This document shows positions 1-64,000 of a stretch of DNA of 64,000 bases, one piece after another (the first letter of the stretch is position 1; every line of letters begins with the position of its first letter). The translations under genes were made by a program, and so were the position numbers. The notes below the pieces were generated by a model, which did no database searches, was not told the DNA's origin, and worked only from the letters and a program-made list of their open reading frames with translations. Source of the DNA: an uncultured Spirochaetota bacterium (lineage in GTDB: Bacteria > Spirochaetota > Spirochaetia > SZUA-6 > Fen-1364); the NCBI GenBank assembly GCA_963820525.1, contig CAWGAA010000001.1:1344001-1408000 (forward strand), written 5' to 3'.

Positions 1-694
1 GCTCAGCGCCCAGGATGGCCGCGTATTGGCCCGCGTTGCCGAAGCCCTGGACGGCCATTGGCTTTCCCGCGAGGTCCACGCCGAGCTTCTTCGCGGTCTC
101 ACGAGTCACGCAGATTCCGCCCCGCGCCGTGGCGTCGTGCCTGCCCACCGAGCCGCCGATTGCCAGGGGCTTCCCCGTGATCACGCCGGGCTGGCTCTCA
201 CCCACCACGGTCTCGTACTCGTCCATCATCCAACCCATGATCTGCGGCGTGGTGTAGACGTCGGGAGCCGGGACGTCCTTGGTGGAAGAGAGGAACCGCC
301 CCACCGCCCTGATGTAAGCACGGGCCAGCCGCTCCTTTTCGTTCGCCGAAAGCTCCTTGGGGTTGCACGTCACCCCGCCCTTGCCTCCCCCCAGGGGAAG
401 GTCGACCACCGAGGTCTTCCACGTCATCCATGCCGCAAGCGCCCTCACCGTGTCGATCGTCTCTTCGGGATGCCAGCGGAGTCCTCCCTTGGTGGGTCCC
501 CGGGCGGCGTTGTACTGCACTCGGTAGCCGTGGAACACCCGCATGGATCCGTCGTCCATGCGCACGGGGAAGGTCACCTGAAGCTCGCGCTGGGGCCAGC
601 GGAGGAGCTGGTGAGTGGCCTCGTCGAGGCCGAGCTTTTCAGCGGCGTCGTCGAGCTGCCTCTGGGCGATCTTGAAGGGATTGAGCTCGGGCAT
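1..694 (-). CDS. gdhA: Glu/Leu/Phe/Val dehydrogenase (glutamate dehydrogenase), runs off the left edge
   Basis: Manual translation from the ATG at 694: [14 protein letters not shown]...[23 protein letters not shown]...LPLGGGKGG...DVPAPDV...[10 protein letters not shown] sequence AAGGAGGT upstream. Absent from the ORF track because its stop lies outside the window. Confidence 0.93.
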
Positions 695-837
695 GGCCGC
701 ACCTCCTTTATGACATTCTTCTTCCAGCATAGTGGAGGCGATATATGCTGGCAAGTGGAAAAAGGGCTCGCGCGGCGGCGCCGCGGCTTCCCCAAAGGGA
801 GAAGCGCGAGGCTCTCCGGCTCCTTCCCCCGGGCGGC

Positions 838-1605
838 TCAGCGACCGCCCATCAAGCCCAGCATCTCTTCGTGAATATGCCCGTTGGAGGCCACGTAGTC
901 CGTTGCCGCATAGGGAAGCGGCTTTCCGGAAAAGGTCGTGATCCGCCCCCCCGCCTCTTCCACAAGAACGACTCCGGCCGCGAAATCCCACGTCTTGTCC
1001 TGGAACTCCACGACGGCATCGAGTTTCCCCTCAGCCACGTAGGAGAGCGTCCGGGCCGACGAACCGAACATGCGGAAGTTGAACGCCCGGGCGCCAAGGC
1101 TCTGAAGGAAGGCGAGCTTTCCATCCAGGCCGTGCCGCAGATCGGAATCGATGCCGATGCTGCACTCGGCCAGGCTCGCGCGTGATGAAACGCGGATCCG
1201 CCGTGAATTCTTGAAGGCGCCCGAGCCGCGCTCGGCGGCGTACAGGCTTCCCTCCATTGGCATGAAAATCACTCCGGCGTGGTAGGCTCCCCGATACCGG
1301 ATCCCTATGGAAACGCCGAAGATGTCGACCCCGCGGACGTAGTTGTGCGTGCCGTCCAGCGGGTCGATCACCCAGACGTACTCCGCCTCGCCGTTGGAAG
1401 CGCCGCCCTCCTCACCCGCGATGCCGTGCCCGGGAAACGAGACGCGAATCCTTTCCGTGATGATCCGTTCCGCTTCGCGGTCCACGTTGGACACCAGGCT
1501 CCCATCGGCCTTGGTGTCGATTCGAAGCACTTCGTCCAGGCGCTCGCGGATGACCGCCCCGGCCTCGCGCGCCGCGTCCATCGCCACATTCATCATTTCC
1601 CGCAT
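838..1605 (-). CDS. Inositol monophosphatase family protein (SuhB-like)
   Basis: [15 protein letters not shown] and WDFAAG motifs. Confidence 0.92.
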
Positions 1606-1675
1606 TCATGCACTCCCAGGCGGGCAAAAGATAGCGGAAAGCGGCAGGAGGGGCAAGCCAATAGGGCCACAGGTT

Positions 1676-1936
1676 CTATTTCGCGTATATCTCTCGCCTG
1701 TGGCCAACCTTCACGATCAATACGAGAAGCTCCCGATCGCGGACTTGATAGATCACTCGATAGTCGCCAACCCGCACCCTATACAGCTGCTCTTTATCGG
1801 CCAGCTTCTTCACGCCCGTCGGGCGCGGGTTTGAGGCCAGCTCTTCGATGCATTCAAGGATACGGCGTTGAGTTTCTCGGGGGAGTTTCCTGATCTGCCG
1901 TTGGGCGAGCGGGGCGAACTCTACCCGATATTCCAC
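1676..1936 (-). CDS. relE: Type II TA toxin, RelE/ParE family
   Basis: 86 aa with LASNPRP..KKL..YRVRVGDYRVIY..VKVGHRREIY; directly downstream of the antitoxin. Confidence 0.92.
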   Translation of the reverse strand: MEYRVEFAPLAQRQIRKLPRETQRRILECIEELASNPRPTGVKKLADKEQLYRVRVGDYRVIYQVRDRELLVLIVKVGHRREIYAK

Positions 1937-1945
1937 AACGCCATC

Positions 1946-2203
1946 CTAGAGGCCAAGATCTCTCTTCAACATTTCCAGAGAGATCGTGCCCTTCTTCGCC
2001 GCCTCCCTCAAAGCCTTCTTCGCGTCCTCGAGGTCCTTTTTATCCTCGAGTGCCTCCAATAGCTCTACGTCTTCGTACGGTACTATGCCGGCGAGTTTCC
2101 TTCCCCGCCTTGTCAGCACGACACGCTCTTTGCCGAAAGCTGCGCGGTTGATGGCGTCGGAAAGGTTCTCCCGCAATTCGACGGTGCTCATATCCTTGTG
2201 CAT
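1946..2203 (-). CDS. Type II TA antitoxin, Phd/YefM family
   Basis: 85 aa, STVELRENLSDAINRA...VVLTRRGRKLAGIV; upstream of the toxin. Confidence 0.9.
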   Translation of the reverse strand: MHKDMSTVELRENLSDAINRAAFGKERVVLTRRGRKLAGIVPYEDVELLEALEDKKDLEDAKKALREAAKKGTISLEMLKRDLGL

Positions 2204-2226
2204 GGTAGTGAATCCCCTTATTTACG

Positions 2227-2256
2227 AAATGTACATTTAGTACACTTTAATGTCAA
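2227..2256 (-). promoter_or_regulatory. TA operon promoter with overlapping palindromic operator
   Basis: Minus strand TTGACA (2256-2251), 17 nt, TACATT (2233-2228). A perfect palindrome AAATGTACATTT (2227-2238) covers the -10, with a second GTAC core at 2240-2243. Confidence 0.75.
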
Positions 2257-2496
2257 GTGCTTCCATAGGCCATTGCCCTATTGTGCAACGAGCGCGGCGG
2301 GCTTTAGGGCATGAGTGCCGGCGTTCGGATGCCTTAGTCCAGCGGCGCCAGGCCCCCGAGTGCCGGCGGCCGAAGCGCAGTCGTTTGAGCGCACACGTCA
2401 AGCGTTGGAGCACGTGCCCCGCGCATCCCATCGCTCTTGACAACACTGTTATCAGCGTGATATGAAGAATTGCCAACAAAAGAATAAAGACCTCCT

Positions 2497-2961
2497 ATGC
2501 CCGAATGGATTGAATTTGTATTGTTCCTGCTTTTCGCGATTCCCATCACCTTCTTCGACATCAAGGAGCTCCGGATACCCGACGTTTTGACCTTCGGAGG
2601 GATCCTTCTCTTCATCGCCTTGAAGCTGATTCTCAAGCAGGAGTCTATCGGGGTCCTCTGCCTCGAGTGTGCCGTAGGCTTCGGGGCATTCTGGCTCATC
2701 CGCCGGATGACACAGGGACGGATGGGGCTGGGAGACGCCAAGTATTCGGCGCTCATCGCCGTTTCCGCCGGCATGTATGCCTGGCTTGCGTCGATCTTTA
2801 TCGCGGCCGTCATCGGGCTTCTGGCCGCCGCGCTCCTTATCCTGATAGCGAAAAAAGACCCGAAATCCCGGATTCCCTTCGCTCCCTTCCTTACCCTCGG
2901 AGCCTGCCTTGCCATGGCGTTCAAAGGGTTCTATGGTTTAGCTGCGCACATCATCATATAA
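2497..2961 (+). CDS. Prepilin peptidase (A24), short form lacking the N-terminal Zn/methyltransferase region
   Basis: FFDIKELRIPD, GMGLGDAK-like motif (RMGLGDAK), IPFAPFL; 154 aa and hydrophobic. Confidence 0.88.
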   Translation: MPEWIEFVLFLLFAIPITFFDIKELRIPDVLTFGGILLFIALKLILKQESIGVLCLECAVGFGAFWLIRRMTQGRMGLGDAKYSALIAVSAGMYAWLASIFIAAVIGLLAAALLILIAKKDPKSRIPFAPFLTLGACLAMAFKGFYGLAAHIII

Positions 2962-2971
2962 GGAATACGAA

Positions 2972-5140
2972 ATGAAGCGCATATTCTCCATCACCGCGTT
3001 GCTCGTTCTCCTTTCGGGCGCCCTCGAGGCGCAGCAGATCAAGGAGATGGAGTTCAAGAACCAGGCCATCACGGATATCCTCCTGGCCTTGGGGGAGATG
3101 TCTGGCAAGTCCATCGTCCCGGACGAGACGGTGAGCGGCAACGCCTCCTACTACTTCACGGAAACCGACTTCGAGACGGCGCTGAAGATCTTCCTCACCA
3201 CCTATAAGATGTACTTCTGGAAGGACGGAAACATCTATTACGTTTCCAAGGTGCGGGCCGCATGGAACAAGGACACAAACGCCGTGACCCTGGACGCGGA
3301 CGAAGTGGAGATCAGGCTCATTGTCCGCGCGCTCTCCAAGGCAATCGGCAAGACCGTGCTCTTCGATTCGCTTCCCCGGGAAAACCTCACCATCCACGTG
3401 GACAACCTGAAGCCCGAGGCAGTGCTGGCCATGCTCATGAAGCGCTTCCCCGACTACCAGGTCGAATCCTCGGCTGACTTCCACTACATCAAGCGGGTGG
3501 ACACGGCCGCCAAGCAGGAGACGCGGCCCGGCCAGGCCGCTGCCCTGGTGACCCTCCGCGGCGGCCTCTACACGATCAACGCGGACAAGGCCCGCCTGAA
3601 GGACCTGCTCATGGATCTCTTCAAGAAGGCGGGCTTCGAGTACTCGTTCTTCCTCAGAAGCGACGCCATCGTAGAGAACCTCCATTTCACGGACAAGAGG
3701 TTCGAAGAGATTCTGCGGCTCCTCCTTGAGCAGGCCAACGCGGACTACTCCGTGGAGAACGGGATCTACTACATCTACGAGATCCAGCGCGCGGACGTGA
3801 TGAAAAAGCTCAAGACCATCCGCACGGTCCCCCTGAGCTACCTTTCCGTGCAGGACCTGCCCAACCTCTTCCCCCAGGACATGGCCGCACAGAACCTCTT
3901 CCGCCTGGACAAGAACACCAACACGGTGATCCTCTCCGGAAGCCTCGAGGAGATCGGGCCGATCGAGGAGTTCATCAAGAGCCTGGACAAGCCGCTGGAG
4001 AAAAAAAGCTACCACCGTTTCGACCTGAGCTACCTGAAGGTGGCGGACCTCATGAACATGCTGCCGCCGCAGGTAAGCGCCACGAAGCCCGTCGCCCTGC
4101 CGCAGTCCAACTCCTTCGTCATGCTCCTTTCTCCGGAGAACAAGAAGGCGCTGGACGACTACCTCAAGATGGTGGACAGGAAACAGGCCGGCGTGCCGAT
4201 CAAGCTCAAGTACATCCAGGCCGACTACCTCTTGAAGAACCTGCCGCCTTCCGTGGCCAAGGAGGACATCCTGCCCACGGGAGACCAGACTCTCGTATTC
4301 TACTCCGGCTCCGAGGACAAGCTGCGGCAGTTCCAGAGGGAGCTCGACTCCCTTGACAGGCCCACGCCCCAGATCCGTTACGAGCTTTTAGTGATCGAGT
4401 ACACCGGCGGCGAGACTTTCGATTGGAAACTGGGGGTCAAAGGAGGGGCGACCCTCGACAGTACCTCCACCCAGTCCTTCATCGGCGGCATCAGCAACAT
4501 GCTGAAGCTGAACTTCGACATCGTCTCCGTGTTCGGCTATACATTCGCCGTCAACCTCGACCTTACCCTGAGCAACAACAAGGCAAGCGTGCTTGCGGAC
4601 ACTACGGTGAACGGCCTCTCGGGACAGGAGTTGAAGTTCCAAAACACCACCACCTCCCGCTTCCAGCAGTTGGAGAGAAATGTCGATACGGGAGCGCTGG
4701 AGCCCACGGGCGTCACGCGGGAGGTGACCTCCGGTATCATCATCGCGATGAACGGCTGGGTTTCGGGAGACGGGATGATCACGATGAAGGTCTCTTCAAC
4801 AGTATCGAAGCAAATCGCCGGCGAAAGCACCAGCACCGAGCTCGCGGCCCTTCCCGCCACTTCAGAAAAAGTCGTGAGCACAAACGTCAGGACTCCATCG
4901 GGAAAACCGGTTGTGATAAGCGGGCTGATCCAGCAGGATAAGACTACCACCGTGGACAAGGTGCCGATCCTCGGCGACATACCGCTGTTGGGCCTCCTGT
5001 TCCAGGGCAGACATGACGAGCTTACAAACACGGAGATGGTGATCTACATCCTGCCCCACGTCGAATATCCCGAGCGCCGCGCCGTTGACGAGGCAATCCA
5101 GATCGAGGCCTTGTACAACAAGTTCGTGAAGGCCGAGTGA
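2972..5140 (+). CDS. gspD: Secretin (GspD/PilQ family)
   Basis: Signal peptide, repeated N domains, and a C-terminal secretin core (LDRPTPQIRYE...VISGLIQ...KVPILGDIPLLGLLF...EMVIYILPHV). Confidence 0.9.
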   Translation: MKRIFSITALLVLLSGALEAQQIKEMEFKNQAITDILLALGEMSGKSIVPDETVSGNASYYFTETDFETALKIFLTTYKMYFWKDGNIYYVSKVRAAWNKDTNAVTLDADEVEIRLIVRALSKAIGKTVLFDSLPRENLTIHVDNLKPEAVLAMLMKRFPDYQVESSADFHYIKRVDTAAKQETRPGQAAALVTLRGGLYTINADKARLKDLLMDLFKKAGFEYSFFLRSDAIVENLHFTDKRFEEILRLLLEQANADYSVENGIYYIYEIQRADVMKKLKTIRTVPLSYLSVQDLPNLFPQDMAAQNLFRLDKNTNTVILSGSLEEIGPIEEFIKSLDKPLEKKSYHRFDLSYLKVADLMNMLPPQVSATKPVALPQSNSFVMLLSPENKKALDDYLKMVDRKQAGVPIKLKYIQADYLLKNLPPSVAKEDILPTGDQTLVFYSGSEDKLRQFQRELDSLDRPTPQIRYELLVIEYTGGETFDWKLGVKGGATLDSTSTQSFIGGISNMLKLNFDIVSVFGYTFAVNLDLTLSNNKASVLADTTVNGLSGQELKFQNTTTSRFQQLERNVDTGALEPTGVTREVTSGIIIAMNGWVSGDGMITMKVSSTVSKQIAGESTSTELAALPATSEKVVSTNVRTPSGKPVVISGLIQQDKTTTVDKVPILGDIPLLGLLFQGRHDELTNTEMVIYILPHVEYPERRAVDEAIQIEALYNKFVKAE

Positions 5141-5143
5141 GAG

Positions 5144-6655
5144 ATGGGCGACGAATCGGGCCTGGAAAAAGTGAACATTCCCCTGAAGCAGGTGTCCCTG
5201 GCGGACTTCATGCCCCTGCCGGAATCCGAAGACCAGTATCCCCTGGAGTACATCGAAGCCAACTCCGCGATCAAGCTCCGCGAGGATGACGAGGAGGTGC
5301 TGGTCGGGATCTCTGATCCGGCAAACACCGCCATCATCCAGTACCTGAAGAACTTCCACGGAAAGCCGGTGGTGTTCTACAGGATAGATAAGACGGAGCT
5401 TGCCGGCTACCTGGGAAAACGCCTCTCGGTCCTTGAAACCGCGCGTCCCAAGGCCGGCGCAACGGACGACGAGCGGATCCTGCTGGACCGGCTGGCAAAC
5501 GACGCCCCGATCGTGAACCTGGTGAACAGCCTCATGATCGAGGCCATCAGGAAGGGGGCATCAGATATCCACATCGAGAGCTTCTCCGACGACACGCGCG
5601 TGCGCTACAGGATAGACGGCGTGCTGCAGACGGTCGTGAGGCTGGAGAAGGAGAAGTTCCCGGCGGTGGCCTCGCGTATCAAGATCATGGCCAACCTCAA
5701 CATCATGGAGCGCAGGCTTCCCCAAGACGGGCGGATCTCGGTTCACCTCGGGGACGGCACCTATGACGTTCGGGTCTCCATTGTCCCCATCGCGGCCGGG
5801 GAGTCCATCGTGCTGCGGCTTTTCAACACCAGCGGCTCGCCCTTGAGCCTGGAGGAGCTGGGGATAGATACCGACAACCTGGCCCTCATGCGCAGGCTCG
5901 TCGCCGTGCCCCACGGGCTGGTGCTCGCCACCGGGCCCACGGGAAGCGGCAAGACCACAACACTGAACGCGCTCTTAAGGGAGCTTGCCTCGGACGACGT
6001 GAAGATCGTGACGATAGAAGATCCGGTGGAGTACCTCATCCAGGGGGTGGGGCAGATCCAGACCCACGAGAGGATCGGGCTCACCTTCGATTCGCTGCTG
6101 CGTCGCGTGCTCCGCCAGGACCCCGACATCATCATGGTGGGGGAGATCCGCGACACCCCCACCGCCGAGCTTTCCATGCGCGCGGCCCTCACCGGCCACC
6201 TCGTGCTTTCCACGCTTCATACCAACGACGCCGTGTCAGTCATCCCGCGCCTGAAGAATATGGGGGTGGAGCCCTACCTCCTGGCCGCGGTTTTGCGCGG
6301 GGCCATGGCGCAGAGGCTGGTTCGAAAAATCTGCCGCTCGTGCTCCAGGTCTGTGACAGCCACGGCGGAGGAAAAGGCGTTCTTCAAGCGCTACGGGCTT
6401 TCAGCCTCTCGCCTCCACCGGGGCAAAGGCTGCGACTCCTGCGGCGGCACCGGCTTCAAGGGCCGCATCGCAATCGTTGAGGCATTCTCCTCGGACGAGA
6501 TGGTGGAGGAGATGATCCTCAAAGGCGATCGCTCCTCCGCTATCTCCGAATACCTGCAGGCCAAGGGGTTTCCCACGCTCGTCAAGAATGGGCTCTGCCA
6601 CGCCCTGGCGGGACTCACGACAGCTGACGAGGTTCAGAAGGCGGTAATGAGCTGA
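5144..6655 (+). CDS. gspE: T2SS/T4P assembly ATPase GspE/PilB
   Basis: ASDIHIE, RLPQDGR, Walker A GPTGSGKTT, TIEDPVEY, LRQDPDIIMVGEIRD, two CxxC motifs. Confidence 0.95.
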   Translation: MGDESGLEKVNIPLKQVSLADFMPLPESEDQYPLEYIEANSAIKLREDDEEVLVGISDPANTAIIQYLKNFHGKPVVFYRIDKTELAGYLGKRLSVLETARPKAGATDDERILLDRLANDAPIVNLVNSLMIEAIRKGASDIHIESFSDDTRVRYRIDGVLQTVVRLEKEKFPAVASRIKIMANLNIMERRLPQDGRISVHLGDGTYDVRVSIVPIAAGESIVLRLFNTSGSPLSLEELGIDTDNLALMRRLVAVPHGLVLATGPTGSGKTTTLNALLRELASDDVKIVTIEDPVEYLIQGVGQIQTHERIGLTFDSLLRRVLRQDPDIIMVGEIRDTPTAELSMRAALTGHLVLSTLHTNDAVSVIPRLKNMGVEPYLLAAVLRGAMAQRLVRKICRSCSRSVTATAEEKAFFKRYGLSASRLHRGKGCDSCGGTGFKGRIAIVEAFSSDEMVEEMILKGDRSSAISEYLQAKGFPTLVKNGLCHALAGLTTADEVQKAVMS

Positions 6656-7860
6656 TGCCCGTGTACATGTGCCGCGTGGCGGATGGCAAAGGAAAGATCG
6701 AGGAGTTTCTCCGGGAGGCCGCTTCCGAGGAACCGCTGGTGAGGGAGCTTTCGGCCCGAAACCTCTTCGTGCTCTCCATGAAGGAGCTGGCGCAGGGGGA
6801 GGCGGCGGGCAAGACTGGCAGGCGCTTTTCCCGCAAGGTAGTGGGCGAGCTTACGGACCTCTTGAGCCTGATGCTCGGCTCCGGGCTTTCCCTGAAGGAC
6901 TCCCTGGAAGTGGCGCAGTCGGTATCTTCCCGCGGACCGGGCAACGAGATTGTCACCCTTCTGCTGGAAAGGATCAGGAAAGGCTCCAGCTTCGCCGCGG
7001 CGCTGGAGACGACGGGCAACAGCTTTCCCCCGGTGTATCGCGGCATGGTGAAGATCGGAGAGCGGATCGGTTCCCTTGACCAGGTATTCGTCCGGCTCTG
7101 CTCCTACCTCTCGGACGAGAAAAAGCTTCGCGAGCGGTTCAGCGGGGCCCTCCTGTATCCGGCGATCGTCCTGTGCGTGGCCATGATGAGCGCCATCCTG
7201 GTCATCACGGTCCTTTTCCCCCGGATGCGGGAGATTTTTTCCCAACTGGGCCAGGGGATGTCCGCCAAGGTTGATTCACTCATGAGTTCCCTCACCGTGT
7301 CATTCATCACGGCAGGAGTCCTGCTCGCCCTGGGGATCGCGCTCCTGGTGTTTGTGTTTCGGGCGAGGAAGAAGGGAGGCCCGCTTGCGGTGCGCATTGA
7401 CTCACTCTCCCTTCGCCTGCCGCTTCTTTCGACTTTTCTCATGCAGCGTGAGCTTCTCAATTTCTCCTTTGCCATGGAAACCCTCACCGCCGCGGGAGTG
7501 AGCGTCGAGGAGGCTCTCTCGGAAGGGGCCGGCGCCGTGGGCAACAATGCGCTGAAGGAGGATATCCTTTCCATCAAGGAAAAAGTCATGAAGGGGGAGC
7601 GACTGTCGGCCGCCTTCTCCAGCAGCACCGTCTTTCCCGCCCGTATCGCGCGGTGGGTGGGCATTGGCGAGAGGGTCGGGCACGTGGAGAAGGTGTTCGG
7701 CCAGCTTCGCGCGTACTATCAGCAGGAGGTGGAGAAATGGATAAACCGGCTCATGACGCTCATCGAACCGGCAATCATCGTAGCCCTTGGAGTTCTTATC
7801 ATCCTCTTCGTGGTGTTTTTCATCATCCCCATTTTCTCTCTCTACGGAAACATCCTGTAG
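6655..7860 (+). CDS. gspF: T2SS inner-membrane platform protein GspF/PilC
   Basis: Two GspF repeats (GERIGSL; GERVGHVE), LLYPAIV, LIEPAII, three TM segments; overlaps the gspE stop. Confidence 0.93.
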   Translation: MPVYMCRVADGKGKIEEFLREAASEEPLVRELSARNLFVLSMKELAQGEAAGKTGRRFSRKVVGELTDLLSLMLGSGLSLKDSLEVAQSVSSRGPGNEIVTLLLERIRKGSSFAAALETTGNSFPPVYRGMVKIGERIGSLDQVFVRLCSYLSDEKKLRERFSGALLYPAIVLCVAMMSAILVITVLFPRMREIFSQLGQGMSAKVDSLMSSLTVSFITAGVLLALGIALLVFVFRARKKGGPLAVRIDSLSLRLPLLSTFLMQRELLNFSFAMETLTAAGVSVEEALSEGAGAVGNNALKEDILSIKEKVMKGERLSAAFSSSTVFPARIARWVGIGERVGHVEKVFGQLRAYYQQEVEKWINRLMTLIEPAIIVALGVLIILFVVFFIIPIFSLYGNIL

Positions 7861-8285
7861 GAGAAGGGGAAGCGGGCTGGACCTTCATAGAGATCATGGC
7901 GGTCATCGCCATCATCCTCATCCTCATGAGCGCCGTGGGCTTCATGGCCTTCCGCTGGGTGGACAGGGCAAAGGTCGTGACCGCCAAAAGCCAGATCGAG
8001 ACGCTGTCTCTTGCCCTCAACGCCTACGCTTTGGACTGCAAGCAGTTTCCGTCGCAGGAGCAGGGGCTCGACTCCCTGTTCACAAAGCCGCCCCTAGAGC
8101 CCGTTCCCGCGGGCTGGGCCGGTCCGTACGTTGAAAAGAAGGTGACCACGGACCCTTGGGGCCACCCCTACGAGTACACGGTGCCCGGCCCCAGCGGGCT
8201 GCCCTTCGGCATCCGCACCCTCGGGGCGGACAGCAAGGAAGGCGGGGAAGGAAACGACAAGGACATCTCTTCGTGGGAAAATTGA
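7737..8285 (+). CDS. gspG: Major pseudopilin GspG (start uncertain)
   Basis: AG|WTFIEIMAVIAII type III signal; FPSQEQGLDSL, W.GPY, DPWGHPYEY, LGAD..EGGEG..KDI. The nearest in-frame ATG (7737) lies inside gspF and has an AGGAGGT SD. Confidence 0.85.
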   Translation: MDKPAHDAHRTGNHRSPWSSYHPLRGVFHHPHFLSLRKHPVGEGEAGWTFIEIMAVIAIILILMSAVGFMAFRWVDRAKVVTAKSQIETLSLALNAYALDCKQFPSQEQGLDSLFTKPPLEPVPAGWAGPYVEKKVTTDPWGHPYEYTVPGPSGLPFGIRTLGADSKEGGEGNDKDISSWEN

Positions 8286-8296
8286 GAGAAGAATGG

Positions 8297-8454
8297 GGCG
8301 CTAGCGGCGGCAGACGGCGCGCGGCGCCGCGCATGCTCGGGGGCGCCAGCGGACGGCGCGCGGCGCCGCGCATGCTCGGGGGCGGCGGACGGGTGGGTCG
8401 CGGCAAGCCGCCCGCGATGCCGAACGTGCCCGGGGGCGCCAGCGGACGGCGCGC
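8297..8454 (+). repeat. GC-rich tandem repeat in or just before the leader of a minor pseudopilin
   Basis: 45-bp unit 8297-8341, 39-bp unit 8342-8380, and a 20-bp partial copy 8435-8454 (ggcgccagcggacggcgcgc); in frame it reads GASGRRAAPRMLG. Confidence 0.85.
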
Positions 8455-8647
8455 CCGCGAGGGCGGCTACATCCTCCTCGATGTCCTGGTGGCGCTCTTC
8501 ATAATCCTTGTCGGCTTCGCCGTTCTGGTGGGCAGCATCAGCCTGGCGGCGAGCATGACCGTGAAGCAGAACGCGCGCGTGCTGGCCCTCATCGCACAGA
8601 GGAACACGGATGCGAAAGAGCGGACGATCCTCTTCCAGCACAAGTAA
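8417..8647 (+). CDS. Small minor pseudopilin (GspI-like); start may be as early as GTG 8273
   Basis: RRAREGG|YILLDVLVALFIILVGF pilin-type signal; position in the operon. Confidence 0.7.
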   Translation: MPNVPGGASGRRAREGGYILLDVLVALFIILVGFAVLVGSISLAASMTVKQNARVLALIAQRNTDAKERTILFQHK

Positions 8648-9206
8648 ACACCAACAGGCGAAGCCGGCGACTTTGCCCGCCCCTTCGGGGCAGCCGCGAA
8701 AAGCAGCCACGGATGGTGAGTCCGGCTCCACGCTCCTGGAGGTCATGGTGGCCATCGGCATCATGTCCATCCTTGGGCTGGGGGCCTGGGGCGCCGTGTC
8801 CACCTCAATTCGGATGGCAGGTCGAATCAACGACAGGGTGCTGGAAAGCGTGCGCCTGCTCCAGCTTGACGACCGGCTTCGCGGGCTTGCCGGTCGCATC
8901 CGCCCTCCCTATTGGGCATCGAAGCAATCCGTTGAGACTGAAGGGGGCACCCTGCGGGCGGCCTTCCTCGATGGAGACCCCGAAAAATCGATGAGCATTT
9001 CCTTTGAGGACGGAGTCCTCTCCATCGATGACGGGGAATACTCAAGCCGATACTCGGATTTCAAGAGCGCCGAGTTTTCGCCCGCAGTAAACGACAGCAA
9101 AGTCACCTACGGCGTAACAGTGGATCTAAAAGCCAAGAGCGGAGACAAGATCTCCATAACTGCGCGCTTCGGCGGAACGCCGATAGGCAGCATGTCAGAT
9201 AAATGA
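8610..9206 (+). CDS. Minor pseudopilin (GspJ-like)
   Basis: GESG|STLLEVMVAIGIMSIL with Glu at +5; overlaps its neighbours. Confidence 0.75.
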   Translation: MRKSGRSSSSTSKHQQAKPATLPAPSGQPRKAATDGESGSTLLEVMVAIGIMSILGLGAWGAVSTSIRMAGRINDRVLESVRLLQLDDRLRGLAGRIRPPYWASKQSVETEGGTLRAAFLDGDPEKSMSISFEDGVLSIDDGEYSSRYSDFKSAEFSPAVNDSKVTYGVTVDLKAKSGDKISITARFGGTPIGSMSDK

Positions 9207-10219
9207 CGCGGCGCAAATCCCAGGGCGGTTCCACCTCGGTTACGGCGCTCATTCTCCTGGTCCTCCTGGCGGCGGTGGCCGGCGGGGGGATCATCGTCCT
9301 TCAATCCGCCCTGTCCTATGACGCAAAGAGCGTCCGCAATAACGAGCAGAAACTTCCCCTGCAAAAAGAAGCCCAGAGGGTGATAAAGGCGCTCTGTGAC
9401 GACACGACGCCGGAGGCGGATAGCCCGCTGGACCAAGTGTGGAGCGCAATCCGCATGCCGGAAACCGATGGCGTGACCATCAAGCTCCAGGACCTGTCCA
9501 GCAACCTCAACCCCAACTGGGTGCAGAAAAACATCCTGGCGAAAACCCATCTCGGAGACCTGCTGAAGCCCGGCATCACCCCGGACGTGCTCCAGCAGCG
9601 CAGGGAGGACAAGGGCTTCTCGGTGGACCTGGCCCTGGAGTACGGGGATCTGATAAAGGAAGATGCGATCCCCAAATACTTCACGGCGTACAGCTATGCG
9701 AACATCAACGTCACAGACGAGTTCGCCCTGCGGAAGCTCTATGCGATCAGGACCGGGGACGAGCCCGGCTCAGAGGTGTTCCACGGCCACGTGCAGGAGC
9801 TCCTGGCACAGAAGAAGATCCTCAAGCCAACCGAGCTTCGCCAGTTCCTCGGCATCGACTACGACACCCTGTACCCTATGATGAACGTTGAGCCCATCAT
9901 CAACGTCCACTTCATGGACCCCATGGTTCTGAACGAGCTCCTCTCCTATCCCGACTGGAAGGTGTCCCACCCGCGGGAAAAGGCCCAGATCGTCCTGGAC
10001 TCGCGGGACCGCTCGGAATTGACAGGGGAAGAGCTGCGGCGGATAATCGGAGTCGCGGAAGACAACAGGATTCTCCAGTACCTTGGCGTGATCACGTGGT
10101 TCTGGAAGATCACCGTCTCCCGAGAGACGGCGAGCCTGGAGCTCATCGTGGCCCGGCTTCCGTCCGAAGGCGAGAGCGCTCCGCGCTTTCTCATTACAGA
10201 AGAAAGGTTTTCGCCGTGA
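9203..10219 (+). CDS. GspK-like minor pseudopilin
   Basis: RRKSQGG|STSVTALILL with no E+5; LQDLSSNLNPN, NINV and INVH motifs; 338 aa. Confidence 0.7.
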   Translation: MTRRKSQGGSTSVTALILLVLLAAVAGGGIIVLQSALSYDAKSVRNNEQKLPLQKEAQRVIKALCDDTTPEADSPLDQVWSAIRMPETDGVTIKLQDLSSNLNPNWVQKNILAKTHLGDLLKPGITPDVLQQRREDKGFSVDLALEYGDLIKEDAIPKYFTAYSYANINVTDEFALRKLYAIRTGDEPGSEVFHGHVQELLAQKKILKPTELRQFLGIDYDTLYPMMNVEPIINVHFMDPMVLNELLSYPDWKVSHPREKAQIVLDSRDRSELTGEELRRIIGVAEDNRILQYLGVITWFWKITVSRETASLELIVARLPSEGESAPRFLITEERFSP

Positions 10220-11373
10220 TCGTCCTGGGATATGCCAAGCAGAGCGGTGACGAGGTGCTCCTCCTGTCCATAGAGGACGGGCAGCCGCTTGCCGGCGCGC
10301 TCGCGCTCGATGGGTGCCTCATGTCCCGGCTCGACTTCGACGTTCAGATCCTGGAAATCCCCGTCGTTCCGGACAAGGAGGTGGAAGGCCTCATCCGCTA
10401 CCGGCTTCGAAGCATCTATCCGGGAAACCCCAGCGAAACCGCCTTCGACTACCGGCTCCAGGCCAACGGCCATCAGAGCCGCGCCGTCGTCTTCATATCC
10501 CAGAGATCGACTCTTGAGAAATACAAGAAGGCCGCCGAGCAGCGGCACCTTCTTCTCCCCTACTCCCTGACGGCGCCCCTGGCAAAAAGCGGCGCCGACA
10601 TGCGGGTCTGGTTCTGCCAGCGGGATTGGGCCGAGCTCAGCGTGTTTCGCGGTGGACTTGCCGTCTCCTCGCGCGTCCTCCAGAGAAACGAGGGAGAGCC
10701 GTTCGACATCGATGTAGCCGAAAGCGAACTGGACGCCGAGACAAAGGCTCTCCCCTGCCTGATCGTCGCCTCATCCGAGGAGATCCAGCGCCTCCAGGAG
10801 GAAATGGGAGACACCCAGGCGCGCGGCTTCACCTTGATCAGCTTCAAAAAGCTTCTTTCACAACAGAGAAAGGCCGAATGGCTCTTCAGCCCCCCGAAAC
10901 GGACGCCGTCATTTCTCAAGCCCGCAGTCAGGATGACTGCCCTGGCTGTCGCCGTGGCCGTCTTTGGGGTCCTTCTCTTCTTCAAGTACGTCGCATCCGT
11001 GGAGAGCCGCTACGAGGGGCTCAAGAAGCTCCACGCCTCCTTGGAAAAGGAGAGCGGGCGAACGCTCGCCATCCAGAAGGAAGTGGACGATCTGAGCTCC
11101 GAGCTTTCCAAGCTGCAGGCTGAAAAGCCGCAGGACCTCTACCTCTTCCTCTCCGAGCTTTCCTCGGTCCTGGGCGGCGAAGCCCAGATCCGAAGCATGA
11201 CCTTCCAGGGCGATGGTTTCCAGATAGAGGCCGTGGGGAGCAATCCCCTCAAGCTCATGGAGGGGTTCAGGAACCGTCCATCATTCGATAACGTGAAACT
11301 CTCCCAGGTTGTGCCCGACGCGCGCACGGGCAAAGAGCGTTTCTCCTTCTCGGGGGCCTTCCATGCTCGCTAA
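10216..11373 (+). CDS. GspL/PilMN-like assembly protein
   Basis: GTG start overlaps the upstream TGA; cytoplasmic domain, one TM segment, coiled coil, then a PilN-like C-terminus (FDNVKLSQ...FSFSG). Confidence 0.65.
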   Translation: MIVLGYAKQSGDEVLLLSIEDGQPLAGALALDGCLMSRLDFDVQILEIPVVPDKEVEGLIRYRLRSIYPGNPSETAFDYRLQANGHQSRAVVFISQRSTLEKYKKAAEQRHLLLPYSLTAPLAKSGADMRVWFCQRDWAELSVFRGGLAVSSRVLQRNEGEPFDIDVAESELDAETKALPCLIVASSEEIQRLQEEMGDTQARGFTLISFKKLLSQQRKAEWLFSPPKRTPSFLKPAVRMTALAVAVAVFGVLLFFKYVASVESRYEGLKKLHASLEKESGRTLAIQKEVDDLSSELSKLQAEKPQDLYLFLSELSSVLGGEAQIRSMTFQGDGFQIEAVGSNPLKLMEGFRNRPSFDNVKLSQVVPDARTGKERFSFSGAFHAR

Positions 11374-11890
11374 AAGGGAGCGTCGGCTCCTCGTAGCCTT
11401 GGGAGTTGTGGTCGCGCTCTCGCTCCTCACCATTGCCTTGATCCTGGGCATGGAGCGTCTGGGAGCCGCACGAGTGAAAGCAGCCCAGTACGAGGCGCAG
11501 ATCGCGAAGCTCTCGCGGTCCCTGCCCTCGGAATCCGATATCTCGGCGCTTCGGGAGAGCTTGAAGAAGGAGCTGGATGCCAGGAAGGCACGCTTCTACT
11601 CTCCCGATCAGATGAACCCGTACTCGTTCGGGACGCTGATCAAGAAAGAGCTGACCTCCCACGGGATCACCGTTATCCGCTACCAGGTCATCGAGATCAG
11701 GGGCAAGAGCAGCCTGGAGTTCTCCGTGTCGGGAAACGTCAAATCACTGATCCTCTTCCTCCAGGACGTCTCACGGTCCGAGAAGTACTGGACCATCTCC
11801 TCTCTTACCCTCACTATGCGGGAAGGAACAGAAAAGGTGGATGCCGTATTCAGGATTGGCTATGAAGTCCTCGATAAAAAGAACAGCTGA
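11363..11890 (+). CDS. GspM/PilO-like protein
   Basis: MLAKRERRLL followed by a TM segment, coiled coil and ferredoxin-like C-terminus (FSVSGNVKSLILFLQDV). Confidence 0.65.
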   Translation: MLAKRERRLLVALGVVVALSLLTIALILGMERLGAARVKAAQYEAQIAKLSRSLPSESDISALRESLKKELDARKARFYSPDQMNPYSFGTLIKKELTSHGITVIRYQVIEIRGKSSLEFSVSGNVKSLILFLQDVSRSEKYWTISSLTLTMREGTEKVDAVFRIGYEVLDKKNS

Positions 11891-12335
11891 AGCGATCCTC
11901 GCGCTCGCGGCGATAGGAATACTCGCCGTGCTCTTGGTCCCCTGGCCGCAGGGCAAGCTAACTATCGCTCCCGGTGGCGAGCGCGCCCAGGTTCCGCAAG
12001 CGGCTGCCGGTGACGCGCGGCGAATTGAGAGCGCTCCTCCCGACGCGCTCCTGACTCTCTTTGTAAAAAAGACCCCCGTCCCGTCCGCTCCCCGGCCCGC
12101 GCGCGCCCCAGGCTCGGTCGAGAAGAAACCCGTTGACGCGCCATGGTTGAATTACCTCGGCTATTCCAGCGGCGCCGACGGAAAGCCCCTCCATTTCTTC
12201 AAGGACACGCGCACCGGCCGCCTGATCAAGCTTTCCAAGGGCGAGACATCCGGCGGGTGGGCTCTTGTCGAGATTGGCGAAAGCAGGTTTGTTCTCAAGA
12301 ACAACGACGATCTTTATATCGTGACGAAGAGGTAG
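11862..12335 (+). CDS. Membrane-anchored protein, GspC/PilP-like by position
   Basis: N-terminal TM segment, Pro/Ala-rich linker, small beta domain (YLGY...LSKGETSGGWALVEIG). Confidence 0.5.
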   Translation: MKSSIKRTAEAILALAAIGILAVLLVPWPQGKLTIAPGGERAQVPQAAAGDARRIESAPPDALLTLFVKKTPVPSAPRPARAPGSVEKKPVDAPWLNYLGYSSGADGKPLHFFKDTRTGRLIKLSKGETSGGWALVEIGESRFVLKNNDDLYIVTKR

Positions 12336-12337
12336 AT

Positions 12338-13012
12338 ATGGGAAAAATTGCCGCTGCTTCCATGTTCTTCGCCCTGCTCCTGGCTTCCTGCGCATCCCAG
12401 GACAAGGTGGACATCATCAACTTCGACAGGTCACCCCTCTTCGGCATGGTCTATGACGACGACAACCAGCCCTGCTCCGGGGCAAAGCTGACCATCGACG
12501 GCCAGCAGGGGCCGGTAACCGACATCCGCGGCAGGTTCATCCTCCCCGACCTGAGCCGCGGCGATCATACGCTCATTGTTCAAAAAGAAGGCTTCGAGGA
12601 GCTTTCCCTAAAGTTTCAGTTCCTGAGCAAGACCGACGTGCTGTACGTCAAGACAATCTCGTTCGGGCAGCTCCTCTCCAAGGCCGAGCGCTCCCTGGAG
12701 GAAAGGAAATGGGACAACGCTGATGAATTCCTGGCCAGGGCCGAGAAGCTGAACCCTGCGGACCCCGTGCTTCTGTATCTCAGGGCCGTGGAGATGTACA
12801 AGACGGGCAAATACGACCAGGCGGTCCAGTACCTGAATACGATCATTGAAAAGGGCGTCAAAGACGCGAATGTATACCTGTTCCTGGCCGACATCTACGA
12901 GAAGAACCTGAACAATCCGGAGAAGGCGATAGAGAACCTGCAGATATATCTTGAAAAGCGGACGGACCCGGATGTGCAGAAGAGGCTGGATGGGCTGAAG
13001 GGGAAGAAGTAG
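12338..13012 (+). CDS. Lipoprotein with carboxypeptidase-regulatory-like domain and TPR repeats (possible pilotin)
   Basis: Lipobox LLASC; GMVYD...TDIRGRF..L..G.HTLIVQKEGF; helical TPR-like C-terminus; last gene of the cluster. Confidence 0.7.
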   Translation: MGKIAAASMFFALLLASCASQDKVDIINFDRSPLFGMVYDDDNQPCSGAKLTIDGQQGPVTDIRGRFILPDLSRGDHTLIVQKEGFEELSLKFQFLSKTDVLYVKTISFGQLLSKAERSLEERKWDNADEFLARAEKLNPADPVLLYLRAVEMYKTGKYDQAVQYLNTIIEKGVKDANVYLFLADIYEKNLNNPEKAIENLQIYLEKRTDPDVQKRLDGLKGKK

Positions 13013-13619
13013 CCCCGACATTCAAAGCAGTGACAATTCTTCGATTGATTCTTCAAGTATTGAGCCGACGGGGGCGAAAGGCGATTTGATACTATAATTA
13101 TTTAGTCATAAGGGCATTGTCCAGTTTATTTCTTCGTTTAATATATTCTGAAAATCCATTCAATATGTCTTTCCTCAATATGTAGACAATAAGCATAGTA
13201 ACTTCTATAATCATATCGTAGCAGTTGGTAGCATTGGTTTTAGATATAAGAGCTGAGACGAGGCAGAAGGTAAAAGTTGAACTATGAGATAATGGCCCGC
13301 TTCGCGATCACTCTAAGAGAAAGCGCCGATACTATACTCGGATTGAGAACCGCGAATCGAGAAGAATCTTCGCCAAGAATACGGATCCTCAGAAGATTAA
13401 AAGGAATCGCCACTCGTCCGCCATACCAAAAGGAAATGCTCTTTATAAAAAGATGTTATGCTCAAAGTGACAGAAATGACTGGATAGCGCAGCCCAAAGT
13501 CGCTATTGATATGATCTCCTCGGTGCAGAGCAGGAAGCGACGAAGTACGTTTGTTGATAGAGGATGATTTTGCTGTCGGTTCCGAATGTTTGGGCATGAT
13601 CTGTCTAAAGGAGGGGCCA

Positions 13620-14846
13620 TTGGCGATTCGCAATACCAGAAGCAATCGAAGCCAAATCCCTCTGCATGAAAACAGCATACAGAATAGCTTGGCGTACAGA
13701 CAACACCGCGGCCACGGCCAAAAGGGGCAGAAGACTTTCAGACTTACGCATTCACCCTTATTGCGACTCAATGCCATCTGTCCCTATTACACGATGTTCC
13801 CGCTAGAGTTTCCTCTTCTACAGCTTGCAATGGCGAAGAAAAATGAGTGGGTTCTGGATCCCTTTTGCGGTAGGGGTACTACCATTTTCGCGGCGCGGTT
13901 GCTTGGCCTTGGATGCGTCGGTATAGACAGTAATCCCCTTGCGGCCGCCATTGCTGCGGCAAAATTAGCAAAAACTAAAGCCGAAGCCGTTGTTGATTTG
14001 GCCTCCTCAATTATCGAGAAGACAAAGATGCCGGCTGAGATACCGGATGGGGATTTTTGGCGTCTTTGTTTTCACCCTAAGACATTACGCGAAATTTGCG
14101 TGCTTCGTGAACAATTATTGAGGAGATGCGTCACGCATGAAGAAATCGTATTGCGTACCCTCCTCTTGGGTATTCTCCATGGGCCGCTTCAAAAGGGGAA
14201 ACCAACCTATTTGTCAAATCAGATGCCACGCACCTATGCGACAAAACCCGCGTCCGCCATCCGTTTCTGGAAAAGAAAAGGTCTGGTAGCCCCTGCTCAT
14301 GTCGATGTCATAGACGCGATATCCAGACGAGCGGCGCATTTGCTAGTCGTGCAACCTCCACTATCCAGGGGCTCTGTATACTTAGGGGATTCAAGAGATG
14401 CCCTTCGGCTTCTTCTCCATGAGCGCAAGTTCGGATGGGTTATAACGTCACCGCCTTACTTCGGGATGCGCACTTATCGGCCCGATCAGTGGCTACGAAA
14501 CTGGTTCATTGGAGGCAAAGATCATGTGGATTACGGCCAGGAAGGTCAGCTCGCACATCACGCCGAACGCTTCGCCGCCGAGCTGGCAAGCGTGTGGAAG
14601 GCGATAGCGCCGCATTGCATGGCGGGAGCTCGGCTAATCGTCCGTTTCGGTTACCTACCGAGTATTCCCATCAATGCACGGAATCTTCTCAGCTACTCGT
14701 TGAAGTTGGCGAACGTTGGATGGCGTGCATACCGGTGGCTGGATGCAGGATCAGCAAGCAACGGAAATAGACAATCCGAGCAGTTCGGTTTTAATACTGG
14801 CTCCGCTGCTAGGGAATTGGATGTACACGCGCGTCTGGAGGCATAA
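13620..14846 (+). CDS. Amino-type DNA methyltransferase (SPPY, probably N4-cytosine; motif I-TRD-motif IV order)
   Basis: VLDPFCGRGTT (SAM binding) and ITSPPY (catalytic); in-frame TTG at 13620 preceded by an AAGGAGG SD. Confidence 0.85.
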   Translation: MAIRNTRSNRSQIPLHENSIQNSLAYRQHRGHGQKGQKTFRLTHSPLLRLNAICPYYTMFPLEFPLLQLAMAKKNEWVLDPFCGRGTTIFAARLLGLGCVGIDSNPLAAAIAAAKLAKTKAEAVVDLASSIIEKTKMPAEIPDGDFWRLCFHPKTLREICVLREQLLRRCVTHEEIVLRTLLLGILHGPLQKGKPTYLSNQMPRTYATKPASAIRFWKRKGLVAPAHVDVIDAISRRAAHLLVVQPPLSRGSVYLGDSRDALRLLLHERKFGWVITSPPYFGMRTYRPDQWLRNWFIGGKDHVDYGQEGQLAHHAERFAAELASVWKAIAPHCMAGARLIVRFGYLPSIPINARNLLSYSLKLANVGWRAYRWLDAGSASNGNRQSEQFGFNTGSAARELDVHARLEA

Positions 14847-14848
14847 TT

Positions 14849-16012
14849 ATGTTCGACCCGGATGAGTTGCCTGAACTGAAGCAGACTATAAGAATTGCAA
14901 CCATTAGGGACCGGCACCTATTGGATGATTTACGTAAAGAAGTTCGAGCTCTTGCATCGGATGTCCGAGCCATCAAACACAGATCGACGACATCTGTATC
15001 TTTGGTCGCAAGCGACGGGGGAAACAACAAACTTGTATTTGATCCATTCCATGTACAACTCGTACGTGTTGTGGATTCATACGGTGAGCAACTCTGTCTT
15101 GATGCGGTAACCCCCACAACGGATACGGATTTTCTTAGCCATGCTCAATTCCTTAATGACGGATCCCCTCGCACCGCCCTGGGCCACATGATGGCAGATT
15201 TCAAAGTAGACCCCCCTTTGCTCAGCCAGCTCAGCCACATGATTCCTGAGGGCCAAAAAACTCGTGATCATCCTGATGAAGTATCTCCTTCCTGGGTTCT
15301 GGTTTACCGCGACCTTTGCGAATGGGCAGCACTTTATGAAAGGATCTGCTACCGGAATTTCGCAACCGACACTCTACTCGTTCGAGACGGGCTTCTGAGG
15401 AGCAAGCTCTTTCGGGGCAACCACTTCATCACCTACCGTAAGCGTATTGAGGAGGCGATCGAGAGAATCCGCCAAGAGACGCGGCGAAAGGTATTCCTGG
15501 TTGGCGTCGCGAAGCATAGCAAGGTTCTGGAACGGTATAATTTGACGATTGCCTTGGAAGGAACGTTTCCACCAGGAGCACCACGATTCGTAAAGATACC
15601 TCGCGCTATCGAATCCAAAGCCTACGTGTGGCCAGAGTACGCTCGCGGTGCTGAGTATGAATCTGAAGAAGGTGAAGCACCAAAGTTTGTCGCAGGTGAT
15701 ATGTACTTTGTCAGATTTGGAGAGCGCAGCGGTGACCCTTTATGGACTGTAGATATCCTGAGCAGTCAGTCTTCTTCTTCGGCTGAGATTTTCGGTTACC
15801 TACTGGCCGACGCTATGGATGGCTTCCCCGTACCTTTTTATCCCAGATGTCTGCAAAAGGCTCATGAGTTTGCTCAAATAGTCGATTTCGACCTGGATAT
15901 TTTGCAGGACGAGGTAGTCGATGCGGTGCGCGGCTTATTGAGTGACGAGGAAATCCCCGCCCTAGAAGGCCTTCGCCTTCAAGGTGATGTTTCCGCAAGG
16001 AGGTATGGATGA
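14849..16012 (+). CDS. nurA: NurA-family nuclease
   Basis: VASDGG, LLVRDGLL, VGVAKHS and YPRCLQKAHEFA match the NurA motif series; directly upstream of herA. Confidence 0.85.
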   Translation: MFDPDELPELKQTIRIATIRDRHLLDDLRKEVRALASDVRAIKHRSTTSVSLVASDGGNNKLVFDPFHVQLVRVVDSYGEQLCLDAVTPTTDTDFLSHAQFLNDGSPRTALGHMMADFKVDPPLLSQLSHMIPEGQKTRDHPDEVSPSWVLVYRDLCEWAALYERICYRNFATDTLLVRDGLLRSKLFRGNHFITYRKRIEEAIERIRQETRRKVFLVGVAKHSKVLERYNLTIALEGTFPPGAPRFVKIPRAIESKAYVWPEYARGAEYESEEGEAPKFVAGDMYFVRFGERSGDPLWTVDILSSQSSSSAEIFGYLLADAMDGFPVPFYPRCLQKAHEFAQIVDFDLDILQDEVVDAVRGLLSDEEIPALEGLRLQGDVSARRYG

Positions 16013-18140
16013 AGCTTTTTACTGAGAGACGACGGTAGGAATTTTCCGCGGATTTAGCGAGGGCGGGCTGGAGTTCCATGCGGACCTCGTACTGCCCTAT
16101 CGCAATGAGTTTCAACGGGCTCCAATGCACGGACAATTTCTCGTCGTACAACTCGAAGACGAAGATGAGGCCGTATTGGGACGCATTACTTCAATTTTCT
16201 CGGAGGGAAGACTAGCTTCCTCGGCGGGGGAAGATTACGGCATCCGGGCAGTCTCAGAAGAGCGGCCGATCCCGGAAGACCTACGCGAGCAATACCTGAA
16301 GTATCGAGTGAATATACGGGTTCTAGGAGTGATCCGTAAGGTCGACGGGAAGCTTGTATTCGCTGCGTCTCATCGGCGCTTACCACATGTGGGTAGCAAG
16401 GTCGCGTTTCTTACCGACGAAGTGCTTCGTGAAGTAGCTGGGCATAATATCATGAACGCTGCCGAAATAGGATATTTCGCACTCGGGGAGTTTATCTATT
16501 CCGCGGATGATTCTAGACTTGCTCATGAACCCTGGATGCAGATCAGAAGCCCTGCCGTAATCCCAAAGTTCCGCGTACTTGACCTCGTGGCGCGAAGGAC
16601 ATTTGTTTTTGCGCGCGCAGGTTTTGGGAAATCAAATCTCGTCAAACTTTTATTCGCTGATCTGTATAAAAACACTCCAACGGTAGAAAAGCGAGGCGGC
16701 AGACAAGTCGCAGTGGGGACTGTAATCTTCGATCCGGAAGGAGAGTATTTTTGGCCGGACGATAAGAACCGGCCGGGCCTTTGTGATGTTCCTGAGCTGC
16801 AGGATAAAATTGTCGTCTTCACTCCTAAGCGAAGTAAAAGTCCTTATTACCAGTCCTTCGTTGCTGGGGATATCAAGCTGGATATCAGAAGGCTCCGTCC
16901 AGGCGATGTCATTTCAATAGCTCTATCGCCGGAAAAACAGGATCAACAGAACGTAAGAAAACTCAAGGGGATGAACGACACCGATTGGCACCAGCTTGTA
17001 GACCTGGTGCATAAAGAGGGCAACGCCGCAGATGGAAACACGGTCCGGCAATTGCTACGTCTTGAAGAAGGGCAAGATGCCGAGATGGTAGCAGCGCGGG
17101 CAAATATGACGACAATCGTTAGGATGCTCCACGATCCCAGCAGCCAAATGATGGATATGCTCTTGACGGCGCTGCGTGATGGAAGGCTTTGTATAATCGA
17201 TGTTTCTCAGATGCGCGGAGCTCCCGCACTAGTACTTTCCGGCTTGATCTTGAGGAGGATTTTCGACCATAACCAAGAAGAGTTCACGGAAGCGGAACCA
17301 CAGACAATCCCGGTAATCGCGGTTGTCGAAGAGGCCCAAACCGTTCTCGGGAGCAGTGGAAGCTCGGGAGAAGGCCCTTACATTTCATGGGTGAAGGAGG
17401 GAAGAAAGTACGACTTGGGAGCGGTTCTTGTCACACAGCAACCTGGATCGATCTCAAGCGAAATACTCAGCCAAGGCGATAATTGGTTTGCGTTCCATCT
17501 GCTTTCAACCGGCGATCTCAGAGCTATAAAAAATGCAAATGCACATTTCAGTGACGACATCCTATCGTCTCTTCTAAATGAACCCATCCCAGGACACGGG
17601 GTTTTTTGGAGCAGTGTTGGGGGAAAAAGCTACCCCATCCCTATCCGCGTCCTATCTTTCGAAGGCCAATACAAGGCACTGGATCTGAAATACTCAATGC
17701 CGACGGCTAATACGACCGCAAAGATTCTTCAACAGCGTTTTGCCGGCGCCCTTGCCGCAGCACTTGATTCAGCGCCACATGACACTTCAGTTACTGGTAA
17801 GGAAGAGCAGAGCCATGCCCCAGATGGAAGAGAACCAGAGCCTGACGAGAAACAAGACGCGTTGGAAACATATGCGCGTGCCGCCATGGAAAATCTGAAA
17901 TCAGATCAACGGTTCCTCGATGCCTTACGGCAGTCCGGAAAGCCGTGGCGTGCTGTACAAGAGCAATTGAAGAACGGTCTTCCAGATGTTCTTTCCGATC
18001 GAGGCGAAATCGCTCATCGGCTGGTAGTAAGGGTCATGACTGAACTCTTCGGTGAACAAAATGTCTCCTGGAAGACTGAGAAGCGGCCTTCCAAGAGTAG
18101 GCCGGGTGATTCAACGACTTGGATCGTGATTATCTCATAG
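16009..18140 (+). CDS. herA: HerA/FtsK-family ATPase (DUF87 type), frameshifted at about 16024-16030
   Basis: Walker A ARAGFGKS, IFDPEGEY, Walker B VVEEAQ, EGRKY, TQQP. The coupled ATG (16009, ATGA overlap with nurA) stops at 16036, while the main frame is open from 16026. Confidence 0.87.
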
Positions 18141-18164
18141 CTTTTATTTGACGTTCATCAAGGT

Positions 18165-18279
18165 TCAGCCCGGCGGAAGCGTTTCCGGGCTGAGCTCGCC
18201 CGTGGGGGTCGCCCCTTTCGGGGCTCCAGGGCGGGCCGCGCGGCGTCGGCTAATAGGGCCCATTAACCGGACGCCGCGC
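18165..18279. repeat. Cluster of GC-rich inverted repeats after herA (terminator/REP-like)
   Basis: tcagcccgg..ccgggctga (18165-18193); gcccc-tttc-ggggc; gcgcggcgtcggctaat..attaaccggacgccgcgc (18238-18279). Confidence 0.6.
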
Positions 18280-18750
18280 TATCGCACAAACCGGAACTTC
18301 GCCCTTCGGTGCGGCCGTCAGCTACAATACGGCTCGGCCCTCCTTGGCCTCGCCGCGGCAGGTCCGTTCCCGCCAGCGCCACTCATGCGGCTGGTGCTAG
18401 GCCGCGTCGGCCGCCCCTTCAAGGGAGGCTGAACACGTTGCAGCCTCCTTCCGCCGGGCCTGGTGGCCGTGACGGTCCGTAAACCGATACTGCCTTTTGT
18501 ATGCGGCTGGCGCGCCGACCGCACACATGAGCCGATCGTGCGGAGGGCTTTCTGTAGCGAAGAACGCGGGCAAGGACGCCCGCGAGCGATGAACGTACAG
18601 AAACCTCGTCCCCCCATGAGCGTCCCCCTCCCTGGACGACCATTGGATACCATAAAGAGGGGGAAGCCGAGAGGGTGGGTTCCATGGAGAGGGAGCGGCG
18701 GGGGGACGAGGGAAGCCCTCCGCGCGGGGTTGTGGGTTCCTTTGACGGTG

Positions 18751-19422
18751 TCACGGCATGAGCAACAAAAAAAGTAGATCGTTTGGCAACAGGCAGTAGT
18801 TCAGCATCGTTACACTTGGGCTTGTACTTCCCAAAGTCCCTCTGACCGTCATCCTTGTCGGTGGAACTACGGGCGTATTGGATTGCTCCAACAGTTCGGA
18901 AATTCCACCCTTTTGGGAAATGATTATTCTCGTCCCCAATTCATAGTTGTAGATTACATCGCCATCTCTTCTCATCAATACCAAACCAGCGGCGTCCAGT
19001 ATCTGGCCCTTTGATAGATCTACCCGGCGGACAACGCGGCCGTTTATGGTGTCCACAAAACCCGAGACAGTGGGTCGGAGGGACCGTTCGCCTTCCGCGT
19101 TCTCTTTGAGGAAGTCATTCTTGGTTGAGTATTGTACTTCCAGTCCATCTCCAGTCCATCTGATCCTTTGAGTATAATGGTACTGGTTGTTAGAATACTC
19201 CGAATTGACCGTACTGTCGCTTTTTGATATGACAAGACGCTCGAGAGCGGAACTGTCAGACCTCTGCGTCTTGACGGCGCTCGTGACGACGCCATCGTCG
19301 CCCTTTTCTATTGTCCAATCAATGCTTTCCTGGCCGCCTCGAAGGCTTATTCCAATTGTTATTGTCTCAGCAGAAAGGCAGCCTCCGATCAACACTAAAA
19401 ACAAAGCTGCGGTTGCTTTCAC
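18751..19422 (-). CDS. Secreted hypothetical protein, candidate immunity protein for the RHS toxin
   Basis: GTG start 18 nt after the RHS stop, GGGAGGG SD, N-terminal signal peptide (MKATAALFLVLIGGCLSA). Confidence 0.65.
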   Translation of the reverse strand: MKATAALFLVLIGGCLSAETITIGISLRGGQESIDWTIEKGDDGVVTSAVKTQRSDSSALERLVISKSDSTVNSEYSNNQYHYTQRIRWTGDGLEVQYSTKNDFLKENAEGERSLRPTVSGFVDTINGRVVRRVDLSKGQILDAAGLVLMRRDGDVIYNYELGTRIIISQKGGISELLEQSNTPVVPPTRMTVRGTLGSTSPSVTMLNYCLLPNDLLFLLLMP

Positions 19423-22400
19423 CCAAACCCTCCCAATTGGCTAGTCGCCGGTGTTGGCCGTAATCGTAACGGGCGTTCTCTCGTAAAGCGCTGTTTGCAC
19501 AGTATCTCCGAGCTCATTGACATTGGCGTTACTCATTCGAATACAACCGTATGTATTATCATTGATATTGTTCGCAGCCTGTGGAGACGTCACGGATCCG
19601 GCTACACCATAGGCATTCCCACGCTCGTCATATCCCCCGCCGTGGACTGCATAGCCCCAGTCGGTTGTCGTACCACTCGGGACCCAATTGCCTTCGGGAT
19701 TCTGGACCTGGGTTGTAACGGTCTGATGAGCGTCCGTAATTATTTCAGTCTGGCCATAAGCGTCGTTGTTTGGATGTCTCACTTCTGTAACGTTCCACGT
19801 TCCATTGGGAAATCGTTGAGGATAGTAGTTCTGCCCGCTTGGAGTTGTTGTCGCAGCGGGGGTCGCCATAGGTTGCGGATTGTTTGTGGCTGTATATGTG
19901 GCGACCTTTATGGTCGAAATCGCACCCGTATGAGAGGTGACATCAAGATAAACGCCCATTCTCTGATTTGCTCTGTCAAACACCAAACGCAGTCTGTCCA
20001 ACCCCGTGGGATCCACGAACGCCAGTGGGTTATTCCAGCAGTACGCATACCAGTTCGCCCCATCGCGAGCTGGGTCCTCGGTTATGAATCTGCCTAGTTG
20101 TGGGTCATACCATCTGGCGTTGGAGTAATACAGGCCGGTGTCAGGATCAAGTTCCTTGCCCGTGTACATGCCGTCGAAGTCTAGTATCCCATTACTTCTC
20201 GCAATCTTTCCGAACGCTTCATACTCTGCATCCCACACAATCTGCCCCGAGATATTGGTAACGACATTGGTCGTTCCTTCGTGGTCGGTGTGATGCCAAT
20301 ATGTCGTGCTGGTAGTCTCTGACGTGCGCACCTCGGCCCAGATCTGCCCTAGGGCTTCAATATACTTCCGCTGCACCTTTCCGTCTTCAGTCCAGAGCAA
20401 GTCGCCGGAAAGATCGTACTGATAGTAGTAAACGGTAGAACCCTTTGTCGTCTGAACCCTCAGGTCCCTGATATCGTACGAGTAACGGGCCACAGCCTTT
20501 AGCCCGGTGGTCCCTTTAGTCGAGTGACCCACCTGCACAAGACGGTTCTTCAGGTCGTACGTGTATTGCCAGAGCTCGCCGTTGTCTTGGTCCCAGGCGG
20601 ATCGATTGGCAGCCGAGTCCCATCTCCCCTGGTTTCCGCGCGAGATCAGGTTCCCGTTCGCGTCGTAGTTGAATGACCAGCTTCCTGCCTGCTTAATTCT
20701 GCTTGAGCCGGCGTAATAGGTGTACACCTTGTCTTCTGAATAGCTGCCCTTGATATCGTTTTCCGCAAGCCTGTTGCCAAGGGCATCATATGTCCAAGAA
20801 GTCATATGTCCATTAACGTTGAACCAAACCTGTACCAGCTTCAAGGGGGTGTCGACCACCGTCGAATTATCCTCGGCGTGATTGCTTTCATCTCTTTCAT
20901 CCCAGGTCATGTGGACCTTCAAGAACTGAGCCTGATGAGAGCTTTCAAGTTGCAGCGTTACTCCACCTTCGTCCTGCATCCAAGTGGTGTCGGTGAGCTT
21001 TGTCCAGCTGCCGGATGTTCCGTCATTGCTCGCATAAAGCTCTACAGTTCTGGGAGAAATCCTGGAGCTGACGCCCGCAAGCCTTACCTTGTTGATGTTT
21101 CGAGCAGTCTGGAAATCGACCCCAACACTGGAAGCGTGGTAGTCCAGTTTGACAGGAGCGGATGGGTCACTGAAATCGAGGGGATTCCTTCCCGCCACAT
21201 CTCGTTCCCGGCTTCCGTAGTTTATGCCGCTTATGTCTTTGGTGTTTACTTCAAACTCGCCGGCTTCCTGAGTCAAAACCAGCCGGTTGAGCTTGTCATA
21301 GCCGTAAGAGCTGTAATGTCCATCCTTCACCTGGGTTACCAGGTTTCCTTCATTGTCCCATGCCAGGCTCCGAGCTGATTTTCCTTCAATATGCCAGTCA
21401 TACTCTTCAAGCGATCCGGTGATGGGATCCCAATTCTTCGTGCGCCGCGAGCCGTCGGACGCCGAAAGGCTGGTGAGCCTTCCCATGAAGTTATACTGCC
21501 CGGCTGAGGCGTAGCCAGGAATGTCGGTGAGTTGTCCAAGGCCATTATAAAGACAGCTCACGACACTTCCATCAGGGTAGGTGATGCTTGTCGGGTTATG
21601 GGCGTCGTCATAAGTATAGGAGACGCTGAGATTCTTTGAACCGACAGAAGTAGTGTAGCTGTTGATCAGGTCGTATGGATCCGGGACATAAATGGAGCTT
21701 GCCTGGTTTATCGAAGTCTGAACGCTCCCATCGGTTGCAGACTTCAGAGATCCCGCCGCGTCATAAGTCCAGGATTCATTGAGAGACCGGCTTCCGTTTG
21801 AGAAGCTCTTGGAAGTGATGCGTCCCGCATTGTCGTAGCCGTTTGTGATTGTGGTCTGGTTGGGGTCAGTTTGTTGGATCACAAGACCACGTTCATCGTA
21901 GGCGTAGCTCCAAACTTGACCCAGGTTGTTCTGTTCATAGGTAAGCTCTCCGTATTGGTCATACCCACGTACCCACACCTGGTTTCCATTCTGTGGATTC
22001 TCGAAAACGCTCTGTACGGGTTCGTCCCAGACATCGTAGACGGTTCGTGTGACATTGCTGTAAGGGTCTGTGCTGCTGGCGGGCTTGTTCTGGCTATTGA
22101 ACACTACCGTGGTGGTGTAGCCCATGGCGTCGCTTGTGCTTGTGGCGCGGCCCAGCTTATCCAGGATCAAGTGCTGCTCTGTTCTATCCGGGAAATAGGT
22201 ATCGGTAAGGCGGCTCATGCCGTCATACGTCTTTGAGGTCACAAGGCCGGAGCTTGATTCGGGGTGTGCCGTGTTCAAGTTCGACACGACGATTTCCTTA
22301 ACCGGATTTCCTTTAGCGTCGTACCCCCAAGCAGTGACTAGTGGCCCCGTTCCATCGGCACCGCTTACGCTTTGGCTGGTCTTTCTATTGCGAGAATCAT

Positions 22401-23300
22401 AGGTCCAAACCGTGACTTTCCCGGCAGGATCGATCTGGCTTGTGGCATTGCCGCGAAGATCGTAGGAGATCTGGACCTTTCCGCGCGGCCGTCCTGCCAC
22501 GGGCGGCAAGTCCGCTAACACGAGGCGGTCGAGGTCGTTATACAGGTAATTAAGGGTGAAGTTGTCCGAAACCGAGGGGTTGGGATTGGATCTTGGATCC
22601 TTCATCTGGATCTTTCGATCCCGGATATCGTAGCGGTAGCGGACGGTTGCGCCGGTTGGATCGGTTTCGGTGAGCACTTGATTGCGGCTGGAGTAGCTTT
22701 TAAAGCTCAGTCCTTCTACTCCATCGACGTCCATGCTGTTATTCTTGATCGCTTCAACAACAAGCGGATCGGCATGTTGAATGAGGTTTCCCGAAGCGTC
22801 GTACCAGCTCCATTCCTCGCGTGTCCCAACAAGCTTCTTGATCGCTCTTCCCGCTGTGTCATAGGTAGATTCCACTGTTCGATAGTTGCCGGAGTGCCCT
22901 GTCTGTTGCCTGATGGCCTGCCCAGCATCGTCGTAGAGCGTGATATCTGTGGGTGTGGCGGTTGTCAGAGTAACATCGGGGAGGACAGTTGACGGCGTGG
23001 GCGGACTTTGCCAAACATCCACTGGAGGATGATCTACCTCTCTGGGCTTTCCGAATGGGCTATATCTGGTAACCGTCTTTTGCCCCAACGGATCGACAAC
23101 CGCGACAGTCTCTCCCAGGCCATTGTAATATGTCTGGGTAACGGCGTTAATTCCCCGCGGATCCACGATCTTGGTTTGTGTAGCGTCCTTCCAGGTGGTC
23201 CATTCCTGGGTGATTATCCCGCGCTCGTCCGTAGTGGTTTTAAGATTCTGAGAGTCGTCGTACACCGTGCTGATTCCGGCGCCGTCGGGGTACGATATGC

Positions 23301-24919
23301 GGGATATAACCGAATCTTGTGGGTGGACAGGGAATAAAAAGAGCGTATCCTTCGGTGAAACCAAGCACAACCAAGGAATCACCGATTGGAGGACACGCTC
23401 ATGGACGAAACTATCACATCCGGGCTGAAAATCGAAGGGGGCAATTCCCAGGAATTGTTGGAGCAGTTGGTCCGCTCTGGCGCGCGCAGTGCCCTGCAGG
23501 CGGCGCTGGAGGAAGAAGTCAATCAGTTCCTGCAAAAGTTCACGCACTTGCGAGACGAGAAAGGGCACCGGAAGGCGGTGCGCAACGGCTACATGCCCCC
23601 GCGGACCATCCTCAGCGGGGTCGGGCCACTGCCGATCCGTCAACCGCGCGTGGACGATCGCGGGCTTCGCGATATCGAAGGGGGCGAACGATTCTCCAGC
23701 AGGATCCTGCCGCGCTTCATGCGCAAGATGCCGAGCCTGGAGGGGTTGATCCCGGTGCTGTACCTGAAGGGCATCTCCACGGGGGACTTCAGCGAAGCTT
23801 TGGCTGCGATCCTGGGCGAAGGGGCCAAGGGGCTGTCGGCCTCGACGATCACGCGGCTGAAGGAGGGGTGGCTGGAGGAGCACACGCAGTGGAGCAGCCG
23901 GGGCCTGGAGGACAAGGAGTACGTGTACCTGTGGGCGGACGGCATCTACGTCAACGTGCGTCTGGATGACGAACGCAGTTGTCTGCTGGTGCTCATCGGG
24001 GCCACACGGGAGGGCAAGAAGGAGCTGGTGGCCGTCAGCGACGGCTATCGCGAGAGTAAGGCCAGCTGGCGGGAGATGCTGCTGGACCTGAAGGCCCGGG
24101 GGCTGAGAATGGCAGGAAAACTGGTCATTGGGGATGGGGCGCTGGGATTCTGGGCAGCGGCCGAGGAGGTGTTCCCGGGGATGAAGCACCAACGCTGCTG
24201 GGTGCACAAGACCGCCAACGTTCTGGACAAGCTGCCCAAGGGGGTTCAGTCGAAGGCCAAGGCGATGCTTCACGCCATGTATCAGGCCGAGACGAAGGAG
24301 GCGGCACTGAAGGCGTATCGTTTGTTCATCGGCTGCTTTAGGGACAAGTACCCCAAGGCCGTGGAATGCCTGGAGAAGGACGAGCAGGCCCTTTTCACGT
24401 TCTACGAGTTTCCCGCGGCGCACTGGCTTCACATACGAACGACCAACCCCATCGAGTCCACGTTCGCGACGGTGAGGCTTCGCACGGCGAAGACCAAGGG
24501 GTGCGGATCGCGGGCGGCCACCCTGTCGATGGTGTTCAAGCTCTGCCGGGAGGCGGAGAAGAGCTGGCGGGGTCTGGACGGGGCAAAGTGGATCCCGATG
24601 GTGCTGGAGGGCAAGCGTTTCATCGACGGAGAGCTCAAGGAGGACGTCGCGTAGCGGCATCCGTCAGCCACCCGGGGCTGGGAAGATCGGCGGCGAACAG
24701 GATGGCTGCAAATCGTCGTGAGGATGTTCGACGAGTCATCGACTGAAAAATCGTGCGTCGTGGTGGGCCTACAACGCATTTGCGAAGGCCAGTTGGTATC
24801 TGTACACCCCCTCTACGGCGCCCGGTCTCGAGGAAAGGAGGGCATAGGGGTCAACAGCAGTTTCGAAATCATCGTTGGATACGCTCGCAATCCTGATCCA
24901 CAAGAATTGACAATATCCC
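23301..24919 (+). mobile_element. IS256-family insertion sequence, 1619 bp
   Basis: Imperfect 24-bp terminal IRs GGGATATAACCGAATCTTGTGGGT / GGGATATTGTCAATTCTTGTGGAT; 9-bp TSD ACGATATGC at 23292-23300 and 24920-24928. Confidence 0.95.
23401..24654 (+). CDS. IS256-family (mutator-type) DDE transposase
   Basis: RNGY, LYLKGISTGD, YLWADGIY, IGDGALG, QRCWVHK, RTTNPIES; GGAGGA SD. Confidence 0.96.
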   Translation: MDETITSGLKIEGGNSQELLEQLVRSGARSALQAALEEEVNQFLQKFTHLRDEKGHRKAVRNGYMPPRTILSGVGPLPIRQPRVDDRGLRDIEGGERFSSRILPRFMRKMPSLEGLIPVLYLKGISTGDFSEALAAILGEGAKGLSASTITRLKEGWLEEHTQWSSRGLEDKEYVYLWADGIYVNVRLDDERSCLLVLIGATREGKKELVAVSDGYRESKASWREMLLDLKARGLRMAGKLVIGDGALGFWAAAEEVFPGMKHQRCWVHKTANVLDKLPKGVQSKAKAMLHAMYQAETKEAALKAYRLFIGCFRDKYPKAVECLEKDEQALFTFYEFPAAHWLHIRTTNPIESTFATVRLRTAKTKGCGSRAATLSMVFKLCREAEKSWRGLDGAKWIPMVLEGKRFIDGELKEDVA

Positions 24920-27900
24920 ACGATATGCTTGCAGGCCTTCCTTTCGCATCATATCCATAACCGGTAGTATGCCCGTTTGGATCCGTCATTGAGGCCACAT
25001 CGCCCCAAGCCGTATACGTCACCCTTGTGGTAATGTCTTCAGGAGTCGCCAGGGCAACAAGCGCACCGGCCTGGACTCCCAAATAGTTGTGCTTGTCTAT
25101 GCGTATCAATTGCCCCAGTGTGTCATAGGCATACACCTCGAAAGGCTTTCCGATGTTGTTGCTCGCCCCTGAGGTGAAAGATGCTTTGTAGACGGTTGCG
25201 GTGAGAGCGGAATCGTTGTATGCAATATGGGTCCATGGCGAATTGGCATGAACCACGTTCCAGGTTCCGGGGGCTAGCGGAGGCTCATCACCGGGCTTGA
25301 TCGTGTCGGTGACCCTGCCTAGCTTGTCATAGCGATATTCGGTTACATATCCCCGGGCATCCTTCTCGTAGAGCTTCCAGCCGCTCCACCAGTCCGTAGC
25401 GGTCTCGCTGACAAGGCTTGTTCGGCTGCCGATGGGGTCGGCCACATTCTGGACGGTCTGCGTCGCGACGAAAAAGTCCTTCGAGGTTCTTGAGTAATCA
25501 TAATCCCAGATGGTTTTCTGGTCGGGGTTCGGGCCGGTCTTGCTCTTTACCGCACCGGCGGATAGAAGAGCCGAGTCTGTAAAGTATTCGTAATCAGACC
25601 TTGACCAGTGATCGCCCAGCCACAAACCTTCTGATTTCTTGAGCCCAAATGAATTATACAGGAACTGCTGGGCACGTTCATCGAATCCGCCGCCCGCCTC
25701 ATTGGGGCGGTAGGCATGGATCAGCGTGCCCTTGAGCAGGTCATGTGTTTCTCCATTGCTCAGTGCATCATCCGATCCCATTGAGGGCAGATTCCAAACG
25801 GAGGGAGCTGAGGATCCGCTGTTCAGATACCACATCCATCGTTCGCATTTGTTTTCTCTGCCGTTGGCAAAGCTGTCTTCAAAAACGTAAGTCTGGTTTC
25901 CCCAAGCGTCATAGCGATAGACATTCCTGGAAGTCGTGGCAGATCCACGAGTTGTTGTTGAAGCTGTGATGTGATGATGCGTGGTGTCCCATGTATTGGA
26001 AACTGATTCGAGAAACCTCCCGGTGGCCGCATCGTATGTTGAAGAACCGGATTGGAGCGTGGAGACTTCGTTCACCGTTAATCCTTGACTGGAAAAGACG
26101 GACTGGAGGTATGTCGCGAGGTAATCGTCCCAGCTTATGAACCGGTTTCGGCTGTGGACCACCGTCATGAAGTCTTGCACGGTTTTTAGCCGGCCATCAT
26201 TGGTCGTTGCCCTACTTACGTAGAATTGGTATTCCCTCGAAGACCATTCATAGGAGTAGCTTGTGTTCCTGATAACCCCTGTGCTGCTTGTCACCTTGAC
26301 GTTTTCAGTCGCTAAACGAAGAATGATGTCGTAGCTGAGCTTGAGGGCGGTAGGGAAGAGACCCAAAAACCAGTCGTCCGCTTCCGCCTTGAACAGCGAT
26401 AAGTCCTTGACGCCGACGCCGACATCCGTGGTTCCTATTCCGGGGGCGACGACCCTGCTGATGGCATATGGGAAATTGAGCTCGATATGTCCGCTTAAGG
26501 TCAGATCCGCTATTCCCAACAGATTGTTCATGAATCCAAGGCCGGTCAGTTCGAGCAGGAGGGCGAGGAAATTGATTTTGACGCTTCCCCCTCCTGCAAC
26601 AAGGGTTTTTCGTTCATAAAAGTAGGTGCTGATTCTGCCTACCGGATCTGTCGAGGAGTCGAGAGTCGGGAGAAAATTGAACAAGAAGGATAGGTCACTG
26701 GAGGCGGTCCAATTGTAATTGTAGCTGGCTGTCCTTGTTTGGCCCTCAAAGCCGGAAGTCGAGATCTTGGTAATGACCGGCTTTAAAAAGATGGAAGCCG
26801 CCGGCGGCAAATTGTACTCGAAATTGACTTTTCGGCCGAAATCGTCCGTTATACTTTCAAGCAGAAGGCCGTTGTAGGTGAAGTGAAATCCCGATAAGCC
26901 GGTCTTATCCCTTATCTGGACCACACGGCCGTTTCCATCAAAAAGATAGTAGGTGCCGTCTCTTGTCCACAGCTCGCTTGCAATCGTGTTCCAGCCCGGA
27001 ATTAATTTGGGAAGGAGATTCAGCGTTCCATCGCCCACACCAAGAGCTTGGCAGATTTTAGAGATTGCGGCTGAGCCGGTTATGCCGGTTGCATCTATGT
27101 TACCCCGAACCTGCGTGGCGCGGAAATGAAAATCCTCGCCTTCATGAAACTCGAAGTCAAGAGTCCGTGAAACCGGATTCGACCAGAAGCTGCTCTGGCT
27201 TTCCATCTGGTTGATGCCGTAGTAGCCGCCGGTGGGAAGCCGAACCATCACCGTTTCATTCGTGGTTATCACGTAGGGAAGGCTCAACCGCCAGCCGACG
27301 CCTAGGGAAAGTGCGTAATCTCCGTTATGTTTCAACATGCCGTCGACCTTTGCCTTGATTGCCCCCACCATGGTGCTTACGCCGTTGGAGACCAGCTGTC
27401 CTCCGATGAAATCACCCAGTCCGGCAAGATCCCCCAGATTGGAAAGGCCAAGGCTGATCGATGCACTCAAAGAAAGGCTCGGGCTGTCAACGGTCGCCGT
27501 GCCTGTGTCATACATCCTCTTGATGGGAAGGGTGAATCCGTTCTTTCCCTGAAGAACGAACTCCGTGACTTCCACCATCGCCGTTCCGCCCTGTGGGGAC
27601 ACCGTCACCGCCCCCAAGGAGCTTTCCCCCTTGAACGGGCTATGCCCGATGTCCTTGAGCTGCTGGGGTGAGAGGTCCTGGATCATGGTGGGTTGAACGG
27701 AAAACGCGGTGAAATGGTTTGTAAAGAAGAGGATTTTATGCTGATCTCGGTCTATCGCAGACTTTTCGATAAGAAACCATTTATTCCAAGTCGTATCGAA
27801 GTAGTAAACGCCGAGGTTCGCTTCGGGAAACCCGTTGGGAAGCCGGCTTTCATCATAATCCAGGACTACGACCACTTCTTTGGAGAACTCGGCATGCGAG

Positions 27901-30900
27901 TTTTCGCTTAAGCTCCCGTCTTGGCCCAGCGCCAGTGTGCTTAAGGAGTAGATGGGTCCGATTATGGGATAGGCTGAGGCGTCCTGCAGCCCCTGGCTTT
28001 CCACCTCCTGCACAAGGACCACCTTGTCCTCCTGCGGCAAAGCCGAAGGTGGGATGACCACCCCAAAACCCTTGTATTCTACAATCGTGGTCTCTTGGGG
28101 ATTTGAGGAAACCGGTTGGACCGCCAGTCCGGAAATAGTGTCCAAGGTCTGTGTCTTGGGCCCCATGTTGGCGGCGCGGTCTTCAGCCCAAACCTCATAG
28201 CTGTACACGTCTCCATCGGTCAAGCCCGTGTCATCCACCTGGAGAGAAGGAGTGAGATGTTCCCCGTCGGGCAAGGCCGGCGAGCGAACTATGTGATACC
28301 GTATAACGTCCGTGTCGGAAGTCTGCCAGATCACCTCCACCAAGCCCTTGCCTGGTATGCCCTTGAGATTCTGAACGGCAGCAGGCGGAGTGGTATCGAT
28401 TTTCAATTCAATGGATTCGATGGTCGCATTCCCCGCCACATCCAGCGCTTTCACTTGCACCTGGTGAACGCCGTCTGAAAGAATTGGTAGTCTGTAGGGG
28501 CTGCTCTGGGACGTCCAGCTTCCGGCATCGATCTGTGCCTCGAAGTGATCCATTCCCGAATAGCTGTCTGTAGTTGAGAACGAGATTGTGGGCTGGTTGT
28601 TGCTCGTCCAGCCGCTGACGTTCGCCGTGATAATAAAGCGCGCGGGAGGCGTGTTGTCGATCTTAAGCGGCACACTGACTACCGACCCCGCGGTTCCCGC
28701 CTTGTTCACGGGCTGCAGCTTGAAGACAAACGCGCCTTCAACCGTCATGGGGATAGAGAGGCTGAAGGATCCCGAGGAGGCGTCGTAGCCGACGCCGTTG
28801 ACGATGATTCGATCGGGATCGGGGCTGTTTACGGTTCCCTTGACGGGAACAACGCGGGAATAGAACGTGTTTGCCACGGGCTGGATCAGGCTCAGACTCG
28901 GCTTGGATCGATCTAAAAAAACCTGAAGAGTTTTCGTGACAGGCTTGATGCGGTCGTCAGCGGTAACGACGAGCGTGTTCAACCCGTCCGAAAGCGTGAT
29001 GGGCTGGCTGGTGTAGCGGAAGCCGTCAATTGTCGCCGTCTTTCCGTTAACTGTGACCTTGACCCGATTCCTGCTTATAACGGTGCCGGATACCACATAC
29101 TTTGCAGAATTGACATAGGCAACACGGCCCTCTCCGTCTATTGTTAGAATAATGCCTTTGTCATAGCGAACGATTGTCACCGTGGCCTTCTGGATCATGG
29201 CACCGGTTCTCACATCGTAGGCATACACGGGAATCGTGTTGATTCCATACTGTAGGCCGGCCGTGTAATGGAAGGCGCCGGAAATCACGGGAACTTCCTG
29301 GGCTCCCGCCAGAATGCGAACATTGGAGTCCTTCACCCACCCGGACAACATGTAGGTTTCACTTTCAGTCTTGATGGGTTGATCCGAATCGAACCAGAAC
29401 TTCACGATATCGTCAGGGTCTTCACCAACAAGGACTCCAATTGACCGACTCGCCAATAGGTTCTTATCCTTGAAGGCCTGGGCCACAATCGTCTCTAAAC
29501 CATTCTTATCCAGATCAAGAGCTCGCAGGCGAATCGTGAAGATGTTCCCGCGGACCGAGGCTTTGTGTCCGCTGACCTTTACCTCGACCCCTTCCTGGTC
29601 CACCTCTCCTATCAGATACCCGCTTCGGCTTTCTCCCCGGGACAGGCTTTCCCCGTTCTTGGGCCACAAAACGGAAACACTCGCGGCACCGGCATCGTTT
29701 GAGTCTCCCCACGTCTCGATCTCGCCAATGCCCCTTTGCCCGCAAACCACCTTGACCTGAGCCAGGTCTCCCCACGAGGAGTAAAGCTTGCCTCCCTCCT
29801 CGACAAGGAACTCACCCTCGGTCCATCCTCCCGCTCCGTCGGGCAAAAGAATCTGCCCGTCTCCTACAAGCCTCAATCGTCCAAAGCTCACGGGAGGGAC
29901 AAATGTTTTGACAAAGCTGTCCCCCGTCCAATTGCCAATCTGCCAACCGTCCGAAATATCAGGGACGCCCCAATCGACGTTTATCCTGCCATCGGAGGCT
30001 TGTAGGCGAACTCGGCCTTCCACCCAGTCCGATCCCACCCCGCCAACGGCAACGAAGTTCTCCCCTTCGTTCATGGCGGTTTCAAGGTCATCTGCGCGGA
30101 AGTAGCCGACGCCATTGCTCGATCCAAGCAGGCGCACGGCTCGCGAGCTGCCGTTTATGGTCAAACTCGGACTTTGGCTGCCGTCGCCTTTCAGGGCAAA
30201 CTCATAAGCGGCCTTTCTCTCATCGTCTTTGGCTCTCGAGAACACTGCAAAGCGTCCACCGTCTACGAGGTTTCCTTCGGCAAGGATTTCGGGAAAAGAA
30301 TCTCCTTCATAGGCACCGACTCCCCAGAGTGAGACCTCACCAATGCTTGCCCAGTCGAACATTCCCCTGGAAAGCGTGAACTTCATTTGACTGATAAGAG
30401 CCTGCTTCTTCGGATTGTCCAGGCTCGTCCACTGTCCAGGCTTCGGAGCAATGCGGCCCAGTTCCTGCCAACTGCCATCTATATAGCCCTGGACGATTAC
30501 CGTACTCCTTGCGGTGTCGTCAAAATACACATCGATGCGGTGCAGGTGCTTGCCTGCCCCCAGATCCGCCCATGCCACCGATCCCCAGTCGCTGCAGGTG
30601 CCCCAGTGACCGTCCGTTTTATCGTGGAAGAACCTCCGGGCGTCATCGTCGTCCCAATCGTCGTCGGCAGTGGGACGCGTTTTCCAGCTCGTTCCGACCT
30701 TACCGTCGAAGAGGTTGGATACGGGGTAGAACGAAGAGCTGTCGGGGGTGCCCTTGACGGCTACGGGCTGGATACGGTTCCAGATAGTCCCCACGTCCCT
30801 TCCCTGGATCGTAAGCTCGTTGATCTGGACCTGGCTCAAATCCGCGGCCTCGATGCTTAGCCTGATCGTATCCGTTACCAACTTTTCAAAGCTTAAGTCC

Positions 30901-31231
30901 CAATCGTTTCCGCTCTGCCTGCTGAAGAAATCACGATATGTTCCGTTTGTCTCATACTGCCAGTGAACAACGACGTCGTCACCGCCCTGGATCAAAAGAC
31001 CTGCCTTGCCTACCAGGTACGGACCTGCCAGGCTCACGTCGATCCAGCCCGTGGTTCCACCCGCGAAGCGAATGCCCGTGTCGGCTCGACCGTCAATGAG
31101 CTCCGCACCGAGGCTTTGCCCCTGCAGCGTAGAGGAGAAATCCAGCTTTGAAATCGCGATGGTCTGGCCGTAGCACCAGGCGCCCACGAGAATCAACGCC
31201 GCAACGATTGTTATTATCTTTTTCATCTTGT

Positions 31232-34200
31232 TCACCGGTTTCCACTATTGCCCGGAAGGGCATTCAGCTCTTCAATCGTGATCTGGCTTATCCCCAGCCT
31301 GTAGTAGTTCACACCGTTGTTGGAGAACACATTGCCAAGAAGCGTGTACACCCCGGCGCCATCTTCCTTGACCCCATACTCTACGTTGTTCGCAAATGCA
31401 GCACTGGCTAGCTTCAGCGTGCCCCCCAAAAGATGGATGCCGATCAGATCGTCACTCAACACAGTCTGACTCAGGTTCACAGTTCCCGTCGGAAGAAGGA
31501 CTAGCCCCCGTTCCGCTCGGTCAACTTCCAATCCGCTTCCACCGGCAAGACCGGCCACTGTAATCCCGCGCCACAGTAGGGTGCTGTCCGGAGCATTAAA
31601 GATCGAGCGCACGCCGGAGTTCGCCACCTTAAGCGAGCCGCCGGAATCCACAAGAATGCCTCCCTCCATGATTCCATCTTCTCCGAAGGGAGCCAGCACC
31701 GTTCCGTCGACGGAGTCCAACGTCAACTCAAGACCGAAGGGTATCTCGACTATTCCCGTCAGAGTCACAGCACCTGTCCAATACTCATTCGTGAAAAGCT
31801 TCCCCGCTGTCGTGTTGTGTACCTCTACGGGTATGCTTTCCACCCTGGTCTTGCCCCATGCGTCCGTCACCGTTAGCATAAGCGTGTAGCTGGTTACCTG
31901 ATTCCTGCCATTCTGGAAGTACGCAGACAGTGTCCCTCCGGCCGGCCATACCGTGATAGATTTCGTTTCAGTCTGTTGGCCCGAGAAACCAACGGGAGTG
32001 CCGCCGCCCAGATTCCAGGAATAGCTCAGCGGGTAGTCCCGGCTGTCGTCGGTCACCAAAACAAGCTGTTCAAGAGTGAGCACCGCACCCGGGGTTGTTG
32101 TGACCGTAGTTCCCCCGCTACTGAGATAGACCGCAGGCGCAATATTGAATCGAAGCGAATCGACAACGGTCGTTTGATTGCCGTAGAGATCTGTTCCTGT
32201 CACGCTCAGTGCTGCCGTTCCAGTTTCGGAAACCGTCACAATAGCGTGGGACTTGATGCCGACATCCTGACTCGCCTGAGGTTTGCCGTCTATTGTTGCC
32301 GGCGGAGGGCTTTGAAGAACGCCATTCACGGAGAGGGCGAAAGTCGTACCTTCCTTCCCCGAGGTGAGGGTTACCGTCTCCGCTGGTTCATTGCTAACCT
32401 TATTCCCGCTTGAATCCCTGGCGGCAAACACGGTGTTTGAGTAAACAAACCCGATCGCCGGCGGCGTCCAATTCACATCGACCGCCGTGCTCGCAACCGC
32501 CGGACCCCAGTCCTCCGTGCCGTTCTGGATCCGAATGAATGCATAGTAGCTCTTCTGCTCGGTTGCGCCCGTAATGCCTATTCCCGATGCATTCCAACTA
32601 AAAGCGGGCTGATTGTCGGCGATGCTGACGGTGGAGGCGCCGTTCCAATCCACTGAAGCTGGATTCGAGGAAAGTACAGTCTGGTATACGAGGATCCCGC
32701 TCTGATTGTCCTGGCCCGTCAGGGTCCAACCGTCGATCGTTCCCGTATTGCCGGATGCGTTGCTGTGGGCGCCGCCTCTCGAAATCGTGATGCCTGTAGC
32801 CGGAGTCTCGTCAACAAGAATTGTCTCGCTGGGCGTCGTGACGCTCCAGACTCCCGTTCTGCTCTGCGCCTTGATATCCAGGCACAGTGTCTGTCCGTCT
32901 ATCGGAATCTTGTTCGCCTCCGAGATCAGCGCCGTGTATGGATCTTTCCATGAACGTATTGCCAAGCCGCTGTAGTCCGCGGTCCAGTCCTGAAGAATCT
33001 GCCCGGTTTGCGCGTCTTTCAACCGCCACTGAACCTGCTGAATCCCGCCGGACGCTATGCTGTAGCGAACCGACTCGACATTGAAATGGTTGCTGAAATA
33101 CCTGCTATAATCGAATGCGGCTAAAATCGGCACGGCAGTAGAGATTGTCAGAGATGCCGTTTTCGAGCCGCCCATTCCTAAGAAAGTGACGGGCGTCACC
33201 GTCACCTGGAACACGTCTCCTTCGTGGTAGCCCAACTCCTTCCAACTTCCGCTCCATAGTTTCTGGGTAAGCGTAATTGTCTCACCATCCCCGATACGCA
33301 GTTGGTAGCCCTGAATAAAGTCCGAATCATGATCCACTTGCCAGCTGAAGCTCACCGAGTTTTCAGTGAGGTTCCCCTGCAAGGCGGTTATCGTCGGGAA
33401 ATCTCCTTCAACCTTGAAGGCTGCGCTGTATGCCACGCTCTGATTGTCTGCATTGTCGATTGCGTGGCCTTTGATCATCCAAATCGAGCCCGCCTGTGCC
33501 GTCTCCGTGCCTGATCCCAGCTTGAGAGGATCGGAATAAAGCAGGGCGCCATTCGTCAGCCCAGAGCTTCCAACCGAATCCCCACGCGCAATAAATCCTG
33601 TACCGGGATTCCACGTTCCAACCTGCACCTCGAAGCTCTTCAACCCGCTTTCAAAGTCACCGCTGTTGAATTGCGCAAGCACAGAGGGTGGAACCCCTAA
33701 TGTGGAAAGTTGGACGTGGCCTTCGATTGGCGCCTTCCCGCTTGCCCCCTGGGAAACTGCTACAATCGTATTCACCCATGGAGCTTTGCTGTCCAGCATG
33801 ACTCCACTGCTATAGCCTACACTTTCAAGCCCAACCCCGTTCACCGTCTTGACCGCGAAGAACAGCACCGTCCCGTCAGAATAGGCCCCCGCAGAGGTCC
33901 CATACTTCGACAGTGAGAAGTCCAGATTGCTCACCGAGGTCTGGCCGATCACCTTCGTCCAGGCGTTTTCGGCAAGCTCACCGGCATTCGTGTAGGCTTT
34001 CCAGTAATACTCCACGGTCCCGCTTTCAGGATCCGGCGGGGTGAAAGTCCAATTAAAGCTCAGCTTCTGGTATCGAATGCCCAGAGGATCTCCGGCGACA
34101 CCGCTTGGCTTGTAGCGAACCGCATCTGCCATCGGGATTACTAACGGAGTCGGGGGAGCTGTGCCGTCCACAATCATGATCCCGCTTTCCTGCGTGGTGG

Positions 34201-37200
34201 TAAGCCCCGCACCATCCTCAACGGAGACTTCAACCACAATCCGATCTCCGGTGCCGACGCCCTCGGTGCCGCTCAAATCAACATCCAGGCGTTGTCCGTT
34301 TGTTTGCACGGAGGCAAAGTTCTCCTGCCTTACAAGCATCCATGACCAGCTCCCGTCCGATTGCAGGGCCGAACGCTTGACAAGGACTGATCCCCCCGTT
34401 GTTCCGGATTGAGGATCTTCTCCTGCAAACGATAGCCACACGTCGTTGGGCGCAACGAAGCTTGGAACCGAAAAAAGTGTCACAACCGGAGGCGTCGTGT
34501 CGACAACACTCCCCGTGCTTGTAACATCGGCCAGTATGCTTCCGTCTGCATCGAACGCCTTCACCTCAATCGCAACAACATCACCGTCGCTCAGATGCAC
34601 TCCCGTCGACTGTGCTGCAAAATCCAAATCAAGCGTTGCCGAGGTCGACTTTTGTACTTCACTCCAATCCCGAAGAACAACGCCGTCTCCCAGCCGAATC
34701 CACCGGTGTTCATAGCCGTCGGGACTGCCCCCCGCATAGTCCCACCGCGCGGCAATAGTCCCCTTTCCGGCATTGAAGTGTTGGTCGTTCACGAACAGCC
34801 CGATCCCGGCTATCGACACCATGATCGGCGATGCGCTTACCGTGATGCCCGAACCACTTGTTGCTAAAAATACGATGCTGAAAGTTCCCGCTGTGGGGAT
34901 GACGATCTCACTGCCCGGCCTATAGTCCTGGCTGACTACCGCCCCTGTTCCGCCGACATTCTGATATGACCACGTCCATTCCACAGGACCATAGGGATCC
35001 GTTGCTTGGGTATACGGCTGAATGCCTTGCCCCACGATGAAGCCTGTTACGCCTCCTACTATTGAGGCTGTAACGTCTTGAGGGCCTACCCCATCCTTGG
35101 TAAATACGGGGCTTGAAAGTACCGTACCTACAACCTCGTTAGCGTTTCTCACCTGAAGCTGGACACGGTAGGATTGCCCGTCCTCACTTATGCGGTTTCG
35201 CACAGCTTCGAATGACGTCCCCCAGCTGCTCCACTCATCCGCGTTCTCCGGGAGACTTCCGTCTTGATTGACAAGCTGTATGTTCCACCTGGCCCCTTGA
35301 ACCAGGTTGGTGCTATTGGCATCCGCTAAAGCATAGCTTGCCGCAAGATCCGATGCCTGTTTCACCCAATAGCGTCCGGTACAGCTTCTCATTCCGCCAA
35401 CCGACAGACTAACAACCGGTCCTGCCGCCTTATATGCTACGCCCCAAGTGCCGCCGCCTGCCGCCGGCCATTCCGAAGTATTACCGGCTTTGTCAATCAA
35501 CCTTATCTGGAGTTTTCGAACACCGTCTTGGGCGCCGCTCATGCTTAGCGTGTATGTGTCTATATCCGTATGAAAGACATCGAAAATCGCTCCGGGAACC
35601 GGAGCTACAGCGGCCGGCGTCCATTCACCAGCCGCCCCCTGACCGTCTACCCATCGGTAGGATGCTCCGGCAAGCCCGACACCACCGATCTCGTTCACCT
35701 CGATACTTGCCGTCACACTGCCGTCAGGACCGGCATACGTATTGCCCTCGGTGTCCGTCTCCGTCGTGGTGAAATGGAACGAATTGGCTACAAGAGCTGG
35801 GGCCGTCGTGTCAAATACCTTTATGCACGCGGGAAGGATTGCCTGGTTTCCGGCATTGTCCCATGCTTTCAGTTGGATGGAGTATTGCCCGTCCGTAACG
35901 GAGAGAAGCAGATCGAACTTCCCCGCCGAATCGCAAGTTACAGTTTGCTCACCGTGGATCTGTGCATTTCCGATCTTTTCCCACGTGATTTGCACATTCT
36001 TTTGCCCGCTCCCTCCAGCCTCTGTGACGGTCCCGGAGACCGTCTTTGAGTTCGTGGCGGCTATCGGGCTCGCCATCATCCCGGAAAGGGTGATCTGCGG
36101 CGCCTCCACATCCCAACTGATGTTTCCCTTTGACAGCTGAGCTGAAGTGTTGGGTATGGTCGGGTTGGCAAAAGTTGTCGGCTTTATTCCAATCCATTCG
36201 TCAATCGTCAAACGAATCTTCTTTGACTGGAGCGCCCCTTTGAGTTCACTCAAAGAGCTGCTCTCAGGATCCATCTTGCAGAGCTTCCACAGACTGTAGT
36301 CATACGTGGGGGGTATTCCCCCGCTTGACGCTATCAATTGCTTCTCATACGACGACGAGGTGTCGAATCCTCCGTGTCCGTCATCGATTCCCAGCTCGAA
36401 TTGATAGCTTATGTTGTTGCCGTCCGCAGTGCTCAGAGGGAAGCCGGTTGTGTCAAAGCTCCCACTCGCCGCCACCCATGATATCTCAAACGTCGGCTGC
36501 GCTAAGGTGGAGTAGGGCACTGTGTATGAGGGGGCGATTACTCCTTCAATTTTGATTTGTTGTGTGAAATCGGAAGCAACGGCCCCCGTTTCAGAGCTGA
36601 TATCCACAAAGGGCTTATAATAGACGGTTGCTCCCGCTTTCAGGCTGTCGGAAGCAGGCAGCGTGATCCCTGCGGAACCCTGCGCCTCCGAGGTTGTGTT
36701 TGTAATACAGCTGCTGTCAGTGCCGATTCCCCACTCTAGCCCTCGGGTGCCGTTTCCTATGGAAAGGTTTTGCCAGAGAACCCCACTGAGAGCACCGCTG
36801 GACGAATTCTGCCGTTGAGGAGGCTGGAAGGGCCCCGAGCCCCATTGAGGCTTGAAGATCCGTATCGTCTTCGAGACTGAAGGATTTCCCGTCTCGTTTT
36901 TCACCTGGACGGTCAAAAGACGGCTCTTCTCCGCGCCCCAAATGAAAGTGTAATTGTTCCCTTGATCAAGCTCTGTTGAAGGATGTGAAGTATTCGAGGG
37001 ATCCGATATCTCGATGTGGTAATTCGTGAGGTTCGGCAATAGCGCGGGAGCCAACGCTGAGTCCGTATATCCAATGGTCAAGGTGTCGCCGGCGAGAACG
37101 GAAGTCACCTTGTCGGCCGGCAAAGTCCAAGGCTCGTTTTCGGTATGGCTCCAAGCATTAGAATCTCCGTACTTTCGCCCAAACATAGAAAGATTGACAG

Positions 37201-39214
37201 GTGCAGGCTTGCTCCGATGAATGGAGAAGCTGATGGCGCCTGTACTATAAAGGCCTGAGGCGTCATACAGTTTGTAGCTGAGCGTACAGGGTCCGTCAGG
37301 CAGAAAAGCACATCCGTCAGCTATGGGAACACCATTTGGAGTGAAAGGAATCTCAGCGGTGTACTTCCCGCTGCTATCGGCCGTGAATGTGTAGTTCTTT
37401 GTGCTATTGAAAAATTCGGTTCCGCTGCACTTAAGAGAGGTAACGTCTACGCTTTGTGGAGGGGCATAGCAGGAGGAGCTCCCCGTTTTTGAATATGTAT
37501 TATCGGTGTTCTTGCTGAAAGAGAATGTCAAGCTGTCCGCATTGATCGGAATTAAGGCATAGAGAATCTTTTCTGCATTGTCGCTGGATTTGTCATAATA
37601 CTTGGCATTTGAACCACCGAGCGAAATAGCTGTCGTGTTGTAGATGATTGTGCAGGACAAGGGCGGCGTGGTGTTGCCTGCGTTATCAGTGGCGCTAAAT
37701 GTATAGTCGTGAACCCCAACCAAGGGTAGAAAGTTGCTGAGGGACATGGCCGAGTTTACCCCGGGTTGTCCACTAATTGTGTATGTAAACGTTGATACGC
37801 CACTTGTAGTATCTGCTTTCGAAATGCTTACTTGTTGGCTAACATAGTGCGTCTCGCCAGACTGCCAGTTTCCCCCAAGATTAATGGTAGGCGTAACTCG
37901 GTCAATTTTTATATATCTTGTATCAGTTATTGTGCCAACGGCATCCGTCGTTTTTAATTTAACTCTATTATCACCTTCTGACAGATGCGTATCAAGGGGC
38001 AATAAAGGATGGGCTGTATTCCCAATACCAAGTGAAATCCAGTCGCCGGGTGTCGGAGGTTCTTTTAATGTATAAAAAACCTCCAGAGGAACGCTCAAAG
38101 CATCAGCTGCAGTAACGTATATGTGTTGATTCGCTTCGAACCAGGCAATGTTGTACCAGTCAGATTTTGTATCACTTATCATAGGATCGTCAGCAAGAAT
38201 GGTCTGGTGAATCGTACGAGTAGCGGCCGAATTACCAGCATTATCTTTAACATCGAATGTGCATTGGAATTCACCTGTGGCTGTAAGAGGAAGCGTTTTT
38301 GTTTCCAGCCCTACTGCACTGCTATTCCCATTCACATTACAGGTAAATGTGCTGGTTTTTATCCCGCTTCCACCAGATTCGTCAACAGCGGTTACTGTGA
38401 TAGTGCGCGAACGCGCGGCAGGAAATCTTCCATCGGCGCCAAGAGTATACGAAGGATCTGATATAATTTTGAATGTGGGAAGGGTCTTATCAATGTGGGT
38501 AATAGAGCATTCAAGTGGAGTACCTATATTTCCCACATTATCAACGGCTCTGAATGATACATTGCAGTTTGCGTCAACTGTGCAGCTTGCACCATCTGAC
38601 CAATCAGAATCGCCTTCTTTCTTATATTGATACTTTGCAACGCCCGATCCATCACCATCATCACCTCCTGATGCGGTTAATGTAACTGAATCATTTGTCC
38701 AATCTGTCGAAAGCAATGTTTTGGTCGGATCTGATGCTGGGGATAGTGTAATATGAGGTTCTGAAGGTCCATCTGTATCTCCATAGAAAGCTAAATTAGC
38801 CCCTCCATAAGTGTAATACTCCCATCCTCCTGATTGGCCTCCGTTAAAGAATTGCTTTCCGCAAACGGTAATGCTTACATAATGGGCCCCTGCCCCATTT
38901 ATTGTAAACTGCACTGGAAAACCAGACCCAGAAAGGTCTCTGACTAAAGATCCATCTACTATTATAGGCCCATAAATTGAAAATTGATTCGCAAAAGCTT
39001 GATTTGAAATTGAAACTGAGAGAGTCAATCCAAGTGAACTCCCTTGATAGTAGTAAGTTGAGCCAATTTGTGTAACTGCAATATTTGTAACTAAGCGTAT
39101 ATGAGCTACTCCCCAGTAATAGGAGGTGAATGGACTATCATAGCTCCACACACTGTCCGCAAAGCTGGGAGCGCAAATTAAAACACAACAGATAGCTATC
39201 AATATTCTTTTCAT
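31232..39214 (-). CDS. Giant (~2660 aa) secreted Ig-like/FN3-repeat protein with C-terminal beta-helix-like domain
   Basis: Signal peptide MKRILIAICCVLICAPSFA; many D..GN...D.T.P Ig-like repeats; C-terminal WRGITV...IGIHL...NNVEYGV; the stop overlaps the RHS start (GTGA). Confidence 0.85.
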   Translation of the reverse strand: MKRILIAICCVLICAPSFADSVWSYDSPFTSYYWGVAHIRLVTNIAVTQIGSTYYYQGSSLGLTLSVSISNQAFANQFSIYGPIIVDGSLVRDLSGSGFPVQFTINGAGAHYVSITVCGKQFFNGGQSGGWEYYTYGGANLAFYGDTDGPSEPHITLSPASDPTKTLLSTDWTNDSVTLTASGGDDGDGSGVAKYQYKKEGDSDWSDGASCTVDANCNVSFRAVDNVGNIGTPLECSITHIDKTLPTFKIISDPSYTLGADGRFPAARSRTITVTAVDESGGSGIKTSTFTCNVNGNSSAVGLETKTLPLTATGEFQCTFDVKDNAGNSAATRTIHQTILADDPMISDTKSDWYNIAWFEANQHIYVTAADALSVPLEVFYTLKEPPTPGDWISLGIGNTAHPLLPLDTHLSEGDNRVKLKTTDAVGTITDTRYIKIDRVTPTINLGGNWQSGETHYVSQQVSISKADTTSGVSTFTYTISGQPGVNSAMSLSNFLPLVGVHDYTFSATDNAGNTTPPLSCTIIYNTTAISLGGSNAKYYDKSSDNAEKILYALIPINADSLTFSFSKNTDNTYSKTGSSSCYAPPQSVDVTSLKCSGTEFFNSTKNYTFTADSSGKYTAEIPFTPNGVPIADGCAFLPDGPCTLSYKLYDASGLYSTGAISFSIHRSKPAPVNLSMFGRKYGDSNAWSHTENEPWTLPADKVTSVLAGDTLTIGYTDSALAPALLPNLTNYHIEISDPSNTSHPSTELDQGNNYTFIWGAEKSRLLTVQVKNETGNPSVSKTIRIFKPQWGSGPFQPPQRQNSSSGALSGVLWQNLSIGNGTRGLEWGIGTDSSCITNTTSEAQGSAGITLPASDSLKAGATVYYKPFVDISSETGAVASDFTQQIKIEGVIAPSYTVPYSTLAQPTFEISWVAASGSFDTTGFPLSTADGNNISYQFELGIDDGHGGFDTSSSYEKQLIASSGGIPPTYDYSLWKLCKMDPESSSLSELKGALQSKKIRLTIDEWIGIKPTTFANPTIPNTSAQLSKGNISWDVEAPQITLSGMMASPIAATNSKTVSGTVTEAGGSGQKNVQITWEKIGNAQIHGEQTVTCDSAGKFDLLLSVTDGQYSIQLKAWDNAGNQAILPACIKVFDTTAPALVANSFHFTTTETDTEGNTYAGPDGSVTASIEVNEIGGVGLAGASYRWVDGQGAAGEWTPAAVAPVPGAIFDVFHTDIDTYTLSMSGAQDGVRKLQIRLIDKAGNTSEWPAAGGGTWGVAYKAAGPVVSLSVGGMRSCTGRYWVKQASDLAASYALADANSTNLVQGARWNIQLVNQDGSLPENADEWSSWGTSFEAVRNRISEDGQSYRVQLQVRNANEVVGTVLSSPVFTKDGVGPQDVTASIVGGVTGFIVGQGIQPYTQATDPYGPVEWTWSYQNVGGTGAVVSQDYRPGSEIVIPTAGTFSIVFLATSGSGITVSASPIMVSIAGIGLFVNDQHFNAGKGTIAARWDYAGGSPDGYEHRWIRLGDGVVLRDWSEVQKSTSATLDLDFAAQSTGVHLSDGDVVAIEVKAFDADGSILADVTSTGSVVDTTPPVVTLFSVPSFVAPNDVWLSFAGEDPQSGTTGGSVLVKRSALQSDGSWSWMLVRQENFASVQTNGQRLDVDLSGTEGVGTGDRIVVEVSVEDGAGLTTTQESGIMIVDGTAPPTPLVIPMADAVRYKPSGVAGDPLGIRYQKLSFNWTFTPPDPESGTVEYYWKAYTNAGELAENAWTKVIGQTSVSNLDFSLSKYGTSAGAYSDGTVLFFAVKTVNGVGLESVGYSSGVMLDSKAPWVNTIVAVSQGASGKAPIEGHVQLSTLGVPPSVLAQFNSGDFESGLKSFEVQVGTWNPGTGFIARGDSVGSSGLTNGALLYSDPLKLGSGTETAQAGSIWMIKGHAIDNADNQSVAYSAAFKVEGDFPTITALQGNLTENSVSFSWQVDHDSDFIQGYQLRIGDGETITLTQKLWSGSWKELGYHEGDVFQVTVTPVTFLGMGGSKTASLTISTAVPILAAFDYSRYFSNHFNVESVRYSIASGGIQQVQWRLKDAQTGQILQDWTADYSGLAIRSWKDPYTALISEANKIPIDGQTLCLDIKAQSRTGVWSVTTPSETILVDETPATGITISRGGAHSNASGNTGTIDGWTLTGQDNQSGILVYQTVLSSNPASVDWNGASTVSIADNQPAFSWNASGIGITGATEQKSYYAFIRIQNGTEDWGPAVASTAVDVNWTPPAIGFVYSNTVFAARDSSGNKVSNEPAETVTLTSGKEGTTFALSVNGVLQSPPPATIDGKPQASQDVGIKSHAIVTVSETGTAALSVTGTDLYGNQTTVVDSLRFNIAPAVYLSSGGTTVTTTPGAVLTLEQLVLVTDDSRDYPLSYSWNLGGGTPVGFSGQQTETKSITVWPAGGTLSAYFQNGRNQVTSYTLMLTVTDAWGKTRVESIPVEVHNTTAGKLFTNEYWTGAVTLTGIVEIPFGLELTLDSVDGTVLAPFGEDGIMEGGILVDSGGSLKVANSGVRSIFNAPDSTLLWRGITVAGLAGGSGLEVDRAERGLVLLPTGTVNLSQTVLSDDLIGIHLLGGTLKLASAAFANNVEYGVKEDGAGVYTLLGNVFSNNGVNYYRLGISQITIEELNALPGNSGNR

Positions 39215-39563
39215 ATTCCACTCATCCTGCGGCTTCGCCAAGAGTAATAGTCAATCGCTCAATATTTCTACAGAGTTGAGATTCTCAGCGTCTTCATCGG
39301 AAGAATGAACATCGGTTTTGCGCCGAACATGGCCTTGACCCCCTTTTAAATGCCGGATTGCTCCGGGGACTTTTAAAGCTCAGAGATGTTCTTGATAATA
39401 GTTATGCGTTTATAGCATAGAGTGCTTGTGGATGCAACAGAAATCTTCTGTCAGTATCATTATGATACTATCATACCATCTGCGGCGGCCGGAACTAGGC
39501 GGATGTTCCCTGCTCTCGCCAAACGCCGCCCGCTTTCGGACCGCATCCGTGACGCGCTCGACA

Positions 39564-40628
39564 CTATCTCTTGCCCTCACCCCTCATCACGTTTATCGCC
39601 GGGGGGAGCATTTTCATCACTAGGGGAAAATCCTTCTCCTGAAGCCAGGTGAGCTCGCCGTCGAGCTGCATCGGCATCTTCGCATGATAGTTTATCTCGA
39701 CATGGTCAGCGGAGTAGAACCTCACTTGGGGAAGAATGCCGTGCCTGCCCTCGTAGAAAAGCTTCTTGTTCTTGATCTTTGCAAAAAGGCTGAGGTGGTC
39801 CACAACGCATACGTTTTCCTGTCCTGGAAGAACATGCATATGACCGCCATAGGTCCTGTCTCCGCTTATGCCCACGACAACCATCGAAGGGACGATCCCG
39901 TCAATCGATATCTCGCCGCCTTTGGAGAATATCCGCACGTCCATAGGCAGGGGCTTGATGGCTTGCTCGTAGAAGAGGCTTCCCACGTCAACGAGTGCCT
40001 TGTAGGCGTGGCCGGGAATAGCGCGTTTGAAGCGGTTAGTGAGGTCTGCGATGAATGCATCAAGGCCGACGCTCGCGATATTGAAGGAGAAGCCCACCTG
40101 CTTCCCCGCCGCGGTCACCACCAGGGCTCCCGTCTTTAGGCTGTGCGGCGCTCCAAGGATGAGATCGTACGCCTCGCTGAACGTGTTGGTGTCCGCCATG
40201 TCGTTCCCCGAGCCCAGAGGAAGGCGGAGGAGCTTCAGGCGGCCCAGAAGGTCTCCATCGGCCTGGATAAGGGCGGTGCAGATCTCGTTGCTGGTGCCGT
40301 CGCCGCCGCAGCCTATGAGGAGGTGCTCAAGGCCGGAGCGCGCCTTCTCCTCCCGGGTGAGGATATCTTCCGTGATCTTTCGAGCGTGGCCCGCGTACTC
40401 CGTGAAGTGTACGAGGTTGATCTCGATCTTTCGCCGGGGATAGCGGCTTCGAAGCTCTTCCAGCCGCACCTCGAGCTCCATGATCATCTTCTCGAGAGTG
40501 GATTTTCGTTTGAAAAACCCGGCGTGGGGGTTTACGATGACATCGACAATCAGAGGCGCCGTATCTGCTTGGCGGGAAAACTCAGTCAACTTGGAGACGC
40601 CGTTCGCGTAGGTCGATATTAAGTCCAT
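39564..40628 (-). CDS. Diacylglycerol/lipid kinase family protein
   Basis: IVNPHAG, GGDGT, LPLGSGND, G.DA, QLDGE. Confidence 0.9.
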   Translation of the reverse strand: MDLISTYANGVSKLTEFSRQADTAPLIVDVIVNPHAGFFKRKSTLEKMIMELEVRLEELRSRYPRRKIEINLVHFTEYAGHARKITEDILTREEKARSGLEHLLIGCGGDGTSNEICTALIQADGDLLGRLKLLRLPLGSGNDMADTNTFSEAYDLILGAPHSLKTGALVVTAAGKQVGFSFNIASVGLDAFIADLTNRFKRAIPGHAYKALVDVGSLFYEQAIKPLPMDVRIFSKGGEISIDGIVPSMVVVGISGDRTYGGHMHVLPGQENVCVVDHLSLFAKIKNKKLFYEGRHGILPQVRFYSADHVEINYHAKMPMQLDGELTWLQEKDFPLVMKMLPPAINVMRGEGKR

Positions 40629-40652
40629 GGTTCACCTCCACGATGCAACGTT

Positions 40653-41240
40653 TCAGCCACTCTTTTCCAGCATCGACAGTATTCGCTGCGCTGCCCTGCC
40701 GCGGTGGGAGAGGCGATCTTTTTCCTCGTCGGGAAGCTCCGCGATGGTCTTCCCGGTATGCGGGACCAGGAACAAGGGGTCGTAGCCGAAGCCATGAACC
40801 CCACGAGGCGCGTGAGTGATCTGGCCGTTCACGGTTTCCTGGGCGATGAAGAATCTGCTTTCCTCGAGGACAAGAACGAGACAGCATACGAAGTATGCTC
40901 GCCTGTCCTCGATGCCCTCCATTTTAGATAGAAGATATGCATTTCGCGCGGGGGCCTCCAGAACGGGCCCGCCGTCCGAGCCATAGCGTGAAGAATAGAT
41001 CCCTGGCTTGCCGCCCAAAGCTGGCACACACAACCCTGAGTCGTCAGAGATTACCGGCCGCCTGGCAATCGAAAAAAGTGCCATCGCTTTTCCGAATGCG
41101 TTCTCCAGAAAGCTCTTCCCGTTCTCCTCGAAATCGAACTCGATGCCCGCCTCATGAGGCAGAAGGATTATGTGACCCGGAAAGAGGCGGGCAAACTCGT
41201 CGTGCTTGTGCCTGTTGTTCGAAGCGAGAATTATTTCCAT
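40653..41240 (-). CDS. rdgB: Non-canonical purine NTP pyrophosphatase (HAM1)
   Basis: MEIILASNNRHK, ENAFGKA, DDSGL, PGIYSSRY, GFGYDPLF, SHRGRA; start overlaps the upstream stop (TGATG). Confidence 0.93.
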   Translation of the reverse strand: MEIILASNNRHKHDEFARLFPGHIILLPHEAGIEFDFEENGKSFLENAFGKAMALFSIARRPVISDDSGLCVPALGGKPGIYSSRYGSDGGPVLEAPARNAYLLSKMEGIEDRRAYFVCCLVLVLEESRFFIAQETVNGQITHAPRGVHGFGYDPLFLVPHTGKTIAELPDEEKDRLSHRGRAAQRILSMLEKSG

Positions 41241-42091
41241 CAAGCGCTCTGCTGGCTTTCCTGATTGTATACCATGGCGATTTTTCTTTTCAACCAAAAA
41301 AGGCCGGAGTCCACGGTGCCTTTGGGGAGCCCCAACAGCTCGGCGATCTCCCGGTTTGTGGGATTGAGCATCACGCGGGACATCCGATTCATGGCGATTC
41401 TCATCCTTTTCCGAGCCTTCTCCAGGCGCACAAGGAGCGCTTCCCGACGCTCTGGCATGGCCTCCTCGGCAAGCTCGGTTTCCAGAAGCCGCGACTGCGA
41501 GAAAGCACGGTTTCGCCGGCCTCGAAAGCAATCAAACCTCCTCTCTCTCGGCTCGGCACGAGCCCTGAGGGTCGTCGCGTATCTCTCCAGCGTTTCCGCG
41601 GGCACTCCAGTGAGGGTCGAGAGCCCCGCTAATTTCTCCGGGGTCATCGAACGGATGCACTTCAACCCAAGGAGAAGGAGGTTTCTCCGATCCGCTTCAG
41701 TATCCAGAGACTTCATGATTCGAAAATCCGTAAAATCCGCGCACTCATTGCACTTTTCTTCCTCGGTCTCTTCATCACCGTTGTAGACGATCCTAAGAGC
41801 GACGTTCCAGCTCCGGTCAACCCTGCGCTTCTCTCGGGCGAAGTTTCGAAGCTGCCAGCTCAACACTGAGCAGAGGTATGACTCGAAGGGCTTCCCCTGG
41901 TCTCTGAAACGCGAGAGCAACCGAATGAGCCTGGGCTGGAAGTAGAGGTAAAAATCACCGCATGCATCCTCATCCCAGCCCAGCTTTCGCCGAGGGTATT
42001 GGTAGATTCGCGGCGATAGCTCTGTTACAAGCTCCTTCAGGCCGTCCCTCGTTTGTTGGAACGTGAGCACTTTTTGAGTGAGACTTTCCAT
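41240..42091 (-). CDS. Sigma-70-family (ECF-like) factor with central insertion
   Basis: Region-2-like DEDACGDFY...FESYL; region-4 HTH TNREIAELLGLPKGTVDSGL. Confidence 0.7.
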   Translation of the reverse strand: MESLTQKVLTFQQTRDGLKELVTELSPRIYQYPRRKLGWDEDACGDFYLYFQPRLIRLLSRFRDQGKPFESYLCSVLSWQLRNFAREKRRVDRSWNVALRIVYNGDEETEEEKCNECADFTDFRIMKSLDTEADRRNLLLLGLKCIRSMTPEKLAGLSTLTGVPAETLERYATTLRARAEPRERRFDCFRGRRNRAFSQSRLLETELAEEAMPERREALLVRLEKARKRMRIAMNRMSRVMLNPTNREIAELLGLPKGTVDSGLFWLKRKIAMVYNQESQQSA

Positions 42092-42504
42092 AATCGACTT
42101 TCCCCCTTTTGTTTGGTGACGGAGGAAAAGCAAATAGCGTGCCATAAAAGGGGTCTAAAATGGGCACATTGGAGGGGTTTCTTTACATTCGTTTACATTC
42201 AGAGAGGTGGGACGCGAGGCGGCCCGCCCTTGTTGGCCTTGCGGGGCGCAAGTCGGGCGCGCCTGCTCTCGGGTGCAGGGCGGGTACGTTGTTCGGCTGC
42301 GGTGGGGTGCGCCCTGCGAGGAGCGCTTTTTGAGCGTCGCTTTACGGCCTTGCGTGGCGGTCGGCCTGCCGGCAACGCTGTTAGGCTAGCCCGGCCCGCT
42401 CACGGCGGCCGCAGCCGTGCGCCCTTTCTGTCGGCCTTCTCCGCCCGCCCCCTCGCCGGGCGCGCCCTTCCCAAGGCGCGAGCCGCGCCTGCTGGGCCCG
42501 CCTT

Positions 42505-43473
42505 CTACTTCTTCAATATCGGCCCCAGCACTTCTATCACTTTCTTCTTGATCGGCTCCAGGGAGCCGGTCATGTCGCAGCCCGCGGCCTGGCGATGTCC
42601 GCCGCCGCCAAAAGAGACCGCTACGGCGCCCACGTCCACGGTGCGGTTGGAGCGGAATCCTACGGAGAAACGCCCTTCGAATTCTTCCTTTATAAAGACC
42701 ACTACTTCGTTTCCCTTTACAGTCTGGAGGAGCCTGTAAAGCTCGTCCTCGCCGCGGAGGTAGCCCGCCATCCGCGCGCGGTCATCCATGGTCTGCCAGG
42801 TCAAAAGCAGCCTGTCCCCCCAGTAGCTTTCCGTGCGCTGGAGCATGAGGGCCAGGAGCTTGCGCGAGTGGAGGTCTCGCTTGCCGTAGACCATCTGGAA
42901 GATCTCTGCGGTGGAAGTGCCGGCCTCCACAAGGCGGGCAATCGTTCGAAAGGTTTCGCCCGTTCCCGGGCCGAGGTGGCGGAAGAAGCCGGTATCGGTG
43001 CACAGGCCGAAAAGAATCAGCCTGGCCTGTTCCGCAGATGGTGTCAGGCCGAAAGCGTCTGACAGGGCAAGCACGAGGAGCGTGGTCGCTGGGCAAGAGA
43101 TTACGACAAACCGGACGCTGCCAAAAGCCTCGCCCGAGGAGTGATGATCGATAACGAGCGTGGGCAGCCCTTGCACGCGTGCACCCACGCTGCCGGTGCG
43201 GTCCGCAGTGGAGCAGTCAAGGACCACGACGGCAGGATTTCCCTCCAGGTCGGAGGCGCGCACCTCGGAAGCAAACAGCCCCTCGAACTGGGAGATCTCC
43301 GGCCTATCGAAGGGGCCAACGGAGAAGAGGCGGTACTGCTTGCCCAGCGAATCGAGCAGCTCCCCGAACGCGATTTGGGAGGCGATGCAGTCGCCATCCG
43401 GCTCCTTATGCCCCAGGATGAGAAAGCGGGAATGGGAAGCGATGAAGTCGATTACGTCGTGAGGTACTTGCAT
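42505..43473 (-). CDS. nrnA: DHH/DHHA1 phosphoesterase (NrnA-like)
   Basis: H..PDGD, LDC, IDHH, TDTG.F, GGGGH..AAG. Confidence 0.9.
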   Translation of the reverse strand: MQVPHDVIDFIASHSRFLILGHKEPDGDCIASQIAFGELLDSLGKQYRLFSVGPFDRPEISQFEGLFASEVRASDLEGNPAVVVLDCSTADRTGSVGARVQGLPTLVIDHHSSGEAFGSVRFVVISCPATTLLVLALSDAFGLTPSAEQARLILFGLCTDTGFFRHLGPGTGETFRTIARLVEAGTSTAEIFQMVYGKRDLHSRKLLALMLQRTESYWGDRLLLTWQTMDDRARMAGYLRGEDELYRLLQTVKGNEVVVFIKEEFEGRFSVGFRSNRTVDVGAVAVSFGGGGHRQAAGCDMTGSLEPIKKKVIEVLGPILKK

Positions 43474-43478
43474 GGGAA

Positions 43479-44648
43479 TCAATCCAGGAGGAGGAGACGC
43501 CTCTGCCGCTCTCCTCCCGAAACCGTCAGCTTTCCATCGTGGATATACCCGTCGATCTCGCTTCGCATGCCGAAATCTTCCAGGTATATTCCCGGCTCGA
43601 TGGAGAAGCACGCGCCTTCACGAAGCGTGCGCTCATCGGGGAACTCCACGGAGTCGAGGTTGACCCCGAAGCCGTGCACGCGCCCCCCGATGGAGTGGCC
43701 TGTGCGATGTCGAATCCCCCGCGCGTACCCCGCATCGACGAGCTTCGCGCGCGCCGCCCGATCTACGTCGGCGCCGCTCAAGAGCTTGCCGGTACCCAGG
43801 CTCCCGCTGATGAGGTCCACCGCTGCCTCGCGGGCTTCCGCAACGGCGTCGAACGCTCGTTTGTATTCCGGCTTCGCCTCGCCATCCAGCACTCCAATCC
43901 AGGAGATATCGCCAAAGATGGAGCCCTCGACGCGCTCTTTCGCCCATATATCGAGCTGTATTACCAGCCCCCTCTCCAGAAGCGCACCGTCGCCGCGCGG
44001 CGAATAGTGCGGGTCGGCGCTCCCTGCGCCCGCTGCCACGATGGGAGGCTCGTCGCATTCAAGGCCGCGCTCAGAAATGAGGGCCTGCATCCACCCCTGG
44101 ACCTCGGCCTCGTGGAGGTGTTTCCCGGACGTCACTGCTTTCGCAATGCGCACCCAGACTATTCTCACGATATCGTAGAGCGTTTTTGCCGCCTTCTGGT
44201 GAGAGGCAATGCCGCGCTCGTCGATTGTCCCCAGGCAGCGTGCGAGGAGATTCTCCGATGATACCAGGCGGGCCCCGCCGCGTTCGAGAAGCATCGCCGT
44301 GCCATGATCGAGAAAGGAGCTCACGGGGAAGCGCGTGGAGAATTGGGCCGCCACGGGAGCGTTCCTCGGGAGGGCGTTTTCCAGGGCGCGTATAAACTCT
44401 TCGCGCGCGGAGTAAGCGGAGGACCTGCCGGGGACCTGGTCGAGGATGCCCGGCTCGATGGCATGGACCAGCTTGAAGGGGGGAAGATCGGGAAAGACCA
44501 CGCATGCCCAGGGCCTGGTATTGATGTGCCCCCTGGGCACCTGGAGGATCAAGTCCGAGATTTCGTCCCTGTGGAACACGTTATAAAAAAGCCACCCGCC
44601 GAGGTTCTCCTCGCGGATGGCCTTCTGTGCTGCATGAAGATCGATCAT
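43479..44648 (-). CDS. M24-family metallopeptidase (Xaa-Pro peptidase-like)
   Basis: PHY, LDIW..GDI, HRTGHSIG, FSIEPGIY, G.RSE. Confidence 0.88.
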   Translation of the reverse strand: MIDLHAAQKAIREENLGGWLFYNVFHRDEISDLILQVPRGHINTRPWACVVFPDLPPFKLVHAIEPGILDQVPGRSSAYSAREEFIRALENALPRNAPVAAQFSTRFPVSSFLDHGTAMLLERGGARLVSSENLLARCLGTIDERGIASHQKAAKTLYDIVRIVWVRIAKAVTSGKHLHEAEVQGWMQALISERGLECDEPPIVAAGAGSADPHYSPRGDGALLERGLVIQLDIWAKERVEGSIFGDISWIGVLDGEAKPEYKRAFDAVAEAREAAVDLISGSLGTGKLLSGADVDRAARAKLVDAGYARGIRHRTGHSIGGRVHGFGVNLDSVEFPDERTLREGACFSIEPGIYLEDFGMRSEIDGYIHDGKLTVSGGERQRRLLLLD

Positions 44649-44654
44649 CAGCCG

Positions 44655-45065
44655 TTAAAAACTCAGCTTCGGTTCCTCAATGCTGAACTGCGAGGTCAGG
44701 TCTTCAGAGGTATTGAGCTCACCCCATATAGTGTTCTGCATGTTTGCGGGCACGTGCAGGACGATATGGTCGAATTTCCCATCCACCCAGAAGATGGAGA
44801 AATAGGACAGGGCGCCGTACTGGTCCCAGATGATCATGCCCTTTCCGGCCGCCTTTCCGAACCAGGTGAGGGGAAGGTAAATGGACCCTACCTCGAGGTT
44901 GCTCTTGACGTAGACAACCTTGTAGCCGAGCGCGTGGGTGTACACCTTCACGATGGGAACCGTCTTCACGAAGACGTCCGAGGGACTCGTGGACTGCGAC
45001 TGGGCGAAAGAGGAGATGGATACCAGGAATATCAGCCCTACCAGAATGAGAAGGGTCTTCTTCAT
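44655..45065 (-). CDS. Secreted hypothetical protein
   Basis: Signal peptide MKKTLLILVGLIFLVSISSFA; co-oriented with neighbours. Confidence 0.75.
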   Translation of the reverse strand: MKKTLLILVGLIFLVSISSFAQSQSTSPSDVFVKTVPIVKVYTHALGYKVVYVKSNLEVGSIYLPLTWFGKAAGKGMIIWDQYGALSYFSIFWVDGKFDHIVLHVPANMQNTIWGELNTSEDLTSQFSIEEPKLSF

Positions 45066-45128
45066 TTCCCGCGGCCTCCTGACCTGTATCAAGCTATATA
45101 ATAGTTGTTTTCGCGCTGCTTTCAAGCA

Positions 45129-46070
45129 TTAAATCAGCGTGGCCATCATGAGGGCCTTGATCGTGTGCTTGCGGTTCTCGGCCTGGTCCCAGACCCGCGA
45201 TCGCGGCCCCTCGATCACCTCAGCGGTGACCTCGTTGCCCTTCACGGCGGGCAGGCAGTGGAGGAAGATGGAATCCCCTCGTCCCGTCTTCTCCATGACA
45301 TCAGGAGTCACCCGATACGGGGTCAGCAGGCGGACTCGCTCGGCGCTCTTGGCTTCCTCTCCCATGGAGACCCAGACGTCGGTGTATATCGCGTCCGCGC
45401 CCTTCACCCCCTCCGCAACATCGCTTGTAACCAGAAGCTCGGCGCCCGTCTTCCTGCCTTCCTCCCGCCCGTAGGCCACCAGGTCTGCAGCCGGCGCGAG
45501 CTCGGGGGGAGCCACGATGGAATAGTGCACGCCCATCTTGGCGCAGCCCACGATCAGCGTGTTGGACACGTTGTTCCTGCCGTCTCCGACATAGGCAAGC
45601 CGCTTTCCGCGCAGGGGGCCAAAGGCCTCCTCCAGAGTCATGAGGTCTGCAAGGGCCTGGGTGGGGTGCCAATCGTCGGTGAGGCCGTTGTACACGGGAA
45701 TGCCGGACCATTTGGCGAGGGTTTCAACGGTATCCTGCTTGAAGCCCCGGAACTGGATGGCGTCGAACATGCGGCCAAGAACGCGCGCGGTATCCTCTAT
45801 GGCCTCCTTGGAGCCGAGGTGGATGTCGGTGGTGGAGAGGAACACGGGGTGGCCGCCCTCTTCGCCGAAGGCAGTCTCAAAGGCGCAGCGGGTTCGTGTG
45901 GAGCGCTTTTCGAACAGAAGGGCCAGTGACTTTCCCTGGAACCTCCGGCCTACTCTGCCTCCCTTCTTCTCCCGCTTCAGCCTGTGGGAAAGCTCAAGCG
46001 TGTAGCGGATCTCCTCCGGGGTGAAATCCTTGAGCGTGAGCAGGCTCCTTCCTTTCAGATTCACTGCCAT
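45129..46070 (-). CDS. argF: Ornithine carbamoyltransferase (ArgF/ArcB)
   Basis: STRTR, HPTQ, DVWVSMG, HCLP, QAENR. Confidence 0.96.
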   Translation of the reverse strand: MAVNLKGRSLLTLKDFTPEEIRYTLELSHRLKREKKGGRVGRRFQGKSLALLFEKRSTRTRCAFETAFGEEGGHPVFLSTTDIHLGSKEAIEDTARVLGRMFDAIQFRGFKQDTVETLAKWSGIPVYNGLTDDWHPTQALADLMTLEEAFGPLRGKRLAYVGDGRNNVSNTLIVGCAKMGVHYSIVAPPELAPAADLVAYGREEGRKTGAELLVTSDVAEGVKGADAIYTDVWVSMGEEAKSAERVRLLTPYRVTPDVMEKTGRGDSIFLHCLPAVKGNEVTAEVIEGPRSRVWDQAENRKHTIKALMMATLI

Positions 46071-46095
46071 GTCCTTCTCCTTGTCCTTGAGGCGT

Positions 46096-47433
46096 TTATC
46101 GAGAGGGCGTATTCAGGGAGGATAGCTTGTCTTTGATGATGTCTTCAAGGTCCGGCTTGCCGATCTCCTGAAGCTCGTAGCTGACACGAAGCATCGGCTT
46201 GTCGATTCTCACGATCCGCCTCAGGTCCACCGGTGTGGCAATGATCACGATGTCGCAGGGAACGCGGCGGATGGTTCTCTCCAGATCCCGCACCTGCTCA
46301 TCCCCATATCCCACCGCGGGAAGCAGGGGGCCGATTCCGGGGTAGCGGGAAAAGATCTCCGCGATCTTTCCCTGGGCGAAGGGCCTCGGGTTGACTATCT
46401 CGGCGGCGCCGAACTTGCGCGCGGTGACCATTCCTGCCCCGTACTGCATCTCCCCATGGGTGAGCGTGGGGCCGTCCTCCACAACGAGCACGCGCTTTCC
46501 CCTTATGGCATCCCCGCCTTCCACGGAGATGGGGCTGGCAGCGTCGACCACGATGGCGCGAGGGTTCACGGCGCGGATGCTGGATCGCACCTTCTCGATG
46601 TCCTCGGGCTCCGCCGTATCAACCTTGTTGATCACCACGACATCGGCAAGCATCAGGTTGATCCTGCCCGGGAAATAGGTGAGCTCATGGCCGGGCCTGT
46701 GAGGGTCCGCCACGGTGATATGGATGTCCGGCCTATAAAAAGGAAGATCGTTGTTGCCGCCGTCCCACAGGATCACGTCGCCTTCAGCCTGGGCCTGGGC
46801 AAGGATCTGGGCGTAGTCCACCCCCGCGTACACGACGAAACCTTCATTTATATGCGGCTCATACTCCTCCATCTCCTCGATGGTGCATCGGTGGCGCTTC
46901 ATGTCCTCCATGGTCCGGAACCTCTGGACCGCCTGGGATACGAGGTCACCGTAGGGCATGGGATGGCGGACGATGACGGGCTTCTTCCCCAGGGATTTGA
47001 GGGCGCGCGCCACACGGCGGGTCGTCTGGCTCTTGCCGCTTCCCGTTCGAACGGCGCAAACGGCGATCACGGGAACCGCCGCTTCCAGCATCGTCTCCAT
47101 GGCGCCCAGGAGGATGAAGCTCGCCCCCAGCGCAACCACGCGCGACGCTTGCTCCATCACGTGCTGGTGCGACACATCGGAGTAGGAGAAGATCACTTCG
47201 TCGATGCTCTCGGTCTTGAGAAGCTCCTCCAGTCTCTCCTCCCCCACGATGGGGATGCCCTGCGGATACAGGGGGCCCGAAAGCTGCGGGGGGTATCTCC
47301 TCCCCGCGATGTCGGGTATCTGGGTTGCGGTGAACGCCACGACCCGCGAGCCTTCGTCTCCTCTATAGACGAGATTGAAGTTGTGAAAATCGCGCCCCGC
47401 GGCGCCCATTATGACGATGGTCTTTCGTTTCAT
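46096..47433 (-). CDS. cDPG-synthetase-like P-loop NTPase, probable arginine synthetase (ArcE-like)
   Basis: GAAGRDFHNFN, AVRTGSGKS, RHPMPYG, IEEMEEYEPH, WDGGNND, EDGPTLTHG; 25 bp upstream of the OTC gene. Confidence 0.8.
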   Translation of the reverse strand: MKRKTIVIMGAAGRDFHNFNLVYRGDEGSRVVAFTATQIPDIAGRRYPPQLSGPLYPQGIPIVGEERLEELLKTESIDEVIFSYSDVSHQHVMEQASRVVALGASFILLGAMETMLEAAVPVIAVCAVRTGSGKSQTTRRVARALKSLGKKPVIVRHPMPYGDLVSQAVQRFRTMEDMKRHRCTIEEMEEYEPHINEGFVVYAGVDYAQILAQAQAEGDVILWDGGNNDLPFYRPDIHITVADPHRPGHELTYFPGRINLMLADVVVINKVDTAEPEDIEKVRSSIRAVNPRAIVVDAASPISVEGGDAIRGKRVLVVEDGPTLTHGEMQYGAGMVTARKFGAAEIVNPRPFAQGKIAEIFSRYPGIGPLLPAVGYGDEQVRDLERTIRRVPCDIVIIATPVDLRRIVRIDKPMLRVSYELQEIGKPDLEDIIKDKLSSLNTPSR

Positions 47434-47496
47434 AGAATCCCTTTGGAAACGATTCGCCGAGGGCCTGTTTCCGGCAGGAAGCCGGCCGGGCCCGGA

Positions 47497-48309
47497 CTAC
47501 GAGCCGCTCTCAGCCTCGCCCCCGTCGCAGCAGCTGTCGTACACGATCAGCTTGCCGCCGTTTCCGGCCTGAACCTTCACGTGGCCGCCGAACGTGGCAA
47601 GAAGGAGCTCCGGGGTGAGCATTTCCGCCTTGCCCCCAAAGCCGATCAGCTTCCGATTCAGGAGCATGATGCGGGAAAAGCGCTCCGATGCGGTCTCCAG
47701 GTCGTGGGTGGAGACGAGGACCGTTATGCCGCGGGACACGAGGCTTCGAAGGATAGCGAAGATGTCGTTCTGGCTCTTCACGTCCAATCCCGTGAACGGC
47801 TCATCCAGAAGGACGATCTCCGCCTCCTGGGCGATAGCCCTTGCGAGAAACACCCTCTGCCGCTGCCCGCCGGAGAGCATTCCGATCTGTCGGTCCGCCA
47901 GGTCTGTCATATCTACCATTGAAAGGCACTGGCGCACGAGGTTTTTATCCTTGCGCTTTGGCTGGCGGAAGAGCCCGATCTTGCCCGTGCGGCCCATCAT
48001 GACAACGTCGAACACGGTGACGGGGAAGCTCCAGTCCACGCTGGTAGCCTGCGGCACATAGGCGATGCAGATGTGGCCCACCGGCTCGCTTCCGTACACG
48101 GTGATGGTGCCGGACTGGTAGGCCAGGACGCCAGACACGGCGCGAAAGAGCGTGCTCTTGCCGGCCCCGTTCGGCCCCACCACGGCCACCGAGTCTCCCC
48201 TTTGGAGCGAGAAGGAGACCCCGTCGATGACCTTCACGCTTCCCAGAAAAACCGTGAGGCCTGAAACATCGAGCACTGGCTGTGTGGTATCGTGCCGATC
48301 AAAGCTCAT
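47497..48309 (-). CDS. Metal (Zn/Mn) ABC transporter ATP-binding protein
   Basis: GPNGAGKST, YVPQ..VDWSFPVTV, LSGGQRQR, LLDEP, THDL. Confidence 0.9.
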   Translation of the reverse strand: MSFDRHDTTQPVLDVSGLTVFLGSVKVIDGVSFSLQRGDSVAVVGPNGAGKSTLFRAVSGVLAYQSGTITVYGSEPVGHICIAYVPQATSVDWSFPVTVFDVVMMGRTGKIGLFRQPKRKDKNLVRQCLSMVDMTDLADRQIGMLSGGQRQRVFLARAIAQEAEIVLLDEPFTGLDVKSQNDIFAILRSLVSRGITVLVSTHDLETASERFSRIMLLNRKLIGFGGKAEMLTPELLLATFGGHVKVQAGNGGKLIVYDSCCDGGEAESGS

Positions 48310-48541
48310 TTTACATAATCTACCGCCCAGACGAGGCCGTTGCAAGCGAAAGGGCCGATAGCGTGGCCGCCGGTCATTAGGGTTCTCATGACTACGCACG
48401 GCCGCTCGAGATAGTCAGACTTCAAAGCTCGCCGCCCGGCCGGCAGCTCAAGCGCATGGCGCCAAGCTAGGGGGCCCGGCGCTCGCAGGCTCGCCGTCCT
48501 GTCGCCGCCAAACCCAGTAGACCTCAAAAGACTGCCGATTC

Positions 48542-48570
48542 TTGACAGTTTTTTCACCGTTGGCTATAGT
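48542..48570 (+). promoter_or_regulatory. Sigma-70 promoter of tRNA-Leu
   Basis: TTGACA (48542-47), 17 nt, TATAGT (48565-70), 10 nt before the tRNA. Confidence 0.85.
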
Positions 48571-48580
48571 CAAACTTCCC

Positions 48581-48665
48581 GCTGCGGTGGTGGAATTTGG
48601 TAGACACGCTAGCTTGAGGGGCTAGTGCCCGAAAGGGTGTGCTGGTTCAAGTCCAGTCCGCAGCA
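48581..48665 (+). tRNA. tRNA-Leu(GAG)
   Basis: Acceptor GCTGCGG/CCGCAGC, anticodon arm CTAGC-TTGAGGG-GCTAG, long variable arm CCC-GAAA-GGG, T arm CTGG-TTCAAGT-CCAG; CCA not encoded. Confidence 0.96.
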
Positions 48666-48771
48666 AAACAAGTTATTTCTTAATAAGGAATTGCCGACTG
48701 TCCCTTAAAGTTATCGCAATCCGATTTTCCCAGCTGTTCTTTGCCGTTCATTCTCAGGATATACTCGGCCC

Positions 48772-49536
48772 ATGTTGACGCCCGCCCAGCGGTTCCTCGA
48801 CGCACTCTCCCAGTGGTTCCTGCCGGGAGCGGTGTACACGTTCGTCGGGGCCGGCGGAAAAACAACGGCCATGAAGCGGGTTGCGGCCTTCGTTGCGGAG
48901 ACCGGCGTGAAAGCCAGGCTGACGACGACGACGAAGGTCGGCATCGATGAACTCAACGACATTCCCGTGTCCCTGGTTCGCGGGCCCGAGGACCTGTCGC
49001 ACGCCCTCGTGGACGATGCTCCGGTGAGGCTTCTCGTCGGGGGTGTGATGCCCGACCAGGGAAAGTATGTGGGCCTCGACCCGCGCTTGATCGAGGACAT
49101 TTCTTTGAGCGTGGATACGGTGCTGCTGGTGGAAGGAGATGGGTCGAAAAGGCGTCCCATGAAGGTGCCCGAGAGCCGCGAGCCCGTCATTCCGGCCAAC
49201 ACCTCCACCGTGTTCGCGCTCATGGGCGCGGGCGCCTTCGACGAACCGATCGACGAAGTGCACTGCTACAACCACCAGAAGGCGCTGGTCCTGGTGGGAA
49301 GGACCGGCAGCTTCTTCGAGCCGCGGGTGATCGCCGCTCTTTCCGCGGACCCGGAGGGATGCTGCAAGGGAGTTCTGTCAGGGATGGCGTTCAGGCTTCT
49401 CATGAACCAGGGAGATCTCAAGCAGAAGCGCAAGTCAGCCGTCGAGGCGCTCAAGCTGGCGAGAGAGAGCTACGGGATCAAGGGAGCACTGGTATCTTTC
49501 CAGAAGGGGGTGCTGTACGACACGACAGATGACTGA
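48772..49536 (+). CDS. yqeC: Selenium-dependent hydroxylase accessory protein YqeC
   Basis: VGAGGKTT, TTTTK, LVEGDGSKRRPMK.P..EPVIP. Confidence 0.88.
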   Translation: MLTPAQRFLDALSQWFLPGAVYTFVGAGGKTTAMKRVAAFVAETGVKARLTTTTKVGIDELNDIPVSLVRGPEDLSHALVDDAPVRLLVGGVMPDQGKYVGLDPRLIEDISLSVDTVLLVEGDGSKRRPMKVPESREPVIPANTSTVFALMGAGAFDEPIDEVHCYNHQKALVLVGRTGSFFEPRVIAALSADPEGCCKGVLSGMAFRLLMNQGDLKQKRKSAVEALKLARESYGIKGALVSFQKGVLYDTTDD

Positions 49537-50350
49537 CGGTGGACCCTTGGCCGTCGTGAAGGGCGCCGGTGACCTCGCCACCGGGGTGGCACTCTCCTTG
49601 CGGGCGGCAGGTTTCCGCGTGATCATGACAGAGCTGCCCCATCCTACCGCCATAAGGCTTACCGTCTCATTCGCTGAAGCGGTCTATGCCGGCAGCCATG
49701 ACGTGGAGGGAGTGCGTGCAGAGCTTGCCACGATGGAGAGCTGGCCGTCGGTCTTGGAAGCGGGCAACGTGGCGGTGCTCGTGGACCCTCGTGGTGCAGT
49801 ATTGGAGCGCGCTGGCGCCGCGGTGATCGTCGATGCGATCATGGCCAAGTCCAACACGGGAACGACAAGGAAGGACGGCCCTGTTGTCATCGCCCTTGGC
49901 CCCGGCTTCACGGCGGGCAGGGACGTCGATGCTGTGATCGAGACCATGAGGGGCCACGAGCTGGGGCGAATCATTCGCGAGGGATGCGCACGTCAGGACA
50001 CGGGCATCCCCGGAGAAATCGGCGGCAAGACGTCTGAGCGGGTCCTGAGGGCGCCACGGGATGGACGCGTGACTCACAACAAGCGCATCGGGGACACGGT
50101 GGCGCAGGGTGAAGCCGTGATGCATGTGGAAGACGAGCCGGTCAGCGCGCCGTTCAACGGCTGCCTGCGTGGAATGATTAATGACAGAGTTTTTGTGCAT
50201 ATGGGCATGAAGATCGGGGACGTGGACCCTCGCGTGGATGCGCGCTACGTGCACACGCTCTCTGACAAGGCGCGGGCGGTCGGAAGGGGCGCGTTGGAAG
50301 CGGCGCTCTTGATCGGCCGGGAGCGCGGCGTACTGCGAGTGCTCAGGTAA
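49529..50350 (+). CDS. yqeB: Selenium-dependent molybdenum hydroxylase system protein YqeB
   Basis: KGAGDLATG, IR..VSF, VDAIMAK.N, LGPGF.AG, IETMRGH.LG, KIGDVDPR, SDKARA. Confidence 0.92.
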   Translation: MTDGGPLAVVKGAGDLATGVALSLRAAGFRVIMTELPHPTAIRLTVSFAEAVYAGSHDVEGVRAELATMESWPSVLEAGNVAVLVDPRGAVLERAGAAVIVDAIMAKSNTGTTRKDGPVVIALGPGFTAGRDVDAVIETMRGHELGRIIREGCARQDTGIPGEIGGKTSERVLRAPRDGRVTHNKRIGDTVAQGEAVMHVEDEPVSAPFNGCLRGMINDRVFVHMGMKIGDVDPRVDARYVHTLSDKARAVGRGALEAALLIGRERGVLRVLR

Positions 50351-51368
50351 GCTCGATCAGCCCAGCACCTGGCAAGGTCTCCCCGATGATCGTGGCTGGC
50401 ACTCCGGCCTGCCTGAGAGCTGCCACGGCGGACTCTGCCTTCGCGGCCCTCACCGCCGCGAGCAGGCCTCCCGATGTCTGCGGGTCGAAGAGGATGTTCA
50501 CCAGGTCCTCGTCCGCGGTCTTCTTTCCCGTGATGAACTTCAGGCGGAAGCTCTTGTTCCGCTTCGTGCCGCCCGGAACCGTCTTCATGAGCGCGTAGTC
50601 GCCGGCGGAGGGAAGGAGAGGCACCGCGCTCGAGTCAATCCTGATGTTGCAGGAAGAGCCGGATGCCATCTCGCAGGTGTGCCCCAGCAGGCCGAAGCCC
50701 GTGACGTCGGTGCACGCGCTGACGGGGAATCTCCGAAGCACTTCGCACGCCTTGCGGTTGAGGGCGCTCATGCTCTCACATGCCGCGGCCAGCGCTTCTC
50801 CTGATGCCTTGCCCGCCTTGGCCGCCGTGGTGATGAGCCCCGTGCCGATCGGCTTGGTGAGGATGATCCTCTCGCCCCCCTTGATCGCGTTGTTCAGCCA
50901 GACCTTTGCGGGATGAACGATACCGGTGACCGCATAGCCGAGCTTCGGCTCAGCGTCATCGATGCTGTGCCCGCCGACGAGGGGGCAGTCTGCGTCGTCC
51001 AGCGCAGAGAGGCCGCCTTCCATCATCTTTACCAGGATGGCCATGTCCAGGGTCTCGACGGGAAAGCCCACGAGGCAGACGGCCGTGCTTGGGCTGCCGC
51101 CCATGGCGTACACGTCGGAAAGGGCGTTCGCCGCCGCGATCCGTCCAAAGGTGAAAGGGTCGTCCACGATCGGCGGGAAGAAGTCCACCGTGTGCACCAG
51201 CGCGCGCTCATCATCGAGGCGCAGAACCCCCGCGTCCTCGCTTCGTCTGAAGTCGGCGATGAGCTGGGGGTATGTGCGCTGAGAGAGGCCGCATAGTGCC
51301 TGGTCCAGGACGCCCGGCCCCAGCTTTGCCCCGCAACCGGCGAATCGAGAATACGATGTCAGACCCAT
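50343..51368 (-). CDS. selD: Selenophosphate synthetase (Cys form)
   Basis: GCGAK, EDAGV, TVDFFPP, ANALSDVYAMGG, GGHS, TDVTGFGL, DPQTSGGLL. Confidence 0.95.
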   Translation of the reverse strand: MGLTSYSRFAGCGAKLGPGVLDQALCGLSQRTYPQLIADFRRSEDAGVLRLDDERALVHTVDFFPPIVDDPFTFGRIAAANALSDVYAMGGSPSTAVCLVGFPVETLDMAILVKMMEGGLSALDDADCPLVGGHSIDDAEPKLGYAVTGIVHPAKVWLNNAIKGGERIILTKPIGTGLITTAAKAGKASGEALAAACESMSALNRKACEVLRRFPVSACTDVTGFGLLGHTCEMASGSSCNIRIDSSAVPLLPSAGDYALMKTVPGGTKRNKSFRLKFITGKKTADEDLVNILFDPQTSGGLLAAVRAAKAESAVAALRQAGVPATIIGETLPGAGLIELT

Positions 51369-51382
51369 CCTTTTGCCTCGAT

Positions 51383-52429
51383 CTATCGTTTCGACTTGGC
51401 GGGCCCCGGCACACCCCCAAGCCCGGCGTTCCGACGGACGGCCACGATCTCCCCGAGAATCGAAACAGCGATCTCAGCGGGAGTCTCGGCCGCGATGTCC
51501 AGCCCGATCGGCGCATGCAAGGCATCGACACGCGCCTTGTCGAAGCCGTCGCTAGCGGCCTGGGCACGGAGGAGCTTCGCCTTGCGCGCGCTGCCGATGA
51601 AGCCCGCGTAGCGATATGTCCTTGCCAGCACGCCGCGGATGCACTCCAGGTCGAAGAGGTGTCCCCGCGTGACGATGACGGTATAGGTGGCAGAGTCGAA
51701 GGGAAATGCCTTGATTGCATCGGTATAGCCGGCACAGACGGTCCTCACCGCGGGCGGAAATCGGCCCGGAGCGGCGAAATCCTGCCGGTCGTCCACCACC
51801 GTCACCTCGAAGTCGAGCCCTGCGGCAATCGCGGCGAGGGCCTGCCCCACGTGCCCGCCGCCGAGGATGAGGAGCTTCTCCTGGGGGAAGACCGGATCGT
51901 AGAAAAGCCCGTTCTCCTCCGAGAGCAGCGGCCTTCCAGTGGCCATGCAGAACGCCGCGGCTTGCTGATCGAGCTCGAATCCGCATGGCGGCGGGCCCGA
52001 TTCCTCCAGCACCGCCATGGACACGACGCCGGCGGCCCCTCCCGCCATGCCCTCCAGCTTCTTCACCAATACAGTACGGCGGCCGGCCTCCAGGGCCTGG
52101 TAGGCCGAGCTATAGGGCATGATATCGGGGACGTACTCCACGAGCATGGTGCCCGTGCCGCCGCACACCATGTTCGGACCCTCCGCCTCGACGCCCTGCA
52201 TCTCCACCGTGATGGTCCGGGAGCACTTTTCCTCGATGCTGCGCAACGCGGCATCGAGAGCCATGGCCTCGCCTCTGCCGCCGCCCACCGTTCCGACGAT
52301 CTCTCCCGTCCGCCGTACGAGCATCTTGGACCCCGCGTGGCGCGGGACCGAGCCCTGGGTGCCGATCACCGTGACAAGGGCGACTCCACCGCCGCTTCCG
52401 GCCGCTGCCCTGATGACCTCCACGCTCAT
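51383..52429 (-). CDS. xdhC: XdhC/CoxF-family molybdoenzyme maturation factor
   Basis: GSVPR, GTVGGG, CGG, GGGHVG, TRGH..D, GFIGS..K, APIGLDI.AETPAEIA. Confidence 0.92.
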   Translation of the reverse strand: MSVEVIRAAAGSGGGVALVTVIGTQGSVPRHAGSKMLVRRTGEIVGTVGGGRGEAMALDAALRSIEEKCSRTITVEMQGVEAEGPNMVCGGTGTMLVEYVPDIMPYSSAYQALEAGRRTVLVKKLEGMAGGAAGVVSMAVLEESGPPPCGFELDQQAAAFCMATGRPLLSEENGLFYDPVFPQEKLLILGGGHVGQALAAIAAGLDFEVTVVDDRQDFAAPGRFPPAVRTVCAGYTDAIKAFPFDSATYTVIVTRGHLFDLECIRGVLARTYRYAGFIGSARKAKLLRAQAASDGFDKARVDALHAPIGLDIAAETPAEIAVSILGEIVAVRRNAGLGGVPGPAKSKR

Positions 52430-52574
52430 GACGCCTTCCTCTTGCGTCCCGGGACGCTCATCCTGCTGCTCCCGTTCCGTCACCTCGCCGTCGCGAAGCT
52501 CGCAGATCCTTTTCCCAGCAGCTCCGCCTCGAAACGATCCTGCGTCACCGGGTATCAGGGACTAGGACATTCCC

Positions 52575-52760
52575 TCACGCCTTCTTTATTTCTATCTGCA
52601 GCTTTTTGAGGGTGGCCGCGCCGTAATACTTGCAGCCTCTCTGAACGTCATCCGGTTCGATCTTATGCTCCTCCAGGAGCTTCTTCACTTTACCCAGCGA
52701 CACTCCCAAAGCTTCCGCAAGTTTTGCCGCCGTATACAGTGAATCCTTCATTGGTGCCAT
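52575..52760 (-). CDS. Small basic HTH-like protein
   Basis: GAAGGAG SD; YTAAKLAEALGVSLGKVKKLL resembles a MerR/excisionase-type HTH. Confidence 0.6.
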   Translation of the reverse strand: MAPMKDSLYTAAKLAEALGVSLGKVKKLLEEHKIEPDDVQRGCKYYGAATLKKLQIEIKKA

Positions 52761-52891
52761 GACGCGACTCCTTCCGTATGTATCATGAATCATATTCCCT
52801 CTCGTACGGCAGTCAAGTCAGATAACCGGGGCAATCTCGAGTGAACCTGGATTGGCCGCCGCTGACAAAATGAGGGTTTGCGGTGCAATCG

Positions 52892-53212
52892 CTACTGGAG
52901 CACTGATTTCGGTGTGGGCAAGAGCGGATTGACGACGATCGAAGAGATATCCAGCATCGTTTCGACTTTTGGCTCGATTGTCTTCTTCCAATGCCCGCTC
53001 CCGTACACCTTTGTGTACAGCCTCTTGCGTTCCGCCTCGTCCTTGAACCTTCGAAGCCAAACATAGAGCGTGGGGTCCTCCAGCGCGGTGAAGCTCCCAG
53101 CAACTACCATACCTTTGGACACTTGAAATGGGATGATCTCCTCCTCCATGAGCTTCACCCATTGTTTCATTTTTCCTTTTTTTATTCGATACTGCCGAAG
53201 CTCGTAAATCAT
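52892..53212 (-). CDS. NIPSNAP-family protein
   Basis: MIYELRQYRIKKGK...LLPTPKS; AAGGAGG SD. Confidence 0.85.
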   Translation of the reverse strand: MIYELRQYRIKKGKMKQWVKLMEEEIIPFQVSKGMVVAGSFTALEDPTLYVWLRRFKDEAERKRLYTKVYGSGHWKKTIEPKVETMLDISSIVVNPLLPTPKSVLQ

Positions 53213-53425
53213 CAAATCCTCCTTATGCCGTCCACTCATCGGGCCTGGGGCGTGTGCCCACGAGAGGGGCCCGCCAGTCGACCACTCTAAATATCGGTAC
53301 CATTTTCCTCTTGGCGACCACGATGGCCCACAGGGACTGTTGAATGCAAACGATCTCTCTTTTCAACTGCGCCGGGTTTTGCCCCGCAGGGCTGTCCAAT
53401 AGCTATGGAGGCGCTTTCCGCAGGC

Positions 53426-55522
53426 TTACACGTGGTAATCTTTGCGCAGCGCTTCCCGGACACAGTAGGTGCCGGCGGCGAACACCCAGCCCAGCGCTCC
53501 CCAGGTGTCGCCTTTCTTGATCAGCCCGTCATCGACTCCCTGGTGGCTGCAGGCAAAACCTTCCTCCTGCATGCCCTCACCACAGAGCCCATAGAGGCTG
53601 CCCGGCAAAGAGAGAAGCTGTTGCGTGCCATGGAGAATCAACTCCGACACATCGCGATAGACGCGCTCCCCTGTCTGGGCGGAAAGCTTCAGCCAGCCGG
53701 GAAGAAACCACAACGAGTAATTGTCCACCACCCCGGCCCCCCAGAGTATGCTGATGCCGCCCCACCCCCTCGATTTGAAGGAATAGGAGTGCAGGCGCGT
53801 GCCCTCCTCGAATGGAACGTCCCAGAGATGGTTCCACGTGAGGGCCATGCCGCCCGCGCGGGCGGCGCCGCTGAGGTAGTCACGTTCCCCCGTCAGATCG
53901 TACAGCCCCAAAAGAGCCATCATGGGATAGGCCATTCCTTCCTTATCCACAATATTGGGATTGTCCAGCGTGCCTCCGCAATAATTCACGCTCTGGATGA
54001 CTTCCTCCAGAAGCCAATCGCCGGCGCGCAGGGCTGCGTGAAGAAACGCCTTATCTCCGGTCAACCCATGGAGCCGCACAAGAAAAGGAATGACGGTCGA
54101 CGTAGAGGACTTGTTTGCACGCTCGCTTGCTCCAAACCATTCCGCCGGCGTCGTGATTGCAAGCCCGCTCTGCGAATATGCGCGGTACCAGGATCCATCC
54201 CCATTCTGCGTTCGCAAAAAGAATTGACCGAGCTCTGACGCTGCCGCCGGAACGCCGGGGTCCCTCAAAACCGAGGCGAGCAGGCACAGATCCTGACCCG
54301 CCTCCGCCATATTGCGCACATAGTTGCCTGCCGGAGCATCCTTCACGCCATAATGCAAGCAAGACCCGATCTCGTCGCCAAAGGGGGCAATGGCGCGATG
54401 CCGGGCAGCATCGTACAGGGTGTGGAGGAAGCCGCTCGGTGTTCTGCAGGCCTGGAGGAACGAGCGAGTGATCTGCGCAGCGGCACGCAGCCAATCATCC
54501 TTCCCCCAACTGGCCAGCATGAAGGCATTGTTGAGCTGGCGGCCGGTAAAGCCGTATTCCAGGATCCGGGGAAACACTTCGCTTTTCAGGGTGTTGAAGC
54601 CGGTCCCATAGCCGCTCGGCGCCGACTCCCTGCCTACACGGGGATCGAAGTTCAGCGCGAGCCCCGTATGGCCGTTCCAGTTCCGCACAAGCCCGGAAAG
54701 ACACGTTATCCGCGCTCGAACGCAATCAGCCGGATCGCGGTCGGACCTTACCGGCTCGGGCCTGCTGTGCTTATAGGCGCGAGCATAGGCTTCAAAGCAG
54801 GCTTTATCAAAGCCTTCGGCGCTAAAACCCTCGATGAGGTACGTTGCCACGATTCGACGAGTGGGATGGGGAGGCAAAAATGCCATGAAAGGTTTCAGGG
54901 ATCTGCCGTGCATCCTGCTGGATGGGAGCTCCGCATACGGGATGCACGCCGCCAGAGATGGCGACTGCTGCCTCCGGTCGAATCCGATGCCGCCGATTTC
55001 AGTCGAATGAAGGAACTCGCTTTCGCCCGGCTTGCGGTCGGCCGCCGCGCTCATCTGCGCCGGGACCAGGCGATTCAGCAGGATCGCCTCCCCCGTTCCT
55101 TCATTGTATGCCATGACCAACGGATACGATGTGCGCTCTTCCGACACGATCGCATGGCCCTTCGCGTCCTCGACGGGGCAATAGTCATAGCAGGCGCCGG
55201 GGATGAAAAACTTCCACGTCCCCTGCGCGATTGCGACGCTGAATCGAACGTTGACTCCCTGCCCTGAATCGGATCGGCCGCTCACCAGAATCTCGCGCGT
55301 CAGCCGCACGCCCCGGGGCGTTCTCTCCCACACATCGACCAGGTGAAGGTCCATGCCTCCGACTCTGACATCCGCGATTCCCCGGAACGCCTGCACACGC
55401 ACCTCTTCAAGGCCGTGGTAGCTCAGGGGGTGCGGGGATTCGTTTCTTATGGAGAACTGCGATTCAACGGCGCGTCCATCGAGGTTCACGGAGTTGTCGA
55501 TCTTCTCAAGAATAAATCGCAT
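53426..55522 (-). CDS. Uncharacterised 698-aa protein, probable glycoside hydrolase/epimerase-like (beta domain plus alpha/alpha barrel)
   Basis: Last gene of a sugar ABC operon; repeats such as QNGDGSW, LHGLTGDKAFLHAA..AGDWL and LYDLTGERDYL. Confidence 0.6.
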   Translation of the reverse strand: MRFILEKIDNSVNLDGRAVESQFSIRNESPHPLSYHGLEEVRVQAFRGIADVRVGGMDLHLVDVWERTPRGVRLTREILVSGRSDSGQGVNVRFSVAIAQGTWKFFIPGACYDYCPVEDAKGHAIVSEERTSYPLVMAYNEGTGEAILLNRLVPAQMSAAADRKPGESEFLHSTEIGGIGFDRRQQSPSLAACIPYAELPSSRMHGRSLKPFMAFLPPHPTRRIVATYLIEGFSAEGFDKACFEAYARAYKHSRPEPVRSDRDPADCVRARITCLSGLVRNWNGHTGLALNFDPRVGRESAPSGYGTGFNTLKSEVFPRILEYGFTGRQLNNAFMLASWGKDDWLRAAAQITRSFLQACRTPSGFLHTLYDAARHRAIAPFGDEIGSCLHYGVKDAPAGNYVRNMAEAGQDLCLLASVLRDPGVPAAASELGQFFLRTQNGDGSWYRAYSQSGLAITTPAEWFGASERANKSSTSTVIPFLVRLHGLTGDKAFLHAALRAGDWLLEEVIQSVNYCGGTLDNPNIVDKEGMAYPMMALLGLYDLTGERDYLSGAARAGGMALTWNHLWDVPFEEGTRLHSYSFKSRGWGGISILWGAGVVDNYSLWFLPGWLKLSAQTGERVYRDVSELILHGTQQLLSLPGSLYGLCGEGMQEEGFACSHQGVDDGLIKKGDTWGALGWVFAAGTYCVREALRKDYHV

Positions 55523-55535
55523 GCGGATCTCCCGC

Positions 55536-56354
55536 TTATTTCAACCCCGCGGCCATGCCGAGCCCGGCAACGATCCGCTTGTTCAGGAAGATGTAGATCA
55601 CGATCACCGGCAGGACCGCCAGTATCATCGCAGCGAACGCCTGGGTGAAATTGGCGGTATATGTGGCAACCAGAAAACTGATGGCAACCTGCACCGTGCG
55701 GCTGCCGTCTCCCTGGGAGAGGAGCAGGGCGTAGAGCAGCTCGTTCCAACCGATGATGACCAGGAAGATGGAGGCCGTGATCGCTCCGGGAAGCGCGAGG
55801 GGCGCCGCGATGTGAAGGAAGGTCTGATGCACCGAAGCGCCGTCAAGGAGGCTCGCCTCGATGAACTCGGCGTACACGGCCTCCCTCATGTGCGTGCTGA
55901 TGATGAGAAAGGCGGTAGGCACGGAAACCCCCGCATAGACGAGCGCGATTCCGATGTCGCTGTTGTAGAGACCGATGCGGCTTATCATCAGGAAATAGGG
56001 GATCATGAAAGCACTGGTCGGTACGAAGAGCCCGAAGACGAGAAGGGAATGGAAGATCCGCTTCAGCGGGAAGCGGAACAGGAAGGCGAAGGAGGCCAGG
56101 AGCGCGATCACGGTGCCCAGGAGCGTGGATGCAAGGGACACGAACAGTGAGTTCATCAGGTAGAGAACCATCGGCTGCTCGGTCAGGACGCTGGCATAGT
56201 TCTGGAGGCTCCAGCGGATCGAAGCGAATGCGAGGGGGCTGGAGAAAAACTCGCGGTTGGGCAGGAAGGAGGAAAAGAGCAGCCACACAAGGGGGAACAG
56301 GATCACGATAAGAAAAAGGAGCAGCGCGATCCAGCGCAGGATCCGGCCGATCAT
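55536..56354 (-). CDS. Carbohydrate ABC permease (MalG-like)
   Basis: EASLLDGA EAA loop, WNE, six TM segments. Confidence 0.92.
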   Translation of the reverse strand: MIGRILRWIALLLFLIVILFPLVWLLFSSFLPNREFFSSPLAFASIRWSLQNYASVLTEQPMVLYLMNSLFVSLASTLLGTVIALLASFAFLFRFPLKRIFHSLLVFGLFVPTSAFMIPYFLMISRIGLYNSDIGIALVYAGVSVPTAFLIISTHMREAVYAEFIEASLLDGASVHQTFLHIAAPLALPGAITASIFLVIIGWNELLYALLLSQGDGSRTVQVAISFLVATYTANFTQAFAAMILAVLPVIVIYIFLNKRIVAGLGMAAGLK

Positions 56355-57229
56355 GACCACCTCCTGTCCGCGGCTCGCTGGAGGAGGGAGATGAGGCCCA
56401 TGAAACATGCCCCGCTTGCTATGGAAAAAAGCCCGGCTGACATCGTAAGCCCGAACTCACGCGCCCTCGTCATCTGGTAGAACATGAACAAAGGGAGCGT
56501 TATGGTGGCGTTGCCCGGTCCGCCCGAGGTCATGATGAGCGGATACTCGATCATCTTCAGGCAGAAAGAGGCGTTGAAGAGGATGTTGATGACGATCGCC
56601 CTCCTGATGAGAGGGAGCGTAATGAACAGGTCCTGTTGGGCCTTGTTCGCGCCGTCGATCTGGGCCGCCTCGTAGTATTCGCGCGGAATAACCGTCAACT
56701 GCGCGATGAAGATGAGCATCGTGAAGCCGACGTAAAGGACGAAGGGCAGCATGTTGGCTATCAGCGCGCTGCCTGTGCGGGAAAGCCATGAAAGGGCAAA
56801 ATGCGGCAAGCCGACAGCACGGAGGATCCCGTCTATCGGGCCGATCGTAGGGTTCAGCAGGAAGTACCACAAAAGGGCAAGCGAGGCGACCGAGAGCACG
56901 TTGGGAACGAAATAGACCGTGCGGAAAAAAGCCCAGCCCGGCGGCTTTCTGTACAGCACAAGCGCGATGAGCAGCCCCAGCGGCGTATGGATGAGGGTGC
57001 CCACGGAGATCCAGATCGCGGAGTTTGCCAGCGCTGTCATGAAGTCGGGGCGCCCAAGCAGGGCAGCGAAGTTCCTCGCGCCCACATACGCCATCGTGGT
57101 GATCCCATCCCATCGAAACAGGCTTACCGGGACGGTGTATGCAATGGGATAAAGATAGAATGCCGCGATCACGAGGAGGGCAGGCGAAAGGTACAGAAGC
57201 GCCGTGGAGAAGCGGATCTTGTTCTGCAT
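56351..57229 (-). CDS. Carbohydrate ABC permease (MalF-like)
   Basis: YEAAQIDGA, ITLP, GGPGNAT. Confidence 0.92.
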   Translation of the reverse strand: MQNKIRFSTALLYLSPALLVIAAFYLYPIAYTVPVSLFRWDGITTMAYVGARNFAALLGRPDFMTALANSAIWISVGTLIHTPLGLLIALVLYRKPPGWAFFRTVYFVPNVLSVASLALLWYFLLNPTIGPIDGILRAVGLPHFALSWLSRTGSALIANMLPFVLYVGFTMLIFIAQLTVIPREYYEAAQIDGANKAQQDLFITLPLIRRAIVINILFNASFCLKMIEYPLIMTSGGPGNATITLPLFMFYQMTRAREFGLTMSAGLFSIASGACFMGLISLLQRAADRRWS

Positions 57230-57244
57230 GTCCGAGCCCCGGCG

Positions 57245-57267
57245 GGCCGCGCCTCATCGGCGCGGCC
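57245..57267. repeat. Intercistronic stem-loop after the SBP gene
   Basis: ggccgcgcc-tcatc-ggcgcggcc, a perfect 9-bp stem. Confidence 0.6.
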
Positions 57268-57282
57268 GCACAGAAGCGGGGT

Positions 57283-58560
57283 TTACTGGCTGTTTGCTTG
57301 GTCCAGCGCCGCGGCAAACTCCGCCGGGGACATCTTGTTCAAGGCGAGCTGCTCGACGAGGCTCGGCAGCTGATTCATCGTGGGCGGCTTCAGAATGCGC
57401 GTGATCTGCACCATGCGCTGATCCGCGGTCGATGCAAGCTGGATGTTCGCCGCGAGCTTCGCGCCTGCCTGCGTCTGCTCGTCAGGCGTCAGGCTCAGCT
57501 TGCTCGCGAAGATGTCCTTCCCCTTGATCGCGAACTCTTTCATGATGGGCTCGGAGGTGTAGGTCTTCAGGAAGTCGACCACCGCGGTCTTTTGAGCGCT
57601 GCTCAGACGCGCACTTGCGGTCCAGGGCGTATTCGCATCTGTCACCACAAGGGACGGATCGCCCGCCTTTAGTCGGGGCGCGGGGGCCGCGACTGCCTGC
57701 GACGGGTCCTTCATCTGCCCCTCGAGGATGCCGATGAGCCAGGGTCCGTCTGCGATCACCGCGGTGCGGCCGGAAACGAAGTCCTGCACGCTCACGGCCC
57801 ATTTTCCTCCCACCGCGTCCGCCGCCGCGTACTTGAACAGCTTCTGCAGCATTGTCGCCGCCTGGACCATGGCGGGCGAGTTGAGGGACTTCGAGAATAC
57901 ATTCGGGCCGCCGGCCTCACCCGCGAAGTAGGTGAGGAGGTTGGTTGCGTGCCAGGCATCGTCAGCCGTGAACAGGGAAGCAGCGCCGACGCCGGCGCTC
58001 TTCAGCTTGTCCGCCATAGCGAAGAACTCGTCCCAGGTCTGCGGAGGGGAGGCGATACCGGCCTGCTGCAGCAGGGCTTTATTGAAATAAAAGATTACGG
58101 GACCCTGCTCCATCGGGATGGCGAGAAGCTGGCCGTTGTACGTCATGGTATCCAGATCGCTCTGATAGAAACGGCTCTTCCACTGCGCATCCATAGAGGG
58201 CGTGAAGTTCATGAGCTGGCCCGACTTGAACAGAGAAAGGTCGTTGGGGTTGAAGTTGAAGTAGAACACGTCAGGCGGCTCGTTCGCGGCGACCATGGTG
58301 CGGATCTTCTGCTGCATGGGCTGCCAGTCGGCGAAGTAGCTGAGCTGGATGTTTACCTTTCCGGCATGCTGGTCGTTGTACTGCTTCACAAAATCACGCA
58401 GCACCACTCCCCGCGCTTCCTGGGGGGTGAAGTGGAAATACACGGTGAAAGTCACCGCCTTGCCCTGAGCCGACTCCGTCTGTCCCGCCGAGAAGACCAA
58501 CGCGCTTGAAGCCAGAAAGAGGGCGGAAGCAAGGGCAATCCATTTGTTTCTCATGTTCAT
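57283..58560 (-). CDS. Sugar ABC transporter substrate-binding protein
   Basis: Signal peptide, PPDVF, YFNKALL, PQTWDEF, DGPW. Confidence 0.92.
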   Translation of the reverse strand: MNMRNKWIALASALFLASSALVFSAGQTESAQGKAVTFTVYFHFTPQEARGVVLRDFVKQYNDQHAGKVNIQLSYFADWQPMQQKIRTMVAANEPPDVFYFNFNPNDLSLFKSGQLMNFTPSMDAQWKSRFYQSDLDTMTYNGQLLAIPMEQGPVIFYFNKALLQQAGIASPPQTWDEFFAMADKLKSAGVGAASLFTADDAWHATNLLTYFAGEAGGPNVFSKSLNSPAMVQAATMLQKLFKYAAADAVGGKWAVSVQDFVSGRTAVIADGPWLIGILEGQMKDPSQAVAAPAPRLKAGDPSLVVTDANTPWTASARLSSAQKTAVVDFLKTYTSEPIMKEFAIKGKDIFASKLSLTPDEQTQAGAKLAANIQLASTADQRMVQITRILKPPTMNQLPSLVEQLALNKMSPAEFAAALDQANSQ

Positions 58561-58607
58561 ATCTGTCTCCTCCTCAACCTTTGATATTCCAGGCGATTCT
58601 GGAAGCG

Positions 58608-58651
58608 ATTGTAGAGGATACTACCATTTAAGTCAAGTGCCAATAACCATT
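58608..58651 (-). promoter_or_regulatory. Promoter/operator of the leftward ABC operon
   Basis: Minus strand TTGACT (58636-31), 17 nt, TACAAT (58613-08); AATGGT boxes on both sides of the -35. Confidence 0.7.
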
Positions 58652-58732
58652 ATACAAAATCAGGCTAAATATGATATAGTTGCCATTTTACAGGCTTTCT
58701 GAGTCTCTGGATTTGACGGTTGCGGAATTCCC

Positions 58733-59869
58733 TTACACCGCACGCGAGGGAGTAGAGCAGCTCTCTCGTATTTTCAACTCAGGCGAAAGGAGGACCTTGG
58801 TGACCGGCAGAGAGCGATTCCTGATGCGGCTGAGAATCTGCCTGCAAGCCTGCTTGCCGAGATCGAGCGTCGGGCTGTGAACGGTGGTGAGTGGCGGACT
58901 CGAGTGCAACGCGAGAGAAATGTCGTCGAATCCAACGATACTGAGTTCCTCGGGAATCCTTCGGAGATTCTTCAATCCGGCCGCGGCGCCAATCGCAAGG
59001 GTATCACTTGCGCAGAAGAGGGCGGTCATATCCGACGCCTGCTTCATGAGCGTCTGCGCCGCGATCGATCCATCGTCAACGGTCCAGCCGTCGACCTGAA
59101 TGACGAGGTCCTCCGCGAAAGAGACTCCGAACTCGGAGAGGGCCTTGAGATACCCCTCGAATCTGTCCCGGGCAGGGAGAGAGCTTCTTGGGCCGCGCAT
59201 GCAGCCGATCTTTCGATGGCCAAGCCCGAGGAGATATTTGGTGGCTTTGTGGGCTCCGCTCATGTTATTGACGCTCAGGGAATCGAACCGCTGATCGATG
59301 TCGTCGATACTCGGGTTGATGAGAACACAGGGAAGGCCGAGTTGCACTATCTGGTCCACGAGGTCGTTCGAGCTCGTTTCGGCTAGAAGGAACCCATCGA
59401 CCTTCCTGCCGAGGTCGGACACGATCTCCCCGTTCTCCCTCTCGTCATCATCAAGATAGGAGAAGATAAGGTGCCGCTTGGAGGCGCGGAGCTCAGCCTG
59501 AATGCCTTCCATGACCCTGTAGTAGTAAAAGTCGTCCTGAATGTTGCGCACCGGAACATGCTGTCTGCCTACCAGGAAACCGATGGTCCCGGTCTCCCGT
59601 GATTCCGCCTTATTTGCATCGAAATCCTTTGCTATATAGCTGCCGCTTCCCACCGTGCGGGTGACTACCCCCAGGTTGACAAGGCCGAGGATAGTGTTTC
59701 GCGCTGTGGTTCGGCTCACTTTGTAGAGCCTGGTGAGCTCCCGTTCGGAAGGGATCTTGTCTCCCGCCACCAGTTGTCCAGTCTTGATCTGGTCAAGGAG
59801 GATTTCCTTCAGCTGGTCTACGAGAGATTTATCCTGGCGTTTTATGAGTTGATCCATACATGACCCCAT
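58733..59869 (-). CDS. GntR-HTH / LacI-type sugar-binding hybrid regulator (AraR-like architecture)
   Basis: KIPSERELTRLYKVSRTT..GSGSY followed by GHRKIG, D.LAIG, IPEELSIVGFDD, PPLTTV. Confidence 0.92.
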   Translation of the reverse strand: MGSCMDQLIKRQDKSLVDQLKEILLDQIKTGQLVAGDKIPSERELTRLYKVSRTTARNTILGLVNLGVVTRTVGSGSYIAKDFDANKAESRETGTIGFLVGRQHVPVRNIQDDFYYYRVMEGIQAELRASKRHLIFSYLDDDERENGEIVSDLGRKVDGFLLAETSSNDLVDQIVQLGLPCVLINPSIDDIDQRFDSLSVNNMSGAHKATKYLLGLGHRKIGCMRGPRSSLPARDRFEGYLKALSEFGVSFAEDLVIQVDGWTVDDGSIAAQTLMKQASDMTALFCASDTLAIGAAAGLKNLRRIPEELSIVGFDDISLALHSSPPLTTVHSPTLDLGKQACRQILSRIRNRSLPVTKVLLSPELKIRESCSTPSRAV

Positions 59870-59876
59870 GCCTTGT

Positions 59877-60000
59877 AATGGTTATATCCACTACTCCGCA
59901 TGATGTCAATGGAAAACGCTGAACTTAATTTATGGTTATAATCACTTGACAACAATGGTATCCTTATCTATGATTAATGGTCATTTAGTGGACTGACCAT
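59877..60000. promoter_or_regulatory. Divergent promoters with repeated operator boxes
   Basis: Minus: TTGACA (59909-04), 17 nt, TATAAC (59886-81). Plus: TTGACA (59946-51), 17 nt, TATGAT (59969-74). Several ATGGT boxes and the palindrome ATGGTCA-N10-TGACCAT (59977-60000). Confidence 0.75.
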
Positions 60001-60025
60001 ATTTGAGATAGAGAGGAGGAGAGAC

Positions 60026-61246
60026 ATGAAGAGACTCATTTCCCTGATTTCCATTGTTTTTCTCATGGCGGCGCTCGGACTGCCGGTGATTGCCGCTGCG
60101 GCTCCTGCGCAGGTCAGTCTCGGCTACTCCGGCGGTGTCTGGATCGAGAAATACTTCGACCAGGTTGTCGCCAGCCTTGGACAAGCCATGCCCGCAGTCC
60201 AGGTTAAGAAGGTGGTCTATCCCACGTACGACGATCTTCTCAACGGACTTCCGACACAGGTTGCCGCAAAGACGAATCCCGACATCCTGTACTGGACCAA
60301 TGAACAACTCGCGGATTACGTCAACAACGGCGTGCTGGCTCCCCTCGATCAACTGGTTCCGCAGACTCACATCGATCTGGCGAGCTTCTACAAGGGCCTT
60401 GTGCAGGGCTGGACGATGAACGGCAGTCTCTACGGCATTCCCTTCAACGGGCAGAACTCCGCGATGGTCGTGAACCTCGATCTGTTGAAAAAGGCCGGAA
60501 TTTCGGGGTTGCCGAAAACGATCCAGGAACTGGGCAAGGATGCCTCTCAGATTGCAGCCAAGACCGGTGGAACGGGCCTGGTTATTCTGGACAACCTGTT
60601 CCATCTTTCCCAGTACGTCTATGCATTCGGCGGCGGCTGGGGAAACGGGAAGACCATCAATTCGCCGCAGAACGTTCAGGGACTGCAGTTCCTTGTGGAT
60701 CTCTTCACGAAACAGAAGGCCGCTGCAACCGCTAAACAACTCGGCGCCGGCTGGGACGGCGAGGCATTCGCCAAGGGAAACGTGGGCTTTTCAACGGGCG
60801 GACCCTGGTACATCGGCTACATGCAGCAGGCCGGCCCCAATGTGCGCTACCAGCTCATGCCGATCCCCACGAGCGCCGGTGGAACGGCGATGGTGACCTA
60901 CGGCGGAGGGCTCTCGATATTCGCGAACGTGCAGGACACGCAATCGTCCATCCGCGTCATCGAGTTTTTGACCAACGACGACAACATGCGGCTGATGGCC
61001 ACAAGCGCTTTGAAGTACCTGCCTGCCAAGACCAAGTACATGGATCTCTACGTGCAGATCGTTCCGGAGTTTGCGCCGCTCAAAGATGCATTTTTCAAAG
61101 GAACTGCGCTCGATTATCCCCCGGCTATCAAGGAGTTCGGAGACGAGCTGATAAAGGGATTCGAGCAGATGGCCTTCCAGTCCGGTGGCCAGCTGACGCC
61201 GCAGAGCCTGCTGGCGACGCTGCAGCAGAAATACGGATCCAAGTGA
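60026..61246 (+). CDS. Sugar ABC transporter substrate-binding protein
   Basis: Signal peptide, PDIL, LYGIP, NLDLLKKAG, GGPW; GAGGAG SD. Confidence 0.92.
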   Translation: MKRLISLISIVFLMAALGLPVIAAAAPAQVSLGYSGGVWIEKYFDQVVASLGQAMPAVQVKKVVYPTYDDLLNGLPTQVAAKTNPDILYWTNEQLADYVNNGVLAPLDQLVPQTHIDLASFYKGLVQGWTMNGSLYGIPFNGQNSAMVVNLDLLKKAGISGLPKTIQELGKDASQIAAKTGGTGLVILDNLFHLSQYVYAFGGGWGNGKTINSPQNVQGLQFLVDLFTKQKAAATAKQLGAGWDGEAFAKGNVGFSTGGPWYIGYMQQAGPNVRYQLMPIPTSAGGTAMVTYGGGLSIFANVQDTQSSIRVIEFLTNDDNMRLMATSALKYLPAKTKYMDLYVQIVPEFAPLKDAFFKGTALDYPPAIKEFGDELIKGFEQMAFQSGGQLTPQSLLATLQQKYGSK

Positions 61247-61275
61247 ACAGGCGCTGAACGAAAGATTTCGCGAAG

Positions 61276-62205
61276 ATGCCTCCTGGCACGCTCTCATCGT
61301 CGGGATCGCATTGGCGGCGGCGGCACGCAGAAACGGCCGCCGCCTACATCCTGCTTGCGCCGGCATTGCTCCTCCTGGGGGTATGGTTTATCTATCCGAT
61401 TCTCTCTTCATTCGTCCTGAGCTTTCAGACGGTCAATATCTTCCATTACTCACAGAGACGTTTCATCGGTCTGGTCAACTTCCAGCAGCTCGCAAGCGAT
61501 CCTGTCTTTCGCTCTACGATCCGCATCACCTTCACGTTTGTTCTTTTGGTCGTGCCCGCCCAAACCTTTCTCGCGTTGCTCGCGGCGGTCGTCGTACAGA
61601 GCACGGGCAGGATGCGAACACTCTATCGCACGGTCTTTTTTGTTCCCTACGTCACCTCAACAGTTGCGGTGACGGCTGTCTTCATGGATCTTTTCACGCT
61701 TCATTCCGCACTGCCTGAGTTATTCAGCCACGTCGGTCTTCCTGACGTCAGCTGGTTCGCGGACGTTCGTCTCGCGCTTGTCTTTCTCGCCATGATCTAC
61801 GTCTGGATGAACCTGGGATTGTACATGGTGGTATTTCTGTCGGGGCTGCAGACGGTCCCCCCCGAGTTGTACGAGGCCGCCCGGGTGGACGGCGCGAACA
61901 AGCTTCACGAGTTCTTCTATATTACGGTTCCTTCCCTGCGACCGTTCGTGTTCTTCGTTTTCGTCTCGGGAATGATCGCGGCATTCCAGGTCTTCGATCA
62001 GGCATACGTCATTTCGGGGGGTACCGTGCTCGGCGGACCGGCCGGTGCCACCAGCACTATTGTGATCTTCATATTCGCGCAAGCATTCCGATACAACAAG
62101 CTCGGGTATGCAAGCGCCGCCGCGGTGCTCTTCCTCGTCATTGTCACCCTTGCGACAACCGTGCTGCGGCGGGCGTTCAGGGAGGAGACACGTGGAACGC
62201 GATAG
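61276..62205 (+). CDS. Carbohydrate ABC permease (MalF-like)
   Basis: LYEAARVDGA, ITVPSLRP, FQVFDQ, GYASA. Confidence 0.92.
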   Translation: MPPGTLSSSGSHWRRRHAETAAAYILLAPALLLLGVWFIYPILSSFVLSFQTVNIFHYSQRRFIGLVNFQQLASDPVFRSTIRITFTFVLLVVPAQTFLALLAAVVVQSTGRMRTLYRTVFFVPYVTSTVAVTAVFMDLFTLHSALPELFSHVGLPDVSWFADVRLALVFLAMIYVWMNLGLYMVVFLSGLQTVPPELYEAARVDGANKLHEFFYITVPSLRPFVFFVFVSGMIAAFQVFDQAYVISGGTVLGGPAGATSTIVIFIFAQAFRYNKLGYASAAAVLFLVIVTLATTVLRRAFREETRGTR

Positions 62206-63043
62206 GTTGCGCGCAGGGAGGACGCCCAAGCATACCCGCATGGTACTCGCTGTTCTTAAATATGTGGTCGTATCATTCGTGGGGGTCATGCTTCTGACCC
62301 CGCTGCTCTACGCAGTCTATTGTTCTCTTGAGCTGCCGAGGGATTACGGCCGCTTTGTGGGATTCGCAGGCCTGACGCTGTGGAATTACGGGCAAGTGAT
62401 CACTCTCGTCCCTATCCTCAGGTGGTACCTCAACACAATTGTGGTCACCGCCATCATCATGGTGGGCAATTTCGTCGTGAACACGCCCGCGGGTTACGCG
62501 CTGGCCCGCCTCGATTTCTGGGGCAAGCGCGCCGTCTTCATTCTCATTCTCTCCATCATGATGATCCCCCTGCAGGCGTACCTGATCCCCCTCTATCTGA
62601 TGGTGGCGAAGCTTCGATGGCTGAACAGCTATGCCTCCCTGACCATCCCCTTTATTGTGTACTGCTTTTTCATTTTCCTGATGCGCCAGTTTTTCCTCAC
62701 CATCCCCCGCGAATTCGACGATGCGGCCGAGGTAGACGGCCTGGGGAAAATCGGGACCTTCTTTCGCATAGCCCTGCCCCTGTCGCCTCCGGCGCTGGTA
62801 ACCCAGGCGGTCCTCGGATTCACAATGACGTGGAACAGCTTTCTCATCCCCGTCACGATGACCAACGATAAGAGCTTCTTTGTCCTTACCGTGGGATTGA
62901 ACACCCTCAAATCCCAATACTACGACTTTCCCACGGTTACCATGGCGGGCGTTATACTCCTGAGCGTTCCGGTGATCGCCGTCTTCATCGTTTTTCAAAG
63001 GTACATAGTTCCAAGCCTGGCTTCGAGCGGAATCAAGGGGTGA
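62192..63043 (+). CDS. Carbohydrate ABC permease (MalG-like); start approximate
   Basis: GYALARLDF, MRQFF, DAAEVDG, WNSFL, GIKG. Confidence 0.9.
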   Translation: MERDRLRAGRTPKHTRMVLAVLKYVVVSFVGVMLLTPLLYAVYCSLELPRDYGRFVGFAGLTLWNYGQVITLVPILRWYLNTIVVTAIIMVGNFVVNTPAGYALARLDFWGKRAVFILILSIMMIPLQAYLIPLYLMVAKLRWLNSYASLTIPFIVYCFFIFLMRQFFLTIPREFDDAAEVDGLGKIGTFFRIALPLSPPALVTQAVLGFTMTWNSFLIPVTMTNDKSFFVLTVGLNTLKSQYYDFPTVTMAGVILLSVPVIAVFIVFQRYIVPSLASSGIKG

Positions 63044-63086
63044 ACAACGGGAGGTTGAGCGGCATGAATTGGCTGGCGCATCGGCG

Positions 63087-64000
63087 ATGAGACACATTGT
63101 GCTGAGATTCGCGCGAGGAAGGCGTCTGCGATTCGACAGAAGCGGGATGGGTGAAGAATTCGGCCTGAGCATCGAGATCGGCCGAAAAACGGCAGCGCGG
63201 TGTGCCCAACCGCTCGCCGTGCAGCTTTTTTCCGGTTCCCACTTTGCGTGGTTTCGAGCGGGCTACCGCGGGCTTGAGCGCACGCGTGGCGGCGTCGTCC
63301 TCCGCGGAGATGTGGTCGTCGCTTCGTCGAAGGTGTCGTTTGTCGACGAGTTTTCCAGGCACGGCGATCATGTCGTGCTCTCGCGCCATGTGAAAGTCGA
63401 AGGCGATTCTCCCGGGTTCGGCTTTCTGACCGCGTTCGAATGGAACATCTCCGCGACGATGGACGATCCCTGGTTTGTACCCGGAGTCTGGTACGGGAAT
63501 AATCGGCACGTCCCGCCGTATGCAATCGGCGCGCCCGATTCACGCTCAGCTCAGAGCTACATTGTCTTTCGTGAAGACCGCCTCCCGCTGCCCCTGGTCA
63601 CGCACTTCGACGAGGAAAGCAGGACGCAGTTTTCAATGGCCCATCTGTCCGCCACTGCAAAGACGATTGCGGCCGATGACAACGACGCTCCCCTTGTAGA
63701 CGCGCATCTCGGATTCGGAGCGTTCGGCCTGTATAACGGCGGGGAAACCCTGGCATTCTGGTTTCCGGGCACGGAAGGAGAGACGACCTACCCTCCGATG
63801 TGGACTCTGGGACGGGGCAACAGCCAGTCCGAATCTCCGGTGAATCCTTTCGCCCTGAAGTCAGCGACAGCCGCGTCGCAGGCCTGGAGTTATCGCTATC
63901 ATCCGCTGCGGGATTCTTTTCAGCAGCGCTATATCCTGCGCCTGGACTGTGGACCTGTCGAAGGCTACGCGGCTGCATGCGATGAGGCATGGAGAAGGAT
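63087..64000 (+). CDS. Uncharacterised protein, runs off the right edge; apparent distant paralogue of 53426-55522
   Basis: Manual translation open from ATG 63087 to the window end: ...PWFVPGVWYGNN...IVFREDRLPLPLV...FPGTEGE...YHPL...GYAAACDEAWRR. Not in the ORF track. Confidence 0.7.
   Translation, partial: MRHIVLRFARGRRLRFDRSGMGEEFGLSIEIGRKTAARCAQPLAVQLFSGSHFAWFRAGYRGLERTRGGVVLRGDVVVASSKVSFVDEFSRHGDHVVLSRHVKVEGDSPGFGFLTAFEWNISATMDDPWFVPGVWYGNNRHVPPYAIGAPDSRSAQSYIVFREDRLPLPLVTHFDEESRTQFSMAHLSATAKTIAADDNDAPLVDAHLGFGAFGLYNGGETLAFWFPGTEGETTYPPMWTLGRGNSQSESPVNPFALKSATAASQAWSYRYHPLRDSFQQRYILRLDCGPVEGYAAACDEAWRR

Follow-up and report, generated by a model that had tools for sequence, protein, structure and literature searches.

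A predicted two-protein RHS toxin, interrupted by an IS256-family element, near a type II secretion cluster in an uncultured spirochaete

The toxin locus and its neighbourhood

The window analyzed here is a 64,000-nucleotide stretch from the 96.7% complete genome of an uncultured Spirochaetota bacterium. One of its genes encodes a giant protein of 2660 aa on the minus strand (31232..39214), which starts with ATG at 39214 and ends at 31232. The protein has a predicted Sec leader, a variable N-terminal part, an Ig-like chain and a conserved C-terminus composed of PKD and beta-helix regions. The initial annotation had described an Ig/FN3 protein of ~2660 aa with a signal peptide. The reading frame, a leader of the basic-hydrophobic-AxA kind (heuristic scan) and the Ig-like domains all held, but FN3 is weakly backed, by one own-profile match.

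The signature end of the giant (31235..32224, minus strand), defined by alignment and a structure model (pLDDT 82), consists of an Ig/PKD domain followed by a right-handed parallel beta-helix in which W, A, G and K-E positions are invariant. The model resembles tailspike and pectate-lyase folds in VIA-align (Z 16.1, rmsd 2.7, 180 aligned; Z 15.6, rmsd 2.8, 162 aligned), and a Foldseek search with the giant C-terminus returned no match at E <= 0.001. This end is C-terminal in nearly every match, with 57 of 59 full-length matches finishing within 10 aa of the C-terminus, and no fusion to RHS appears among the top 150 matches of a representative search dominated by PKD/beta-helix repeats. Relative to a paralog on contig C3, the window giant is about 70% identical at its C-terminus and 29-43% at its N-terminus; across loci its length ranges from about 800 to 2800 aa.

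The stop codon of the giant overlaps the start of an RHS gene (GTGA, 31232-31235), in agreement with the translational coupling proposed earlier. A single 3388-aa RHS reading frame, also proposed, does not exist in the window; 3388 codons is the RHS span with an inserted element subtracted. An IS256-family (Mutator) element of 1619 bp on the plus strand (23301..24919; transposase 23386-24654) divides the gene in two. The 5' piece (24920..31235, minus strand) encodes the leader, an arm, a ZU5 domain and the first half of the shell; its frame enters the element and stops at 24813, giving 2140 aa as read. The 3' piece (19441..23300, minus strand) is without a leader of its own and encodes YD repeats, an inserted small beta-domain, the RHS core, a DPTGL motif (19999-20013) and a toxin tip. 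The start of a 1739-aa ORF (19441-24660) lies in the antisense strand of the element and was not accepted as a gene start.

Membership of the element in the IS256 family, which is marked by 8-9-bp target duplications, follows from its Mutator transposase, 22-nt terminal inverted repeats and a 9-bp target duplication at 23292-23300 and 24920-24928. The genome has two further copies (100% and 94%), and a 9-bp duplication is present at all three. Both element ends occur with other flanks in public contigs, one of which spans the right junction into the RHS gene, and no IS-free joint was found in the sequencing runs, whose depth is so low that this absence carries no weight in either direction. 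The window RHS allele is thus broken by the element, and an intact paralogous pair, with a whole RHS gene, lies on contig C3.

Domains of the RHS protein and its downstream gene

The leader and the discoidin-like, Ig, FN3 and ZU5-like domains attributed to the RHS protein were recovered, the discoidin-like domains by way of aligned relatives. Two N-terminal discoidin-like (F5/8 type C) domains (30297..31166, minus strand) are found in RHS proteins of the partner type and are absent from the SpvB type described below; the F5/8 type C profile matches 13 of 19 aligned relatives and does not match the window protein alone. The arm (28122..29666, minus strand) comprises five Ig-like domains and one FN3 by profile and PDB matches, with Ig matches in 19/19 aligned relatives and FN3 resting on the PDB matches. 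Foldseek with the 1181-aa arm returned generic Ig/FN3 chains only. The discoidin-like domains plus Ig1-3 are common to all partner-type RHS proteins, including the ZU5-less one of locus L049, and are missing from the SpvB type.

The ZU5 domain (27687..28121, minus strand) was assigned from profile, PDB matches and motif. Pfam ZU5 matches 9 of 18 aligned domains (best E 1.4e-5; the window member alone gives no match), and ankyrin ZU5 domains are the top, though weak, PDB matches for the region (E 0.025-0.19). A role for H-F-[S/T] in self-cleavage is known from PIDD and Nup98, and self-cleavage is predicted here at H-F-T (27716-27708). The motif is present in 19 of 20 partner-type arms of readable length and occupies one column of an alignment whose rows had been trimmed around it beforehand.

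YD repeats, an RHS core and a DPxG protease motif ahead of a variable tip make this an RHS/YD polymorphic toxin body, in which the NHL family profile finds no match. The 185-aa tip (19441..19998, minus strand) has a YkuD L,D-transpeptidase fold (Pfam YkuD E 4.9e-8, above cut-off), with His119 and Cys152 invariant (4/4), and is predicted to be a peptidoglycan-attacking toxin. It shares the His...(S/T)xGC catalytic arrangement of Tlde1 effectors, and the tips of its relatives keep the published 17-residue spacing (PMC9638812). Set against the Tlde1 motif HX14-17(S/T)HGCh, the window tip replaces the second His by Tyr and carries an insert of 12 residues, bringing its spacing to 29 versus 17 in relatives. 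Tlde1 is T6SS cargo (PMC9638812), whereas the window domain is an RHS tip. The PDB holds no meaningful match to the window tip, and no sequence match to solved Tlde1.

Behind the tip lies a leader-bearing ORF of 223 aa (18751..19422, minus strand), the secreted small protein of the initial annotation, which by position and leader is a candidate periplasmic immunity protein. It belongs to no Pfam/NCBIfam family and is unlike the downstream protein of genome G446. Look-alikes from the LolA-like clan, at 0.85, offer no more than a lead.

The T2SS cluster (2497..13012, plus strand) encodes prepilin peptidase, GspD, GspE, GspF, GspG, minor pseudopilins, weak GspL/M-like genes and a CarboxypepD-TPR protein. 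Secretin, GspE, GspF, GspG pseudopilin and prepilin peptidase thus sit in one locus with no PilT, as in a T2SS. GspG lies above the TIGR01710 cut-off, GspE and GspF have sub-cut-off best matches to T2SS models, and GspD (2972-5140), which is the genome's sole secretin, is below all cut-offs. No second GspE-like ATPase was found. The cluster was said to end about 6 kb from the toxin locus, and it does so at 13012, 5.7 kb away. This adjacency is nevertheless loose: the two are convergent, the intact C3 pair is not linked to a T2SS, and between them lies a low-GC3 island (13277..18140, plus strand) with a DNA methyltransferase, an unknown ORF and a HerA-like ATPase, which is likely a defence island outside the toxin system. 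The reported lack of PAAR and VgrG in the window extends to the genome, in which none of the T6SS markers PAAR, VgrG and VipB (PF05488, PF04717, PF05943) was detected in searches whose positive controls gave matches. T6SS-delivered Rhs proteins are therefore a poor model for this one, which has a predicted Sec leader, no PAAR/VgrG link and no T6SS in its genome.

Conservation of the pair and its tips

Conservation of the giant/RHS pair, raised as a check in the initial annotation, is clear. An RHS gene follows directly in 21 of 24 loci with a giant gene, and the other three reach a contig edge. The pair occurs in 18 genomes of Spirochaetota and Bacillota with the same layout, a giant with PKD and right-handed beta-helix end followed by a discoidin-Ig-FN3-ZU5-RHS protein. 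Across the phylum, the giant's end at first matched 29/401 genomes, but most matches were PKD-only or partial; the loci of G446, G102, G209, G114, G195 and G137 were inspected, and those of G195 and G137 were dropped because they are not pairs. In many loci the two genes overlap stop-to-start or are separated by less than 20 bp; IS genes stand between them in L045 and L048, and G167 has a long-armed ZU5-RHS gene without a giant directly upstream. The hosts all are or test as diderm, as had been supposed: the 5/5 Bacillota hosts tested carry Omp85 and secretins, and no monoderm host is present among 11 loci.

Paralogs share about 75% of the body and have different tips, and the tip is swapped among homologs together with its downstream gene. 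Each tip is followed by its own exported protein, a WG-repeat protein in the case of the C3 tip, and orphan tip modules follow in G134, G249, G269, G332, G446 and on C2 of the present genome. Tips assigned by Pfam include YkuD, Amidase_2 (x2) and NlpC/P60; several tips have no Pfam family, and at least two resemble a nuclease or metalloprotease by eye.

Association with secretins

A secretin is present in 17 of 18 pair genomes, compared with 24/61 relatives and 245/401 genomes of the phylum. The pair lies in or beside a T2SS cluster in 5 of 15 assessable loci (the window, L042, L044, G446 and G114), and the linkage recurs in unrelated families, with a rough chance of 2e-5 when L042/L044 are counted once. 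Its position relative to the cluster varies (before, after, divergent, inside); the G446 pair is divergent from gspD, and the G114 pair is on the same strand as gspD-E-F-G. The co-occurrence of pair and secretin, proposed earlier as a check, thus holds in all but one of the pair genomes. No T2SS genes are near the pair in the remaining 10 of 15 loci (6-32 kb read), including C3 and all Bacillota loci, and the G069 genome, a MAG, carries the pair with no match to secretin, GspE or GspG.

The secretin link is wider than first described, since ZU5-RHS genes without a giant sit inside the same T2SS operon. These belong to a sister ZU5-SpvB-RHS type, which is accompanied by small lipoproteins and an outer-membrane protein. 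SpvB-type genes are found in or beside the T2SS cluster in G015, G016, G017, G249 and G314; in G224, G269, G309 and G332 they follow a lone secretin of 400 aa. In the secretin-only genus, GspE reaches cut-off in none of 5 genomes tested and no GspG was found (3 of the 4 tested); the motor-less secretin is 92-98% conserved across the RHS operons of four genomes. The present genome also has this type, as its C2 RHS protein is ZU5-SpvB-FG-GAP-TcdB_midN and holds the one SpvB match of the genome; the SpvB, FG-GAP and TcdB_midN body is absent from the window and C3 RHS proteins.

Cross-tabulation of ZU5-RHS against secretin in 60 relatives gives 17/2/6/35 (p 3e-8, kin not being independent) and, by genus, 10/0/3/10 (p 4e-4). 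No secretin was found in G134 (one contig, 99%), which has two SpvB-type ZU5-RHS genes, or in G002 and G018 (89% and 74% complete), which have SpvB-type genes as well. ZU5-RHS is absent from 19 of 26 secretin-positive genomes of the class, and the T2SS therefore has other cargo. Eighteen spirochaete secretins from such genomes make up one starred clade in a tree that is without a Leptospira-type outgroup.

Comparison with known systems

Zhang et al. 2012 define in silico a signal-peptide "T2SS/Sec-dependent" class and a ZU5-bearing "TcdB/TcaC" class of polymorphic toxins, in which ZU5 is proposed to set the toxin free at the cell surface (PMC3482391). The present proteins resemble these in having a predicted signal peptide and ZU5 autopeptidase, RHS repeats, a variable tip and a candidate immunity protein, and the C2 RHS protein fits the ZU5 class. 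In the table of that study, the T2SS/Sec class comes without listed neighbourhood genes and ZU5 is tied to SpvB/beta-propeller domains; Additional File 1 may list architectures of the window kind (PMC3482391). The window type differs in lacking SpvB and in having a 1000-residue discoidin/Ig/FN3 arm, a dedicated giant and an operonic link to secretin. T2SS-dependent RHS killing already has a precedent in Bcn-A of Xanthomonas perforans, a bacteriocin whose activity is lost in a mutant of the T2SS secretin gene xpsD (PMC7259588). Bcn-A is a diderm antibacterial RHS/YD protein with a downstream immunity gene; unlike the window protein it has 1398 aa, depends on a general T2SS unlinked to its locus and is not described as having a ZU5/discoidin arm or a giant partner.

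A further comparison is WapA, from Bacillus and Streptococcus suis, an RHS toxin of more than 300 kDa that is exported by Sec, cleaves itself and has cognate export helpers encoded upstream; some WapA tips act in the periplasm (PMC12704120). It differs in its monoderm hosts, wall-binding domains and sortase/SecF-like helpers; the hosts here are spirochaetes or Omp85-positive Bacillota (5/5 tested), and the candidate helpers are a secretin and a giant beta-helix protein. Bacterial teneurin-like proteins are comparable in being YD-shell toxins that carry a signal, have N-termini of the adhesion type and are not known to use any particular delivery machine; they would differ in their FN-plug/NHL/TIP superfold and their lipoprotein or S-layer anchors (PMC13018210); the accessible part of that account makes no mention of ZU5, T2SS or spirochaetes. 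A dedicated giant partner combined with an operonic secretin was not found in the literature, searched largely at title/abstract level. The distinct Sec/T2SS delivery system of the initial annotation is thus favored by conservation, co-occurrence and linkage, but it has forerunners in the in silico class and in the Bcn-A mutant.

Proposed mechanism and alternatives

Taking together the observed gene order, domains, IS insertion, conservation, secretin linkage and exchange of tips along with the exported proteins encoded behind them, we consider it somewhat probable (roughly 55%) that the pair is a two-protein polymorphic RHS toxin, predicted to be antibacterial, that uses Sec to cross the inner membrane and a spirochaete-type T2SS secretin to cross the outer one. 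The pair recurs in or beside type II secretion genes, and exit by a secretin, not a needle, is therefore likely. Both giants would enter the periplasm by Sec and leave through the secretin. The conserved beta-helix end of the partner may dock on the RHS protein's discoidin/Ig arm, leaving its variable N-terminal chain as a spacer, surface tether or target-binding end; the chain could fill the role that small lipoproteins and the outer-membrane protein have in SpvB-type operons. ZU5 would self-cleave at H-F|T, and the shell, we propose, would therefore stay on the arm non-covalently in a releasable state. The DPxGL protease would free the tip within the shell, and the tip would be let out at the envelope of a neighbour. 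Here it would damage peptidoglycan cross-links, making entry into the cytoplasm unneeded. The downstream exported protein would guard the periplasm of the producer.

A broader and more tentative formulation extends this to a secretin-dedicated route for 380-kDa ZU5-RHS cages in spirochaetes and diderm Firmicutes. The self-cleaving arm would be held by a giant or by small lipoproteins, and one genus would use a motor-less, N-terminally truncated, T2SS-derived secretin within the toxin operon, with no ATPase or pseudopilus.

Secretin channel sizes are tight for a folded shell of about 2000 residues, and the shell may exceed the channel. The T2SS might not be the exit of the toxin, which would reach the periplasm by Sec and leave by vesicles or local lysis; linkage would arise because the end of the T2SS operon is a hot spot for insertion or because only the accessory lipoproteins are exported that way. 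The secretin-free G069 and G134 genomes, the mostly unlinked pair loci and the window locus itself, a low-GC3 island that converges on the T2SS across a probable defence island, all fit such an exit. We nonetheless regard it as unlikely, as a hot spot leaves unexplained the genome-level co-occurrence despite no linkage (17/18), the differing positions relative to the cluster and the conserved motor-less secretin in the RHS operon of four genomes. A similarly low probability attaches to the giant being a co-secreted adhesin, or a polysaccharide-binding or depolymerising beta-helix protein that reaches or clears the capsule or matrix of the target, instead of a toxin subunit. Its likeness to tailspikes and pectate lyases with an invariant K-E, its variable length and the IS genes separating the two genes at two loci would suit that role. 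A target-binding tip should vary, however, and the beta-helix end is the most conserved part; the presence of the giant also tracks the discoidin/Ig arm, and the two genes overlap or nearly abut in many loci. A role in remodelling the wall of the producer itself or in kin adhesion, instead of killing, is highly improbable: the tips have peptidoglycan-enzyme folds and the arm and partner are adhesin-like, yet paralogs share the body and not the tip, and the provision of each tip with its own exported protein, together with orphan tip modules, is the polymorphic-toxin pattern.

Implications

How diderm signal-peptide RHS/YD toxins cross the outer membrane and arrive at a target is treated as open in PMC13018210 and is a default assumption in PMC3482391. 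The loci described here supply candidate parts for this step, namely a secretin clade, a giant partner and a ZU5 release site, and allow natural comparisons between operons with a complete T2SS, an operon that has the secretin alone and genomes with no secretin. The toxins may be a cargo of the spirochaete T2SS, and could serve as an interbacterial weapon in lineages in which the present genome shows no T6SS.

Conservation of the giant-RHS pair

Loci were drawn from 60 relatives, one scan of species genomes and 400 phylum genomes (G numbers denote genomes, L numbers loci). An RHS gene lies next to the gene for the giant, an Ig-chain protein, at 21 of the 24 giant-gene loci read, and the other three (L047 and two in G032) stop at a contig edge, which bears out the conservation of the pair that the initial annotation set as a check. 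The 21 paired loci represent 18 genomes; several of their RHS genes run off the contig, and in L045 and L048 a small IS-like gene lies between giant and RHS. Of the 11 loci from the species-genome scan, four are from spirochaetes, six from Bacillota (Halanaerobiales among them) and one from Chitinispirillaceae. The pair is rare, occurring in 4/400 phylum genomes (G102, G114, G209 and G446), and G167 has a long-armed ZU5-RHS gene with no giant directly upstream.

An insertion element interrupts the window RHS gene

The window giant ORF (39214-31232, minus strand; 2660 aa) has a stop that overlaps the start of the RHS gene, which is itself split. A 1619-bp IS256-family element occupies 23301-24919; its transposase matches Mutator at E 2e-62, its inverted repeats are 22 nt long and a 9-bp duplication flanks it. 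The 3388-aa RHS length annotated initially matches the span minus this element, whereas the single intact ORF assumed there does not stand. Because the element splits the gene, the window allele gives a truncated 2140-aa product that lacks both core and tip (the C-terminal toxin domain), and is pseudogene-like. Two further copies of the element in the genome each have their own 9-bp duplication; public freshwater-sediment contigs stop at exactly 23301 and 24919 with flanks differing from the window, and one public contig crosses the right-hand junction and continues within the RHS gene. Gene by gene, the relatives of the window are spirochaetes. A low-GC3 island (13277-18140, plus strand) carries genes for a DNA methyltransferase and a HerA-like ATPase together with a 387-aa ORF that has no family assignment; it is likely an anti-phage defence locus.

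The same genome holds an intact paralogous pair (contig C3:213294-231618; 57% and 76% identity to the window pair), which is followed by a WG-repeat exported protein; no T2SS gene was found in the 70 kb read around it. Two ORFs of 383 and 198 aa lie 5' of this pair (C3:231689-233393; L012:11689-13393), are 45% alike over 98 aa, have a cadherin-like domain and a lipoprotein-like leader, and are possibly one split surface lipoprotein. An IS66-like element lies directly 3' of the C3 immunity gene (C3:209255-211620; L011). A third RHS gene (contig C2:462749-473041; leader-ZU5-SpvB-FG-GAP-TcdB_midN) has no giant partner, and its system (C2:462141-473601) has a tip that is Amidase_2 by Pfam, as is the G446 orphan tip. 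At 15 kb from this system, beyond restriction-modification-like genes, lies an orphan tip-immunity module (C2:488544-491341).

Architecture of the RHS arm, tips and giant

The partner-type RHS arm comprises two discoidin domains, two further beta-domains, five Ig domains, FN3 and ZU5, and is predicted to form a string of beta-domains (pLDDT 79.7, pTM 0.51); leaders were called by a hydrophobicity heuristic alone. An H-F-[S/T] motif sits at the ZU5 end in 19/20 partner-type arms, the exception being L049, where ZU5 is absent. Behind DPTGL, the window tip is a YkuD domain in which His and Cys are invariant, and one G446 tip is NlpC/P60 by Pfam. No Pfam family matches the tips of C3 and G114 or the second tip of G446; their Cys-His pairs appear papain-like by eye. 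Giants range from about 800 to 2800 aa and differ at the N-terminus; all finish with a PKD domain followed by a right-handed beta-helix, and the match to this end is C-terminal in 57/59 full-length matches among the top 150 representatives.

Partner-type RHS proteins have a small domain inserted amid the late YD repeats (window about 20550-20900, minus strand), opposite which the SpvB type, the sister ZU5-SpvB-RHS form without a giant, aligns with a gap. Two CBM_3 cellulose-binding domains are inserted in the arm of Bacillota partner-type proteins (L043:14918-24895, L051:11267-21226). ZU5-like domains also occur in proteins of 900-1300 aa, not RHS-sized, in many Leptospira-like genomes (families f28 and f49).

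Secretin co-occurrence and T2SS linkage

A secretin is present in 17/18 pair-bearing genomes, against a background of 24/61 relatives and 245/401 phylum genomes; the exception, G069, has no secretin, GspE or GspG match. Among the Bacillota hosts tested (five of six), Omp85 was found in 5/5 and a secretin matching most of window GspD in 4/5. The window genome (96.7% complete) has a single secretin, in the window, and no match to VgrG, PAAR or VipB. Across 60 relatives, ZU5-RHS and secretin were both present in 17, RHS only in 2, secretin only in 6 and neither in 35, with p-values inflated by kinship; the pattern persists inside genus g3 (6/2/2/11, p 0.018) and when counted by genus (10/0/3/10). 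ZU5-RHS is absent from 19/26 secretin-positive class genomes.

The window pair is 5.7 kb from its T2SS cluster and convergent with it, the methylase/HerA island intervening. Distances are 1.1 kb in L042, 2.3 kb in L044 and 0.2 kb in G446, where the pair is divergent from gspD, and the G114 pair continues a same-strand run from gspD. T2SS genes were absent from the flanks read at 10 pair loci, and six more loci were too short. SpvB-type RHS genes lie in or beside a T2SS cluster in G015, G016, G017, G314 and G249, the last with two inside the T2SS operon, so the RHS-T2SS link is wider than the pair.

Upstream of SpvB-type RHS genes stand genes for a TPR protein, for an exported protein of ~345 aa whose C-terminus looks barrel-like by eye, and for two lipoproteins. 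This unannotated cassette (lipoproteins of ~260 and ~220 aa) is conserved (L025:8074-13272, L027:1391-5300, L031:5180-8870, L090:7818-11073, L093:14119-17303), and a diverged form lies upstream of the giant in G102 and G114. In genus g25, a secretin occurs in 4/9 genomes, each time in a 400-aa version that has a leader of its own, lacks the N-terminal periplasmic domains, stands two genes upstream of RHS and is 92-98% identical to the others. The operons (G332:C1, L082:10899-20000; G269, L084; G224, L091; G309, L092) run TPR-OMP-lipoprotein-secretin-lipoprotein-ZU5-RHS. GspE gave no match above cut-off in these four genomes and GspG none in the three tested, and the short form is a possible motor-less secretin. 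A fifth RHS-bearing member, G134, has lost the secretin part of the operon and kept two RHS genes.

Discussion

The genomic evidence for secretin-dependent export of this signal-peptide RHS variant is good. The most likely mechanism, to which we give a probability of roughly 0.55, is the one we infer for export route, giant-RHS binding, cleavage and toxicity: both giants would be exported by Sec and exit via the T2SS-linked secretin, ZU5 self-cleavage would be the release point, the tip would be cut free at DPxGL and attack the peptidoglycan of a neighbour, and immunity would act in the periplasm. The beta-helix end of the giant is proposed to dock onto the discoidin/Ig arm; these two features occur together.

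Release may instead be T2SS-independent, with linkage reflecting a hot spot. The secretin in 17 of the 18 genomes and the differing placement of the pair relative to the cluster speak against this, G069 and the 10 unlinked loci for it; on balance we consider independent release unlikely. What the giant does is the least secure part of the scheme: its length varies, and its C-terminal end is its most conserved part. That it is an independent adhesin or depolymerase seems to us similarly doubtful. A non-toxic role is very improbable.

PMC3482391 treats signal-peptide RHS toxins, by default, as cargo of T2SS/Sec and places ZU5 at their N-termini, mostly together with SpvB. An experimentally tested exception to the initial contrast with T6SS/Tc delivery is the RHS bacteriocin of PMC7259588, which requires the Xanthomonas secretin. 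PMC12704120 treats WapA toxins, PMC13018210 treats teneurin-like toxins, and PMC4793230 notes a Leptospira T2SS-like system as untested. The literature searched, with most subscription papers outside its coverage, held no giant beta-helix partner, no operonic spirochaete secretin and no motor-less secretin in an RHS operon. Additional File 1 of PMC3482391, outside the texts searched, may bear on novelty; the system is a real, conserved and undescribed variant of signal-peptide RHS toxins.
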